A stretch of 64,000 nucleotides of DNA from Azolla caroliniana (Eukaryota > Plantae > Polypodiophyta), in assembly GCA_043228905.1 (NCBI GenBank), contig JBHGNT010000005.1, positions 10,664,001 through 10,728,000 of the forward strand. Direction: 5' to 3'. Below the pieces are notes generated by a model. That model saw only the letters and a list, made by a program, of their open reading frames with translations, made no database searches and was not told the DNA's origin. Within the stretch, counting starts at the first letter, position 1; each line of letters begins with the position of its first letter. Shown here one piece after another: positions 1-64,000 of this stretch. The position numbers were made by a program, and so were the translations under genes.

Positions 1-182
1 GTCGTGTGCAATCGTGTTGGTCCCAAGATTACTTGCTTTTGATTATCAAATGTTGGATCACCAGGACGAGGTGCAAGATATGAACGCCGTGATAGTGCAT
101 CTGCTTTTCCTTGCTGCTTCCCCGGTCGATATGTGATTTTGAAGTCGAAACACGTGAGGAATTGCGCCCACCGAGCTTGCCG

Positions 183-2042
183 TCAATTTAGTACGCGAGC
201 GTTCTGGAAATAAGCAAGATTTTTATGATCACTAAAGACAACGACCTGATGTGGAGAGCCCTCCAAGAAATGTCGCCATTGCACAAATGAATCCACGATG
301 GCTAATAACTCCTTGTCATGTATTTCGTAGTTGATTTCCACAACATCGAATTTGCGCGAATGGAAAGCCACCGGATGCAACTCTTCTTTATCTCCTTGTT
401 GAGAAAGGATGCTACCAAGGGCGAAATCTGAAGCATCGGCCTCCATGATGAATGGTTTGCTAGTATCCACATGAGCTAGAATCGGTGCTGATGTAAAGGC
501 TTTCTTAAGATGCCGAAAAGCCATATCTGCTTCAATGGACCAAAGAAATGCTTGGCCCTTCTTTGTAAGTTGTGTGAGGGGTAGGATAATCTTCGAGTAA
601 TCCTGTATAAACTTACGGTAGAAGTTAGCAAAACCTAGAAAACATTGTACATCTCGTACCGACCGTGGAATTTGCCACTCTAGTACAGTTTGGACTTTAG
701 CTGGATCCATGGCGATGCCCTTTAAGGAGATGACGTAGCCTAGAAATTCCACTTGCTTGCAGTCAAAGCTACATTTTTCTAGCTTGGCATAAAGACCATT
801 CTCGCGGAGTCGCTTTAGTACTAATAGTACATGAGAATCGTGCTCTTGTTGGGTCTTCGAATAAATCAATAGATAATCAAGATAGATGATCAAACAGATA
901 TCCAAGAGGTCTCTGAATATATCATTTGCCATGTGTTGGAAGATTGCGGGTGCATTGGTTAGGCCGAACGGCATAACAGTATACTCGAAATGCCCATACC
1001 ACGTGCGAAAGGCGGGCTTCCATTCATCTCCCGGTCGGATCCGCACAAGGTTATACGCTCCTCGTAGATCGATTTTGGTAAAAAACTTGGCACCATTAAC
1101 TCGCTCTAAAAGACTTGATATAAGAGGAAGTGCATACCTATTCCGGATGGTGACCTTATTCAATCCGCGGTAATCAACGACGAGACGAAGTGAGCCATCT
1201 TTCTTCTTGACAAAGAAGATGGGCGCACTGGCCGGAGATTTCGAATGACGGATGAACCCGCTTGCCAAGTTCTCCTCTATGTAGGCTCGAAGGACTTCTA
1301 ACTCCGTGGGTGACAAGTTGTAAATTGGTCCCCATGGTGGCTCGGTTCCTGGTTGTAAATCGATGGGACAGTCATAGGGACGGTGATGAGGAAGGGTTCC
1401 GGCTTTTACCTTGTCAAATACATCGGCATAAGGATGATATTTTGCCGGAAGTTGTACTGAGGAGTCCTTCTTAATAGTGCTGGAAGGATGTACTAATATT
1501 GCAAATAGGAACATTGCCTCCTTGTGTCCTTCTTCGCGTAATTGATGGAGTGAAATGGTCAAAACTCGGTGAGTAGATTCTTGGGGTGGTCGATATCAGA
1601 CTTCTCTTGTTCTCCAATCTATGGCTGGATTATGTAATTCAAACCAAGGTAATCCTAGGACAATGGGATGCTCAGGACTACTAATTATATTAAATGATAT
1701 TACACACACAAAACTACCTAGGACAACTTGAATGGGTTCTGATTCTTCTACAATATTCCCGGAAGCAATGGGACGACCATCAATGACTACTACAGATGCA
1801 GGACAAGGAAGTTTTCTTAGGGATATCTGAGAAGCTTGGGCAAAATTTCGATCCATGAAACAGGAATTAGCTCTGGAATCTAGGAGTGCTAGGACGGGTA
1901 CTAGGGGAGTACTTTTAGTACTAACAATGACTTGGGCTAGGAACACATTGCTAACTTGCTTGGAAGGAATGGAACCACTAATGGGCTGTACAGATCTAGG
2001 GCTGTTGTCCAACCAGACGGCTCCTATTTTGGCTGGACTCAA
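183..2042 (-). pseudogene. pol: pol of element A (protease 1596-2042; RT-RNase H 183-1562), frameshifted
   Basis: LLDSRA protease site; RT motifs VVDYRGLN, MPFGL and YLDY (from YLDD); RNase H DASDFALG; premature stops and frameshifts. Confidence 0.9.
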
Positions 2043-3196
2043 TCGTTTAATTCTTCATCTAATTGACTAAGGATTTCAAATTTGTTTGAGATACTTGGGC
2101 TATTAGTACTATGAATACTATCTGACACTCTATTAGTACTATTAGTACTATCAGACACTCCGAAGGGAAGAATTGACTCGGGTTTAGTACAAGCGACGAT
2201 TTGATTTACCTGTCTTCTTGGCCTATGGGGACAATTGATGGTGATATGCCCTGGTCCACCGCAATAAAGACATAATCGATTGGCACGTCGTCATTGCTTT
2301 TCTTCTTCCGATAACGGGCCGCGTCGACGCATGGTGTCGATCTCCATCGGTGTCGGAATATTGGCTTGGGGTACATCGCGTGCAAACGGTTTAGCCGTGA
2401 CTGAGGCGTATGTGGGTTCCGGCCGAGAGTGTGGTATTTGTAACTAACGCTCCGAACGCCGTTCGAAAAGGCGGTTGTCGGATCGGATCGCTCGACTGAT
2501 TGCCTCCGTAAGAGACTTTGGTTCTTCGGGGAAGGTTAAAAGTAGATCTTTGACATCATTGCGCAAGCCGTAGCGAAACTGCTCCATGAGGGCCTGATCA
2601 TCCCAGGGAATATCTGAGGCGAGTAGATGGAAATCCGCCACGTAGGCAGAGGCTGGACGATCGCCTTGACGCAATCTTCGGATCTTATTGATCGCCGTCC
2701 TGATGTTGTCGGTATCTCCAAAGCAAGCTTTAAACTCACCAATAAAATCTTCAAAGTTATTAAGCAAGGGTGATTGTTTTTCTAGAAGCGGAGCGAACCG
2801 TGCCAAGGCTGAGCCGCTAAGTAACGTGCCTATTAGGCCGACTCGAGATGCATCAGTGGGATATCGGGAAGGATGCATCTGGATGACTAAGCGTACCTGA
2901 TTAAGGAATCCCCGGAATTGCGATCGGGTTCCATCAAATTTCACAGGAAGTCAAATCTTGGGCTCTTTATGAAATCCTTGGGGACTTGATCCTTGTTGTT
3001 GCAACGCTGCTGCGAGTTGTTGTACCCGTAATGCTAACTCCCCATGTTGTTATTGCGTTTGTTGTTTTTCGAGAGCGATTTGTTGCAGATCCTCTATCAA
3101 CCGTTGGTTTTCTTGTTCCAGGGCAACAAACTTTTCTTTTAGGCACTATAACTCGCAGAAAACGGATTGATATTCTTGGGCGCTAACAGTAGCCAT
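2039..3196 (-). pseudogene. gag: gag of element A
   Basis: MATVSAQEY start homologous to MESVSKQEY of D; KFDGTRSQFRGFLNQ and LRQG motifs; CLYCGGPGH knuckle; disrupted. Confidence 0.85.
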
Positions 3197-3270
3197 AATA
3201 TAGGGAAAAGGGTAGGAGGATGAGGGAGAACGACAAGTAGGCTGGAGGAAAGGGAAAAATTGGTTCAAAC

Positions 3271-3703
3271 TGTCAGGAATAGTACTAAAGCAAAGATGGA
3301 ATTAGTACTAAGAAGAGTAGTACTATTAGTACTAAGAGGACGGGACTGCGTAAGATTCCCGAGAGAGGAAGTGAGAAGAGGAGAGAGAGAGAGATAGCGA
3401 GGATGAGAGAGAGAGAAGAATGATGACAACAACTAATATATTATGTGAAAAGATAAGTACAAAGCGGCTGAGAGGCTTAAGACTGGCGTTGAACCAATTT
3501 GGTTCAACATAATGCCTAGTGCCTGTCAGGAATAATCCTGAAACTTCTAGAATGTTCCAGAGAGATCTGGAATATACATTACTTTCTTATAATAAAATAT
3601 AAATGAAAATAATATTTTATGAATTATAATAGATGGTGTGATGGTTAAGAGCTCGACCCATATACCATAAGGTCATGGGTTCGAGTCTTGCCATATCATG
3701 ATA
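3271..3703 (-). repeat. 5' LTR of element A
   Basis: Ends TGACA followed by GTTTGAACCAATT, as in D; starts TATCATGATA (D: TGTCATGATA). Confidence 0.75.
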
Positions 3704-4817
3704 CTTACTAGCTTCTGGAATACCGAAACCTGATTAACGACATTTTTGTTTTGAAACATAATGCCAATCTTCTCCCAGAGCTCATGAGCCTTGCTCTGTT
3801 CATTGAAGTTGTTGTACAGGCTCATGTCGATGAAGCACCGTATGTACGCCGTTGTCTTCATGTGCATCACCTCCCATATCGCGGCGTTGATCTTGTCCGA
3901 TCTCTTGTCCCCGAACTGAACCGGCAACCAAAGATCTTTAACCACGAGCATGTCCCTCATCTTCGACTTCCACAGCGAATAGTTGGAGCCGGTGAGCTTG
4001 AACATACCTCCCAACGAATCGTCCATTTTCTGTGTCGTGTCGCTCTGATACCACTTGTCGGGAACTAAACGTCCCCTATGCGCAACGCTCGGCCACAACC
4101 AAGCTTCGAATCATACACAACAAATCAGGAATGAATGCACGACACAGTGAAGAGAAGAGTACACAGGATGTTTACCTGGAAAGCCCAAACTAGGGAAAAA
4201 ACCACGGAAGCCCACAAGCTGCAAACTATCACTATGTTACAGTGTACAACAGTAAAGCACCGAGGCAACAACCTCGAGCTTTCTATCTTCGCCACAGGCG
4301 GCGGTTACAACAGAGGCAACGACCTCTTCCTCTCTCTCTCTCTCTCTGTACACAGTTACGCGCTCTGATCTTGCACAAACAAGAATAACAACTCTCTAAA
4401 ATTTTGCCCTAAGTCATATTTATACTAATATGACTTTTTGGCTATTTACAAATATAGCCACGATGGACTCTCAGAAACATATTTACGAATATGTCTCTTC
4501 ATCCGGTGAGCACTCCTCACTGGGTCTGCACCATCTGGCTCTCCGTAGCCGGGTACTCCTCATCCGGTTCTCACCGGGTCTGCACCATCCGGCTCTCCAA
4601 AACCGGGTACTCCTCATCTGGTTCTCACCGGGTCTGCACCATCCGGCTCTCCGAAGCCAGGTACTCCTCATCTGGTTCTCACCGGGTCTGCACCATCCGG
4701 CTCTCCGAAGCCGGGTACTCCTCATCCGGTTCTCACCTTGGCCTATCGGCCTCGGACGAGTTTGCTCATCAGCACTGTTCTTCTCCCTTCCCATCCGGAG
4801 GGACCTGTCTCCCAACA
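3704..4817 (-). mobile_element. Ty1/Copia element B: 5' LTR 4056-4817, tRNA-iMet PBS 4042-4053, gag N-terminus 3704-4026
   Basis: TGTTGGGA...CGACA LTR resembling the LTR of E; PBS TGGTATCAGAGC; gag LTGSNYSLWKSKMRDML. Confidence 0.88.
4500..4737. repeat. About 4 copies of a 54-bp tandem repeat in the U3 of the B LTR
   Basis: Unit CATCCGGTTCTCACCGGGTCTGCACCATCCGGCTCTCCGAAGCCGGGTACTCCT. Confidence 0.85.
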
Positions 4818-7800
4818 GTCTGCTCGTGCGGCCTTTTCCAGCTCCCTTGCTGTCACGGTGTTGGCGCTTCTTCTGCTGCCATTTCTTCCAGTTGGCCTTC
4901 GGTTGATTCGGCATCTCCAAATCAAACACCCGAGCTGAATCGGGTGCTTCCAATTCGTCTCCGCTTTTGTCTGAATTGGTTGTCTCCAATTCGTCCTCAA
5001 TCTAGGCCTTCTCGCCCTTCTTGGCTTCATCTCCCCCATGCTGGGCTGGCTCTGGCTCTTTCGTTTAGTTGTTGCCCTCTTGTCCGCTTCCGGACTCTTC
5101 AGCGGATCCGCCTTCGGCTTCTTCAGCCAACACTAAATCGAATTTGTCATCTGATTTGATGTCGTGGTCACTTCCGCTCCTTTCCTTCTCCTTTCTGTGG
5201 TCTTGCGCGACTTGTCACTCCCGCTGCTTTCCTGATCCTGTCCGTGGTCTTACGGAACTTTTCTGCCCCTCAAGTTCGGCACGTTGAGGTGCCGCAACCC
5301 AAGCGCACCCAAGAATTGTTGCAACTTGTTTAGACCAAGCGGCTTGGTGAAGATGTCGGCGTTCTGCCGATCTGTCAGAACATACTGAAGTTCGACCTCA
5401 CCAGAGAGGACACACTCACGGACAAAGTGGTAGTGCACCTCAATGTGCTTAGTCTGGGTGTGAAAGACGTGGTTCTTTGCAAGTTGGATGTTGTTGAGGT
5501 TGTCGAAGTAGATCGTCGTTGGACCGCACACCTCCACCCGCAGATCCTCAAGTAGTCACTTCAGCCATATGGCTTCGCACGTTGCGACAGCCGCTCCTCG
5601 ATACTTGGCCTCTATGCTCGGTAGTGCAACTGTCGCCTACTTCTTGCTACTCCATGTGATCACGGCGCTCCCAAGGGAGAACGAGAATCCGGATGTGGAT
5701 CGGGGATCGCGGGCATTTTCGGCGCAATTGGCATCTGTATAGCCGACTAGTTGGGCGGCAGTACCAGTTCGATATAGTAGCCCCCGGTCCTTAGTGCCAC
5801 TGACGTACCTAAGTACGTGTTGCACGCACTAAAGGTGCTCCTCGGTTGGCCACGCCATGAACTGAGTAATCAAGTCGACCGGGTAACTGAGGTCTCGCAG
5901 AGTGATAGTCAAGTAGATGAGGCTTTCACAGTTCGGTCCAAAGAAGTTGAGACAGACTTATAGTCTACCATCCCGAACTTGAAGAGCATACTAAACACGT
6001 AATGTTGTTGGCTGATCAGTATGCCTTCGGGGGTTTGGATCACTTCAATCCCGAGAAAGTAATGAAGGTCCCCTAGGTCCTTCATATCAAATGATGCCAC
6101 AAACTTGAGCTTTACGCGGTCAATTTCACCTAGGTCGACATCAGCAATGACCAAGTCATCAACATGAAGTAAAATACTAACAGGCCCAAGTCGAAATTTC
6201 CGGACGAACAATGAAGAGTCCAATTTGGACGTCGCAAATCCCATCTGACACAATCGTTGCGTGATCTTCGCGTTCCCACATGCGGGGATTGCTTTAGTCC
6301 GTAAAGGAACTTCTTTAACCGGCATACCGCCGAAGTGTTCGTTCTGGAGTGAAATCCGGGGGTTGTACCATGTACACTTGTTCCTCAAGCTCGCCTTGAA
6401 GGAACGCATTCTTTACATCCATCTGATGTAAGTGCCACCCCTTCACCGCAACTACCGCAAGCAAAACACGGGTTGTCGTCATCTTCGCAACTGGTGCAAA
6501 CGTCTCATCGTAATCGATGTCGTGTTGCTGCACATAGCCTTTTGCTACTAACCAGGCCTTGTATTGGTTGACTGAGTCGTCGGTCTTGTACTTGACCTTG
6601 TACACCCACCTGCATCCAATCGGCTTTACAACCTTGGGGGCATCAACCAGGTCCCAGGTTTCATTCTCCGCAAGTGCGTTCATCTCTTCCTCCGTGCCGG
6701 CACGCCAATTTGCGTCCTTTGCCGCTTCTGCGTAGCTCTCTGGCTCAGGCACTTCCGCTACACGTGTCATGTACGCATAGTGATGCACCATGTACTCGTT
6801 GTATCCGAACTGCATAACAAGGTTCTTCTGGCAGGTAGATCGATGTAATTTCCCATTAGCCGATGTTGAGGCCGTTATGGCCGACGTGGACTTCGCTCTT
6901 GAAGGCCCGTCATCGCTCTTCTCAGAGTCGGATTAACGTCAATCCGACTACCAAGCCATTGCCCCCTATTTTTGTATCGCGCAACGATATCCTGCACATT
7001 TTCCCATGTATTGGTGAGGCCACTCTTAGTAGTGGTGTCCTCTAGGAGCATTCCAAGATCTTTCCGGTCCCGGACATCCACGGCTCGTCAGAACATAAGC
7101 ACTTTGTCCAGTGCGAGGATAGCTTGATCTCTCGCGAACCGACTTTCGAATGCCGAAAACACATCGAGGACCTTCAACCCCTTGTTTGGTGTTTCAACCC
7201 AATCTTCGAATCCTCTACGTGTTGCCTTGGAGGAGTCCTTGATGGCGAACGTGGTCTTTAGCGCTTCTTTAAATGCTTCCCACGTCGGATTTTGTTGTCG
7301 TATCCCGTGAATACTCCCTTGAAGCCCATCCGTAGCCACCTGATTGAAGGATGTCACTTGCAATCCTTCCGATATGCCACATCGTAGCATTTCTGCCTTA
7401 TAATCCCGCAAATATCGTGACACATCCTTCCTGTTGAATTGCCCGTTCCGTTGCATGAGCCACTCTACTACCGCCGCAATCTCCGACATCGCGCGTTGTT
7501 CTTGTAGCATCCGCTCGAACATCGTCATCATGTTGTTAGTTTCCGGTTGTTGATTCTCCATCTCCTTGCCACTCGTCTTCACGTCGGGTTCACCACTTGT
7601 GTCGTGCCTTTCGGCGCCGGATCGTTTGCGTGAGTCGGGTGGGAACCGTTGGGGTTTTGGACTAGAAGAAAGAAGAATATGAGATAATGTTAGTTAACAA
7701 AATATTGCAAGATGGAGATATGAAACTCGTGAATCCCACGAGTATAGTGTATTAATTGATACTTAGATTGTAAGAGAGAATTAGATGGCAAAATCGTGAA

Positions 7801-10800
7801 TCCCACGAATATTTTGTATTAATCAACCCTTATAAAAAATCAACAATCATATACATCTTTCTCTCTTCCTTATATAGTGATGGAAGAGTCTAAGTTTATC
7901 ACATGCAAGCATCATGCTTTTTCTAACTTTAGTTTTCATGCACACTACATGTGCATGATTAGCTATCTATCACATCTTTTCTTTTAACTCTAGTGTGTAT
8001 GCATGAATAACTTTTTCTATCATGCTTATCTAGAATATTTACATGGGATAAAGTTTAGTATAACATTAAAACTCATAATATGCTAGTACAGTGGTAAGGC
8101 TTAAAATCGTTAACATGGAGGTACAGGGTTCAAATTCTGCCCTATGCATGTAACAATATTTTTAGTATTTTCTTTTATTTATTTATGCGTACTACAATCA
8201 GATATCTTTTTTACATATTTCACGTAGTGTGCGAATTACACTATGATAATGTCCAGCTTCCTTTGCTTCTCCTTCGGCATATGCACATAAGCGATGCTAC
8301 CGAAAACCCTCAAGTGTCGTAGATTCCACTTCCTTCCGAAATATAGCTCATGTGCCGACATTTTTTCTCTGATCTGATTCTGGATGTAGACCGCGGTTCG
8401 GACCGCTTCAGCCCAATAGAACTTGGGCATGGTCTTTTCTTCTAGCATTGCCTGCGCCACTTCCACAACCAACCGATTCTTCCTTTCGGCTACATTGTTT
8501 TGCTATGGCGTATACCTGCAACTGAATTCGCGCCGAATTCCCATTTGTTGCAGATAACTATTGAATTGGTGGGAAAAGTACTCTTTTCCGCCATCCGACG
8601 CAGGCACTTGATCTTCCTCCATGTTTCCCTTTTGACAAGATTTTTGAGGTTCCGGAAACAGTCGAAGACTTCACTCTTCTTTTCTATGAGGTAGATCCAT
8701 TTGTGTTGGGTGTAGTCGTCGATGAAAGACACGAAATATCGACTCCTGCCAAGAATCACATTCTATGTCGGTCCCCATACATCTGAATGTATCAAGTCGA
8801 TCTTATTTCGGCTCTGATTACGCTCATTGGGGAAAGGAAGTTGGTGTTTCTTTCCTAGCTGGCAGGCTTCACAAATTTGGGCCTTTAGACCACTGAATTT
8901 CGGCAATCCGAACACAACTTGTTTTGAGTGCAGGTCCGGAAGCCTTTGGTAGTTAACGTGGCCTATCCGCTTATGCCACAAGTCGATATCCGACTCGACT
9001 TTTTGCCCTTTCGCGAACATGGCAGTGCCTACTTCATTGGTGTCGAGGATGAACATCCTCCCATCTCTGCGCCCTTGCGCAATAACTTGGCCTTCTTCCT
9101 CGATGAAGCACCCGAGATGCGTGAACTGGACTTGCATCCCCTGGTTGACTATCTATCCCACCGACACCAGATTCTTCATAATTGTTGGGACGTGTAACAT
9201 GCTCATTAGTTTCCCTTTTTGCTCGACGTGGCTGAGGGGAACTTCACCGACATATACGATCAGATCCGGAGTGTCGTCTCTTGTTGCGACTGCCCCCGGT
9301 TGTTCTGGTTTTTCCAGATATGAGAACCACTCTTTATGGCTCGTCATATGGTTTGACACTCCGGAGTCAACATACCACAAATAGTCTGATTTCGGGGTGG
9401 TCTTCTTCATCGAGTTCGCTTCATGTCTTGTCACGAAGGCTGTCCCCTTTTCGACTTTTTCGGATCCTTCGGCATAGTGCGTCCGCTGCCAATTTCCTTG
9501 TTTGGTCCATCCGGATCAGGATCTGGTTTTCTCTGAATCGATGCGCTTCTTCCAGCACTCGCTTTCCTTGTGACCTTTCTTGCCACAATAGCAGCATTCT
9601 GAGGCGTGTTTCCCTTGTCGGGTCTCGTCGCCTCCTCGACTCCCCCTACTTCTGGAGGGTCCGGAATTGCTGTCGGCATCACCACGATGCCTTCTTCCTT
9701 TCTCCCATCGACCGCCTCCATTGCACGCCGACTCGCCTTGTCCACCACAACTACGGGGCCAATTTCCCTCCGTGTACATCATCTTGTTGTCGGCGTGCGT
9801 ATTCGTCGACACACCCGCATGATTCTCCTCTACAAGGAGCATTGACTGCAAGTCGAAAAACGATGGTGTATTCTCCCTTGTACAAATAGTAGTTCGGAAT
9901 GCCATGAACTTCGATGCCAATCCTCCGAGGCAGATCTGCACCATTTCACCCTCCTCAATGTTCACATCAATGGAGGCGAGGGAGTCGCAAATATCCTTTA
10001 TCTTGGAGGTGTAGTCAGCTACCGTCATGTCGCGTTGACACACATTGCTCAACTCCTGTCGGAGTTGGAGCTTCCTAGTTGTGGTGCTTGCATCGAAAAT
10101 CTTTTTCAGATTTCCCCAAGCATCCTTCGGTGTTCTTGCATCCCAAATGTAACTCAAGAGTTGTTCTCTCACACAGGGCGCGAAGCAGTAGGGAACTCTG
10201 CTCGCCGATTGTTCCCAGGCCGGGAAGTCTCTGTGTGTCGATTCAGGTGTTGCATCATTCGCTCCATCAACATAGCTCCAATATCCATGTCCAAGCAGGT
10301 ACAGGTGCATCTTGTACGACCAAGATGCATAGTTACTTCTTTCGAGCCTCTCAGTTGGAAGCGAACTATCCATACCACTATCCTTTTTTTCCTTTCTGTT
10401 CTTCACCGAGATTAGGTTTTTTTGTTTCAAGCTGAAGTCGGTTGTAGAGGTTCTCAACCCTCGCGCTCTAATACCATGTGAAATGTTACGTGCGGAAGCT
10501 ATACGAAACACAGAATACCGACAGAGAAAAAACAGGTTTAATGGAGAGCTTAAGTCACAATGTACGCGGGAGAGACAGAGAGGGAAAAAAACACCGAAAA
10601 ATTAAATTCGAATAATGTGTAAACTCTGTACATAGGATGTCCTCAGAGAGCACTTTTATACAAGTCCATACAGATTGACAGAAGTATTGACACGTACTTC
10701 AATGCTCATAACTGAGCTCCTACACTAACTCCCAAATATATTCCCTCGTGGAATATCTGTTCAACGACCTCCCAGTTTCCGCACCGATCCGGCCTCTTGT

Positions 10801-10885
10801 TGCGCACTGATTTGTGCACCAGTTTACGCACCGATCAGGCCAATGTTGAGCTTGTATCGCCACAGTGAGGGGCACGGAACCGACA
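4818..10885 (-). mobile_element. Ty1/Copia element C, degenerate (5' LTR ~10477-10885, PBS 10465-10476, gag-PR-INT-RT-RH fragments)
   Basis: gag knuckle CCYCGKKGHKESEC; WYVDSGVSNHM; HSDVWGP; [10 protein letters not shown]; TKHIEVHYHF; same family as H. Confidence 0.9.
6940..8248 (-). mobile_element. Truncated Gypsy-type element inside C: 5' LTR ~7600-8248, tRNA-Trp PBS 7578-7595, gag fragment
   Basis: PBS TGGTGAACCCGACGTGAA follows a ...CACGACA LTR end; gag-like ORF 7088-7582; interrupts the C integrase after KQRKLD. Confidence 0.75.
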
Positions 10886-11560
10886 CAAACATGATGGAAC
10901 AGGTGCAGTTATAAAGTGGGCACTTACTAATGAATAACTAAAGGTCTATGGTATGCATATGAATTGTGTTATTCATGTAGTGGATTTTTTAAGAACTAAT
11001 ATGTCGTCTAGTGTAATTGGTGTTTACCCTTCCTAGGTTAGAGATATCAAATACGTATTTTGGGAAGTGAGAATGGATGAAGTAAATAGAGAGAAGACAC
11101 GAGAGTGCCAAGGAATCCTTGAACTACGATCTCTCCACTTTGTTTTTGGTTATTCTATGAAGGATGTTCATTGTATTACAGTTAGAGAATTAATATGTTT
11201 TTGCTACCATTGTGTACAGAAAAATTGGAAGCAATGTCCAAACAAAGCATATATTCATAATTGGGTATACCATACATTGGTGGACAAGGAAGCAACTAAA
11301 GTAGAGCCAGAAAACACTCACAAGGAGTTCACATATCAGGGATCTGGGGACACTCTAAGTGATGTTGTATACGTTGGAGATAATTGAATCACTGTAAATG
11401 TTGAAGATGGAAGTTCAGAGGGGTTGATTTTTACTTATTGAAGTGCACAATTTGTAAATAATGTCGAACTCACAATATTGTAGAATCTGCTTGGGGAAAT
11501 GTTGGAGCATTCAATGTTGAAGGTATTTTTTATGCAAGAGTGGATAAATATGATATCTCC
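10886..11560 (+). pseudogene. Degenerate DNA transposase C-terminal fragment (Sola-like)
   Basis: HDGTGAVIKWAL directly after the C LTR, then RSLH...RELICFCYHC in ORF 11067-11387. Family assigned from recalled motifs only. Confidence 0.4.
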
Positions 11561-13231
11561 TCATCAGTTGTAGTGTCAACCCAATCGGACACATCATGCA
11601 GGTAGGTTAATACTTGAGGTTCTACAACAAGATGTATTGCCTAATTAGTGGTTGGTAATACTAGGTAACTCCCACTATCATTTTGTCTAATTGGAATAAA
11701 CTTTATCTAATTAGCTTCCAATTAACCATGTGTTTAGCCTATTGTACCATGGTCTTATGGTGGTGAACAACCATATTTCCAAAATTTTCTTCTAATAAAA
11801 GCTTTATTGCTTCTGTGTGTGGTAACCATATTTCTGAAATTGAATTCTAATCAGAGCTTTATTGCTTTTGTGTGTGGTAACAATGCCCATGATCCATTTT
11901 GGCATTTGACCAATTAATTTTTACTCATTCTTTCTTATTTTAAACAAACTAATAATGTAGTCTCACTCATTTACTCCTGAAAGTTGTTATCGTTGTAAAC
12001 ATGGAGTTTGTTAGCACATTTAATATAATTTTTGTGTTAAACTACTCTATTAAATGAACCCTAATAATATAATTTCAGGAATGGAACCATAAACATAATT
12101 TCCAAAATCTAATTCTAATCAAAGCTTTATTTTTTCTATGTGGGGTAACCATATAAACCCTAATAAAATCATTTCCAGAATTTGATTCTACCTTACTTGT
12201 TAGACTGATATTTTCACAACATCCTCGTCTGCGACTCCAATGACTTTGTCGTAAACCACAACCATATAAAAACCGCTACTGGTGAGTTTTAAAAGAAAAC
12301 AAATAAAACACTGGGACATTTGAAATAGGTAATATGTTGCTTTTTCCTTTTCACGTCTTGGTGACATGCTAAAAAATGCCTTATTTTAGCTGACTTTCAA
12401 AAAGGTATGAAGCATGCCTACATAGTTTCTTATAACATAGTGGAATTTTGAACTAAATAATTTCATGATAAGAATATCAATAGTCTTATATTCTACCTAT
12501 CATGTTTTTTTATCCAATTCTTAGATAAGGTATGAAATTCCATGCAAGTTTATGTTGGACTAAAAGTCCTACTCCACCCAATTGTATTCCTAGTGTTAAC
12601 ACTCTCAGAGTTAGGGCTTAGTTAACCTAACTATATAAGAGAGAAATGTATCTTGTAACGAGAGTTCGATGAGATTAATATAACAACAGTCTTCTTGACC
12701 CATAATGGTGTAACTGTAAATCTCTCTCTCTCTCTGTTAGTCTTCTTGACCCATAATGCTTCACACATTATACTACACATGTTGCACCTAACTACAAAAC
12801 CAGATTCTTTGTGGAACAGGGAAATCGTACACATCGATACATATTAGAGCCCATCCCGTTATCTGCCATTCGAACTATTGCTTCCATGCGACTTAGCACA
12901 CATGCATTGAGATGTGAGACAAGGCGTTGGGGCACAAGTGATGAGAGTGGTCTGTTATGCACACTCTGCCCTAAATAAGTTCGGGAGTCCGAGTATCACA
13001 CTTTGATACAATGCTCTGCCTTTGATAATATTCGACCATGCTTTCCACATCTCTTTGACTGAGCCCAATCCTTGCACAAATTTCTCTCACAAACACAATG
13101 TGCACTCTCGATTGCAACATTCATTGGTAAAGTTCTTGAACATCGAGGGTCACTACTCACTTTCACACGTATCACGTGAAATGTAATATTTTTGGTCTCA
13201 TAGATCATATTTGACCTCCGAAGACGATAAT

Positions 13232-13235
<4 letters not shown>

Positions 13236-13266
<31 letters not shown>
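13236..13266. repeat. (CT)n microsatellite
   Basis: Dinucleotide run. Confidence 0.9.
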
Positions 13267-13268
<2 letters not shown>

Positions 13269-13582
13269 AATAGGTACACTGTTTCATAACTCCACCCTGT
13301 GTTTGCTAACTTCACGATTCGATCTATATACACTTCCGCATCAGTCGACCAACCTCGATCAACAGTAGCCGACAGACACATATAGTGTCAACAAAGTGGA
13401 ATTAGAGCGACTTGGAGTTTTGCAACAACAACACAAGAACAAGGAGAAATTGAGTGAAGGAAAGGGCCATGCCAGACAATCACCCCCACAAGAATGATGA
13501 CATCCATATCTAGTACTGGTGTTGAAATTCGAAAAATCAACAACAAGAGTTTTTCGATGTGGAAGGGGATGATGTAGGGCGT

Positions 13583-14369
13583 TGTCGTGAAGAATGTGCT
13601 TCACGATATAAAAATGAGCTTAAATGTTGTATTTAATAATATTTGAGAGACTTGAACCCACATCCTTATATACGAAGTACAATGTACATACCACTAGGCT
13701 AGGCTATTTATTTGTAAAAGTGTGTAATAAATGTGCTTCATGATATAAGAATGAAGCTATATATTGTATTAAGTAAAATTGAGAGACTTGAACTCTCAAC
13801 CTTGTATGCCAAACACAAAGTATACACCACTAAGCTAGGTTAGTTATTTTAGAATGCATTTTCATCATTATACTTATCCCATATCTATTTTCATACATGG
13901 GAGCTCAAGTGAGCATGATGGCTACCATGCATCACGTGCAATACATGTGCGCCAAATGGCGATCATGCATTACATGTAACTCATGCATTGCATGCATGCC
14001 ATGTTCCCATACATTACCATATGCATGGCAACACTTATATAAAGAGGGGCAAGGAAAACAAGAGATAATCCAGAGAGAGTGAGAAAATAATATAATTAAG
14101 TAAAGAAGACTAGCTCATTGGGTGGAGAACCTCTCGTTTCGAAGTTGAGGTCATGGGTTCAAATCAAGGGTCGATAGAGAATGTGTTTAGTTTGCGATCA
14201 AGGATTGTAAAGTTGGTAAAATATTATACTTTTAATATACATTGAATGTTTATATCATATACTCTTGTTCCTTGAATCATACTTTGTCTCAATCTTCTTT
14301 CTAGAATCATACTTTGTCTCAATCTTCTTTCTTGAATCATACATTGTCTCTATCTTTTATCTATGCTCG

Positions 14370-14400
<31 letters not shown>

Positions 14401-14537
14401 TTACTCGTAACTCTTCTTCTTACTATCCTTAACCATTCTATCATCACCATACAAGCCTTATTAAAAGTTAAGTTTCTTCAACTCCCCTTAACCTTAGTCC
14501 CTGCGACTTCGCCGCACGAACCACAACTACCCCGACA
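13583..14537 (+). repeat. Isolated Gypsy-type LTR with three tRNA-like A/B-box modules
   Basis: TGTCGTGAAG...CCGACA termini, same 5' decamer as the LTR at 61883-62981; purine-rich tract upstream; no matching TSD. Confidence 0.6.
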
Positions 14538-14619
14538 ACGTGTTGATCATCTGACATCAAATAGAGGCAATTCAGCATAACATCAAGCCGACAGAGTTTC
14601 CAACTATTGAATGGTGATC

Positions 14620-17012
14620 ACTCGATGAAATTGTGAGATTGACCATCAGAATGCATTTGGCAAAAAATGTCTACTTCAGAATGGCTAAAGAGACGACCAC
14701 ATATGCCCTGTGGGAGAAGCTACAAGCAGTATACGAAAACTCTGAAGGATGTTCGACATGTCCCCGATATCATATTGAATTTGATATCGACTGGAAGGAT
14801 GGATGATGAAGGCTACAATGGTAGCTTTCAAAATGGCAAGTGGAAGTTTTGCCGAGGAAATCTTATAGTGGCCCGAGCACAAAAAGAAGGCACATTATAT
14901 ATGATGCATGTCCGACTGTGCAAGTCGAAAATGAATGTGGCAGCCAACTCAGCAAGAGAGATATGGCATAAGAGGCTAGGCCACATGAATGAGAAGTGAA
15001 CAAAGTGGCCTTCCACTCTAGACCACCAAGGAGAAGAGAAGTGCCGCTGGAACTAGTACACACGAACGTGTGCTATGTAGATGATTCGTCACACCGAGGC
15101 GGATAGTACTTTGTGACCTTTATCGATGACTACAGTCGGAAGTTGTGGGATTTCATATTAAAGTCAAAGATAAAGTACTTTCATTCTTCAAGGAGTTCCA
15201 GACAAGAGGCGAACGAGAGTCGGGTCGGAAGTTGAAGGCTATCCGAACCGACAACAGTGGTGAATATAGAGGGTAGTTTGAGGAATACTGCAAGGCCCAA
15301 GGTATTTGAGTTGAATACATAGTGCCGAAGACCCTTGAGTTGAATGGGCTTGCAGAGAGGATGAATCGAACAATCTTGGAGAGAGTGAGGAGCATGCTCT
15401 CTCATGCGAAATTGTCAAAATCATATTGGGCTGAGGAGATGTATACAACTGTTTACCTGATCAACAGGTCTCCTTCGGTGCCATTGAAGGGTGATGTCCC
15501 ACAGAGGGTGTGGACGGGAAAGGACGTCTCCTACCAGCATCTGAGGGTGTTCAGATGTCTGGCATATATGCATGTACTGAAGTATTAGAGGGCGAAACTC
15601 GACAGTAAGTCGAAAGCATGTATATTCATGGGATACTCTGAAGATGAGTTTATGGGTTTAGGCTATGGGACCTAGTCGACAAGAAGGTAGTGAGGAGTTG
15701 GGACGTAGTCTTCTTGGAAGACAAGACCATAGAGGATTGGAAGCAATAGAAGTCAGAATCGATTAACCAGTCAACCTCCACTACTATCAACTTGAGGCTA
15801 AGTGAACTGACACAATTGGTGGTTTGGAGACAACCAGTCGGCACAACCGATTCTGAGTTGGTTGACTTGGAGAGACCGACCGACTATGAGTTTGATTGGG
15901 TAGAACTGTTAAGGTCGATCAAGGAATACGAGTTCGAGTTGTCCAACCTTGAGAAGTCGATCGACATATATGAACCCAAGCAAAGCGGAGATTCGGGAGA
16001 GAGACCCGAACGAAAGCCAACAACGAGTGGACGGAGATACCCACTCAGAGAAAGGAGAGCACCGACAAGATATGCCAATCAATACATCCTCTTGACTAAT
16101 GAAGGCGAGCTAGAGTGCTATGATGAAGTATTTGCCGACGAGCACAGAGAGAAATGGTTGAATGCGATGCAAGATGAGATGGACTCCTTGCATGAAAACC
16201 AGACCTACGACCTAGTAAAACTACTAAAAGGTAAGAGAGCACTCAAGAACAAATGGGTCTACAAGGTGAAAACTGGAGAAGTCGACAGTACACGTAGGTA
16301 TAAAGCCCGCATTGTGGTGAACGGTTTCCAATAGAAAAGGGCGTCGACTTTGACGAAATATTCGCTCCAGTCGTGAAGATGACATCCATTAGAATTGTTC
16401 TCAGCATAGTTGCTAGCATGGATCTGGAGATTAAACAGTTGTATGTCAAGACGGCATTCTTGCACGGGGAGTTGGATGAAGAGATCTACATGCAGCAACC
16501 CGAAGGCTTTGTGGAGAAAGGGAAAGAGAATTTGGTGTGTTGACTGAAGAAAAGCTTGTACGGCCTAAAACAAGATCCACGCCAATGGTACAAGAAGTTC
16601 GAGTCCTTCATGGTGGAACATGGGTTCCAAAAAACACAGGTTGATCACTGTGTTCGTCAAAAGGTACGATGAAGGTGACTTCTTGATTCTCTTATTATAT
16701 GTTGATTACATGTTGATAGTCGGTCAAGTTACAAGGAAGATCAGACGCTTGAAGAAAGGTGTAGGCAAGTCGTTTGCCATGAAAGATCTTAGTCCGGCTA
16801 AACAGATCTTAGGGATGCACATAGTTCGGGACAGAACTAAGAAAGTGATGTGGTTGTCACAAGAGAAATACGTGATGAAGATCCTAGAAAGATTCAAAAT
16901 GACAGAAGCAAAGCCGATCGTGCCTACGTTACAGACTAACTGCAAGTTAAATGCAAGGCAATGCCCAAGAAGGGAGAAAGAAAAGTTTGAGATGAGGAAA
17001 GTGCCATATGCC
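14620..17012 (+). mobile_element. Degenerate Tnt1-like Copia internal fragment (PR end, INT, RT) related to E
   Basis: DVRHVP, WHKRLGH, NGLAERMNRT, RYKARIVV and KVPYA motifs with many stops. Confidence 0.88.
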
Positions 17013-17500
17013 CGACTTTTCTCGGTTCTGGGGACTTCTGTTCCAGCCTCTTCCTTGATTTGAGTCGTTTTCCATAACTAAGGCTTTCAAGTTGGTTCCG
17101 GACTCCTAGTCCTACCGGTGAGCTTCTTCATTTAGAAAACTTGACTTTACTCTTGCCAGGGATAAGTTCTTCCCTTCTGGCCACGTTGCCCGGTTCTACG
17201 ACTAACGTCTCCCAGCTATCTAATAGGGATCTGAGTAATAACAATGCTAGTACCTCGTCGACTAGAGGTACTTCAAGCGAGGTAGTCTGGTTTATCATCC
17301 CCTTGGAGGCATTCATATGCTCTACCATACTGGCACCATCCTGATACCTAAGCCTCACTTTTTTTCGGAATACCAAAGGACATTGTCTTTGTTCTCTTCA
17401 TTGAATTTATTGTACATGCTCATGTCAATGAAGCATCTTATATATGTTGTCGTCTTTATATGCATTACCTCCCATGTGTTGGCATAAACGGCCGACTCCT
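17013..17500 (-). pseudogene. gag: Inverted Copia gag fragment related to the gag of B
   Basis: YIRCFIDMS and SWETLVV motifs on the minus strand. Confidence 0.7.
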
Positions 17501-17521
17501 TCCACTTTTTATCCTTACTAT

Positions 17522-20500
17522 TGTGGACATGTCCAGTAGTTCAGGCTTGAGTATATAAACCCAAACCTAACGTTGTAATACATGCGCTTCATCTTGATCA
17601 TCTTGTATCTTGAGTCTCAGAGAGAGAGAAAAGCACAGAATAACGAGAATCACCATTGAAGTTGAACTCCTCCTTGTTTATCTACTCTTCTTACTACATG
17701 TCTGTGTATGTTGTTTGTTGTGCATAATCGACAGGTCCTCAAACGTTCTTCCATGCATATCCGCTCACAACTGGTATCAGAGCTAACCTATTGCACGACA
17801 ACATTGAAATAGCAAAAAGAACTGAAGGAAAAGATCAAGTCAGTCAAAAATCTCACTTTCAAAACAGAATATGGCTTCAACATCTGGTATAGGAGTTTAA
17901 ATCTGAAAGTTCGATGGCAAAAACTATCCTATGGAAGAAGATGATGCAGGATGTCTTGATCATCAAAAGATAGGTTGAAGCCATTCGACACAGTGAAAAA
18001 CTTGCATCGATGAAAGCCGAAGAGTGGAGATTAGTAGATGAAATCGCACACTCCACCATCCGAATGCATCTGGTCGAAAACCTCTACTTCAGCATAGCCA
18101 AGGAGATGACAACTTTCTTGTTATGGGAGAAGTTGCAAGCGGTGTATGAAAAGAAGTCCTCGTCGAAACTCATAGTGATTCGACAACTATTCAATATGAA
18201 GATGAGAGAGTCTGATCCTGCAACCTCCCACATCAACACCTTCAACTGGGTGTTGTCTGAACTCTCATCCCAAGGGATTAACTTTGAAGAAGAAGTTAAA
18301 GACCTTGCCGTCTTATCAAGCTTGCGGGTGAGTTGGGAGGTATTTTGCACGACATTTGCCAATAGCCGTCCGATCCTAAATCTAGATGAGACGATCGGCC
18401 CAATCCTCACCAAAGATATTCGGCGAAATTCGATGGAACTCACCATCGACGAATCGGCAAATCCCACCACTTGACTGAGTCGATTTACTGACGGAGTCGA
18501 TCGAAAGAACAAGCCGACAGAACCAATCGACACCATAGTAAATCGAAAACTAGGGGAGACCAACATCAGTTGAAGTCGAGAACGGGCCGATCGGGTGAAT
18601 TCTGCACCCATTGCTGAAAAGCCGGTCACAACGTTTCCGACTATTGGTCGATCAAGAGGAAAGAGAGTGGTTGGAGATCTGACTTGAACCACTTTCCAGT
18701 CGACAACCAAGTCAATGTTGTCAACACCCGATCCATAGAAATACTCTCCTTAGAGGACTCAGTGATCGGAGAAGTCCTCTACAGTGCACAAGATGCACAT
18801 GTGTGGTTACTAGACTCCAATGCTACATTTATGTAACCCCGAACATAGAATGGTTTTCGAACTATTCGACCAATGCCAGCGGCATAGTGCAACTAGGCAA
18901 TGGGCAGGATTGCAGAATCACAGGAATTGACGAAGTACCAATTCAACTGTTAAATGGCAACAGGATAGTCCTACACCAAGTTCGGCATGTACCCACACTA
19001 AAAAGGAGCCTAGTCTCCATCAGCATGTTACCTGAAGATGGGTATAGAATGATTCTAAGTGAGTCAACATGGATAATCAGCCGTGGAAACCTAAAGATAA
19101 GAAGCAGACACAAGTACAACATCGTGTATCCAATGTTGGCAATCAATCTAGAAGGGATCGTGAACATACCCAAAAAGACCAACCCAAACCTATGGCATGG
19201 CCAACTCAGCCATATTTCTCAAGCCGACCTAGATCGACTGATGGCGGTTTCCCACTTTCCAAAACTCCAAGCAAAGACGAACTATTGCGAGCATTGTCAA
19301 TATGGGAAACAAACCCGAAGTCCACACTCTCTTCATTACAAGACGGTAAGATAGCCCCTAGAGCTCGTGCACACAAATATCTGTGGGCCTATGCCTAAGA
19401 GATCACTAGGAGGCTCCCGATACTTCATCACATTTGTAGATGATTAGGTCGAAAGACGAAGTGCTCGAGGTCTTCACGCGCTGGATAGATGAAGTGAAAA
19501 ACCGACAACGGAAGAGAATACACCTCCCGAGCCTTCAAACACTCCAGTCCAACAAAGGGATCTAGCACCAAAAGACCATTCCATACACACCCATGCAAAA
19601 TGGAGTGGTAGACCAGATCAACTGAACGATCCAAGAGAGGATCATGGCAATGCTCCAACAAGTTGGACTGAAGCTAGAGTTTTGGGTCGAAGCATTGCAA
19701 ATGACAGTATATCTGATCAATCTATCACCGACGAAAGCACTAGGGCTCGAAATGCCACAGGCACTATGGTTAGGCAAACTACCGACCTATGATAGGCTCT
19801 GTATATTCAGATGCGGGAACCTATGCATTCATCCCTACGGACAAAAGGACCAAGTTGGAACCCCATGCGATAAAGTGCATATTTCTTGTCTATGAAACTT
19901 ATGGGGAATTCGTCTATAGGCTATTGGACCCAGAGAACCGGAAATTGATCCAGAATAGTGATGTGGTCTTCAATGAGGACTCTATTCTCTCTACGAGGAA
20001 CCAACCGAAAATAGTTGGTAAAAAGAGCTCATTTGAAGTTGATAGTGACATCTTAGAAAGACCAACCCACCAGGTTGAATCAGATATTCGACAAACAGTT
20101 GAACTCGACCAAGCCGACAATACACCTACCGACTTCGAATTGGTAGGAGGTATACTAGTCGAACTCAAAGTAAAGGTTATCAAAGACAAAGCCAAATTGA
20201 CAATAGTCGCAAAAGGAAAAGTCAATAAAGTGTGAGCCGGAGACGATAGAGTTGACCCAACCAAGACACCCAAGGCCAAAGGGAAAAACATATCCGAATC
20301 GGCTAAGTTTCCCAATCCCGAAGAAGGGGAGGATGATGTGACCTGGCCGAAATCCAACAGGAGCAAGTCATTGAACAGGGCTTCTGAAGACACTTCAAGT
20401 AACACCGATCGGTTGGTAGAGCTGACTACAGAGCTGGAACCAACAACATCGGCACCCAGGAGATCCGGACGAAATTGACGGCCAACAAAGTTTTACCAAC

Positions 20501-21060
20501 TGGGCCTCGACTACGTCAACTACATCGATGCCGACGAACAAAGCACATATGCAGAAGCTATAGTCGCACCGGACGCTAATACATGCTGCAAGCCATGAGA
20601 TCCGAGATGGACTCGATTCATCAGAACAATACATGGGAGTTGGTCGAACGACTAGCAAGAAGAAAGCCACTACCTTGCAAATGGGTATTCTAGTACAAAT
20701 ATGTATCTTATTCAGAGAAACCCAAATACAAAGCTCGACTCTACGCGAAGGGGTTCAAACAAGAGCATGGGGTCAACAATGATGAGATGTCGACTTAAGA
20801 AAAGCCTTTATGACTTAAAAAACAAGCACTCAGGATGTGGTACCAGACGTTCATCTCCTACATCCAACAACTCGGCTATGGGTTGTCCGACTCCGACCCA
20901 TGTTTATATACTCAGCAACTAGCCGACGAGTCCCAAATCTATCTGATCCTATATGTCGATGACATGCTCATTGTAGGGAGCAATCGAGTAGAGATCGGAA
21001 AATGAAAGCGAAACCTTCAAGACAAGTTTGCAATGAAGGAACTAGGACATGCCCGACACA
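17522..21060 (+). mobile_element. Degenerate Copia: 5' LTR 17522-17769, Met PBS 17772-17783, gag-PR-INT and partial RT
   Basis: TG...CA LTR followed by TGGTATCAGAGC; QLFNMKM gag; VRHVP; LWHGQLSH; YVDDML; 3' truncated. Confidence 0.82.
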
Positions 21061-21348
21061 ACACTTTGTTGCCTCTTTTTACAAGTGGACAGTTAAGTGT
21101 TGGCCCACTTGAGGCACCATCTCAACCTTCAGAAGCTACTCATAATGATGCAGATCATTCCATTTGTGATGCAGATCATTCTATTTCTAATACAGGCTTA
21201 CATGATGCACTTATTAATGAGAGGGTTGATATAGAGGAGGCAAAGACTATGCCTAAATGGTTGTTGCAGACTTTGCAAGATAGTAAATTGGATTTTCCTT
21301 TGTCATACCGTACTATTTCAGGTTATCATAGTGCTTCTTTTGCATCAG

Positions 21349-21834
21349 GGGAAAGATCACGAACCAAAGTCTCAAGGATAAGTCAAACTAAAAGCAAGAA
21401 AGATGGAGAAAAGTAAAAGAAGAAAAAAGCAAGTCACCAAAACACAGTCTACAACGAACGCTCATAACTCATTCGTTTGGATGCCAAATATAATGTGCAA
21501 ATATGGGTTTGAAAGCTTGTGAAGCGAGCTATCCATAGCTTTTTAAAGCTCTAAATTTGGAGCTTGGAAGAGGGCGATATGATGATTTGAATATTGATGT
21601 GTCATAGATAAGAATAGGACTCGATGAAAAACTCTAAAAAAAGCATAAAAAAGAAAGCAAGGGAAACTTATCTAGTGGAAGAGAAATTTATATAAAGCAA
21701 GAAGAGTAAGGTGGTGAAAAGACAGGCTATTTCATGTGGTGTTTCTTGCCCATTTATGCAGTGTAATTTAGTTGTTATCAATATATCTTTGTAGACTTGG
21801 ATTTATGTATCTTCTTTCTCTCTTCCTTCCATCA
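21349..21834 (+). repeat. Probable truncated LTR fragment ending CATCA, inserted in F
   Basis: Non-coding block interrupting the F frame; TATA-like ATATAAA; CATCA terminus. Confidence 0.35.
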
Positions 21835-23228
21835 TGATTATTCATGAGAATGAGCATGTTTCTTTTGATGAAGCACAAAATTCAGAAAATTGGATGGTTG
21901 CTATGCAATCAGAATATGATGCTATTATGAAGACTGGTACATGGTCTTTATGTGACTTGCCTCCTAGCAAGAAGGCTACTGGCACTAAGTGGGTATATAA
22001 GTTGAAGCGTAAACCTGATGGAATAGTTGACAACTATAAGGCTAGGCTTGTTGCGAAAGGTTATGCCCAAAAAAAAGGCATTGATTTTGATGAGACCTTT
22101 GCTCCCACCTGTCGTATGATTGTTGTTCGTAGCGTCTGTGCAATTGCAGCTCATCGTGGTTGGAATGTGCATTTCTAAATGGTGATCTTCATGAGGAAGT
22201 GTATGTATCTCAGCCCCGTGGTTTTGTGCAGAAAGGGCATGAACATAAAGTGTGCAGGTTGAGAAAGGCATTATATGGCTTGAAGAAAGCACCACGTTCT
22301 TGGTATGAAAAGATACATGCCTATTTGATTGCATTTGGTTAAGAATAGTCCAACTGAAAGAACCTTATATGTTAAGCGTGATGATGATGTATTTCTGATC
22401 ATGGTTGTGTATGTCGATGATATGTTGCTCACTGGTCCCAATGAGAAGCATATTGCTGACTTTAATGTTGATTTGCATGCCTCTTTTGAGATGTCAGATT
22501 TGGGGCATTTGCATCATTATTTGGGCATTCAATTTATGCAAGTTGATGGTGGAATAGCTTTGTATCAATCGAAATACATTGACACATTATTGCAGTGTTT
22601 TGGCTTTGAAGGTTGTAAACCTATTGCCATTCCCATGGAGACAGGTTTATGTTTGAACCTTCATGATGGTGGAGATGCATTTGATGTTATTCTCTATCAG
22701 CAAGCAGTCGGATGTTTGATTTACTTATGCATAACCCAACCTGATATTCAGCTTGTTGTCTCTCAGATGAGCAGGTTTATGCATTGTGTTGGCCGGTCAG
22801 AAGAGCAAGGACAAGTGGGAAGGCAGAGTCGGATCGGATAATAGGAAATAAATAATAGTAGAATTATTATTCGGAGGGACGGATCCGGTACAGTTGTACC
22901 GATCCGGATCCAGACCGATTCGGATGTCGGTTGCCTAAGCGCACCGATTGTAACCTTGCCGGATGCCTTTAAAAGGATCCGATGATTTGTAAAGGGTTTT
23001 GACGGAAGTAATACAATAGTAATTATTGCGTGTTTATCTGTATCTCGTATTGTTTACCGTCTGTGCTTAATTGTAATCATCTTACGCGTGTAACCTAGCA
23101 TCCAATCCTTACCACCCCTTTGGAGAAGTGTCGGATAGACACCTGTGTTGAGGCTAGTCCGGCCAGACAGACAACACTATTTTGGCGACCACGATTCCTG
23201 CAAAGTGTAGAGGACAACCGGGGGATGG

Positions 23229-26200
23229 ATGTCTAGACCAAACGACGACCACATCACCGAACGAGGGAGACGATACACCGAACGCGAGCAACGACGGGAA
23301 GCCCTGCAACAAGCCATCGACGAGATCCGGCGGGATCGGTCATTCTCCAAAACTCTTCGGAGAGTCGCAGAAGAAGCACTGCAGTTCCGGGTTCTGCAAA
23401 TCCCCGACGAAGGCAGTAGCATAACAAGCCTGCAAGAGGCGGAAACGATACTGCAGACGCTCGCCGGGGGCGATGGGGACTCGGAAGCATTCGCAACACT
23501 TGAGGCGGAGTCGGAAAGCGACGGAAGCGTTGCGTCCCGGTATAAAAGCAGCAACGACACACCAAACGACCGGGAGGACGAGGGGTCGGAAGACTCAGTA
23601 ACACCGGCGCCAGAGGAAGAAATAACCCTGGAATTCGGTGACCGGCAATCACCGAGGGAAGCTGACCGGATACCGACAACAACCGCGAAGGAACCGAAGG
23701 AGCGGATACCGACAACACCCGCGGAGGAACCAAAGGACCGGACACCGGCAACACCCGCGGAGGAACCAAAGGTTCTCACACCAACGCCAACAGCGGACAG
23801 AGAGCGGAGGAAACAGGAGAGTCAGTTGGACGACACGATGCCGTACCCATACCCAAAGTACCGGGATGAGGCCGATGCGGAGGCACACGTGTACGCATTC
23901 CTCCAAACATGGGAAGCCAATCATGTCTCCCAAAGACTGACGGAGCCCGAAGCCGAACGATCCAAAGTCGCCGAATTCGGCATAACCTTGGAAGGACCGG
24001 CGGCCCGATGGCACGCAAAGCACTTACCGGGCAGCTTTGCCACATTCGATGCCTTGAAGGCCAGATTCCTCAGGCTTTTCACAGAAAATTTGAGCAAAGG
24101 GAATTGGTCGGGCAGTTCTACACCACCCGACAGGAAGAGAACGAGACGGTGCCACAATTCATCATTCGGTTTCAGACCCTGCACAACCAACTGACAAGAG
24201 CACCACCCGAAGACGAAGCCAAAGCAGTCTTTTTGGCCGCACTGAAAGAGCCACTTCGAACAATGTGCGGAGTCCTTGATTTCCAAACCAGCACAATGGA
24301 CCAAGTTATTGATCGGGTTTTAGAAATGGACAAGACTAGCCCCTTCTTGTCGATGGGGATGTTACACCGGGCACTCCCGAAGGAGGAAGACCTGAGGTTC
24401 TGACAGGCCTTACAATGTACAACATGCCTAAATTCGGGGCACTCAACAGTAGAATGCACCCTGCAGACACAATGTATGATCTGCAACTCTCGAGCCCATA
24501 CAACGGACTGATGCGAATATAACCTGTTAAATCGGCAGGCAGCACCGGTTCGACACATAGAACCGCGCAATCAGAACCCGGACGAGGATCGATTCCGGAG
24601 AGACGACCGCTACCAACGCGAACGCGGTAACAGATACGCTGACAGAAGACGCGATAACTATGACCGAGAGGAGAGACGCAGAGATAGCTACCCCCGGGAC
24701 CGGTACGACCGAGACGAATCCCCGGAATACGAACGACGCAGAGAAGAGAGGCGACAAGGGAACCGAAATTTCCGACGGAATCAGAAGCGTGGATTTTTCC
24801 GAAGAGAGGAACGTCGGGAGGCAGCGAGGAATGACAACCCGGTATCGGTACCGGATAACCGAAAAACCGAAGACGACCGCCAGAGCATACCCACCCTCCA
24901 AACCGGGGACAAAGGAGAAATGAGCAACAGTCACAAGGTGTACTGTTATTACTGTCGTAAGGAAGGCCACTATAGTAACCAATGCCCAAGCAAAACCAAT
25001 GACAAGCAGCCGGAAGTCAACATGGTTACAACCGAAATAACAGAAGTACAGCAGGTCACAATCCGGTCAAAGGGAAAGACCGCCGAGTGGGAAGCCCAGG
25101 AGGCAATCAGAAAACAAGCGGCGCAATGGATCAAGCAGGCCAATGAACAGAATGCGGCAGAAGTAAGAGACCAAAATATGCCAAAAGACGAAGAAATCAT
25201 ACAGCCAAGAGAAAACCCGACGTGGCAAGCGCTACAGGACTGTCAAATCGTGCTGCCGTTAGCACGACTACTACAGTTAGTGCCAGGGTTTACGGCAGAC
25301 CTACAGGCATCTGTCAGCAAACCGAAGCCGACGCCAGCACCGACATTCTTCTCCAACCCGGAGGAAGGACCAGCGGTGGTCGATACAAGTAGCCCGGCGA
25401 TCACGGCAATTGTGAAAGGAAAGGAAATTGCTGGAACGATTATTGACGGAGGCTCTGGGGTAAATGTCATCAGCCAACAGACATGCAATGACCTGGGCAT
25501 CCGGGAATGGGAACCATGCCCCTTCTGGTTACGCATGGCGGATACCAGCTCAGTCCGACCGACCGGGCTTATCCGGGATTTGGAAGTAACGATCGGAGGC
25601 CACGTATTCCGGATATCGGCCGTGGTGCTGCAACTGAATGTACAAGGCGCGTACCCCCTACTGCTAGGACGACCATGGCTGCGAACGGCGCATATCAAGC
25701 AGAGCTGGCAAAAGAACATGATCACATTCCGGCGAGGGAAAACAAAGGTACGAGTAACGACGCAACCACGGGTGATCACCAGTAAGGAAGCAACTCCATT
25801 GTATGCGGAAAGCATTAACATGTTGGAGGGATTACCGGGCGAGGAAGTCGAGCGGTACCTCGAGGAACACCCACGAATCGTCCCACTATTTGAGGTGGAT
25901 ATCATGGCGGCAGTAGAACTGTACATTACGACGCCGGATGAACCGGACCAAGCGGCGATCCGGGAACTGCGACAAGCGCAGGAATCCCTAGAGAGGGAAA
26001 TGACGATATCCCAGAGGGTAAAAGCATCCCAACTCGAGGAGGTGGACCTCGGCACAGCAGACAAGCCCCGACCGGTAAATGTTGCAAAGGAATTGCCGAA
26101 GGAAGAAAAGAAGGCAATGGTAGCATTATTAACAGACTTCAAGGATGTGTTCGCGTGGTCGTACGAAGACATGCGAGGGCTGGACCCCCAGCTTTATCAG

Positions 26201-26452
26201 CACCAAATTCACCTAAGTACGGACGCGAAACCGATCGCTCAACGCAGGTACCGGATGAATCCGAATTATGCGGCAAAGGTGAAGGAGGAAATTGATAAGC
26301 TCCTCCGGGTCAGATTTATCCGACCGGTCAAGCATGCAACCTGGCTGAGTCCGATAGTGGTGGTTCCGAAAAAGAACGGCAAAATCCGGGTATACGTGGA
26401 CTACCGAAAACTAAATGCCGCAACAGTGACCGATGCGTTTCCACTCCCATAC
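23229..26452 (+). pseudogene. gag-pol: gag-protease-RT(start) of G2a
   Basis: Zinc knuckles including CYYCRKEGHYSNQC; IIDGGSGVN protease; YVDYRKLN...DAFPLP followed by the deletion junction. Confidence 0.88.
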
Positions 26453-27007
26453 AGGCGCAGAAGCACAGAAGAGCGATCCGACGCACAGAGCACACACAGC
26501 GCGATCCCGAACAACAGGCTGCAGAAGAAGAATTTGAAACAATGGTACTGTCGGAAGAGGCACGCCAATGGATGAGGGAGAACGGGTTAAAAGGATTGCT
26601 GCGGATCGCCGATGCTCCACCACACGCAGAACCAGAGCAGGCGGCAGCATCGATCGACATATTAGAAGTCACGGAAGGAGCGGTGCAGGCGCTCACGGGG
26701 ATAAAAGCAGGAGGACTTCAAACAATCGAAAACCCTTCTGTCATGATAACAGTCACATCATGCATCGAAAGGATCATGACACTCACATTATGACTCGAAA
26801 GGATTTGAACCCACGACCTTGTTGTACACATGTCCAATCCTTAACCATTGTATTAATATTCTTATATGTATAGTCTCTAGAATATGAAATCTAATATCAT
26901 AGGAATATGTTGGGATTTTCGGTCCCTCCGGATGGGATGTCCGGAGATGAATGACGGCAAGCCCGGTTGCGGTTACGGATCCGGAGAATGAAGAGTACCC
27001 GGCATGA

Positions 27008-27153
27008 AGCCGGATGAAGAGTACCCGGCTACGGAGCCGGATGATGAAGACCCGGCTACGGAGCCGGATGATGAAGACCCGGCTACGGAGCCGGATGACG
27101 AAGACCCGGCTACGGAGCCGGATGATGAAGACCCGGCTACAGAGCCGGATGAT
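27008..27153. repeat. About 5 copies of a 27-bp tandem repeat in the U3 of E (second copy 31853-31998)
   Basis: Unit GAGCCGGATGA(T/C)GAAGACCCGGCTACG. Confidence 0.92.
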
Positions 27154-27668
27154 GTATGTACCCGGAGAGAGATCCGGATGCGGGGACATATTTGTGAATA
27201 TGTTTGCCAAGGGCCCTTGAGGCTATATTTGTAAATAGCCCGAAAGTCATATGTGTATAAATATGACTTAGGGCAAACTGTTTGTTTGTTGCTGAAAAGT
27301 TGTTGCTCATTTTCTGTTTTCCACTTAGAGGGAGCGAAGTGAGAGCAGCCGAGAGAGAGAGAGAGAGAGAAACGAAGAGGTCGTCGCCTCTGTGTATTAC
27401 CGCCGCCTGTGGCGAAGACAGTGAGCTCAAGGTTGTTGCCTTGAAGCTTCACCATTGTACATCTCTGTTCATAGTGATAGTTGGAGTTTGAGGACTCCCG
27501 TGGTTTTTCCCATTTAGGGTTTTCCACGTAAAATATCCTGTGTACTCTTCTCTCGAAAGTCTTCGTGTACCTTGTATTTCCTATTTTCTGTGAGTTGATC
27601 CTACTCCTAGGTTGTGGCCGAGCGCTGTTTTACGACAAAGTGGTATCAGAGCGACGGTAACACAGACA

Positions 27669-30600
27669 ATGGAAGGCGGCGGTAGTGGGCCTCCGGGCAT
27701 GATGGTGTTGAACGCGCAGAACTACGCCGACTGGAAGATCAAGATGGAGGATCTTTTGATTGTTCGGGACCTGTACGAACCGATTGACAGGTCGGAAATA
27801 CCGAAGGGGGTACTTGAGACGGAATGGAGGCTTCTGAACCGGAAAGCCGTTGCAACCATTCGGCAATACGTCGATGTGAGCGTTCTACAGCATGTGGCGA
27901 ACGACACCAACGCATACGAGATGTGGCGGAAGCTGTCGGGCCTCTACGAGAGGAAGAATGCGTTGAACCGGACCTCCCTGATGAGAAAGATAGTGAACCT
28001 CAAGTACCGGGACGGCGAGAGTATGGTGGAACACGTAAGCACGTTCATGGGATTCGTGAACCAGCTTGCGGCGATCAAGTTCCCGTTGGAGGATGCAATG
28101 CAAGCCATCATCCTGATGTGTACATTGCCGGACAGCTGGGAGAACTTGGTGGTGACTCTCAGCACCTCCTGCACCGAAGATAACTTGTCCCTACAAACGG
28201 TAAAGACAAGTATTTTGAACGAAGAAGCGCGTCGGAGAGATAAAGAACCGGCCTCCGACTCGAAGGCGCTGCTTACCGAATCGGAACGGGGAAGACAATG
28301 GAACTGGAGTCCGCAAAGACGGGATAAGTCGGGGACCCGGTCGCAGTCAAGAGGAAGGCCCACATGCTTCCACTGTGGGAAGCCGGGGCACTTCCGGAAG
28401 AATTGTCGGCATTACCGAAAGGACAACGGAGCCGACGACACCGATTCGAAGAAGTCACCGGAGAGAAACGGTGCATACCGGGGAGCCACGGACCGGAGAG
28501 GTCCGGATCGGCGAGGGCAGGACCGGAAAGGAACGACAGCACTCGCGGCAAGTGAAGAGGAGATCATGCTCATTACCGAAGAGAGGGAGCTGAACATTGC
28601 CGGTGTAGAGATGACCTGGGTGGTCGACTCCGGAGCGTCGTTCCACCTGACCCCGGAGAAGAAATACTTCTCATCCTACACAGCCGGTGAGCACGGCTGT
28701 GTCCGGATGGGAAATGAAGGTACATGCCGGATTGCCGGCATAGGAGACGTGTGGCTGATGACATCAACCGGATGCAAGATGCTGCTGAAGAATGTCCGAC
28801 ACGTTCCGGAGGTTCGATTGAACCTGATTTCGGCCGGGAGGCTAGATGATGAAGGCTACACAGGTAGCATCCGGAACGGCGTAATGAAGTTCAGCAAGGG
28901 GAGCCTGATAGTGGCTCGGGCCCGGAAAGACAACACACTGTACCTGATGAATGCCCGGTTATGTCCGGAAGAGCTGAACGTGGCAGCCGACACTGCCGGT
29001 GAGCTGTGGCACAAGAGACTGTGCCACATGAGTGAGAAGGGGATGAAGAGGCTTGCAGAAGACAACCTTATTCCAGTGAAGCATGTGCACCTGGAGAAGT
29101 GCACCGACTGCCTGGCCGGTAAGCAAAACCGGACCTCCTTCCACTCAAGGCCCCCGACGAGACGTAGCGCACCATTGGAGCTGGTGCACACTGATGTGTG
29201 TCAGGTAGAAACGAAGTCACACGGCGGAGCCCAGTACTTCGTGACTTTCATTGATGATCACAGCCGGAAGCTGTGGACAGCACCGCTGAAGACAAAGGAC
29301 CAAGTATTGTCCGTCTTCAAAGAACTCCACGCGAGAGTGGAAAGGGAATCCGGCAAGAAGCTGAAAGCGATACGAGCGGATAACGGAGGGGAATACCGGG
29401 GGCAGTTCCAGGAGTACTGTCGCTCGAAGGGAATCCGGCTCGAGTTTACTGTGCCGAAGACGCCGGAACTGAACGGGCTGGCCGAGAGGATGAACCGGAC
29501 CATAATGGAGAGGGTCCGGAGTATGCTGGCGCATGCGAAATTACCCAAGGGGTTCTGGGCTGAGGCAATGTCGACGGCGACATACGTGATAAACAGATCA
29601 CCCTCAGTACCTTTGGACGGAGACACGCCGCAAAAAGTGTGGACCGGTAAGGAAGTGTCCTACCGGCATCTGAAGGTGTTCGGGTGTCTCGCCTACGTGC
29701 ATGTGGCAAAGGACCGGAGAGGAAAGCTAGATCCAAAGACCCGGCCATGCATATTCCTCGGTTACGGCGACGACGAGTTCGGCTACCGAGTATGGGACCC
29801 GGTCGACAAGAAGATATTCAGGAGTCGAGACATCATCTTCATGGAGGACAAGACACTCGCCGACTGGGAGTCGGAGAAGAAGATGAAGAGCTCCAAGACG
29901 ACCGGTGAGGATCAACTCTACGAGGAGCAGTCCCGACCGGCAAGGGACCGGTTAGCACTCGAGGATCCGGCCGAAGACGGTGAAGAAACAGAACCGGCCG
30001 AAGAAGATGAAAATGATACCGGAACCGGCCCCGATCCCGAAATGGATTCGGATGAAGAGGAAACGGAGGAGCCGGTTACCGAAGCTCCGGAACGGAGATA
30101 TCCTCTAAGAGAGAGAAGGGCCCCCCGGAGATTTCCGGAACCAGAGCACGTGCTGCTAACCGACGAAGGGGAGCCGGAGAGCTTTGAAGAAGCGAAGCAT
30201 GACACCCATAGCCGCAGGTGGTTAAGTGCCATGCAGGAGGAGATGGATTCCCTGCATGAGAACCACACATATGAACTTGTGGAGTTGCCGAAAGGAAAGC
30301 GGGCACTTCGAAACAAGTGGGTGTTCAAGCTGAAACCGGGAGACGCCGGAAACCCCCCGAGATACAAAGCCAGGATCGTGGTGAAGGGGTTCCAGCAGAA
30401 GAAGGGCGTTGACTTCGACGAGATATTTGCCCCGGTAGTGAAGATGACCTCCATCCGGACGGTGCTGAGCATAGCGGCAAGCATGGACCTCGAGGTAGAA
30501 CAGATGGACGTGAAGACGGCATTCCTTCACGGTGACCTCGAAGAAGAGATCTACATGCAGCAACCGGAAGGATTCGAGAAGAAAGGGAAGGAGCACCTGG

Positions 30601-31742
30601 TATGCCGGTTGAAGAAGAGCCTTTACGGACTGAAGCAGGCTCCCCGGCAATGGTACCGGAAGTTCGACTCTTTCATGACCGACGAAGGGTACCACAAAAC
30701 GCAGTCCGATCACTGCGTGTTTGTGAAGAAGTTCGAAGGGGGAGACTCTCTAACACTCCTCCTGTACGTGGACGACATGTTGATCGTCGGACGGGACCAG
30801 GTCAAGATACGGATGCTGAAGAAGGCTCTTCACCGAACCTTCTCAATGAAAGACCTGGGTCCGGCGAGGCAAATACTAGGGATGCACATCATCCGGGACC
30901 GGAAGAAGAAGCAGTTGTGGCTGTCACAGGAGAAGTACGTGACAAAGGTGCTTCTACGGTTCAACATGTCGGAAGCAAGACCGGTCGGATCGACCCTCCC
31001 GGCAAACTGCAAGTTGTCCAGCAAGCATAGCCCCAAGACAAAGGCTGAGAAGGAGGACATGATGAAAGTGCCATATGCCTCTGCCGTCGGAAGCTTGATG
31101 TACGCAATGGTGTGTACAAGACCGGACATAGGATATGCAGTCGGAGTGGTGAGCCGGTACATGAGCAATCCCGGAAAAGAGCACTGGAACGCGGTCAAGT
31201 GGATACTCCGATACCTGAAGGGCTCGGCAAACGTGTGCCTCCGATTCGGCTCCGGTAAGCCCGAACTCGACGGCTTCACCGATTCGGATATGTCGGCTGA
31301 TGCAGATACCAGCCGGTCCACATCAGGGTATGTGATGACGTATGCAGGGGGAGCTGTTTCATGGCAGTCGAGGCTGCAGAAGACGGTTGCGTTGTCAACC
31401 ACGGAGGCGGAGTACATGGCGGCTGTTGAAGCCGGCAAGGAAATAATATGGATGAAGGACTTCATTAGAGAGCTCGGTATCCGGCAGGAGGAGTACCGAC
31501 TCTACTGCGACAGTCAGAGTGCCATCCACCTTGCGAAGAATGCGGCCTATCACTCCCGGACGAAGCACATCCAGCGTAGATACCACTGGATCCGGGAAAG
31601 GATAGAAGACAAGGAGTTCGTGCTGACGAAGATCCACACGGACGAGAACGGGTCGGATATGCTGACCAAGGTGCTCACACCCGACAAGCTGGAAGCATGC
31701 CGGAAGAGGATCGGATTGGAGAGACATCCCATGCCGAAGTGA
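27669..31742 (+). CDS. gag-pol: Copia Gag-Pol polyprotein, 1357 aa, uninterrupted
   Basis: CFHCGKPGHFRKNC; WVVDSGAS; HHCC plus HTDVC/RADNGGEY/NGLAE integrase; QMDVKTAFLHG and YVDD RT; FTDSD and TEAEY RNase H. Confidence 0.97.
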   Translation: MEGGGSGPPGMMVLNAQNYADWKIKMEDLLIVRDLYEPIDRSEIPKGVLETEWRLLNRKAVATIRQYVDVSVLQHVANDTNAYEMWRKLSGLYERKNALNRTSLMRKIVNLKYRDGESMVEHVSTFMGFVNQLAAIKFPLEDAMQAIILMCTLPDSWENLVVTLSTSCTEDNLSLQTVKTSILNEEARRRDKEPASDSKALLTESERGRQWNWSPQRRDKSGTRSQSRGRPTCFHCGKPGHFRKNCRHYRKDNGADDTDSKKSPERNGAYRGATDRRGPDRRGQDRKGTTALAASEEEIMLITEERELNIAGVEMTWVVDSGASFHLTPEKKYFSSYTAGEHGCVRMGNEGTCRIAGIGDVWLMTSTGCKMLLKNVRHVPEVRLNLISAGRLDDEGYTGSIRNGVMKFSKGSLIVARARKDNTLYLMNARLCPEELNVAADTAGELWHKRLCHMSEKGMKRLAEDNLIPVKHVHLEKCTDCLAGKQNRTSFHSRPPTRRSAPLELVHTDVCQVETKSHGGAQYFVTFIDDHSRKLWTAPLKTKDQVLSVFKELHARVERESGKKLKAIRADNGGEYRGQFQEYCRSKGIRLEFTVPKTPELNGLAERMNRTIMERVRSMLAHAKLPKGFWAEAMSTATYVINRSPSVPLDGDTPQKVWTGKEVSYRHLKVFGCLAYVHVAKDRRGKLDPKTRPCIFLGYGDDEFGYRVWDPVDKKIFRSRDIIFMEDKTLADWESEKKMKSSKTTGEDQLYEEQSRPARDRLALEDPAEDGEETEPAEEDENDTGTGPDPEMDSDEEETEEPVTEAPERRYPLRERRAPRRFPEPEHVLLTDEGEPESFEEAKHDTHSRRWLSAMQEEMDSLHENHTYELVELPKGKRALRNKWVFKLKPGDAGNPPRYKARIVVKGFQQKKGVDFDEIFAPVVKMTSIRTVLSIAASMDLEVEQMDVKTAFLHGDLEEEIYMQQPEGFEKKGKEHLVCRLKKSLYGLKQAPRQWYRKFDSFMTDEGYHKTQSDHCVFVKKFEGGDSLTLLLYVDDMLIVGRDQVKIRMLKKALHRTFSMKDLGPARQILGMHIIRDRKKKQLWLSQEKYVTKVLLRFNMSEARPVGSTLPANCKLSSKHSPKTKAEKEDMMKVPYASAVGSLMYAMVCTRPDIGYAVGVVSRYMSNPGKEHWNAVKWILRYLKGSANVCLRFGSGKPELDGFTDSDMSADADTSRSTSGYVMTYAGGAVSWQSRLQKTVALSTTEAEYMAAVEAGKEIIWMKDFIRELGIRQEEYRLYCDSQSAIHLAKNAAYHSRTKHIQRRYHWIRERIEDKEFVLTKIHTDENGSDMLTKVLTPDKLEACRKRIGLERHPMPK

Positions 31743-32632
31743 AGGGGGAGTTTGTTGGGATTTTCGGTCCCTCCGGATGGGATGTCCGGAGATGAATGAC
31801 GGCAAGCCCGGTTGCGGTTACGGATCCGGAGAATGAAGAGTACCCGGCATGAAGCCGGATGAAGAGTACCCGGCTACGGAGCCGGATGATGAAGACCCGG
31901 CTACGGAGCCGGATGACGAAGACCCGGCTACGGAGCCGGATGACGAAGACCCGGCTACGGAGCCGGATGACGAAGACCCGGCTACAGAGCCGGATGATGT
32001 ATGTACCCGGAGAGAGATCCGGATGCGGGGACATATTTGTGAATATGTTTGCCAAGGGCCCTTGAGGCTATATTTGTAAATAGCCCGAAAGTCATATGTG
32101 TATAAATATGACTTAGGGCAAACTGTTTGTTTGTTGCTGAAAAGTTGTTGCTCATTTTCTGTTTTCCACTTAGAGGGAGCGAAGTGAGAGCAGCCGAGAG
32201 AGAGAGAGAGAGAGAAACGAAGAGGTCGTCGCCTCTGTGTATTACCGCCGCCTGTGGCGAAGACAGTGAGCTCAAGGTTGTTGCCTTGAAGCTTCACCAT
32301 TGTACATCTCTGTTCATAGTGATAGTTGGAGTTTGAGGACTCCCGTGGTTTTTCCCATTTAGGGTTTTCCACGTAAAATATCCTGTGTACTCTTCTCTCG
32401 AAAGTCTTCGTGTACCTTGTATTTCCTATTTTCTGTGAGTTGATCCTACTCCTAGGTTGTGGCCGAGCGCTGTTTTACGACAGAATATTCTATATTACTC
32501 TACATTCTAGAATGACCTAGAATATTCTAGAGTGTTCTATACCACTAGAACCTTCTAGAATACTCTAGAGATCTTCTAGATTACTCTACATTCTAGGATA
32601 ACCTAGAATATTCTAGAGAGTTCTCTATTACT

Positions 32633-32640
32633 TATAAATA
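32633..32640 (+). promoter_or_regulatory. TATA box of the D LTR
   Basis: TATAAATA about 25 nt upstream of the sequence complementary to the PBS. Confidence 0.7.
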
Positions 32641-32791
32641 GGGATCTACCACCCATCCCAAACCTAAATTGGTTCAACGCCATTTTGTAGCCTACTCTTT
32701 GTAATCCATTTTACGCTTCAATATAATAATTCTCTTTCAATTATCTCTCTATCTCTTTTTCTCTCTCTTTCTCTCTCTCAGTCTTGACAGT

Positions 32792-32803
32792 TTGAACCAA
32801 TTT
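32792..32803 (+). promoter_or_regulatory. Self-priming-type primer binding site of D
   Basis: TTGAACCAATTT is the exact complement of LTR 32666-32677 AAATTGGTTCAA; no TGG tRNA-type PBS. Confidence 0.8.
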
Positions 32804-32877
32804 TTTTCCTTTCATCTCTTCGTCTTCCACAAACCCTAACAAGTTCTCTTCTTCCTTCTCCTCTCCCCTCATAAGCT

Positions 32878-34002
32878 ATGGAGTCCGTGAGCAAACAAGA
32901 ATACATGCGTGTTCTTTCTGAGCTCGACATGCTCACGAATAAATTTGTGGCATTAGAGCATGAGAATCAAAGGCTACTTGGAGATCTACAGCACGTGAGC
33001 GCCGAAAAAGCTCAACAATATGAAGAGTTATCACAGCGGGTTCATCAACTTGAGGCGACTATATTGTCATTACGAGAGCAAGCGTCGGGGGCTCAGAACT
33101 CCCCTAGAGAGCCAAAGATCAGCCTCCCTGCCAAGTTTGATGGTACAAGGTCTTTATTTCGAGGCTTTTTGAATCAAGTTCATTTAGTTATTCAGCTACA
33201 TCCCAATCGGTATCCAACTGATGCTGCTCGTGTGGGATTAGTGGGAACTTTGCTATGCGGTACAGCGTTAGCATGGTTCGCACCACTTCTCGAGAAGAAA
33301 TCACCATTGCTGGAGGATTTCGAGGCCTTTGTTAAAGAGTTTCAAGCTAGTTTCGGAGACACCAACAGCACTAGGACAGCGATAAACAAGATTCGAAGGC
33401 TCCGACAAGGAGATCGTCCCGCGTCGTCTTATGCAGCCGATTTCCGTCTCTTGGCATGCGATATCCCTTGGGATGAGGCAGCTTTAATGGAACAATTCCG
33501 TCAAGGTTTGAGAAATGATGTCAAAGATCTTCTTCTTACTTTCCTTGAAGATCCGAAGTCACTTACAGAAGCCATTAGTCGAGCTGTGCGATGTGATAAT
33601 CGCCTATTTGAGAGACGTTCTGAGTGCCAACAAATGTTACGCCGCCAACCTGAACAGACTTACGCTTCCGTAGTCGCAACGCCTCCACAAGTTTCTAGAC
33701 CCATTACAAGGGATGGCCCAACTCCGATGGAAATAGAGTCAACACAACGTCGTGGGCCGTTATCAGATGCTGAGAAGCAACGATGTCGAGCGCATCACCT
33801 CCGCCTGTATTGTGGTGGTCCAGGACATATAGCTGTAAATTGTCCACATAAACCTAGGCGTCAAGTATACCAAGTAAGTGCCCATGAAAACCCTACATCG
33901 AGTTCTATTGTTACTTCTAATAACATAAATAAGCCTCATAGTCCATGTCATGAGAATAGATTCGATGTCTTGAGTCAATTAGAGGATGTGTTAAACGAGT
34001 AA
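32878..34002 (+). CDS. gag: Gag of chromovirus D (PEG10/RTL1-like capsid)
   Basis: PAKFDG, LRQG and PTPMEIE motifs; knuckle RLYCGGPGHIAVNC with the first Cys mutated. Confidence 0.93.
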   Translation: MESVSKQEYMRVLSELDMLTNKFVALEHENQRLLGDLQHVSAEKAQQYEELSQRVHQLEATILSLREQASGAQNSPREPKISLPAKFDGTRSLFRGFLNQVHLVIQLHPNRYPTDAARVGLVGTLLCGTALAWFAPLLEKKSPLLEDFEAFVKEFQASFGDTNSTRTAINKIRRLRQGDRPASSYAADFRLLACDIPWDEAALMEQFRQGLRNDVKDLLLTFLEDPKSLTEAISRAVRCDNRLFERRSECQQMLRRQPEQTYASVVATPPQVSRPITRDGPTPMEIESTQRRGPLSDAEKQRCRAHHLRLYCGGPGHIAVNCPHKPRRQVYQVSAHENPTSSSIVTSNNINKPHSPCHENRFDVLSQLEDVLNE

Positions 34003-37000
34003 GTCCGGCCAAAATAGGAGCCATTTGGCTGGACCATCCTAGCTATGTAGAGTTAGTTCCTAGTCGTGGTTCCATTTCATCAAATCAAGTGAGTCGAGTT
34101 TTTTCAGCACAAGTCGAGCTTACCACATCTACATGTCATCGAGTCCTAGCCTCTGCCCTTCTAGATTCTGGAGCCAACTCTTGTTTCATGGATCGTGAAT
34201 TTGCCTTGTCACAAAACATCCTCTTGAATAAGCTTCCCAACCCAGTAGCCGTAGGAGTCATCGATGGACGTCCCATAGCATCAGGAGATATTGTCGAGGA
34301 GTCCGAGCCAATTAGGATAGTTCTTGTCAATTTGGCAAGCCTAATCTCTTTCAATATTATTCGTAGTCCGGACCACCCAATAGTTCTAGGTCTCCCCTGG
34401 TTTGAACTCCATAACCCGAAGATTGATTGGATGAAAAGAACAATTGAGGAGACTCGGGAAAAAAGCACAAATCCCGCATCCCTCTCTCCTACATGTGCTA
34501 ATAGATCCCCGGAGTTATCGCCCATCTCTTTACGACAGTTGCGGGAGGAAGGGGGGAACGAGGCCATGTTCGTCTTCGCAATAGTAGCAACTCCATCATC
34601 CACTTCACGTGACGCGGATATTAAACTACCAGAGAAATACAAGGAGTTTTCAGATGTCTTTGATAAGGTGAAGGCCAATACATTACCGGAGCATCGGCCA
34701 TACGACTGCCCTATTGACTTACAACCAGGGAAAGAACCTCCATGGGGCCCAATTTATAATCTCTCCCCTGTAGAGCTAGAGACTTTGCGGGAATATATTG
34801 ATGAGAATCTGGCAAACGGATTCATTCGGCATTCTAGATCCCCTGCTGGTGCACCTATCTTCTTCGTTAAGAAGAAGAATGGGACTCTTCGGTTGGTCGT
34901 GGATTATCGAGGGCTAAACAAAGTGACTATCCGAAATAGATATGCTCTACCATTAATCCCGAATCTTTTGGAACGTCTCAGTGGTGCAAAATATTTCACG
35001 AAGTTGGACCTTCGCGGAGCATATAATCTAGTTCGGATTCGCCCGGGGGATGAATGGAAGACAGCTTTCCGCACTCGCTATGGACATTTTGAGTATACAG
35101 TGATGCCATTTGGTCTCACGAATGCACCTGCTGTTTTCCAACATATGGCGAACGATATTTTTCGAGACTTTCTTGATATCTTCACTATAGTTTACCTAGA
35201 TGATATTTTAATCTACTCAAAGACCCAAGAGGAGCATGATGCACATGTTCGTCAAGTACTGTGCCGACTCCGAGAATATGGTCTCTACGCAAAATTAGAA
35301 AAGTGTAGTTTCGGCCAGAATCAAGTGGAATTTTTGGGGTATGTTGTATCGTCAAATGGTATTGCTATGGACCCCATGAAGGTACAGGCAATTTTAGAGT
35401 GGCAAACGCCCCTTTCAGTGCGTGATGTGCAATGTTTTCTCGGGTTTGCAAATTTTTATCGAAAATTTATTAAAGATTATTCCAAGGTTGTGCTTCCGCT
35501 TACTCAGCTCACACATAAAGATCAACCATTTATATGGAGTTCAGATGCATCCGAGGCATTCGAAAGCTTAAAACGAGCATTTACAACGGCACCTATCTTA
35601 GCACATGTCGACCCAACAAAACGCTTCATCCTCGAAGCCGATGCATCCGATTTTGCACTAGGGAGTGTCCTCTCGCAGACTGGAGATGATGGACAACTAC
35701 ACCCTGTCGCCTTTCATTCACGAAAGTTTGAAGCTGCAGAGATCAACTACGAGATCCATGACAAAGAGCTTCTTGCAATCGTGGATTCGTTTCAACAATG
35801 GCGACATTTCCTAGAAGGTTCTTCTCAGCAGATCATTGTCTACAATGATCATAAGAACCTGACTTATTTCCAAAATGCTCGAGTCTTGAGTCGGCGACAA
35901 GCCCGGTGGGCGCAATTTTTGACTCACTTCGACTTTATCATCATATATCGCCCTGGGATGCAGCAAGGCAAAGCAGATGCTCTTTCTCGGCGCTCTTATA
36001 TGGAACTTCGTCCAGGGGAACCTGCTTTTGAGCATCAAAAACAAATCCTTTTGGGTCCTAATCGATTACGATTAATGGTAGTTAACACCATAACAGCTCT
36101 TGAAAATTCCACTCTTCTTGATTCCATTCGAGATCATATGGCCACTGATGATTTCGTCAAGGATGTTTTGGATCATATCGTCCCGGATCGTGCTTCTTGC
36201 TCACAGTCGAAAAATCCTCGTAATGACTATTGTCAGTTCTATTGGCATGATGGTTTTCTATTTCGACAAAATTTATTGTATGTTCCTGATGGTCCCCCAC
36301 GGCTACAAGTTTTGCAACATTGCCATGACTCACCAATGGCTGGTCATTTTGGAGTTCACAAGACTCTAGAATTAATTTCTCGACGCTATTGGTGGCCTCG
36401 CCTTCGTCATTTTGTTGAGGAGTATGTTCGGAGTTGTGATATATGTTGTCGATCAAAGAATCCTCGTCACCGACCCTATGGCTTACTACCACCACTTCCC
36501 ATTCCGGAAACACCTTGGAAGTCTATATCCTTGGACTTCATTACTGATCTCCCAGTTTCAAAAGGTTTTGATGCAATTCTCACAGTGGTTGATCGATTTA
36601 CCAAAATGGCACATTTCTTGCCATGTACAAAGTCGATTACTAGTCAAGAGACGGCTGATCTCGTTATGCGGGAGGTATTTAAGCATCATGGTCTGCCAGA
36701 TGATATTATTAGTGATCGTGGTCCACAATTCATCTCAAAGTTTCGGAAGCACCTGTTCAAACTTCTCCACATTTCAGTTAAGCTTTCGTCGGGCTATCAT
36801 CCTGAAACAAATGGCCAAACAGAGCGTACCAACCAGACATTGGAACAATATCTTCGTTGTTTCATCAACTATCAACAAGATGATTGGGTTGCATTTTTGC
36901 ACTTGGCGGAATTCGCTTACAACAACTCAGCCCATTCTTCTACAGGATATTCCCCATTTTTCGCAAATACGGGCTGTCATCCTCGATGGACGATGAACGC

Positions 37001-37463
37001 GCATCCAGAAGTTCCTACCAACCCTGCTGCCGAGGATCGTCTTAGTCGCCTCCAAGAAATTCAAGCTAACATTCTCCACAATTTGCACGATGCTCAATTT
37101 ACACACAAGAGGCTTGCCGATCGTCATCGTCTAGACTCCTCAAAAAAGTTCCGCATTGGGGATCATGTATGGCTTCTCCAACACAACATCAAGACCACTC
37201 GACCTTGCAGTAAATTGGATTACCAACGTTTTGGCCCTTACATGATCACTGGTAAGATAAGTGATGTTGCATTTCGTCTTGACCTCCCTCCGCACATGCA
37301 TCTTCATCCGGTGTTTCATGTATCCCTTTTGGAACCTTATACTACAAGTTCAATTCCGGGCCGTCTTACGACACCCCCACCACCTGTCGAGTTCTTGGAC
37401 GGGCCTGAATTTGAAGTTGCTGCCGTTCTCGATTCTAAAATCGTGCGCAACAAGTTGTATTAG
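33990..37463 (+). CDS. pol: Pol of D (PR-RT-RH-INT-chromodomain) in the -1 frame; stop inside the chromodomain
   Basis: LLDSGA, YLDD, DASD, HHCC, SLDFI/SDRG/NGQTE motifs, GPY and FEVAAVLD..LY*LVDWLGY..RTWEP. Confidence 0.93.
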   Translation, partial: VKRVSPAKIGAIWLDHPSYVELVPSRGSISSNQVSRVFSAQVELTTSTCHRVLASALLDSGANSCFMDREFALSQNILLNKLPNPVAVGVIDGRPIASGDIVEESEPIRIVLVNLASLISFNIIRSPDHPIVLGLPWFELHNPKIDWMKRTIEETREKSTNPASLSPTCANRSPELSPISLRQLREEGGNEAMFVFAIVATPSSTSRDADIKLPEKYKEFSDVFDKVKANTLPEHRPYDCPIDLQPGKEPPWGPIYNLSPVELETLREYIDENLANGFIRHSRSPAGAPIFFVKKKNGTLRLVVDYRGLNKVTIRNRYALPLIPNLLERLSGAKYFTKLDLRGAYNLVRIRPGDEWKTAFRTRYGHFEYTVMPFGLTNAPAVFQHMANDIFRDFLDIFTIVYLDDILIYSKTQEEHDAHVRQVLCRLREYGLYAKLEKCSFGQNQVEFLGYVVSSNGIAMDPMKVQAILEWQTPLSVRDVQCFLGFANFYRKFIKDYSKVVLPLTQLTHKDQPFIWSSDASEAFESLKRAFTTAPILAHVDPTKRFILEADASDFALGSVLSQTGDDGQLHPVAFHSRKFEAAEINYEIHDKELLAIVDSFQQWRHFLEGSSQQIIVYNDHKNLTYFQNARVLSRRQARWAQFLTHFDFIIIYRPGMQQGKADALSRRSYMELRPGEPAFEHQKQILLGPNRLRLMVVNTITALENSTLLDSIRDHMATDDFVKDVLDHIVPDRASCSQSKNPRNDYCQFYWHDGFLFRQNLLYVPDGPPRLQVLQHCHDSPMAGHFGVHKTLELISRRYWWPRLRHFVEEYVRSCDICCRSKNPRHRPYGLLPPLPIPETPWKSISLDFITDLPVSKGFDAILTVVDRFTKMAHFLPCTKSITSQETADLVMREVFKHHGLPDDIISDRGPQFISKFRKHLFKLLHISVKLSSGYHPETNGQTERTNQTLEQYLRCFINYQQDDWVAFLHLAEFAYNNSAHSSTGYSPFFANTGCHPRWTMNAHPEVPTNPAAEDRLSRLQEIQANILHNLHDAQFTHKRLADRHRLDSSKKFRIGDHVWLLQHNIKTTRPCSKLDYQRFGPYMITGKISDVAFRLDLPPHMHLHPVFHVSLLEPYTTSSIPGRLTTPPPPVEFLDGPEFEVAAVLDSKIVRNKLY

Positions 37464-40400
37464 TTGGTCGATTGGCTAGGCTATACCCCCAATGATCGAA
37501 CTTGGGAACCTGCCACAAATCTTTCCAATGCTGCAGAACTCGTCAATGCATTTCATCGCCAATATCCTTGTAAACCAGGTCCTAATACAAACCCTATGAC
37601 CCGTGAGACGTGTCGTCGAAGAAGGGGGATAGTGTCATGATAACAGTCACATCATGCATCGAAAGGATCATGACACTCACATTATGACTCGAAAGGATTT
37701 GAACCCACGACCTTGTTGTACACATGTCAAATCCTTAACCATTGTATTAATATTCTTATATGTATAGTCTCTAGAATATGAAATCTAATATCATAGGAAT
37801 ATTCTATATTACTCTACATTCTAGAATGACCTAGAATATTCTAGAGTGTTCTATACCACTAGAACCTTCTAGAATACTCTAGAGATCTTCTAGATTACTC
37901 TACATTCTAGGATAACCTAGAATATTCTAGAGAGTTCTCTATTACTTATAAATAGGGATCTACCACCCATCCCAAACCTAAATTGGTTCAACGCCATTTT
38001 GTAGCCTACTCTTTGTAATCCATTTTACGCTTCAATATAATAATTCTCTTTCAATTATCTCTCTATCTCTTTTTCTCTCTCTTTCTCTCTCTCAGTCTTG
38101 ACACCTTCAAGTGAAATCCTATTCGAATATTTCGAGGAGTACTCTATCAGCAGCAAGGTGTACCGAACGCAGGGCGGAGAGAACCTGCTGTTCGGAGAAG
38201 TGGCCCGCGCCATGATGGAATACGGATTCGTGAATCCCCGTCCCCCGGCCATAGCCAAGTACCGGGCAGCGTTCTTAATAGCAGCGTACGAAGGATTACA
38301 AATAGACTGGCTCCATTTCATAACCGAAGGATTGAAGGAGGCCATCAAAAATCTTGTGGAAGGAAAAAAGCCATGGGCCGGGATAGCACAATGGCTAACG
38401 GTGTTAGTCCCACCGGTGCTCCCCATCCCACAAAAGAAAAGAGGTCGGCAGGAGACGACGCCGAAAAAGGTCACAAAGCGCCGACAGATCTTGGAGAAAC
38501 ACACCCCCGGATGGACCCAGCAAGAAGCAGAATAGCAGGGGGAAGGACCATCCCGACAGCAACAGGAACCGGCAACAAAGGCAAAACCGGCAGGTAAAGG
38601 CAAAGGGAAATCAGCCGAGGAGGAACCGGTAGCGCGCAAACCAATCCATATAACGCTGCGACGGCCGGAACCGGAACCAGAGGACTTTATACAAAAGGCC
38701 CGTCTGGTAACCGCACCGGAGGAGGAAGCTGAAACAGAAGACTCATCCGAACCACTGGTAAGACTCCCAGCAAGACAAGGTCGGGAGAAACGGGCGAAAG
38801 GACCGGCTCCACCAGTGGACAAAACTCAGTAGAGGGCGCAAGGACCACCTCCGGAAACAGCACCGGAACCCGTACCGAGGGAAGCAGCACCGACACCGGT
38901 TGTGCCGGACTTCAGAGAACCGGTCATCCCAGAGAAGAAGAATGAACAAGCGCCGGAGCCAGAGAAAAGGCCGGAAAAACAGCCTGAGTTAAGTGAGCAA
39001 GGCCACCCCGACACAGGAAGAACGAAGCCACAATGGTTGAGATGGCTTTCGGAGCAGTTATCGGGAGTAGCGGACCAGTTAGAGAAAGAAGAAACGTGTA
39101 GGCAACAGCTGACGCATACAACAACGCAGGAGTTGGTCGCGCTCCGAACACAAATCGAGGAAATGCAAGGGGAGCTGTTGCAGGCAAGGGAAGGAATTCA
39201 ACAAGCACAAGTTGTCACCGAGCCGGTCGGGACAACAAGGAGGCAACCAGAACCGGTAGCCTTGCAAACCGGCCCTGAGACCGAAAAAATAATAGAAACC
39301 TTGCGAGAGGAGTTAAAAGCTCAGGAGGCATTAAGGGAAAGAGAAAGGGAGCAGCAGAAAGCGGTGGAGGACGACAGACGAAAAATGGAAGAAGGCCTCC
39401 GGAAAGGTCGAGCCGCTAATGACCGACTGCAAGAAGAAAAAGAGAAGCTGCAAAAGGAGAAGGACCGACTACGTCGACATGCCGAGCAAGAGATAGAACG
39501 ACTGCAGGAAGAACTCCGACAACAGAAGGACCGGGACGATCGGTTAAGAGCTCAGGCAAACCGACGCCTGAAGCAGAAGACGGAGGACTTCGACCGTCTC
39601 TACCGAGATCACAAGCAGGCCGAGTCGGACAACAAGAAACGGGCAGCAGACTACGACCGGCAAATAGAGAAGCTGAAAGAACAGCTCAAAGAGACCCGAT
39701 TAGACTTGGCTAAGGCAATGGATGAGGTCAGTGCCAACAAGGAAGCATTGTCGGCGGAAATAGCCCAAGCGACGGTGAGAAGGAAGGAATTAGAGGCGCT
39801 AAGGCGGGAAAAGCTGGACCTGACCAAGATCAGGAATGAAGAAAAGGAAAAATCGACCTTCACGATCAGCAAACTGCAAAGTACCTATGAAAAGCAGAAA
39901 GCGGATTACGAGGCCCAGGCTCAGATAATGGCCGACATTATAAAACGGGCAAGGAAGGAAAAGCAGGAAGCTTATGCGCATGCTAAGGCAGGGGTTGACC
40001 GGATCAAGCTCATCATGTCAGGATGGAGTACCCGAGCTCAGGCAAGCATCAATGAAAGTACGGAAAAGCTATGGAAGGAGTGGTCACAACAGGCAGCCGA
40101 GCTGCAGACACTCCGAGCGGATGCCGAGAATCGGAGGAAGACTGGTGACAAGTTCTACAAGATGGATGAGGAAAGTATCGTCGCCATTCGGGAAGAATTG
40201 TCGGAAGATTTCTACACTTTAGCGGAAGAACATCTCAAAGAAATCCGAGGGTTGGTAGAGAGGTTGGATGACGGGCAGCTCGCAACTCAGTTGGAGTTGG
40301 AGAGATACGAGCAGGACCGGTTACGATAGGAAGCTAAGGGAAGAACGACGCCAACCACTATTGGTGAGGGAACGCGACCGGCTGAAGTTGAACCAACCGA

Positions 40401-41759
40401 CACCGAACAACCCCGATGAGGAATACCCGAAGACGAACTTGAAGAAGAGCAGGAGCAGACCGATGCCGGAGAAGAAGAAGAGCTGAGACCGGAAGACACC
40501 AGAGCAGAGGTAGAAGGCATATCGAGCCGACCAGTCGAGACCGGAGAAAGCGACACTGGTAACAGAACAGAGCCAGGAACGGAGGGAGAACAGGAAGAAC
40601 CCGGATGAAGCGGTGAGGAAGCACCGGCACCACAGAATCAAGCAGAGCCGGAGCAGCAAATTTTTACGGAACAGCCCACCCAACCGGAGGTCGGAGACCA
40701 GGCAGGCAAGGAACAGGAACAGGAGGAAGAAGCACCACTTGACACCATCGAGCAGAGTGTGCTCGATATTTTGGAGGAAGAATGAGGCCGGGAGTGGATT
40801 CGAAGTGCACGGCACTTTCCCACGGGCGTGCCATGTGTTGGCCGGTCAGAAGAGCAAGGACAAGTGGGAAGGCAGAGTCGGATTGGATAATAGGAAATAA
40901 ATAATAGTAGAATTATTATTCGGAGGGATGGATCCGGTACAGTTGTACCGATCCGGATCTGGACCGATTCGGATGTCGGTTGCCTAAGCGCACCGATTGT
41001 AACCTTGCCGGATGCCTATAAAAGGATCCGATGATTTGTAAAGGGTTTTGACAGAAGTAATACAATAGTAATTATTGCGTGTTTATCTGTATCTCGTATT
41101 GTTTACCGTCTGTGCTTAATTGTAATCATCTTACGCGTGTAACCTAGCATCCAATCCTTACCACCCCTTTGGAGAAGTGTCGGATAGACACCTGTGCTTT
41201 TTCTGACTCTGATTGGGCTGGTTGTTATGCCACTAGTGTGTCCACAAGTGGTTTTTGCTTCATGCTTGGTTGCTCATGCATATCTTGGTTGAGCAAGAAG
41301 TAGCCTACTGTGGCCACTTCTAGTTGCGAGGTTGAGTATAGGGCAGTTTTCATAGCTATAGTTGAGTGTGTGTGGCTCAGACACCTTTTAGATGATTTGG
41401 GTTTTGGTCAGTCTTCTGCCACCACCATCTTCACTGACAATCAAATCGCAATGGCAGTTGCGAGGAACCCTGTCTTACATGCTCGCACTCGGCACATTGA
41501 GGTGCATTATCACTATGTCAGGGAAAGGTTCTCCGCTAGAGAGATCAATTTGTCTTATTTGCCCATGCAAGAGAACATTGCAGACCTCTTCACAAAGGCT
41601 CTGCCTATGGAGAAGTTTGAAGCTGTCCGCAAAGCTTTAGGCCTAATCCCATTTGTAGATTGATCTCTATCCACATAGCTTGACACTTGTTTAACCATGA
41701 GTGTCAGCTCCTTGTTCACCGCATCACTCCCAAGGGGTATTTGCTGACATATTTTGGTA

Positions 41760-44700
41760 GTGATGTTCACCGCCCTTTTTCCTTCTTCTATCTACCTCTA
41801 CTCGTTTTCGTATGCCTGGAGCTGGAGGGAAGTGTCGAGTTGGTTGTCTCCAAACTCCTCTAGTAATTGACGGATCTCCTCTGAGTGCCAATCTGCCAGG
41901 GCTTGATAATCTTGCGTAAGGTCCTCGCAGACTGTAGCAAAGATTTCTTCGTTAAGTTTTTAAAACCCTTACCATCTTTCTATCGATTCTCCTAGTTAGC
42001 CCAGTACGTGTGTAGCTCTGCAGCCTACTTTTCCCATTCGGCCCATCCAGCGCCGCTTTAAGTTGGTGCGTAAATCTTTCGCGGTTCATTGTTAGGAGGA
42101 TCTTTATGCGCTCCATGTTCATCTATGTGTGCGTCCGCATCTCCTAGAGAGCCATCTTGAGGTTCAAAATTTTCTTGTGTTGGAGGCCGCCTGTGCTTCG
42201 TATTGTGACTTCACCTCCTGCCAAAAGCTTCGATTCTTTATCGTGCCATTCTTCGAGTCGACCCATTTCATTGTTTAATCGTACTTCGACTTCTCATGTC
42301 ATCTGCCGCTCAATCTCGATTTGTTCGTCATACTATTGTAACCTCTGAGGTCGTGGTGATGGAGCCACTGTCAAAGAGCAGGGGAAATGTCAATTGGCAT
42401 GGCGAAGTCGGCGTCTAGCGGTGCAGAGAGGTTGTCTATGTGCTGGGAAGAGCGAGGGAAGCGGGCTAAGGGAAGGGAGAGAGGAGCTGAGAGTCTGTGA
42501 TAGTGCAAAGAGCGAGGAGAGCTTTGAGAGTGATGAGAGTTTTTGCTATGTGCAGAGAAATGGCTCGAATCCCCCTTTTTGTGAGGTTGGGATGTTAGTG
42601 TTCAAGGTTCATCGAGCCATGTTGTGCACGCGTGTGATAGAGTAGTACTTGCTTTCTTGGGATATGCGTCTGCATGCAAGATCTTTAAATAGTTTTGAAT
42701 GCCTTATTTTTTTGTTGTTGTTTTTCATTCCACACCTAACGGTAATGCTTGTTACTATGATACATTAATGGTACATGATTAGAGAGTGGTTCACATTAAT
42801 GAGGTATGGGTCGACCCCCGAAATTGATTTGACAGGGAGTGGGTCGGCCGTTCCTTCCACTAATTTCATGGCATTTCTGAAAGGGTTCGACGATGTGGGT
42901 CCCCAACACGGCTTGAGTCAGAAGTTGTTGACCTTTTGTCGTAAAACTTCCCCAGCAAGAGTGTCGAGCTCGAAAGTACCATTTTCAATACCGATTATCC
43001 AATACGGCCCTATCCACCGAAATCGGAGTTTTCTGGGCATTTTTCCCATGCGTGTTTGGAACACGAGTATGTCTCTTCCGATTTCAAAAAAATTCTCATT
43101 AACCCCTCGATGCCGATCCACAAACACCTTTCGACAACATTGCACCTGTTCTAGGATCGCCATGCTCCATACCCTGTCTTTGCCGAGTTCGAGAAGTTGT
43201 TGCAATCGTAGTTGTTCCGACTGTTTTTCGTGAAGGCATTCCCAAATCTGTATCTGCAAGCTCGGAACCTAAAACTCGACGGTCATTACGTAGTCGAGTC
43301 CAAAGGCTAACCGGAATGGGGTGGACTAGATACTAGTTTTAAAACTTATTCGGTATGCATGTTGTCCTCTGGAATAGTAACCGACGGACAAGAGCGCAGA
43401 AATATAGAATATAGTAAAAACATAACACATGTAACAGGTCACACGGGAAGCGTGAACGGCTAAAAGACCATGTGTATATAAAGGGCAAAAATCCTTTATA
43501 AGAGGTAGCGTGTAAATTTTGGTGCAGAGAGCGTATCTTAATAGAGTTTTATCTTCTCTGATCCCCTGTGCATATCTGTGGTTAATCTACTGTGTGTCTG
43601 TGATTCTTGGTGGCGTATTGTAATCGTAAGAAGCGTAGGCGTGAGTACGAGTGTTGTTACTAAGTACACTGTCTAGGGAGTTCGGTTGTAGCCGTCTCTC
43701 TTATACGCTACTAGGATATGGAGAGATGTCCCATTACGTATTACAATACGATGGTACCATTCGTGGCAACGCAATCACCTTGAGGTCTAGGTCAAAGGAC
43801 TGACTGAAGACCGTGTTCCTAATCGGTAACAATGCCTATAGGGAGCTTTGAAGCTTAGTATCCCAATCCGTGCAGTTGTCATTGACAATCTTCTTTAAAA
43901 TGTTATGTAAGGTTTTGTTCATCAACTCCGCTAGCCCATTCACTTGAGGGTAGTACGGGGTACTCTTTTGTGGACTACGGTGTAGTGTACGATGAGCCTG
44001 TGAATCATTGTATTCAGGAAGTGGCCTCCTTGGTCGCTGATGAGTTTGATAGGGCATCCAAAACGACACCAGATGTTCTCATACAAAACTTTTATGGTGG
44101 ATGCCGCCATGTTGTCCCGTAATGCTTTTGCCTCTACCCATTTGGTGCAGTAATCCGTTGTCGCAGCTGGGGTAAATGGGCCGACGAAATCAAGGCCTCA
44201 TTTTTGGAGTGGCTCTAACGGGAGCGTGGGCTGATGCGGCATTCGGGCTCACTTCATAGCTTGTCCCATTCACTGACATAGGACGCACTCTCGGCAGTAC
44301 GCTTGGGCGTCCTTCTGTGCGGTTGGCCACCAGAGCCCACCTTGCCATATCTTCCACATGGTAGTGTCACCCACATAATGGCCCCTGGCTATACCACAAT
44401 GGGCTTCTCAAAACACAGATTCCTTCTCATCATTTCGAACACACCTTCGCCAAATGTCATCACTTCCCTTGTGATACAGGGTTCTTTCTAATAAGCAAAA
44501 GTTATGACTCTTGACCGCCAATCACTTCTTCTCGTCTGTTCCCATCCATGGAGGTGGTAAGCTTCTACTCAGGAAATGGCTCATATCCTCGACTGATTTG
44601 TCGTTTGGTGACGACTTTTCTGTCTCGGCATCACTTGCCTAAATGCGTAGGATTCCGCTATCTAGAAAGTCATCATTCCCTTCAACAACATTCTCTCTAT

Positions 44701-45131
44701 TTTCGATACGTCTTAGATAGTTGGCAACCGCATACTGAGTGTCTAGTTGATGTTGAATCTCGAATTCCAATTCCAATTATAATAGTATCCAACGCGCCAG
44801 CTTCCCTGTAAGCGTCTGCTTCGAAACTAGATAGAGAAGTGCCACGTGATCCACGTGAAAGATGAATTTTCAGCCCAGTAGGTAGTGTCGAAATTTATTG
44901 AAGCTATATATCATACCTAGGGCTTCATGCTTAGTCGTCGAGTAGTTACGTTCGGCGACCGAAATTTTTCGGCTGGAGTAATAGACTGGCCAATACCAAT
45001 TCGGTTCAGTCATCTGCATCAAGCAGGGCATTTCCAATGGCTATGTCTGACGCATCCACGAACACGTGGAACGGTCACGTCCAATCTGGTGGTTGTATCA
45101 TCGGTGCTTGAGTGAGCATGACCTATGCCAT
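41760..45131 (-). mobile_element. Old degenerate Gypsy I of the G2 type (RH, INT, ORF3 remnant)
   Basis: STPYYPQVNGLAE and LVFQTRMGKMP.KLRFRW.GPY match the G2b integrase. Confidence 0.85.
43360..43831. repeat. Solo LTR in the integrase of I
   Basis: TGTT...AACA termini; flanks ATGCA/ATGCC (TSD with one mismatch); host frame resumes. Confidence 0.8.
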
Positions 45132-48100
45132 TGTGAATGCTAACGTGCGGAAGCGTTAGACAGAACCGGCTCAGCCGGATAGCAACAGAGAATAAGATGA
45201 AGGTTTAATGGAGAAGCTTAATACACAGAGAGTATACGCAGGAGAGACAGAGAGAGCAGAACGTAAACGTAGATTCAAAATATCACTCTGAAAACTCTTT
45301 GTACATACAACGTGCTAAATAGCATTATTTATACAAGTCCTCAAAAGGACTTACCGAAGTACTATGTACTTCAATGCTCATACGAGCGACTGACACTAAC
45401 TACGAGATAATGATTACCTAGTAGTCTAGGCTACTATTAGGCTTCCGGTTCGCACACGAATCCGTCTCCCCGATCCGGCAGGTTGTTTCCAGATACCATC
45501 TGGATACCGATCCGGCTCTTGGTTCCGAATGTCGATCCGGCTCAGGCTTATCCAGCCGATCCGGATCCGGTTGACCTTGCCGTTCAACACTCCCCCTCAA
45601 GCTCAACTTGAGGTCGGATCGTGGTGTTAGTGTCTATGGCAGTCGGTCCTTCCACCCGGCTCCTTCTGGCATCATTCTGCCTTGCTCACACTCCTCTTCC
45701 GGTCCAGTTCCGCTTCCCGCGACCCGTCCAGTACTGCGGACCTTGACCTCCTTGGTTGGCTTGTTTGCTCAACAGGCCCATTTCAGCTCCCTCGCTGCTA
45801 CGACTCCGGCACTTTTCAACCCGTCGGTTCCTTCGTGTTGGCGTCAACTTCTGCTGCGTTCGTATCCGCTTGGCCTTTAGTTGATCCAGCTCCTCTGAAT
45901 CCAACTGTTGAAGCGAATCGGTTGTCTCCAATTCGTTCCCACTCTTGTCCGAGTCGGTGTTCTCCAACTCGTCTTCAGGTTTCAAGCCCTTCAACATATC
46001 AGACCATGTGCGGATCTTGGCCTTCTCCTTCTGGTCTGCTCTGTCCTTCTTGACTCTGCCACCGTTGCCACTTGCTCTGACTTGTTCGGATGTGCTGACT
46101 CCTTCGGTTGACTCAACTTTCTTTTTCTACTTATCTCCCCCTTTGGTTCTTTCTTCCTCTCCGGCTCCTTCTCTGGTGCCATCCATTCCCGTTCTTGTTC
46201 TCCCCCTCAAGTGCGGCACATCGAGATGCTGAACGCCGAGCATTTCGATGAAGTGTTGCAACTTGTCTGATCCGAGAGGCTTGTTAAAGATGTCAACAAC
46301 TTGCCGATCCGTGTGAACATACCAAAGTTTAACTTCACCGCTCAGAACCCAGTCGCGAACAAAGTGATAATGCACTTCTATGTGCTTTGTCCGAGCATGG
46401 AATACAGGGTTCTTGGCGAGCTAAATGTTGCTCATGTTGTTACAATAGATCAGGATCGGGGTTGGTACCTCTATCCGGAGGTCACGTAGCAGTCGCCGAA
46501 GCCAAATGGCTTCACAGGTGGCATTGGTAGCGCCCCGGTACTCAGCCTCAGTGCTCGACAAAGCCACTATCAACTACTTTTTGCTGCTCCACACAACAGC
46601 CGCGCTACCTAGAGAAAACATGTAATCGGAGGTGGATCAGCAATCTGATGCATCACCAGCCCAGCCGGCCTTAGTATATCCGACTAGCTTCCCAGTTATA
46701 CTATGTCGGTATAACAGTCCCTGGTCCTTCGTGCCGCTAACATGCATCCGATGTGCGCACTGAAGGTGCTCAACGATCGGCTTCTGCATGAACTGGCTGA
46801 TCACTTCGATTGGGTATCTGATGTCGGGTCGGGTGATTGTCAAGTAGATAAGGCTTTCGACAATTTGTCGGAACCTTTTCTCATCGCAGGCCTGTTTGGA
46901 GTCGGGACGTAGCTTTTGGTTCTAGTCCAGGGGTGTAGAGACAGGTCGGCATTCCATCATGCCGAACTTGTACAGCATATTCAGCACATAGTGTCTTTGT
47001 GAGAGCAATATGCCATTGGGGGTTCGGATCACCTCGATCCCAAGAAAATAATGAAGGTCCCCCAGGTCCTTCATTTCAAATGCGCTCGTCAACTGGGACT
47101 TCACTCGGCCAATTTCAACTAGTTCAGGTCCGGTGATTACTAAATCATCTACATAAAGCAGAATGCAAACCGGACCGTTTCGGATGAACAATGAAGAGTC
47201 GGACTTTGAGGCAGCAAACCCCATCTTACGCAACCGGTGTGTGATCTTCGCATTCCAAGCTCGAGGGGCTTGCTTCAGACCGTAAAACGACTTTTTGAGT
47301 TGGCACACTGCCAACTTGTTCATCTCCAATTGGAAACTGGGGAGTTGGATCATATGGACCCGTTCTTCAAGGTCACCTTGAAGAAACGCATTCTTCACGT
47401 CCATTTGGTGAAGATGCCATCCCCTTGCCACAACAACTGCCAGTACCACATGAACCGTCGTCATCTTCGTACTTGCAACCAATCGGTTTACACTATCTAG
47501 GTGCGTCAACCAGGTCCCATGTGTCATTGGCATCGAGTGCCCGCATTTCTTCTTCCATAGCGGCACGCCAATTCGCGTCCTTTGTCGCTTCTGCATAGCT
47601 CTCCGGCTCACGCATTTCCGCCACTTTGGTCATGTACGCATAATGATGCGTCATGTACTCATTGTACCCGTACCGCGTAACGGGGTTCTTCTAGCGGGAA
47701 GACCAGTGTAACTTGTCATCACCCGGTTTGGGGCCCTTCTTGGCCGGTTCGGACTTCGTTCCGGAAGATTTGCCTTCATCCTTTCCGGAGTGGTATTCAC
47801 TCCGATCCAACTCAACATTGCCGGTTTCGTATTCCGGCATCTTCTTCTTCCCCTTCTCTTTGCACGTTAACCGTCTCCTTGGTTCCTTGCGCGGGGAGAG
47901 CACAGCAGAGTCTCCACTACTCGCCGATTCTTCATCCGATTGGTCATCTCGACTCAGCCGCTCATTCGGTCCACTTAGGCAGAATGAGATCGGACTCTCT
48001 TCTAAAGTGTTGAAGTCTTCATCTTCTACCTAGACCTCCTCGGCTCACTAGCCTCATCTTCCGAAATCGGTTCTTCGTCGGGAGTTGGAGTCGGTAGGGA

Positions 48101-50556
48101 GTACCATGATGCCGACTCATCAAACTCGACATCTCAACGTACTCGTATCTGTTTAGTCCGGGGATTATAACACTTATACCCCTTCTGCTCATGCGAGTAA
48201 CCGACTAGGATGCACTTCTCCGACTTCGGATCTAGCTTCCTCCGCATCTCATCCGGTACATGCACATATGTTATGCTACCGAATATCCGAAGGTGCCTCA
48301 AATTACGCGAAACACAGCTCATGTGCTGACACCTTGTCTCCGATTCAGTTTTGGATGTAGACAGCCGTTCGGACTTCCTCGGCCCAGTAGAATTGGGGCA
48401 TGCTCTTCTCCTCCAGCATTGCCCTTGCCTCGTCGACAATCGACCAATTCTTCCTTTCGGCCACACCGTTTTGTTCCGGTGTTTATCGACAATTGAATTC
48501 TCTCCGAATTCCATTCTGCTACAGATAACTGTTGAATTGGCCGGAAAAGTATTCTTTTCCGCCATCTGACCGCAAGCACTTGATCTTCCTCTTCGTTTCC
48601 CATTCAACTAAGCTTTGCAAGTTCCAGAAACATTCGAAGGCTTCGCTCTTTCATTCGATGAGGTACATCCACGTGTTTCGGCTGTAGTCGTCGATGAAGG
48701 AGACGAAATATCGACTCCCACCAAGACTAACGTTCAATGCCAATCCCCATACATCCGAATGGATTAGGTCGATCTTGTTACACCTCCGGTTTCGTTCAGT
48801 GGGGAATGGAACCAAGTGTTGCTTCCCGAGTTGGCAGGCTTCACAAATTTCAACCCTCTAGCCGCTAAATTTCGGCAAACCGAAAACGACTTGCTTTGAT
48901 TGCAGGTCTTGAAGCCTCCTATAATTGATGTGGCCGATCCGCTTGTACCATAGGTCGATGTCCGACTCGACCTTCTGCCCTTTCGCAAACATGGCGGTGC
49001 CGACGTCATTAGAGTTGACGATAAACATCGTCCCTTCTCTGCGCCCTTGCGCAATTATCCGGTCTTCTTCCTCGATGAAGCACCGGAGGTGTGTAAACCG
49101 CACCTGCATTCCCTGGTCGACGATTTGTCTCACCGATACCAGGTTCTTTGTGATAGTCGGAACGTGTAGTACGTTCATCAGCTTCCCCTTTGGCCTGACA
49201 TGGCTTAAAGGGACTTCTCCGACATGCACAATCGGGTGAGGGGTATCGTCTTCGGTTTCGACAATCCCCGATTGTTCCGGTTTTTCACAAAAAGAGAACC
49301 ACATTTCATGGCTCGTCATGTGGTTGGAAGCTCCGGAATCAACATACCATACTTCCTCCAATTTGGAAGTACTCTTCTTCATCGAGTTAGCCTTGTGCTT
49401 CATCACGAAGGTTGGCCCTTTACTGGTCTTCCCAGTTCCGGATCCTTCTGGTCCTTCCGTGTAGTGCGAGCTTTGCCAGTTTTCCCGACCGACTTTGCCA
49501 GATCCGTATTTGTCCGAATCGGCGCGCTTCTTCCAGCACTCACTTTCCCTGCGGCCTTTCTTTCCACAGTACCAGCATTCCGTGTCGGCCTTTTCTTTCT
49601 GGTTCCCCGCGTCGCTTTGACTCCCCCTGCTTATGGAGGGTCCAGAACTACTGTCAGCACTGTCTCTTTGCCTTTTGTCCTGCTCTTGCCGACCAACCTC
49701 GTCCTCCACTCCCAGGGGGCCGATCCACCTCCATGTACAGCATCCGACTGTCCGATTGGGTGGTCCTCGACCCACTCGCGTGGTTTTCTTCGACCATCAG
49801 CTTCTCCCAGGTGCAAATCGTTGTCTAGATTAGCCCGTACCTTTGCGCTAGACCACCGAGGAAGATTTGTACCATCTCGTCTTCATCCACCGTCACGTTG
49901 ATGCACCCGAGTGTGTCACAAATCTCCTTTATTTTGGTGGTGTAATCTGTAACCGACATGTCTCTTTGTCGGACATGTTTCAGCTCTTGCCAGAGCTGCA
50001 ACTTACGGGTTGGGTACTCACGGTGAAAATCTTCCTCGGATTTCCCTAGGCCTCCTTTGGCGTTTTTGCATGCTTTATGTAACCTGTTATTCTCTTAACC
50101 GGACAAGGCCTAACACAAGGTGTCACGGAGACACTTCACCAAAGGGTGATTACGGCATAGGATTAAGATTCAACGATTACACCGACTTACATAGGTTACA
50201 CAATTAGAATGCTTCGGTTAATTACACGCGTAAGATATAACAGTAATTACAGAACGGAAACCAAGACAGAAGTATAAACAACATAAGCTCTATTAATTAT
50301 CCGCTCTCATTACAATGGGGTCCGGGCCTTTAAATAGGTTTCCGGCCCGTAGTACAAAACGGTGCTTCTCGCACCTATTCGGGATCCGTCCGGATCTGGA
50401 ACGGCATACCGTTTCCAGTCCGTCCGTCCACACTATGCTCATTTACAACCATATCTAATTAATTCCTTCACTCCGTATTTTGGACTCCTTGCCGGCCGGT
50501 AACACATGGCACGCCCGTGGGACAGTACCTTGTACGTCGAACCCTTCTCGGCCCCT

Positions 50557-52542
50557 TCATTGTTCACCCAAATTGTCCAAAATACTTGGTTCAAGAATTT
50601 CCACTTGTTCTTCCGGTTGTGGTTGTTGCGGCTGTGCTTCCTGCTGCTGCTGTGGTTGAGGTTGGGCCTGAGGCTGCTCCGGCTGCTCTGCTTGCTGCTG
50701 CTGCTCCATTTGTTTCGCTGACTCCGGCTGCTCCGTTTGTCTCTCTGGCTCCGGCATCTCTGTTTGACTGCTTCCGGTCCGGTCTCCTTCCAGTAACGGT
50801 TCCTCATCACTGAGGTTGACCGTAACTGGTTCTCGTTCTTTCTCTCCCCGGATCCGGCGTAGATTCTCAGCAGTCTTCTTGAGTTCTGCCTCCGCTGCCG
50901 TCTTCAGTTCTCTTTCGCGGCTCCTCAGCGCTTCTTGGGCAGCAAGCTCATCCTTTAAATCCGCAAGCTCTTGGGCTTGTGCCGCATTTCTCTCCGGAAC
51001 GGTTCCCGTTGCCGGGGTCTGATTGCTATGTACAGGTTGATCTGACACTTTATTCTGTACATTGCCCGGAGTCACCGGTGCTTGGACTTGTGTTTCCCTT
51101 GTGACCCTGTCCAAGTCTTGTTCAAGGCTCCGGATTCTGGACCGGGCCGTCTCTAGATCTACGGTTGTGACGAGCAACCGTTCCTGGTGCGCTCTCTCTT
51201 CCGCCTCTATATACTCGACCACTCCGGCGATTTGCTCGCCTACCCACCGTAGCCACATGCTACTGGTGCCCTGTTGCTGTACTGGTCGGGTCGGCTCATT
51301 CACTGTGGAATTGTCTGGCCTGATTGCCTGCATATGCCGTTCTGGTTCTACTCCTTGGCCGCCGTGTGCTCTGGCTGGGCTCGCCGGCTGTTGAGTTCCG
51401 GTTCTCGCCGTCTCCGGAGCCGTTGGACTGACTTCTTCCATAGAAGTCGACAAGACCGGTTCCCTACGCACCGGTTCCGGTTCTTCCCTTGTGGTTTGCT
51501 CAGGTTGAGTTGGGGGCGTTTCTGCCTCTCGCGGGTACGACCGCTCCCCTCCTGTCTTGGCGGTCCTACTTCTTGACCGTCGTTGGAGGTGCTCTTCTGG
51601 CTCCTCCGTTTCCTCTTCCTGTGTCACGGCATGTTTCTGTGCCGTCGAGGGTTCCGGTTCCTTCTGTCCCGGTCTCCGTAAGGTTATCTTGACGGGTCGG
51701 ACCGGTGACACCTCCTCCGGTTCTGGGACCCGTTTCTTCCCTTTCGTCGCCTTCGACGCCAGCAACTGCTGTCGTTTGGACGCCGGCTTCGAGGTGCTTC
51801 CTTCCGATACTCTTGGCCGCTTCTTTGGCTGGACGGTCTCGACCGGCGGCACGAGCAATGTTATCCATTGAGCTACGGCGTGCCACAGCTTCCGGCCCTC
51901 CTTGCCGTCCTTCCCTCGTACCATGTCGATTGCCATGCACAATCCGTCTGCAATCAACACCGGCCAGTCCACCTTGATCCCTTCATAGGTGGCTATGATC
52001 ATCCCTGCCCGATTTTTTGGCATGACAGGGGGTCGGGGGTACACGTGACCGTACTCATGGAGCACTCGAGCTATCTCCCTGAATAGCGGATCTTCGCCGC
52101 CCTGCGTCCGATAGCCTTTGCCGGCAACAGAGTACTCACCGAAATATCGGATGAGTTGCTCCGAGGTTGGGTTATCGATCTGAAAGATTCCTCCCTCCGG
52201 AAGGCCTGTTAGCGCGCGGATCGCTTCCTCAGTGATGACCTCTGTGGCGAGCTCCTTGATGACCCGGTCGGCTTCTCTGTGCGGCGGTGCCTCCATGATG
52301 GCCAAGAACCCCTCCAGTCCGTTTTGCCTGAACCATTTCCTGGCCGCTTCCGACAGCGTTTGTGGTTCCATGTCTGCTTCAAGGTCGAGGGAAGATGGCG
52401 AGGTAGAGTGGTGATGAGAGTGAGAGCGAGAGAGAGAGCGTTCTGAGCACGGGGGTTCTCTGCGTGCAGGTTCGCGTTTGCTCAGCTTCCACTGTCTTGG
52501 TGCTTCTGTGCTTCTTGGCTCGCGAAATGAAAAGGTCTCCAT
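50557..52542 (-). CDS. ORF3 of G2b, unknown function (globular N-terminus, low-complexity linker, coiled coil)
   Basis: Open frame of about 660 aa between pol and the 3' LTR; homologous to ORF3 of G2a; true start uncertain. Confidence 0.8.
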   Translation of the reverse strand: METFSFREPRSTEAPRQWKLSKREPARREPPCSERSLSRSHSHHHSTSPSSLDLEADMEPQTLSEAARKWFRQNGLEGFLAIMEAPPHREADRVIKELATEVITEEAIRALTGLPEGGIFQIDNPTSEQLIRYFGEYSVAGKGYRTQGGEDPLFREIARVLHEYGHVYPRPPVMPKNRAGMIIATYEGIKVDWPVLIADGLCMAIDMVRGKDGKEGRKLWHAVAQWITLLVPPVETVQPKKRPRVSEGSTSKPASKRQQLLASKATKGKKRVPEPEEVSPVRPVKITLRRPGQKEPEPSTAQKHAVTQEEETEEPEEHLQRRSRSRTAKTGGERSYPREAETPPTQPEQTTREEPEPVRREPVLSTSMEEVSPTAPETARTGTQQPASPARAHGGQGVEPERHMQAIRPDNSTVNEPTRPVQQQGTSSMWLRWVGEQIAGVVEYIEAEERAHQERLLVTTVDLETARSRIRSLEQDLDRVTRETQVQAPVTPGNVQNKVSDQPVHSNQTPATGTVPERNAAQAQELADLKDELAAQEALRSRERELKTAAEAELKKTAENLRRIRGEKEREPVTVNLSDEEPLLEGDRTGSSQTEMPEPERQTEQPESAKQMEQQQQAEQPEQPQAQPQPQQQQEAQPQQPQPEEQVEILEPSILDNLGEQ

Positions 52543-52696
52543 GCGTTCTGCTTCTTCTTTGTGCGTTTTGGCGCCTTTTTCGAGCATGCACACGTCGTGT
52601 ACCAATTTAGTATTAAGTAGCGTGGCGTCTCTTAAATGCCCACTACGTACCTTTTCGCGCCTTGCTTTCACACCCGTTCATACCTCGATTTTTAAT

Positions 52697-52697
<1 letters not shown>

Positions 52698-52739
<42 letters not shown>
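52698..52739 (-). repeat. A42 tract on the element sense strand between pol and ORF3
   Basis: Run of 42 T on the + strand. Confidence 0.9.
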
Positions 52740-52746
<7 letters not shown>

Positions 52747-52757
52747 GGTGTGTGACC

Positions 52758-55700
52758 TTACACATCCGTAGGTCCCTTCGGACCCTGACCGTTTTCCTGA
52801 CGGGTTGCCGTGTCTTCCTTCGCCTCTGCTACGGGTTCCCCGTCGTCTTTTTCTTCCGGATCGATCCGTACCGATCCCGGACAGGTTCCTGGTGTAGTGC
52901 CGGTGAGCTGCATAAACGGGTTCTTTGGCATCGGTCCTTTATAAGGCTTTAGTCGAAATCCATTCACCCACTTGCCTAGTACTTCCCCGGCAAGTGTCCC
53001 TATCTGATAGGACCCGTTGTATTCCCGTGTCAGCCAATACGGGCCTGTCCATCTGAACCGGAGTTTACCCGGCATTTTGCCCATCCTCGTTTGGAATACT
53101 AGAACCGGCTTTCCGATTTCGAACATCTTTTCGTTACCTTTCCGGTGACGGTCAACGAACGCTTTCCGTCTTCGTTGCTCCAGTTCCATGTGGAGGATGC
53201 TGGCCAGCCGTTGCTCCTCCAGTTCGCATAGTGCTGCTAGCCGTATTTCCTCCGACTTCTTTTCATTCAGCCGTTCCCGTAGTTGGATCCGTAAGCTTGG
53301 TACCTGAAACTCGACCGGCATGACCGCTTCTAAGCCGAATGCTAACCGGAACGGCGTTGTCCGGATACTCGTTTTGTATGCCGTTCTGTACGCCCATAGC
53401 GCACTATGGAGCTTTGTGTCCCAGTCCGTCCGGTTTTCATTGACAATTTTGCGGAGAATGTTCTGCAGCGTTTTGTTGGTGGACTCTGCTAACCCGTTCG
53501 CCTGTGGGTAATACGGTGTGCTTCTTTTATGGACCACGGCATAGAACGTTGTTAAGCTTTCCACTACCTGGCCGAGGAAGTGGCCTCCTTGGTCGCTGAT
53601 TAATTCAATCGGACATCCATATCGGCACCAAATGTTTTCGTACAGGAATTTTGCTGTGGATGACGCGGTGTTGTCTCTCAGGGCCTTAGCTTCCACCCAT
53701 TTAGTGCAATAATCTGTTGCCACGATGACATAACGATTACCCGTTCTCATTGCCGGTCGCTTGAACGGTCCGACAAAATCCAACCCCCACTTCTGGAATG
53801 GCTCTAGTGGCAGTACCGGTTGGTGTGGCATCCGTGCTTGTTCCGTAGGCTGGCCCATTCGTTGGCATAGGTCACATTCCTTAGCATACTTCACGGCATC
53901 TTTTAGCGTCGTGGGCCACCATAAGCCGCTCTGGCATACCTTTCTTGCCGTCGCTTCCCCGGCATAGTGTCCTCCGGCAACCCCACAGTGTGCTTCCCGT
54001 AAGATTACTTCTTTCTCGTCACTACGGACTGCCCGTCTCCATATTCCATCTGCTCCCTTGTGGTAGAGAGTGTCCCGTAATAGACAGAAATTGCGGCTCT
54101 GCACCGCCAGTCGTTTCCTCTCGTCCCGGTTCATTTCCTCCGGTGGCAAGCCCGTGCTTAGGAACTGGTGCATGTTTGTCAGCCATTTATCTTCTGATGC
54201 CACCGTGTCGTCCGCTGCCGTTTCCGGGGTGATACGGAATAACTCCGCGTCCGGGAATTCATCCGCTACTCCGTCGCCTGGTTCTCCGGACTCTAACCGG
54301 CTCAGGTAGTCTGCTACGGCATGCTGGATACCGGGCCGGTGGAAAATCTCGAATTCGAACTCCTGCAACAGCAAGGTCCAACGGGCCAACTTACCGGTTA
54401 GGGACGCCTTGGACACTAAGTACAGAAGCGCCGAGTGATCCACATGAAAGGAGAACTTCCTTCCCAATAGGTAGTGCCGAAACTTTGTGACACTGTAGAT
54501 CATGCCGAGGGCCTCCCGTTCCGTCGTTGAGTAGTTCTTCTCCGCTTGGGATAGTTTCCGGCTTGCGTAATATACCGGCCGGTACCATTTAGGCTCCGTA
54601 AGTTGCATTAAGGCGCTGCCAATAGCGATGTCGGACGCGTCCACGAACACGTGAAATTCCTTGCTCCAATCCGGAGGCTGCACGACAGGTGCTTGCGACA
54701 AAAGTACCTTCAGGGCATTGTATGCCTTATCCTCCGTCTCCGTCCATTGGAACGGTGTCCGATGTACCGCGGTGTGTAATGGTGTCGCCAAGTCCGCCAA
54801 GTGACGGAGCATCCGGCTGTGCCACCGGATTTGTCCTAAGAATCGGCTTAGTGCTTTGGCCGTTTTCGGCGCCGGTGCCCCTAGTATGGCGTTTACTTTG
54901 TCCGGGTCGACCGCAATGCCCTCCTTACTTACGATGTGTCCCAGCAATATTCCACTTGAAACCCCAAAGATGCATTTTGCTGGGTTTAAGCTTAGCCGGT
55001 ATAACCTACACTTTTCAAGGCATAACCGTAGGTGCTGCAAATGGTCTTTTCCCCGGCTATAAACTGCAAAATCATCCAGGAAAACTTGCATGAAGGCAGG
55101 AATGTATTCGCCGAAGATCTCCATGATGATTCGTTGGAACGTTGCTGGTGCCGTTTTTAGGCCGAACATCATGACTTCGGCCACAAACACCCCCCATTCG
55201 GTGACGAACGCTGTCTTTTCCTGGTCGTCCGGGTGCATCCGGATTTGATTGTACCCGCTGAACCCGTCTAAAAGCTATAAACTTCATGACCGGCGACGGC
55301 ATCCAGTACTCCGTCCGTGAACGGAAGAGGGAATGCATCCGTAATTGTGGCGGCATTTAGTTTCCTGTAATCAACACACACACGGATTTTACCGTTCTTC
55401 TTGGGGACGACGACGATGGGGCTCAGCCACGTCGCTTTCTTTACCGGCCGGATGAAGCCCACTCTTAGGAGTTTGTCGATTTCCTCTTTTACTTTGGCGG
55501 CGTAGTTGGGGTTCATTCGGTATCGTCGTTGCGCCACTGGTTTCGCGTCCTTGCCTAAGTGGATCTGATGCTGATATAATTGAGGGTCCAGCCCTCGCAT
55601 GTCTTCGTATGACCAGGCGAATACGTCGCGAAACTCTGTGAGAAGTTTGATCATCGCCGCTTTATCTTCCGGCTTCATTTCTTTGGCGATGTGTACCGGC

Positions 55701-58153
55701 TTTGATTCGTCTTTGCTTCCTAGGTTCACTTCGTCGAGCTGGGATGCTTTTACCCGTTGGGAAACGGCCATTTCTCGTTCCAATGCTTCCTGTGCTTGCC
55801 GTAATTCCCGAATCGCATCTTTATCTGGTTCGGCTTCGGTGTCGTCCCGCTGCGGCAAGTATGGTGCTACGGCTTCAGCTACGTCAATCTCGAAGAGTGG
55901 TACGATCTTCGGGTGTTCCTCCAAGTACTGGGCTTCTTCGTCGTCTGCCAATCCTTCAAGCATGTTCACACATTCCGCATACAGCGGTGTGCATTCCTTA
56001 CCATTGCTTGTCCGTGGTTGTGTCGGAACCCGGACCTTGGCTTTTCCGCGCCGGAAGGTAATCATATTTTTTCGCCAATTTTGCTTGATGTGTGCTGTTT
56101 TCAACCATGGTCTGCCCAGCAGCAGTGGGTACGCGCCTTGCGCCTGTAGCTGCAGCACTACAGCCGAGATGTGAAATGTGTGGCCTCCTATGGTGACTTC
56201 CAATTTCCGTATTAAGCTCGTCGGCCGTACAGAGCTCGTATCCGCCATCCGTAGCCAGAACGGACATGGCTCCCATTCATGTATACCCAAGGCATCACAC
56301 GTGCCAAGGCTTATTACGTTCACTCCGGAACCTCCATCGATTACTGTGCCGGGAAGTTCGTGCCCTTTGACAATAGCTGTGATCACCGGACTACTAGTGT
56401 CCACCACCGTCGGTCCCTCCTCCGGATTCGAGAAAAGAACTGGTGCCGGTGGAGCTATACCGTCTGTCATGACTGTTTTTAGTCCTTCTGTGAATCGCGG
56501 CACGAGCTACAAGAGTCTTCCTAGTGGTAACGTGATCTGACATTCTTGTAGTGCTTGCCATGTCTCGTTTTCCGGGTGGCTACCGCCCGCACTCCCTATG
56601 ATCTTCGCCTTTTGCCGTTCCGCGTCCGCGACGTTTCTTTCATTGGCTTCCTTTACCCATTCCGTCGCCTGTTTTCGTATGGCCTCTTGTGTTTCCCATT
56701 CTTTGGCCATGCCTTTCGACCGTGTGGTTACTTGCTGTAAATCCGCCACTTCCGGAACCACCATATTAACTGCTGGTCGTTTCTCGTAGCTCTTTACCGG
56801 GCACTGGTTACTGTAGTGGCCTTCTTGCCTACAGTAGTAGCAGTACTCTTTACGGGTATTGCTGGATTCAGCATTGCTGGTAGCCGGAGCCGGTCCCGTA
56901 GCGAGTGGTGCGTTCTGTGCCGGTTGGCTCCTTGGGGTTCCATGTTCCGGGTCCCTAGGGTGACCACCTTTCTTGAAATTACGTTTCTTATTATTCTTAT
57001 GTTTATTTCGGTAGTCCGGTCGTGGTGGATCGTAAAATCGGCCGTAGTCCTCCTGGTGCCTTCGGTAACCAGGGGAATGGTCTCTGTCGTATTGCTCGTG
57101 TCGCCTGTTGGGCTCTCGATAACGGTCCGATCGCTCATACCGATCGTAGTTATCACGCCGATTCCCGTACCGGCCATCATTCTGTTGCCTGTCTCCGTAC
57201 CGGATATCCTGTGCCGGTCGGTACCGGTTCATTTTTTGCCAACGATCTTCACCTTCGTCTTGGCTGCTTCTTGGCTCGATCCGTCGGACGGGTGGTGCTT
57301 GTCGGTTTAACAGGTTATACTCGCACCGATCCGTTGTATGACTCTTGGATTGACAAATCACACACTGAGTGCGCATGGTGCACTCTACTGCCGAGTGTCC
57401 GGCATTCAAGCAGATTGTGCATTGAATTGCCTGCCGGAAGCAGAGATCTTCCTCGGTGGGTAACGCCCGTTGCAGTGTTCCCAGCGTAAGCCATGAGCTT
57501 GTCTTTTCCATTTCTCTGACCCGGTCAATGACCTGATCGATGGTGCATCCTCGAAAGTCGATCACCGTACACACCGTGCGTAACGGTTCCCGGAGTGCGT
57601 TTAAAAATATCGTCCGTAATTCCTCCTCCGGGGGTGCACGGGCAAGCTGGCTATGCATTCGTTGGAAACGGATGACGAATTGGGGAATGCTTTCCCCTGC
57701 CTCCTGCCGGATCGTATAAAACAGACCCACCATTGTCGTCTGGTCGACCTCCTTGTGGAAAAAATGCAAGAACTTTGCTTTTAATTCTGCAAATGTTGTG
57801 ATGGTCGCCGAGTCCTGCGACCGCCGCCATCGTGTCGCTGGTCCCTCCAACGTGACTCCGAATTCCGCTATCTTCGAGCGTTCTTCTTCGTCCGGTGTCA
57901 TTCGCTGGGACGTGTGATTTGCTTCCCATGTCTGCTCGAAGTCATCCACATGCGCTTCCGCGTCCGGATCATCGCGGTACTTTGAGTATTGGAACGGCAT
58001 GTCGTCGTCCAGTATTAAGCCGCGGTTTAGTGGCGTTTGTTGATATTTTTCCGGTACTTTCTCCGGTTCCACTTCCGGTTCTTTTGCCGGTCCTTTTTCA
58101 AGATTGCTTAAAGTGTGCGGCACTTCATCGAGGGTTGTTTGGGGTGGACTCAA
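52758..58153 (-). pseudogene. gag-pol: gag-pol of G2b (N-truncated gag, PR, RT, RH, INT) with one stop (56507) and one frameshift (~55268)
   Basis: Zinc knuckles; VIDGGSG; MMFGL and FLDD; VDASD; GLDF/SDQG/NGLAE; GPY. Confidence 0.93.
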
Positions 58154-59013
58154 GTTTAGATCTTATTTGTATGTCTAAACATAAGTAGTGATATAGTTTT
58201 AGAAGAATAGAAGAGTGAGGGCGTGGGTGGGGGTTAGGGGAGTGTAGCTTGTTGAAATTATCAAAAGTATTTAAACCTAATCAAAGTTTTTAGAATATAT
58301 TAAAGATCATTGGGATAACTTAAGTTATTAGACAACAATAACGTACTATTAAAACACCAATATAGAGTATTATTAAAACGGGACCACACGCTTGGATGAA
58401 CGAGAGTTGTTTAAACACACGCTTAAGCAAACACTTAAAAGAAAGATTATTATAAAAAATAAGAATAAAAATAAAAATAGAAAAGAGAGATTGAGATTAA
58501 AAAATGATTATGGTTAAGAAGGGATTATGATTAAGGGGGAAGGGGTTGCTAAACAAAGTACTTAAACGAATGTTTAAACAAATATTTAGATAAGAAAACA
58601 CTTGGGCAGACACTTAACGCAAGGTTAGGATTAAAAGAGAAGGGAGGGATTATGGTTAAAGAAAAGGGGTCATGGTTGAGAAGAGAATGATTATGATTAA
58701 GAGAGGAGAATACTTAAACAAATGTTTAAACAAAAAGTTAAACCTAAAAATGATTGAACAAGTACTTAAAAAAAAGGGGTTAAACAAGTAGTAATAAAAA
58801 TGTTTATTAAACAAGTACTTAATAGAAAATGATTAAATAAATGCTTAAAAACTTAAGACAAAAAAAAAAAAAAAAAAAAAAAAAAAAGATAAAAAAGTGA
58901 TTAAACAAGTACTTAATAAAAGTTTATTAAATAAGTACTTAAGAACTTAAGACAAAAAATTAGATAAGAGCAACACATAGAAGGAAAGAAAGTTTTACTA
59001 TCATAAGGCAACG

Positions 59014-59059
59014 ATCGGCAAATGCATTTCGCCTCGATGGAGGCTCTTCAGTGCCCGAT
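59014..59059 (-). ncRNA. Minimal type-I hammerhead ribozyme
   Basis: Minus strand reads AUCGGGCA-CUGAAGA-GCCUC(CAUC)GAGGC-GAAA-UGCA-UU^UGCCGAU: full core, stems I and II, palindromic stem III. Confidence 0.85.
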
Positions 59060-59221
59060 GTACAAATGATGAAAACTAAGCCTACTAGGTTGCTCTTTTT
59101 ATAGGGAGAGGGAGGAGAGTCCTTTGTATGTGGGACATACAAAAGTGTGTACAAAGGGAAGGTAAAAGAGTGTACACAAGACTTTAGGTGGGGGTTAAGA
59201 GGGGTGAGAGTACATAAAACA

Positions 59222-60960
59222 TTAGGTGGAGGGAAAGGATGCGTGTACTAGGTGGTTTCTTAGTTTTTTACCATTTAGCCAACACGTGAGAGGGGGTGTA
59301 AGGGAACTGTATTGTGGTTGTCCTAGAAGGGGTTTAAGTTTGTTTCTCACGAGCGCTCCGATTTGGAGTTTTTTGATACAAGGGGAGTATCGAAGCTTAA
59401 AAACAATGGGTGGAGGTTTTTTGTTGTTGGGTTGGTTAGAGAGTAGTTGGTTTCGTATGGAGTAGGGGACGGTCGAAAAACACTTGAGTAGGAACTTCGA
59501 TGGGTAGCCCCTAGCTCTTAGGCGGTCGTAGAACTTTTTGCGTAGTTCCATGTAGCCATTTTCCGAGCTCTCCCGAATAGCATACCGTTTTAGTTCGCCC
59601 GTGATGAAGCCCTTTTTGTGTGCTATGGGGTGCGAGGATTTCCACGGGAGGTACATGTAGGCATTGAGAGGTTTTTGGTGGCATGTGGTGTCGAGGATGC
59701 CGAATTCTTTAAAGTATGGGCCTTTGAAGAATACGACGTCCAGGATGGTGATCTCTTTAGGGGAGGTTGTTGATTCAATACGGATGTGTTGTTGTAGAGG
59801 CACGCCGTATTGGTGTAAGAAGGTGTGAAGTGTATCGGGGGAACCTTCCCAAACTCCTATGGCATCATCGATGTAGCGTTTGTAGTAGAGTAGTTGCGGT
59901 GTTTGGAAAGCTAGGTTGTCGTCCTCTAGCTGCGAAAGAAACAAGCAAGCGTAAACAACCGCAAAATTACTACCCATCGCGGTGCCTTTAATTTGTAACC
60001 AAAAAGCATTATTAAAGGAGAGAAAATTGTTTCTAAGTATTAGTTCGGCAACACTCATAATGATTTTGGTTTTGTGTGGTGGGAAATGATGTGAAATAGA
60101 TTTTTTAAAAAACAATAGACCTTCCGTGGTAGGTATACTGGGATATAGTGACACTACGTCAAAAGAAAACAACGTGCAAGTTTTGGGGAAGGTGTGGTGT
60201 GCTAGGTCCTTAACAAGTGTTAAGGAGTCTTTGAGGTGTTGTTTTTTAGACAATAAGACAGGATGTAGTAGATGGTGTAGCCATTTAGAGGCTCTTTCGA
60301 AAACATAATTGTTGTAGGCGCAAATAGGGCGTCCTACAACAATGGGCTTGTGGACTATGGGGATGATGTAGAAACGACATATCCTGAAACCATGTTTGGG
60401 TTTTTGAAGGAGGAATCTAATTTCCTCATTGGAGAGGTGGGGGGAAGCTTTCAGACATAGGTGTTCAAGTCGACTGTGGAGAGTTTCTAGGGGGGCGTCT
60501 TTGACGGGGGTGTAGGTGTTTTTGTCGTTGAGCTGTCTAAGGCATTCGTTAAGGTACCAATCCTTAGAGAGAATGCACGTGCCTAGATTTTTATCCGCGG
60601 GTTTAATAACTATGTCTTGATTTTTTTTGAGATTGCGTAGTGCAGTTCTAAAGTTCCTATGAGGGCGAGGTTGGATGGTGGGTGGGGAGGGGAGGGCAGA
60701 GGTGATAGATGTGATGGTTTGTGTGATTTCTGGCACGGCTGGGGGATTCCAACTGGGGTTCGGTATTCTAAATGGAGAGATAATGTTAGTAGAGTTTCTA
60801 AAGAAATATTTGAGGCGGTAAGTTCTATCCAAGGATACAACGGCATCTATCAATTGTTGTTTTCTAATAGGTTGGGGTGGGGGAATAAAGTCTAGACCTA
60901 AGCTTAGAAGTTTGAGTTGGGGTGGAGGAAGGTGGAAAGAGGAAAGGTTGTGCAATGAGT
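59222..60960 (-). CDS. Penelope-like reverse transcriptase, about 580 aa, open but lacking its own ATG
   Basis: NLS..LLSLGLDFIP; KPADKNLG; FYIIP.VHK..GRPI; SFDVVSLYPSIP; QIKGTAMGS; RYIDD; QKPLN.YMYLPW.SSHP; RGYP. No GIY-YIG domain. Confidence 0.92.
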
Positions 60961-61882
60961 TTAACCGGACAAGGCCTAACACAAGGTGTCACGGAGACAC
61001 TTCACCAAAGGGTGATTACGGCATAGGATTAAGATTCAACGATTACACCGACTTACATAGGTTACACAATTAGAATGCTTCGGTTAATTACACGCGTAAG
61101 ATATAACAGTAATTACAGAACGGAAACCAAGACAGAAGTATAAACAACATAAGCTCTATTAATTATCCGCTCTCATTACAATGGGGTCCGGGCCTTTAAA
61201 TAGGTTTCCGGCCCGTAGTACAAAACGGTGCTTCTCGCACCTATTCGGGATCCGTCCGGATCTGGAACGGCATACCGTTTCCAGTCCGTCCGTCCACACT
61301 ATGCTCATTTACAACCATATCTAATTAATTCCTTCACTCCGTATTTTGGACTCCTTGCCGGCCGGTAACATAACCGAGCATCTAGTCGTGCACACAAGAT
61401 GTGAGGCAGTACAATACTCGATTTCCTCCTTGCTCCCATACTGGGAAGTCTTCGTGTGCCGGCTCCGGCGCTACCTCGTTTGTTCCTTCCATGAAGCTCC
61501 AATATCCATGCCCCAACAGGTACTGGTGCATCTTGTATCACCAGGACGCGTCCTTGCTCCGATCGAGCTTCTCTGTTGGAAGTGAACTCGCCATTCCTCT
61601 ATCCATATCTTCTCTCTGTCTGTTGTTACCGGGTTCTAGGGTTCGTCTACGAAAGCAAGTGTCGACTGCAGAGGTTCTCAACCCTCGCACTCTAATACCA
61701 TGTGAATGTTAACTTGCGGAAGCATTAGACAGAACCGGCTCAGCCGAAGAGCAACAGAGAATAAGATGAAGGTTTAATGGAGAAGTTTAATACATAGACA
61801 GTATACGCGGGAGAGATAGGGAGAGCAAAACGTAAACGTAGATTCAAAATATCACTTTGAAAATTCTATGTACATAAAACGT

Positions 61883-64000
61883 TGTTGTGGCGTCGCTCGC
61901 CTAGAAGCGTAGCGTTGCGTAGACTGAAGACAACGTGAAAGTGAGGAAGGAATCGTTCAGATTTTGGACGAAAGAGACGAAAGAGTGGAAATAGATAAAT
62001 AGTGATCAACAAGATATGACAAGATAGGATGTAAAATGATAATTGAGGGAATGTAAGAAATTTATAATTATTTCATGAAAGAGTTCAAAATGGTTGCGAG
62101 CATCGTTGAACCGTCGAACTTTGTCTCACAAGGTAGTCGCTCTTCTCTTTCTTGATAGTAGACCACAATCTTCCCTTCTATCTTTCGACGACGATAAGAC
62201 TCGAACCTCCGCCTTTTCGTTGCGAGTTGAGCACCGCCGCCTCCAAGCTAGTTCTTCTCTTGTCTTTTGAAGATTGTATATAGATTTTACCTTCTCTCCC
62301 TCTTTCTCTATTATGATATCTCTTACAATATAATTTCGCTCAATTCCATACAATAATTCTATTCAATATGATTGTTTGATTCCTTGATGTCCTTGTGACT
62401 ATACTCCCTTCTCCTTTAATAGGAAGGGGATGGTTTTGCATGTGACCCATATGTCACACATGCAAAGAGGGCTCTTGCATGTGTGCTATATGGTGCACAT
62501 GTAGTACATTACATGGTTTAGACTATACAATGCTACTTCAAATAAAACAATACTTTTTTTTTTATACATATGATGAGTTTGGTTAAATGGTAGGTTTTGA
62601 GTGTCATAATGTGGAGGTTGTTGGTTCAAGTTTTCTCTCGCCCATGTAATACAATATATGATGCACATGTAGTACATTATATGGTTTAGGATTTAAACCA
62701 TACAATATTACTTCAAATAAAACAAGACAAATAGTTTTATACAAATTACAATTATAGGGTAAATGGTAAGGTTTCAGAGTCATAAGGTGGGTGTTATTGG
62801 TGCAAGTCCTCTCTTGTCCATGTAATATTTATTTATTTATTGCCTCTACATATAATGTATAATATTATCATAGGGTGTTTTTAATATTACCTTTATAAAA
62901 CATTATGAAGATATATTTTATTTTAGTTACATATTTATCTTTTTGTAGACTTTTAATGTGAAGCTTTCGTACTTCACGACATCCACCGCCTCTAGACCTA
63001 CACATCCTCCGGCATGTGCCACTATCTTCCATCGTCATGTTGATCTATTGGAGGAGGTTCTAGCTCAAACCTTTTCTTAAATACTTTTATCCTCTTTCCA
63101 GCTACCACATTTAGGATTAGTGTCCCATCCAATTCACTAAGTTTATAAGTAAAGTTATCATATACTTTTCTTAGTATGTAAGGCCCAAACCATCTTTCAA
63201 CGAACTTGCGGACAGTGCTATGTTCATTATCTAAATTGCTATCATACACAAGCAGCCAATCCCCTTCTTCTATCTTCTTATGTCGAATTCTGTGAGTTTT
63301 ATCAAAACAAATTTTATTCTTTAGTCGAGCCTCCTTCAATCATTGTGCTGCTAATTCTACATCTTCAGGCTGACGTTGTAATTGTTGAATTCTCAAAGCA
63401 AGCAATTCTTCTCTGCTTAGCTCTTCTCTCCATGGAATAGATGTCCATGACATAATTGATTCTTCTATTGGCATGATGGGCTTTTGGCCAAGTATTAGTT
63501 CAACTGGCATATATCCTCTTACCGAACTATCTGTTGTCCGATCTACCCATATTGCATAAGGTAGCATGCGTGGCCAATCTCTTAATCTACCTTTAAAACT
63601 TTTCATGATCGCCTTAACTATTGGGCTATGTCCTCTTTCCATCTTTCCATTGCCTTTTGGATTATAAGCAATTGTAAGTGATAACTTGACCCCTATCCGA
63701 CTGAAGAATTGTCTAGCTTCATCAAAATCAAGCTCTCCTTTATCTGCAATTACTTTACCAACACACCCATAACGACATATTACATCTTCTAACAAAAATT
63801 TACATACAACTTTATTTGTTTTTGTCGTAGTGGTCTTCCTTCTACTTGGTTTGTAAGGTCTTCTCTTGCTAGTACTAAATATCGCATTTGACCTTCCCCA
63901 AGTGGCATTGTCACTAGGTCGACCATCCATTTATAATGCATTAATGATGAATATGTTGGGTTTAGCTCATCTCGATACCGAATAGTCGAGTACCTCTAGC
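61883..64000 (-). mobile_element. 3' end of Gypsy element J (3' LTR 61883-62981; integrase 63022-63930), inserted in the 5' LTR of H
   Basis: LTR TGTCGTGAAG...CACAACA; purine-rich tract adjacent; integrase CRYG..IADKG..AYNPKGNG.ME..WFGPY. Confidence 0.82.

Follow-up and report, generated by a model that had tools for sequence, protein, structure and literature searches.

Outward-facing tRNA-type A and B boxes at the U3 edge of two coding Ty3/gypsy lineages in Azolla caroliniana: a possible TFIIIC site and chromatin barrier

Background

Why would the long terminal repeats (LTRs) of retrotransposons that encode their own proteins carry the promoter boxes of tRNA genes, and carry them facing backwards? 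This question is raised by a stretch of 64,000 nucleotides of Azolla caroliniana (contig JBHGNT010000005.1, positions 10,664,001 to 10,728,000), hereafter the window. In the available part of PMC10886601, the only LTRs with Pol III boxes are those of tiny non-coding elements, which use the boxes to produce their own RNA, and autonomous elements are argued to depend on Pol II. What is new here is the presence of tRNA-type boxes, placed backwards, in full coding elements of two lineages. The original prediction, made from the letters of the window, was that A/B-box modules in the U3 of five different Gypsy-type LTRs, almost all antisense, may be a shared and selected LTR module.

Elements and modules of the window

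3271..3703, minus strand: Tcn1-like chromovirus A, 5' LTR; its gag and RT lie downstream on the minus strand, and A runs off the window
3634..3688, plus strand: antisense A/B module of element A; about 25 nt separate its B box from the LTR 5' end
7598..8248, minus strand: Phygy-like 5' LTR belonging to the Trp-PBS element; PBS 2 nt beyond the LTR
8084..8137, plus strand: antisense A/B module of the Trp-PBS element, with a T5 run 23 nt past its B box
13583..14537, plus strand: S, a Phygy-like solo LTR; flanks GCGT/ACGT, 4 bp and of NCGN type
13648..13701, minus strand: module S1, antisense; first unit of a 136-bp tandem duplication
13784..13837, minus strand: module S2, antisense, with a full T stem; of all modules the closest to a tRNA (Rfam tRNA 16.6 bits over positions 8-63)
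14111..14166, plus strand: sense module in S, on the R/U5 side, after the TATA at LTR position 453
26739..26907, plus strand: first part of the D 5' LTR, split by a copia element; remainder at 32488-32789
26801..26855, minus strand: A/B module of the D 5' LTR, antisense
26908-32482: copia element inside the D 5' LTR, TSD GAATA
32875..37628, plus strand: gag and pol of D (RT, RH, INT, SH3, chromodomain); stop at 37461-37463
37633..38103, plus strand: 3' LTR of D, 471 bp; TSD CCTTC; TATA at LTR position 315, R start near 348
37695..37749, minus strand: A/B module of the D 3' LTR, antisense; 15-pair hairpin in common with A
61883..62981, minus strand: Phygy-like element J, 3' LTR; ACGT flanks it on the right, and an integrase lies upstream
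62197..62250, minus strand: sense module in J, after a TATA-like box
62580..62633, plus strand: module J1, antisense; tandem-duplicated unit
62756..62809, plus strand: module J2, antisense; degraded, with 11 core letters left of 13

Element D measures about 5.8 kb without its copia insert and encodes gag-pol; A, the Trp-PBS element and J adjoin coding remnants, and S is a solo LTR. All nine modules originally named are present at their coordinates and on their strands. For seven of them an antisense position at the 5' edge of U3 is certain, an eighth (62756-62809) is present but degraded, with T8 and T55 lost, and was missed by our scan, and that at 14111 is sense. All U3 modules are antisense and upstream of the TATA, and the 45 nt upstream of the modules are 67-91% AT. 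The proposed location in U3 fails for 14111, which, like the sense module of J, is sited after the TATA. In two families the module is duplicated in tandem.

Carriers

The carriers are all five Tcn1/Phygy-like LTR families of the window, and no module was found in its copia or other LTRs. The five LTR families that had been claimed do exist, but they represent only two lineages. A and D are self-primed, Tcn1-like chromoviruses, whereas the Trp-PBS element, S and J are Phygy-like. The 18-nt PBS beyond the LTR of the Trp-PBS element is presumably of tRNA-Trp type; for S and J no PBS is in view. The 4-bp flanks are GCGT/ACGT for S, ACGT on the right of J and ACAT on the left of the Trp-PBS element, both flanks being visible for S only. 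Among the relatives of the J integrase that were listed, RT, RH and INT are present and PF00385 is absent in 43 of 43, the named ones coming from the liverwort Riccia. A Trp PBS, as in the Trp-PBS element, is reported in 81% of Phygy (PMC6317226/PMC2864245), and a 4-bp NCGN target, which the flanks of S would fit, is also a Phygy mark (PMC6317226). In both A and D a 12-nt complement links the PBS to the start of R; such self-priming is given for 83% of Tcn1 (PMC6317226/PMC2864245), and D further shares with Tcn1 a chromodomain (PF00385, after the stop) and a 5-bp TSD, CCTTC (PMC6317226, PMC2864245). Nevertheless the available parts of these two papers do not describe LTR-borne tRNA boxes for either lineage, and for SM-Tcn1 LTRs only TATA and CAAT boxes are mentioned there (PMC2864245).

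Detection against shuffled controls

The patterns TRGYNNARTGG (A box) and GGTTCRANNCC (B box) are the textbook consensus of tRNA-gene promoter boxes. They were fixed in advance and scanned with at most one mismatch in each and box starts 42-46 apart. Six strict pairs were found in the 64-kb window, two of the six being the two LTRs of one element (D), versus none in each of 30 dinucleotide block shuffles; within the window, therefore, the claim of A/B pairs at tRNA spacing was confirmed against shuffled controls. Spacings of 30-41 or 47-60 gave no strict pair in the window. A looser scan (two mismatches in each box) returned 13 pairs in the window against 4.2 +/- 1.4 in shuffles (maximum 7).

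The variable-loop-like segment that had been noticed ahead of the B box is also there, as AGG at tRNA positions 44-46 in seven of the nine distinct modules. The same AGG stands beside only 10 of the 207 B-like sites of the window, and eight of these ten are LTR modules. When boxes and AGG were scanned together, all nine matches fell inside Tcn1/Phygy-like LTRs and none in other LTRs. A tenth module, overlooked before, lies at 62197-62250 (minus strand, sense, in J). The modules are real and above chance.

Relation to tRNA genes, 5S RNA and SINEs

A functional tRNA gene was rejected, as no cloverleaf is formed. ARAGORN returned no tRNA genes, and at a threshold lowered to 80% its 31 matches, two of them on modules, are uninformative. 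Rfam tRNA scores of modules were 16.6 and 12.4 bits against a cut-off of 29, with no match for D or 14111, and one chance match was obtained over the whole window. The tRNA stem pairs are at chance level (50 of 171 Watson-Crick versus 36-56 in slid controls), with no excess in the T stem (17 of 30, slides 8-18). A 5S/Cassandra origin was likewise rejected, the boxes being of tRNA type and the Rfam scans giving no 5S match.

One recent SINE family was rejected too, since there is no common body, tail or TSD and the spacers fall into unrelated groups. None of the nine modules has a tail of eight or more A, no free copies outside LTRs occur in the 64-kb window, and the flanking repeats of 7-11 nt at six of nine modules are AT-rich, of low complexity or derived from tandem units, and are not TSDs. 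We infer that the modules arose from tRNA genes, or from the heads of tRNA-derived SINEs, and did so in each lineage at least once. The modules might be passengers, SINE heads or copies of tRNAs that U3 took up and has kept without function. Their clear tRNA register fits this, and SINE heads too retain boxes and lose stems. An origin by SINE insertion has moreover been proposed for Helenus by Kojima (PMC10886601).

Conservation of the boxes

Core box letters are kept at 110 of 117 positions and AGG letters at 24 of 27 in the nine distinct modules. Between the U3 of A and of D the module is the main alignable island, and BLAST among the Trp-PBS element, S and J LTRs gave no match at E<=0.05. 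The spacers form three groups, one of A, D and the outside locus L056, one of the Trp-PBS element, J1 and J2, and one of S1 and S2, besides three singles. The statement that the intervening sequence differs is thus right between these unrelated groups but not within them, A being homologous to D and the Trp-PBS element to J.

In sequence runs of five organisms the module of family D has coverage equal to that of the rest of the LTR, and at most 2% of family D contigs continue into unlike sequence at the module. A SINE insertion with TSDs, missing from most family members, is not what is seen: TSDs and tails are lacking and the module is family-wide in D. Better conservation of boxes than of flanking U3 was found in part. 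Sites varying at 10% or more in family D number none of 13 in the core versus 18 of 80 elsewhere (p=0.049), with p=0.08 and 0.12 at two other thresholds, and in three close pairs the changes (12 of 66 in boxes, 78 of 307 in flanks, p=0.27) show no significant box excess.

This last result, and broken core letters in several copies including L056, suit passengers, as does the patchy distribution in the wider Tcn1 lineage, where the module is missing from the related elements L012 and L013 and the A box of L014 is weak, so that the module is dispensable there. However, at least four captures at one LTR end and in one orientation would be needed, each leaving neither tail nor TSD, or else a single ancient capture, with the box letters surviving longer than all of the LTR around them. 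Furthermore, in the contigs examined the D-type module was not seen outside its own LTR context. We consider passengers unlikely. The idea of a shared and selected LTR module is upheld as probable, the module being family-wide in D and persisting in LTRs that do not align, with boxes kept while stems are at chance; purifying selection may have acted on the box letters.

A possible chromatin barrier

We tentatively put forward, as the best explanation for the outward A box-AGG-B box at the U3 edge of the two coding lineages, a probable selected TFIIIC site that would serve as a barrier keeping the Pol II promoter open. TFIIIC would bind the B box and position TFIIIB towards the LTR interior, in the AT-rich stretch there; Pol III, if it transcribes at all, would run outward, away from the element. 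The complex would then sit between flanking heterochromatin and the enhancer and TATA without transcription passing through these. Each new insertion would carry its own boundary, which would matter for elements landing in repeat clusters like this window. In yeast and mammals it is established that tRNA genes, and sites with a B box alone, form TFIIIC-dependent barriers (PMC12409998); those A/B or B boxes are TFIIIC-bound, stop the spread of heterochromatin and belong to fixed chromosomal loci, whereas here the same action is proposed for putative sites in a mobile LTR, known from sequence. TFIIIC tolerates box spacings of 32-93 bp (PMC12409998), so the fixed spacing and the AGG need a reason other than the barrier. 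Moreover a single orientation is not obviously required for barrier action, and the barrier does not explain the two sense modules or the A/D hairpin.

Another reading is a working Pol III promoter whose product matters. This could be a short U3 RNA in antisense, folded as a hairpin in the Tcn1 families, by which the element is tuned or limited, or a transcript that runs back out of the 3' LTR and enters the end of pol. The joint retention of A box, AGG and spacing is more than a B-box-only barrier needs. In addition A, L056 and D have in common a 15-pair stem, 88% paired with two compensatory pairs, in which all six one-sided changes give G-U on the module strand; the A hairpin folds at z -4.9, and runs of four or more T lie within 7-108 nt downstream at nine of ten loci. 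On the other hand the hairpin comes from two families only, its score is reached by 13 of 500 shuffles, and it is absent from the Phygy-like modules and L014. The LTRs of A and D hold no terminator, so that the RNA 3' end would vary by insertion, and CAA at -10 to -3 is found in only three of nine. On balance such a product seems rather unlikely.

Seen from the genomic RNA, an antisense module in U3 is complementary to the D and T arms of a tRNA, and could pair with it in priming or strand transfer. One step would cover orientation, U3 position, fixed spacing and AGG, and the Ty3 bipartite PBS offers a likeness, with tRNA-complementary sequence in a Ty3/gypsy U3 that pairs with both the T arm and the D arm of the element's own primer (PMC5371799). 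The carriers here, in contrast, are self-primed or mismatch their primer: A and D need no tRNA, and the PBS of the Trp-PBS element implies the primer T stem CACGT where its module has TCTGC. The spacers match no common tRNA, and sense modules cannot pair. Primer pairing was rejected as the main role and is very improbable.

The module might also be a landing pad, at which elements that target Pol III genes insert upstream and insertions are steered into repeats. The copia element in the D 5' LTR does lie 48 nt upstream of the A box, but this is one event in ten module copies, with no upstream insertion at other modules, and the family D loose ends, among the matches listed, show no clustering of LTR starts on the upstream side of the A box. 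Being a target would moreover be a cost to the carrier, and we regard this reading as very improbable too.

Known LTR-borne Pol III systems

HIV-1 U3-R has a tRNA-like stretch. Cassandra had been cited as a precedent for the modules, which is sound in that there too the Pol III boxes of plant LTRs are conserved amid letters that vary. It is however of 5S type (A, IE and C boxes), non-autonomous, and its boxes replace the Pol II promoter (PMC10853983, PMC10886601), whereas those described here are of tRNA type and added to a Pol II LTR. The closer precedent is Helenus/TRIMp3 (Kojima 2024, PMC10886601), with a tRNA-like sequence containing A and B boxes within the LTR. Helenus elements are non-coding and of 311-1263 bp, unlike the present carriers, which encode gag-pol and keep a TATA, and the role proposed for their Pol III promoter is synthesis of the template RNA (PMC10886601), while the U3 boxes here face away from the element. 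The placement for template RNA is not found in our modules, those in U3 being antisense and the sense ones reaching T4 after 65 and 108 nt. As the Helenus screen kept only elements below 1000 bp (PMC10886601), long carriers fell outside it. Repbase or REXdb entries may already include such LTRs, unremarked.

If TFIIIC binds, the barrier would be a new route by which a retrotransposon could remain active within heterochromatin, and the small multi-copy module would give a direct test of tRNA-type barriers in plants. It is conceivable, though we hold it with more doubt than the barrier itself, that two unrelated autonomous gypsy lineages of non-seed plants independently fixed an outward tRNA-gene mimic at the edge of the LTR, and that host TFIIIC serves them there as a chromatin barrier they carry along. 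This would be a cis-encoded, protein-free anti-silencing defence, also scattering thousands of Pol III sites through the genome repeats.

Occurrence in other sequences

An integrase match was obtained at 103 outside loci, and the 74 with at least 350 nt beyond pol were scanned, giving five weak module matches at four mismatches and none at three or fewer; L056 and L014 are among the 29 outside that scan, and the LTRs of both were read separately. The search of viral contigs gave ten distant chromoviruses, one repeat and one pattern match (L110). Searches for family DNA returned at least 80 loci of 39-57% identity in metagenomes and 18 loci in genome contigs.

LTR retrotransposons carrying the tRNA-type module

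Nested LTR retrotransposons cluster in the window, where a module made of a tRNA-type A box, a variable-loop AGG and a B box is present in all five Tcn1-like or Phygy-like LTR families. Box scans found no module in the copia LTRs of the window, nor in its three remaining LTR families, which are gypsy-type or unassigned. Elements A (5' LTR 3271-3703, -) and D (26739-38103, +) are Tcn1-like chromoviruses, placed by features and without a tree containing reference elements. D has 471-bp LTRs, a 5-bp TSD and gag, pol and a chromodomain interrupted by a stop. In both A and D, 12 nt of the bases 3' of the 5' LTR are complementary to the start of R, which points to self-priming as in Tcn1, where it is a typical trait (PMC6317226, in extract). 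This R start (37984-37994, +, in D; about 3495-3485, -, in A), the self-priming partner of the PBS, is also a perfect sense B-box consensus with no A box upstream.

The Trp element (LTR 7598-8248), the solo LTR S (13583-14537) and element J (LTR 61883-62981) are compatible with Phygy, a placement based on features and made without a tree with reference elements. These features are a Trp-type PBS, NCGN-type 4-bp flanks and, in relatives of J, the lack of a chromodomain. The named relatives of the J integrase come from the liverwort Riccia and, like the lineages of the elements, suggest a non-seed land plant.

Module scan and anatomy

All nine motifs of the original prediction were found at their positions. 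The window was scanned with A- and B-box patterns taken from the textbook consensus, with box starts 42-46 nt apart. At up to one mismatch per box there were six pairs against none in 30 block shuffles, and at one mismatch no pair lay at other spacings in the window. With two mismatches, 13 pairs compared with 4.2 in shuffles. Boxes plus AGG, a criterion chosen after the modules had been seen, gave nine matches, all within carrier LTRs (40 shuffles: mean 0.3, maximum 3). An additional module was recovered (62197-62250), and the degraded copy at 62756 was not.

Eight copies run antisense within the 5' portion of U3, upstream of the TATA box, and 25-358 nt separate their B box from the LTR start. 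The U3 placement of the original prediction holds for these copies, but not for the sense copy of S, which follows the TATA box. In S and J the module lies inside a tandem duplication, with one further sense copy 3' of TATA. The 45 nt upstream of the modules are 67-91% AT, and CAA occurs at -10 to -3 in three of nine; such upstream elements help plant tRNA genes, more weakly in non-flowering lineages (PMC13578239, in extract). T runs follow 7-256 nt downstream, for A and D beyond the LTR.

Origin of the modules

S2, the second antisense module of S (13784-13837), aligns to positions 8-63 of the Rfam tRNA model with 16.6 bits (cut-off 29), and ARAGORN found no tRNA gene. When nine distinct modules were compared, the core box letters matched at 110 of 117 positions and the AGG at 24 of 27, whereas 50 of 171 pairs were formed in the acceptor, D, anticodon and outer T stems, within the range of slid controls (36-56). 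Although modules were found by their boxes, this contrast is not a product of biased choice, since LTRs were listed by lineage and five of five carry the module. Judged by sequence, the modules are probably tRNA-derived but are not tRNAs.

A single SINE family as their source was rejected: there is no poly(A), no convincing TSD, and the spacers form unrelated groups. Intervening sequences do differ as predicted, but A, D and L056 (an outside locus) group together, as do Trp, J1 and J2 (the antisense pair of J) and S1 and S2 (the pair of S), leaving three singles. BLAST among the Trp, S and J LTRs gave no mutual matches, and what can still be aligned between the A and D U3 is the module (74% over 42 nt) together with short repeats of the TCTAGA type. 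Element D occurs in runs labelled with five coded organisms and with leaf or plant metagenomes. In contigs from the runs of the five organisms, coverage of the module resembles that of the remaining LTR, contig depth not being copy number; at most 2% of contigs continue into unlike sequence. Some loose contig ends place LTR starts nearer the B box, indicating turnover of its flanks. That the modules are of passenger origin we consider unlikely.

Conservation and range

In family D (37683-37775), 25 sites vary at 3% or more, one of 13 core letters against 24 of 80 others (p=0.08). At 10% or more the counts are 0/13 and 18/80 (p=0.049), and at 20% or more 0 and 13 (p=0.12). Three pairs, S1/S2, J1/J2 and A/L056, show differences at 12/66 box sites and 78/307 other sites (p=0.27), a test blurred because these are single old copies, decayed since insertion. 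The deep pattern of the sequences supports selection on a shared LTR module, as originally suggested, which the mixed shallow data leave unproven.

A metagenome survey yielded at least 80 loci (39-57% identity). Among the matches listed, the module of L056 is A-type and that of L014 has a weak A box, while L012 and L013 lack one. Of 103 listed loci, the 74 with sufficient sequence beyond pol yielded no good module, a screen separate from the L056 and L014 LTRs. The integrase tree places D with L056 (100/99) and L014 with L012 (100/96); as weak-module L014 pairs with module-less L012, the trait is patchy at depth. These sister Tcn1 families (L014 4135-4462, L012 1850-2125) have the TATA/R region in common (83% over 54 nt), and only L014 has the module and A/D-like TCTAGA repeats; U3 blocks may have been swapped or lost as a unit. 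Evidence for Phygy-like modules comes from the window elements. L092-L097 and L102, chromovirus-type LTR retrotransposon contigs within bacterial MAG records, are likely eukaryotic contamination.

Possible function

In yeast and mammals, TFIIIC-bound tRNA genes and B-box sites keep heterochromatin from spreading (PMC12409998, in extract). On the outer edge of U3, the module would set a putative TFIIIB on its inner side with Pol III heading outward, and the complex would separate the flank from the Pol II promoter without crossing that promoter. We tentatively rank such a TFIIIC barrier first, as a serious possibility; it leaves the constant spacing and the AGG unaccounted for, since TFIIIC tolerates box spacings of 32-93 bp (same extract).

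Ranked second, and rather doubtful, is a working antisense RNA made from the module. Three modules can fold into a common 15-pair hairpin; two of its pairs are compensatory between A and D, and G-U is biased towards the module strand:

37695-37749, D: bases 3' of the A box pair with the T-arm/B box
3634-3688, A: same pairing
L056 890-944: same pairing

This hairpin is known from two families, and Phygy-like modules lack it. Pairing with the primer tRNA as in Ty3 (PMC5371799, in extract) would account for the orientation, but is contradicted by the self-primed elements and by the T stem of the Trp primer. A young copia element (26908-32482, 1382-codon frame) interrupts the 5' LTR of D at a point 48 nt upstream of the A box; this single insertion is too little to argue for a landing pad. 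The original observation holds with corrections, and its interpretation is partly supported.

According to the extract of PMC10886601, the LTRs of Helenus are also tRNA-like and their boxes conserved, but Helenus is non-coding, unlike the carriers here (D encodes gag-pol), and was screened among elements below 1000 bp. Cassandra is 5S-type and non-autonomous (PMC10853983, in extract), whereas these modules are tRNA-type. We found no literature report of antisense tRNA-type boxes in autonomous plant gypsy LTRs, most matches being judged by brief description, with subscription papers and repeat databases beyond scope.

Other features of the window

Two long open frames without a Pfam match, 38833-40329 (+) and 50557-52677 (-), lie in the 3' parts of two non-chromovirus elements:

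22785/40834: bounding LTRs of the first
50095/60961: bounding LTRs of the second

A 588-codon frame (59225-60988, -), with no Pfam or PDB match, has reverse-transcriptase-like motifs, which we take to be Penelope-like. The frame sits within the LTR element 50095-61370, which has identical LTRs of 410 bp, and is next to a long A/T tract and repeats rich in AT. A 27-bp repeat array in the LTR of copia 26908-32482 is related to the 54-bp array of the copia LTR 4516-4737.

What the first reader, a model, noticed from the sequence alone, without database searches (positions are those of the whole stretch)
58154..60960. Endonuclease-less Penelope-like element with an intact RT, inserted interstitially into a very young LTR retrotransposon
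Seen: a stop-free ~580-aa PLE RT that ends after the thumb, with no GIY-YIG ORF on either side within the insert. It replaces the last 10 bp of the G2b 5' LTR, the PBS and the gag N-terminus, and the host LTRs look identical. Known: PLEs are patchy in land plants, EN-less clades (Athena, Coprina) are usually telomeric, and Naiad/Chlamys elements carry an N-terminal endonuclease. Inference: this is a recently active PLE family, and this copy may have been captured at a double-strand break because there is a target deletion rather than a TSD.
Basis: partly seen in the sequence, partly recalled or inferred. Interest (0 to 1): 0.85.

Follow-up and report, generated by a model that had tools for sequence, protein, structure and literature searches.

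The report
Nuclease-less Penelope copy patched into retrotransposon
This is a shortened, likely dead copy of a plant jumping gene that has a telomerase-like copying enzyme but no recognisable DNA-cutting enzyme, and it sits inside another jumping gene where its enzyme likely began copying on a broken DNA end, suggesting that a kind of element known from chromosome tips also spreads into chromosome interiors.

Summary
The element is real, but its left boundary is 58093, not 58154, and its RT is not intact. The 2.87-kb insert is the 3' half of a multi-copy, ~5.15-kb, tandem-forming Penelope-like element of the Selaginella Sm1-like (Coprina) endonuclease-less group. Full-length relatives have no GIY-YIG. 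They carry a ~650-aa ORF1 overlapping the RT in the -1 frame with a slippery site (26 of 26 loci with an overlap), and a covarying hammerhead. This copy lacks ORF1, the frameshift site and a start codon, and has Ile at an invariant Lys. Its 3' junction shares 7 bp with host gag and lies 22 nt behind a conserved motif, in the register where sister copies end or meet telomere repeats. The 5' junction is blunt, 10 bp inside the host 5' LTR, and about 0.6 kb of host is lost. The host LTRs are 410/410 identical with a 5-bp TSD. Best reading: the element's own RT primed on a chromosomal break (0.6). Rival: it was joined to the host's unfinished cDNA and inserted by the host integrase (0.25). No laid contig was seen bridging either junction. 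Verdict: new variant of a known kind, interest 0.45.

The parts
50080..50084 (.). 5-bp target-site duplication of the host Ty3 element (left copy)
   Evidence: TAACC, same as 61371-61375
50085..50504 (-). Host 3' LTR, 420 bp, complete, TG...CA
52758..56506 (-). Host pol (protease, RT, RNase H, integrase) in two frames; frame break near 55269
56507..58099 (-). Host gag remnant; N-terminal ~165-175 codons lost; in-frame stop at 56507-56509
   Evidence: Pfam Retrotrans_gag and zf-CCHC; P0195/P0196 and the related element at 22785-26448 as proxies
58093..58099 (.). 7-bp microhomology (CTTTTTC) shared by host gag and the PLE 3' end; likely priming site
   Evidence: host loose ends at 58099 in 4 of 4 runs, PLE loose end before 58093 in X3; the host 12-mer repeat also ends at 58099
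58093..60960 (-). PLE insert, 2868 bp: 3' half of a ~5.15-kb unit, same sense as the host
   Evidence: 97.9% to L001 2399-5171; 78% to L002 12-337 over 58457-58094
58115..58124 (-). Conserved GTGC-N-GCAC motif, 22 nt before the 3' junction; candidate signal that sets where copying starts
   Evidence: sense hits in 7 of 36 loci vs shuffled mean 1.3 (max 4); near-palindromic, so 5 of 36 also hit on the other strand
58100..59221 (-). AT-rich 3' non-coding region (pLTR part) with short degenerate repeats
59014..59059 (-). Type I hammerhead motif with palindromic stem III (predicted to act as a dimer)
   Evidence: only hit in the 64-kb window; 0 of 500 shuffles; 99.2% of cells paired, 6 of 11 pairs with two-sided changes
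59222..60958 (-). PLE RT frame, 578 codons: DKN at 122, motifs A/B/C (YIDD at 362), thumb; no IFD, no nuclease, no start codon
60356..60358 (-). Codon 201, Ile in place of the Lys of the PKxHK motif
   Evidence: Lys in 26 of 26 covering rows of A1 and in 74 of 74 motif matches among P0001-P0120 (46 did not match the pattern)
60960..60961 (.). Blunt 5' junction of the PLE with the host 5' LTR, 10 bp inside its U5 end
   Evidence: PLE continues otherwise in 4 of 4 runs; intact hosts continue to the PBS
60961..61370 (-). Host 5' LTR, 410 bp, identical to the 3' LTR, last 10 bp missing
61371..61375 (.). 5-bp target-site duplication (right copy)

Best explanation
The insert is a 5'-truncated, likely dead copy of a two-ORF, endonuclease-less Penelope-like element of the Selaginella Sm1-like (Coprina) group, likely written into a chromosomal break inside an already integrated Ty3 element by the family's own telomerase-like RT. 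Steps: (1) Full-length units sit head to tail (shown in assemblies); the RT would be made as an ORF1-RT fusion of about 1250 aa by -1 frameshifting (inferred from conserved signals). (2) The RNP would present an A-rich stretch about 16-22 nt behind a conserved GTGC/GCAC motif; in a sister subfamily this stretch runs into CCCTAAACC, the complement of the telomere overhang (sequence shown, role inferred). (3) A broken, resected host end finishing in CTTTTTC-3' would pair with that stretch and prime cDNA (7-bp microhomology shown, priming inferred). (4) Synthesis would stop after 2.87 kb and the end would be joined bluntly to the other side of the break, losing about 0.6 kb of host (junction shown, deletion size by proxy, end-joining inferred). 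The result lacks ORF1, the frameshift site and a start codon, and the host has lost its PBS, so neither part is likely to move again.
For: Clade: identical GTAMGSNFAVVYAC and same A-to-B spacing (58 vs 59 residues) as the 'Selagine1' row of Craig 2021 Fig. S1; grouped with Selaginella P0013 and Cryptomeria proteins, apart from GIY-YIG-bearing rows, SH-aLRT 97-99 in quick trees. No nuclease: 0 of 120 listed near homologs carry PF01541; profile hits in L068, L070, L071 and 13 proteins but none in L001-L036 or the window. Frameshift: RT in -1 frame in 26 of 26 loci with an overlapping ORF1 (31 examined), A_AAA_AAC in 25 of 26, hairpin 7-9 nt behind it. Register: the window junction, the ends of L004 and L005, and the telomere join of L029 all fall within about 16-45 nt behind the same motif of a ~5-kb unit. 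Sister copies have non-family flanks unrelated to LTR boundaries: L003, L004, L005, L024; L004 has TTAGGGTTTAGGGTTT at its 5' junction. Target loss with microhomology and no TSD matches endonuclease-independent L1 insertions (PMC1920257, passages and section 12).
Against: The 5' junction lies only 10 bp from the LTR/PBS boundary and the insert is in the host's sense; a random break explains neither, the rival explains both. No contig bridging either junction was seen in the rows shown for the 6 runs laid (tables were cut). The motif is near-palindromic, found in only 7 of 36 loci (two family groups). Sister junctions come from metagenome assemblies without empty sites, and the 26 loci represent far fewer independent families. 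The copy differs from L001 at 34 sites in 2.77 kb although the host LTRs are identical, so the template was already diverged or the LTRs were homogenised later. No tree with named Athena, Coprina or Chlamys references was built.
Confidence: 0.6

Rival explanations
1. The chimera formed before integration: the host's unfinished minus-strand cDNA, paused in gag, was extended on PLE RNA (by the PLE RT, or by the host RT switching template), then jumped to the plus-strand strong-stop DNA near U5, and the host integrase inserted the whole unit.
For: Same sense as the host; the microhomology sits at the end where minus-strand synthesis would switch; the second junction is 10 bp from the PBS boundary where the second strand transfer happens; LTRs identical and outer ends intact with a TSD. 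Order of steps from PMC12789967 (passages).
Against: No homology at the second junction. Sister insertions L003, L004 and L024 have 5' junctions unrelated to any LTR/PBS boundary. Nearness to U5 was noticed after the fact. Two searches for precedent gave one general review and nothing.
Confidence: 0.25
2. A longer PLE copy inserted in gag and a later, separate deletion removed its 5' half together with the gag start, PBS and 10 bp of LTR.
For: One deletion would explain the 5' truncation and the target loss; the host has other lesions (stop, frame break).
Against: Needs two events within the short time implied by 410/410 LTR identity; 5' truncation is the norm for PLEs (PMC8557442) and is seen in L003 and L004; the junction is blunt.
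Confidence: 0.08
3. A break was patched by DNA-templated copying from an ectopic genomic PLE copy (filler DNA), with no RT involved.
For: Gives microhomology plus target loss too; the insert spans an uncleaved hammerhead site.
Against: Would not place the 3' junction in the same register as sister ends and a telomere join.
Confidence: 0.04
4. The composite is a mis-assembly joining two repeats.
For: No bridging contig seen in the displayed rows.
Against: Junction homology is 7 bp and 0 bp, too short to mislead an assembler; TSD and LTR ends are intact; the 3' junction is at a biologically meaningful place; the laid runs are probably other individuals.
Confidence: 0.03

Closest known systems
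Coprina-group EN-minus PLEs of Selaginella moellendorffii (Sm1/Sm2; 'Selagine1' in PMC8557442 Fig. S1) and conifer EN(-)PLEs (PMC9033089)
   Same: RT clade and motif B string, no IFD, no nuclease, canonical type I hammerhead (PMC4209133, passages), telomere-complement stretches and a telomere join in sister loci.
   Different: This copy and several sisters are interstitial; Coprina is described as typically one ORF (PMC13159263), here two ORFs with a conserved -1 frameshift signal; at the priming register this subfamily has only an A-run where its sister has CCCTAAACC.
Coprina-1_Alen of Ascochyta lentis (PMC13159263, section 17)
   Same: Two ORFs, coil-rich ORF1, DKN motif, RT plus thumb, direct terminal repeats.
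   Different: All 13 fungal copies are at chromosome ends; no frameshift signal is reported in the section read.
Athena (rotifer EN-minus PLEs)
   Same: ORF1 with coiled coil that can be separated from the RT by a frameshift (PMC8557442 Fig. 1 legend); hammerhead; C-rich priming stretch.
   Different: Different RT clade by the Fig. S1 rows; the structure behind the slippery site here is predicted as a long hairpin, not shown to be a pseudoknot.
Chlamys / Naiad / PLE-X (PMC8557442)
   Same: PLE-X is also EN-minus, has a hammerhead, occurs in spike mosses and inserts away from telomeres.
   Different: These have an IFD and CxC motif (and mostly an N-terminal GIY-YIG); none is present here.
Endonuclease-independent (non-classical) L1 insertion (PMC1920257)
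   Same: No TSD, target deletion, junction microhomology, 5' truncation: it works like this.
   Different: An L1 using a side route, versus an element with no nuclease and a fixed internal priming register.

Membership tests
Penelope-like elements | Telomerase-related RT with DKG-type motif, core motifs and thumb | tested here: met
   13 best VIA-align rows are TERTs; DKN, YIDD; homolog annotations
Penelope-like elements | pLTR / partial tandem organisation and 5' truncation | tested here: met
   L002 head equals tail; L003, L004 tandem; X2 and X3 contigs run from the 3' end into the next unit
Coprina group (EN-minus) | No GIY-YIG endonuclease in full-length units | tested here: met
   Pfam on 16 + 10 proteins; regex and profile with positive controls
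Coprina group (EN-minus) | RT groups with the Selaginella Sm1/Sm2 lineage | tested here: met
   By-eye match to the Selagine1 row and trees with Selaginella P0013; that P0013 is Sm1/Sm2-like is inferred from the match
Coprina group (EN-minus) | Placement in a tree with named fungal Coprina, Athena and Chlamys references | not tested
   Reference sequences were not among the fetched proteins
Coprina group (EN-minus) | Hammerhead motif in the terminal repeat | tested here: met
   15 of 36 loci on the sense strand, 1 of 36 antisense; covariation
Coprina group (EN-minus) | Reverse-complement telomere stretches and attachment to telomeres | tested here: inconclusive
   Met in sister families (L029 ends in a CCCTAAA array; C-rich runs in L007, L008, L011-L015, L020-L025, L027-L030) and as one CCCTAAACCCTAA in L001; absent from the window copy; no genome to map this family's copies
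Coprina group (EN-minus) | Single ORF (as 'typically' stated in PMC13159263) | tested here: not met
   Two overlapping ORFs in 26 of 31 loci; the same paper places a two-ORF element in Coprina, so the feature is not strict
Chlamys / Naiad / PLE-X | Insertion in fingers domain between RT3 and RT4 | tested here: not met
   Spacing 58 residues, as Selagine1 (59)
Chlamys / Naiad / PLE-X | CxC motif upstream of the GxKF motif | tested here: not met
   No CxC in the upstream RT frame of L001, L002, L004
Chlamys / Naiad | N-terminal GIY-YIG | tested here: not met
   the profile came from C-terminal nucleases and could miss a very divergent one
Dryad / Penelope-Poseidon / Neptune | C-terminal GIY-YIG after the thumb | tested here: not met
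   Frame stops after the thumb region in window and L001-L004; EN+ rows branch apart
Athena | ORF1-RT frameshift | tested here: met
   Sequence signals only; not assayed
Athena | Athena RT clade | tested here: inconclusive
   Motif rows of AthM/AthR differ by eye; no tree with Athena

The most novel reading that the evidence does not exclude
An endonuclease-less PLE can borrow an LTR retrotransposon's integrase: its RT (or the host RT) extends the host's unfinished cDNA on PLE RNA at the PLE's own priming register, and the chimera is integrated as one unit. More widely, this plant Coprina subfamily has traded telomere pairing for T-rich free ends, using a conserved RNA motif as a telomerase-like template guide.
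Probability: 0.25. Interest if true: 0.75.

Novelty: new variant of a known kind. Interest (0 to 1): 0.45.

Why it matters
EN-minus PLEs are the closest mobile relatives of telomerase and are described as largely confined to chromosome ends; how they prime is open and no in vitro system exists (PMC8557442, section 15). This family gives testable handles: a fixed priming register behind a short conserved motif, subfamilies with and without the telomere complement at that register, interstitial junctions with microhomology, and a conserved -1 frameshift signal that predicts the real RT protein. If the pre-integration route is true, a nuclease-less element would have a way to use another element's integrase. 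The single copy in the window is a dead fragment; the value lies in the family.

Tried and rejected
No whole genome is held, so copies could not be counted or mapped to telomeres. Pfam has no hit for the window RT; sequence searches of solved structures gave nothing clear. Rfam missed the hammerhead, and single-strand folding of it was not significant, z -0.67, as expected for a dimer-type motif. No RNA holder was laid; expression untested (no RNA holder listed). Viral contigs gave no RT relative and one unrelated hit for the host PBS pattern, so no intact host copy was obtained and the deletion size rests on proxies. The Atlas gave only weak helical-bundle leads for ORF1 (best 0.89) and did not run for the RT. 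A pseudoknot behind the slippery site was considered; the alignment favours a long hairpin with limited covariation, 4 of 11 pairs, in a coding region. The idea that many copies share the gag junction (site-specific targeting of gag) was rejected once 58093-58154 proved to be element sequence. Private substitutions are not deamination-dominated (7 of 34 C>T or G>A) and pN/pS is 0.30 (9 and 9 changes): inconclusive on age. The careful tree did not finish; only quick trees are reported. Gladyshev and Arkhipova 2007, Arkhipova 2017 and Lin 2016 were not held, so they may already describe two ORFs, a frameshift or interstitial copies in plant elements.

Full report
Observation. The host is a Ty3-type LTR element on the minus strand: 3' LTR 50085-50504, 5' LTR 60961-61370, 410 of 410 bases identical, the 5' LTR lacking its last 10 bp, with a TAACC duplication outside both ends. 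Pfam finds gag, RT, RNase H and integrase domains. It is nested in a Copia element whose LTRs are 91% alike. Between gag and the 5' LTR lies an open frame of 578 codons in the host's sense. Its model (mean pLDDT 90.9) matches telomerase RTs best: the top 13 rows are TERTs, Z 15.9-18.2, spanning model residues 3-513. The last 65 residues are barely tested by those rows.

Boundaries. I laid 6 different public runs, all as contigs (X1, X2, X4, X7; X3, X4, X7, X8). Host contigs leave the window at 58099 in 4 of 4 runs. Element contigs match from 58093 and then continue into the start of L001 (X3; an X2 contig also runs on for 671 unlike letters). At the other end the element continues past 60960 in 4 of 4 runs, and intact hosts continue from the LTR into a PBS (X3); the join has no shared or added bases relative to the sister LTR. 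No intact host of the same family was obtained. The related element at 22785-26448 and gag relatives P0195/P0196 put the loss at about 0.57-0.6 kb. No contig bridging either junction appears in the rows shown; both tables were cut, and the runs are probably other individuals, so this is no evidence either way.

The family. The protein search gave 1220 hits, 120 listed; the best is 98% identical, in a cluster of 15 mostly on contigs of 4.6-6.1 kb, and P0132 extends 147 aa further. A metagenome scan kept 75 loci. L001 is 97.9% identical to the insert and L002 is a head-equals-tail unit of about 5.15 kb; L003 and L004 (79%) are tandem too. Full units have an ORF1 of about 650 aa that overlaps the RT frame. 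I examined 31 of the 75 loci (those among the first 36 with the RT N-terminus and enough upstream DNA). 26 have an overlapping ORF of at least 200 aa; the RT is in the -1 frame in 26 of 26; 25 of 26 have A_AAA_AAC in the ORF1 frame, the other G_GGA_AAC. In several families the overlap is only 16-19 nt and still holds the site. A hairpin follows after 7-9 nt. These loci stand for far fewer independent families. I infer -1 frameshifting to a fusion of about 485 + 769 aa. A search for Penelope + Athena + frameshift + pseudoknot + telomer returned only PMC8557442, whose Fig. 1 legend gives this feature for animal PLEs; three key papers were not held.

No nuclease. None of 120 listed near homologs carries PF01541; 4 of 54 longer ones do, all 26-27% identical. 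A profile from those four finds the domain in L068, L070, L071 and 13 proteins but not in L001-L036 or the window (best domain E 2.4). Pfam found none in 16 and 10 proteins. There is no IFD and no CxC, the marks of Chlamys, Naiad and PLE-X (PMC8557442, text parts 1-5 of 10, section 15, supplement search and part 54).

Clade. The motif B string and A-to-B spacing match the 'Selagine1' row of Fig. S1 by eye. Quick trees place the window with Selaginella P0013 and Cryptomeria proteins (30 of 58 rows, SH-aLRT 99; 12 of 26 rows, 97, with GIY-YIG-bearing and frog rows apart). Sm1 and Sm2 are listed as Coprina (PMC13159263, passages and section 17); EN-minus PLEs are tabulated for Selaginella, pine and spruce (PMC9033089, passages); telomere association in Selaginella is restated in PMC12477314 and PMC4209133 (passages). 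That the host plant is a fern comes only from an earlier unchecked note.

RNA signals. One type I hammerhead lies at 59014-59059, the only hit in the window, with 0 of 500 shuffled inserts hitting; 15 of 36 loci have one on the sense strand and 1 on the antisense. Over 11 sequences 99.2% of cells pair, 6 of 11 pairs change on both sides, and stem III stays palindromic; slid controls pair 28-42%. The shuffle control was passed for three of five measures only. A second motif, GTGC-N-GCAC at 58115-58124, occurs in 7 of 36 loci against 1.3 in shuffles, but also in 5 of 36 on the other strand because it is near-palindromic. The window's 3' junction is 22 nt behind it at an A-run. In the L003/L004 unit the same A-run runs into CCCTAAACC; the terminal copy of L004 and L005 stop matching family sequence there; L029 joins a CCCTAAA array 29-45 nt behind the motif where L007 and L008 continue into ORF1. 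I take this as the family's priming register (inference).

State of this copy. It lacks ORF1, the slippery site and any ATG before codon 301. It differs from L001 by 9 silent and 9 replacement changes in the RT (pN/pS 0.30, against 0.11-0.16 between subfamilies); codon 201 is Ile where 26 of 26 covering relatives have Lys. That this Lys is a nucleotide-binding residue is recalled, not tested. The host has lost its PBS and has a stop and a frame break. Identical LTRs therefore date the last copying or homogenisation, not necessarily an active element.

Mechanism. Target loss, no TSD and microhomology are the marks of endonuclease-independent insertion at breaks (PMC1920257, passages and section 12). 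Sister copies L003, L004, L005 and L024 have non-family flanks; L024's 5' junction lies in mid Copia RT and L004's carries 2.5 telomere repeats, so break capture looks common in the group. I give it 0.6. The 5' junction 10 bp from the PBS boundary, the shared sense and the side on which the microhomology lies fit a chimera made during the host's reverse transcription (step order from PMC12789967, passages); I give that 0.25. Two searches for precedent gave one review and nothing. Later deletion, DNA filler and mis-assembly share the rest.

Verdict. Real, partly mis-drawn, and a member of a known group. The two-ORF frameshift design, the fixed priming register and interstitial insertion make it a new variant of a known kind. 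Interest 0.45.

Noticed in passing
window 50505-50545 (-): The host has no polypurine tract before its 3' LTR; it has a stretch resembling a tRNA 3' end with a small hairpin, ending in CCA two bases before the LTR. Earlier notes on this genome describe the same feature in other copies.
   Followed up: no
window 50557-52677 (-) and 52697-52740: The host carries an extra 706-codon frame with no Pfam hit downstream of pol, separated from it by a long poly(A) tract of over 40 bases.
   Followed up: no
L004 1437-1455: An interstitial sister copy has TTAGGGTTTAGGGTTT, G-strand sense, at its 5' junction, as if telomerase had acted on the other end of the break before joining; the flank looks like a host gene.
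   Followed up: partly
L024 445-897: A sister-family copy is fused in frame to a Copia RT fragment at its 5' end, with an unrelated transposase-like flank at its 3' end.
   Followed up: partly
P0008 cluster: Cryptomeria japonica has many near-identical 626-aa relatives annotated as genes, mostly on 15-52 kb records, suggesting young arrays.
   Followed up: no
P0047, P0048, P0209-P0213: Closterium relatives are annotated as single ~1000-1100 aa ORF1-RT proteins; either in-frame fusions or gene models bridging a frameshift.
   Followed up: no
L001 889-1752 (-), L002 1215-2081 (-): A 288-codon antisense open frame lies opposite the helical core of ORF1 in both loci; no Pfam hit above cut-off for L001's, probably a codon-bias shadow.
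   Followed up: partly
window 22780-41196: A related Ty3 element (LTRs 98.3%) holds further nested elements with 99.5% and 100% identical repeats, so the region has several recent insertions.
   Followed up: no

What the first reader, a model, noticed from the sequence alone, without database searches (positions are those of the whole stretch)
59014..59059. Minimal hammerhead ribozyme about 160 nt downstream of the PLE stop codon
Seen on the RT sense strand: the CUGAAGA and GAAA core, a 5-bp stem II, a 7-bp stem I with one bulge, and a stem III reduced to the palindrome AUGCAU, with predicted cleavage after AUU (59021/59020). Known: PLEs carry minimal type-I hammerheads with palindromic stem III that are thought to cleave as dimers. 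Inference: this ribozyme defines the ends of the element RNA.
Basis: partly seen in the sequence, partly recalled or inferred. Interest (0 to 1): 0.8.

Follow-up and report, generated by a model that had tools for sequence, protein, structure and literature searches.

The report
Hammerhead ribozyme of plant Penelope element
This is a real, conserved hammerhead-type RNA motif, predicted to cut itself, in a known kind of plant jumping gene that lacks a DNA-cutting enzyme; it sits just behind a likely promoter and so likely trims the start of the element's RNA, while the DNA copies end 600-900 bases further on at a separate hairpin signal.

Summary
The hammerhead is there as described (59059-59014, minus strand, predicted cut 59021/59020). 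Chance expectation is 0.013 per shuffled window. It is kept in 6 of 6 related loci: 36-38 of 39 bases, against about 50% at silent RT sites in the three distant ones. It is a canonical type I with a 2-bp palindromic helix III, not a strict 'minimal' hammerhead, and it has a U at the cleavage site. It belongs to a two-ORF, endonuclease-less Penelope-like element of the Selaginella/Coprina type (unit about 5.2 kb). A TATA box and initiator-like site lie 50 nt before the cut in 7 of 7 copies, so the ribozyme likely sits at the RNA's 5' end. It does not mark the DNA end: 3 of 3 copies with a junction stop about 640-930 nt downstream, just past a conserved double hairpin. The window copy is 5'-truncated, has one hammerhead, and sits inside a young gypsy element with a 6-nt microhomology. 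Cleavage, promoter and RNA ends are untested. The scan noted this family before elsewhere in this genome. Known kind; useful layout.

The parts
59014..59059 (-). Type I hammerhead: stem I (4 conserved bp, 7 with a bulge here), CUGAAGA core, 5-bp stem II, GAAA, palindromic 2-bp helix III, predicted cut 59021/59020 after A-U-U
59020..59029 (-). 10-nt perfect palindrome; the inner 6 nt would form helix III of a double hammerhead, the full 10 bp a rival inactive duplex
   Evidence: double hammerhead -30.3, best cofold with extended palindrome -33.9, two monomers -27.2 kcal/mol
59000..59070 (-). Predicted distal extension of stem I (59070-59066 with 59004-59000) closing an internal loop; relatives use a different 7-bp helix at the same place
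59097..59104 (-). TATA-box-like CTATAAAA, the only CTATAAA on the minus strand of the window
   Evidence: present in 7 of 7 copies
59066..59073 (-). Initiator-like site; predicted start A at 59070, 33 nt after TATA and 50 nt before the cut
   Evidence: spacing 32-33 and 49-50 nt in 7 of 7 copies; the reading as a promoter is inference
59222..60960 (-). PLE reverse transcriptase ORF, 5'-truncated (the first 9 codons of the 588-aa open frame come from the gypsy LTR); DKN motif, no GIY-YIG; 9 of 578 residues differ from L001, one of them the conserved Lys of the PK(I/L)HK motif
58186..59013 (-). AT-rich, internally repetitive spacer that belongs to the PLE unit
   Evidence: 97.9% to L001 over 60960-58166
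58106..58185 (-). Conserved double-hairpin motif just before the 3' end of the copies; likely the start signal for reverse transcription
   Evidence: 61-73 of 80-81 bases; z -2.9 to -7.7; depth drop
58093..58099 (-). 3' junction PLE/gypsy gag with at least 6 nt of microhomology (an A run)
   Evidence: a PLE contig matches down to 58093; gypsy contigs match up to 58099
60961..61370 (-). 5' LTR of the host gypsy element, lacking its last 10 nt; blunt junction to the PLE
   Evidence: 410 of 410 identical to 50095-50504
50085..58092 (-). Rest of the host gypsy element (gag lacking its start, pol, third ORF, complete 3' LTR 50085-50504); 5-nt target duplication at 61371-61375 and 50080-50084

Best explanation
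The motif is a conserved type I hammerhead of an endonuclease-less, two-ORF plant Penelope-like element; it lies just behind a likely Pol II promoter, likely cuts only as a pair with the hammerhead of the next unit, and would then release a unit-length RNA, while reverse transcription likely starts at a separate double hairpin about 900 nt downstream. Shown: the sequence, its conservation, the unit layout (ORF1, RT, TATA, hammerhead, AT-rich spacer, double hairpin), tandem units in relatives, and where DNA copies end. Inferred: transcription starts near 59070 and, in a tandem, reads through the next unit, so one RNA holds two hammerheads about 5.1 kb apart. These pair through the palindrome and cut. 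The monomer carries at most one hammerhead once its ends are rejoined, and that one is inactive alone. RT primes inside the RNA, past the hairpins, on an exposed DNA end by short base pairing. It copies back through an intact (uncut or religated) hammerhead and usually stops early. The window copy is such a truncated product, patched into a break in a gypsy element, and is likely inert as an element.
For: Purifying selection: hammerhead 36-38 of 39 and TATA-to-initiator 35-37 of 39 bases kept in L003-L005, against 50-54% at fourfold RT sites and 35-55 of 115 between stop and TATA. The one core change seen is at N7, the free position. Fixed TATA/start/cut spacing in 7 of 7 copies. The double hammerhead is 3 kcal/mol more stable than two monomers. 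Two hammerheads in tandem are inferred from L003 and L004, which overlap by 2160 nt at 100%. 3 of 3 junction-bearing copies end within about 40 nt after the hairpin motif, and the flanks change from G-poor element (4-7% G) to 19-22% G. Summed contig depth falls across this point in 3 of 3 DNA runs (578 to 58, 696 to 9, 507 to 166) with no consistent fall at the ribozyme (521 to 357, 440 to 207, 376 to 548). Precedents: internal RT initiation at a stem-loop in a PLE (PMC11167929), a promoter upstream of a hammerhead in a plant retrozyme (PMC12029980), and the dimer and circle model (PMC4209133).
Against: No cleavage, start-site or circle data. No compensatory double change in 11 pairs over 6 sequences; only two G-C to G-U changes in L004, which look like decay. 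U17 makes a 10-bp palindrome duplex the best cofold (-33.9 against -30.3 kcal/mol), so cutting may be slow. In the anole PLE, hammerhead mutants inserted normally and no RNA reads ended at the cut site (PMC11167929). The two tandem motif copies inside L004 are only 84% alike, which fits successive additions better than one run round a circle. No copy whose 5' end lies at the start site or cut site was seen among the loose ends shown (212 rows not shown). Contig depth is not a copy number. Rfam finds no hammerhead.
Confidence: 0.55

Rival explanations
1. The uncut read-through RNA is the normal template; the hammerhead is a slow, perhaps protein-assisted switch that acts late or limits the element, and no unit-length or circular RNA is needed.
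For: Every copy holds an intact hammerhead (7 of 7). U17 and the 10-nt palindrome favour an inactive duplex. Direct precedent in PMC11167929. Unlike units in one tandem.
Against: It does not by itself explain the fixed 50-nt spacing from the predicted start, or the fully kept palindrome.
Confidence: 0.25
2. The cut removes the capped first 50 nt to change how the RNA is translated (cap-independent initiation, or shutting translation off in favour of use as template).
For: Position right behind the predicted start. Type I hammerheads in 5' UTRs of RNA viruses drive cap-independent translation (PMC13725137, passages).
Against: ORF1 starts about 1.3 kb after the cut, and those viral hammerheads have a long helix III and work as monomers.
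Confidence: 0.1
3. As in Terminons, the hammerhead forms the 3'-terminal structure of the RNA and presents telomere-complementary repeats for priming.
For: It lies after the RT stop in an endonuclease-less PLE, and the arrangement is described for telomeric PLEs (PMC6431247, passages).
Against: No telomere-like unit was found in 58000-61000. Partial units lie beside the distal motif in L003 and L004 instead. Copies end 640-930 nt past the cut.
Confidence: 0.05
4. The motif no longer cuts and is kept only as part of a promoter or a protein-binding site.
For: No covariation; no Rfam hit; adjacent to a conserved TATA block.
Against: All catalytic core positions are invariant and only N7, the loop and the outer stem I vary. 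The distal stem I is rebuilt with other pairs in the two subfamilies.
Confidence: 0.05

Closest known systems
[quoted passage not shown]
   Same: Type I topology, helices I-III, short palindromic helix III, location in the repeat that flanks a plant PLE ORF
   Different: U at position 17 and a 10-nt palindrome here. The Selaginella sequence itself (a figure and an unsearched supplement) could not be compared. A promoter and distal motif are not mentioned in the parts read.
Plant EN(-) PLEs of the Coprina group (Selaginella Sm1/Sm2, conifer Pt1)
   Same: RT 41-42% identical to Selaginella and Cryptomeria proteins. Motifs match the 'Selagine1' reference row printed beside Coprina in the supplement of PMC8557442 (by eye). 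DKN motif, no GIY-YIG, two ORFs, tandem units, 5' truncation.
   Different: This copy, L004 and L005 have non-telomeric flanks, and the telomere-like patch is not next to the hammerhead.
Athena/Terminon telomeric PLEs (PMC6431247)
   Same: No endonuclease, ORF1 before RT, hammerhead after the RT ORF, head-to-tail chains
   Different: There the hammerhead is 3'-terminal with telomeric repeats directly downstream; here the DNA end is 640-930 nt away at another structure.
Poseidon PLE of Anolis carolinensis (PMC11167929)
   Same: Copy ends are set by internal RT initiation at a stem-loop downstream of a hammerhead that stays intact in the copies
   Different: That element has a GIY-YIG endonuclease and its start sites lie about 90 nt from the cut, inside the ORF.
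PLE-X (endonuclease-less Chlamys) of Chara and Selaginella (PMC8557442)
   Same: Plant, no endonuclease, hammerhead reported
   Different: PLE-X has CxC motifs, DKA in place of DKN, a different N-terminus, and in Selaginella a hammerhead near the 5' end and a 28S target; none seen here.

Membership tests
Type I hammerhead ribozyme | Conserved core CUGANGA ... GAAA ... UH | tested here: met
   7 of 7 copies; H17 is U
Type I hammerhead ribozyme | Closed helices II and III, open helix I | tested here: met
   100% of 66 cells pair; helix III only 2 bp, closable in a dimer
Type I hammerhead ribozyme | Covariation in helices | tested here: inconclusive
   0 double changes, 9 of 11 pairs invariant; the sample is too close
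Type I hammerhead ribozyme | Rfam hammerhead model score | tested here: not met
   no hit at E<=10; whether these models cover short-helix-III forms was not tested
Type I hammerhead ribozyme | Self-cleavage at the predicted site | not testable with these tools
   needs an in vitro assay
min-HHR of PMC4209133 | No helix III or loop 3; long helix II (7-8 bp) with an unpaired base before it | tested here: not met
   2-bp helix III with 2-nt loop, 5-bp helix II, no extra base
Penelope-like element | PLE-type RT with N-terminal GxKF/DK motifs | tested here: met
Penelope-like element | Tandem or partial-tandem units and 5' truncation | tested here: met
   L003 and L004; depth falls towards the 5' end; the window copy itself is single
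EN(-) PLE, Coprina group | No GIY-YIG domain in the unit | tested here: met
   no motif in 3 sense frames of 4 of 4 full-unit loci; no Pfam hit; homologues end at the same place
EN(-) PLE, Coprina group | RT falls in the Coprina clade of a tree | not tested
   no reference set was available as stored sequence; only a by-eye match to the 'Selagine1' row
EN(-) PLE, Coprina group | Location at chromosome ends | tested here: inconclusive
   the window copy, L004 and L005 have internal-looking flanks; the genome was not held, so telomeric copies were not surveyed
Terminon-type 3' end | Reverse-complement telomeric repeats immediately after the hammerhead | tested here: not met
PLE-X / Chlamys | CxC motif and CxCX1-8C N-terminal extension | tested here: not met

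The most novel reading that the evidence does not exclude
A plant endonuclease-less PLE that splits its RNA signals in three: a promoter firing straight into a dimer-gated hammerhead, which releases a 5.2-kb RT-encoding RNA circle, and a separate double hairpin where RT starts inside the circle and primes on any broken DNA end. It would be an autonomous circular-RNA retroelement that spreads away from telomeres by patching breaks.
Probability: 0.25. Interest if true: 0.75.

Novelty: new member of a known kind. Interest (0 to 1): 0.38.

Why it matters
What hammerheads do for Penelope-like elements is stated to be unclear (PMC8557442), and they were dispensable in the one in vitro system (PMC11167929). 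Here the predicted promoter, the cut site and the DNA end are separated by 50 and about 900 nt, in a young family (98% identical copies). That lets RNA-end mapping tell the circle, uncut-template and translation models apart. The copy also shows an endonuclease-less PLE integrated inside a young LTR element with target loss and microhomology.

Tried and rejected
No whole genome was held, so copy ends could not be surveyed genome-wide. Rfam gave only chance hits. Pfam had no hit for the window RT and PDB none for the alignment. No RNA holder was listed; the one guessed-RNA run laid gave short pieces of several subfamilies and no usable end. No contig bridging either PLE/gypsy junction appeared among the rows shown (most rows not shown), which proves nothing. 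A scan of viral contigs found no relative. Prokaryote genome bins gave 5 relatives at 25-29%; 1 of 5 has a hammerhead-like core after its RT but without this promoter layout, too distant for covariation. The fourfold-site figures were misframed and are replaced. The bacterial promoter scan is not relevant to Pol II. Considered and rejected: the distal motif as a second hammerhead (U4 not kept, no GAAA); PLE-X membership; the AT-rich region as gypsy 5' UTR (it is PLE sequence); the PLE as regular cargo of the gypsy family (gypsy contigs continue past 58099 with other sequence and are far deeper). A literature search on U17 cleavage rates gave nothing useful; that A-U-U sites cut more slowly is recalled, not read.

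Full report
Observation. A descriptor expects 0.013 such hits per shuffled window, and 0 of 150 shuffles pass the strict form. Folding energy alone is unremarkable (z 0.11) and Rfam reports no hammerhead. By the definitions in PMC4209133 (parts 1-2 of 4 of the text read), a 2-bp helix III with a small palindromic loop is the 'canonical' type I form, not the 'min-HHR'.

Conservation. A metagenome scan gave 6 loci at 84-98% protein identity. All 6 carry the hammerhead after the RT stop. Against L003, L004 and L005, the hammerhead keeps 38, 36 and 37 of 39 bases, while fourfold sites in the last 500 RT codons keep 50-54% and the stop-to-TATA spacer 35-55 of 115 (L006 was left out of this count because its RT frame is broken). 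Variation falls at N7, in loop II and in the outer stem I. There is no compensatory double change in 11 pairs. A distal helix beyond an internal loop is predicted in all 7 copies but with different pairs in the two subfamilies. U17 is fixed in 7 of 7 and extends the palindrome to 10 nt. A double hammerhead (-30.3 kcal/mol) beats two monomers (-27.2), but a duplex using the longer palindrome is better still (-33.9), so cleavage is predicted to need a dimer and to be damped.

The element. The RT's best named relatives are from Selaginella, Cryptomeria, Picea and Closterium. Its motifs match by eye the Selaginella reference row printed beside Coprina in the supplement of PMC8557442. No GIY-YIG motif occurs in 4 of 4 full-unit loci. 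L001 and L002 show a unit of about 5.2 kb: a 655-aa ORF1, an overlapping RT frame shifted by -1, the hammerhead, an AT-rich spacer and a conserved double hairpin. It is not PLE-X. The host is a land plant by these relatives and the leaf and plant metagenome holders; earlier notes of this scan call it a fern, which I did not test.

The window copy. It spans 60960-58093, lacks ORF1 and the RT start, and differs from L001 at 9 of 578 residues including a conserved motif Lys. It lies inside a gypsy element whose LTRs are 410 of 410 identical and which is flanked by a 5-nt target duplication. The last 10 nt of the 5' LTR are not found after the PLE, and the primer-binding site and gag start are missing, so target DNA was lost. 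The 5' junction is blunt. At the 3' junction a PLE contig matches down to 58093 and gypsy contigs up to 58099, giving at least 6 nt of microhomology. This fits priming on a broken end without an endonuclease (inference). A later deletion could also account for the missing gypsy DNA. The copy has one hammerhead and no partner in the window.

Where copies end. The window copy, L004 and L005 (3 of 3 with a visible junction) stop within about 40 nt after the double hairpin (58185-58106), whose last block ends 915, 843 and 637 nt after the cut. L002 and L003 read through it into the next 5' UTR; L001 and L006 end before it. Summed contig depth on L002 falls across this point in 3 of 3 DNA runs (about 10-, 70- and 3-fold) and shows no consistent step at the ribozyme (depth is not a copy number). 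The motif keeps 61-73 of 80-81 bases and folds at z -2.9 to -7.7. Partial plant-telomere-like units follow it in L003 and L004, and none lies near the hammerhead. So every DNA copy was made from a template with an intact hammerhead inside it, and the cut does not set the DNA end. This differs from the Terminon layout (PMC6431247, passages) and resembles the internal initiation shown for an anole PLE (PMC11167929, parts 1-2 of 4).

The promoter. A CTATAAAA block and an initiator-like site precede the hammerhead in 7 of 7 copies at fixed spacing (32-33 nt to the predicted start, 49-50 nt on to the cut). The block is as conserved as the ribozyme (35-37 of 39) and is the only CTATAAA on the minus strand of the window. 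The TATA and initiator consensus and their spacing are recalled general knowledge. A promoter upstream of a hammerhead is shown for a plant retrozyme (PMC12029980, passages). The ribozyme thus likely sits at the 5' end of the transcript of the next unit.

Mechanism. Most likely (0.55): transcription from this promoter through a tandem gives an RNA with two hammerheads about 5.1 kb apart (L003 plus L004). They cut as a pair and release a unit-length RNA, possibly circularised (model of PMC4209133). RT starts past the double hairpin and copies back through an intact hammerhead. Rivals: the uncut RNA is the template (0.25), favoured by PMC11167929 and by the 84% identity of the two tandem motif copies in L004; a translational role (0.1; PMC13725137, passages); a Terminon-type 3' end (0.05); a dead relic (0.05).

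Novelty. A type I hammerhead in a plant endonuclease-less PLE is published for Selaginella. The paper searches listed no study of this promoter-hammerhead-hairpin layout. However, Gladyshev and Arkhipova 2007, Lin 2016 and Arkhipova 2017 were not held, and the main supplement of PMC4209133 could not be searched; these may already describe it. Other papers seen: PMC8557442 (passages, section 9, supplement hits), PMC13159263 and PMC9033089 (passages), bioRxiv 10.64898/2026.07.22.740005 (part 1 of 5). Two earlier notes on this genome describe the same family, one with the second signal. I had recorded that signal before reading them, but they are not independent evidence. Verdict: real, a new member of a known kind, with a layout that makes the open question of hammerhead function in PLEs testable; interest 0.38.

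Noticed in passing
window 50080-61375: Gypsy element with identical LTRs nested in a copia-like element and carrying a 706-aa third open frame (50557-52677) after pol; disabled by the PLE insertion
   Followed up: partly
L001 2290-2340; L003 2200-2260: ORF1 overlaps the conserved start of the RT frame by about 12 codons in the -1 frame, with no ATG and no obvious slippery heptamer; in Closterium homologues (P0031) the two parts appear to be one ORF
   Followed up: no
window 59076-59089 (-): Small conserved palindrome-like block between TATA box and predicted start site, kept in 7 of 7 copies
   Followed up: no
L004 4893-4899: Two C-to-T changes turn stem I G-C pairs into G-U, likely decay of that copy
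   Followed up: yes
proteins P0009, P0137-P0143 (Cryptomeria japonica): Several near-identical RT homologues on the same 50-52 kb scaffolds, suggesting tandem arrays of this lineage in a conifer
   Followed up: no
L008 3736: A distant PLE-like RT (25%) in a bacterial genome bin has a hammerhead-like core about 420 nt after it; likely eukaryotic contamination of the bin
   Followed up: partly
window 62436-62830: Inverted and tandem repeats upstream of the copia fragment
   Followed up: no
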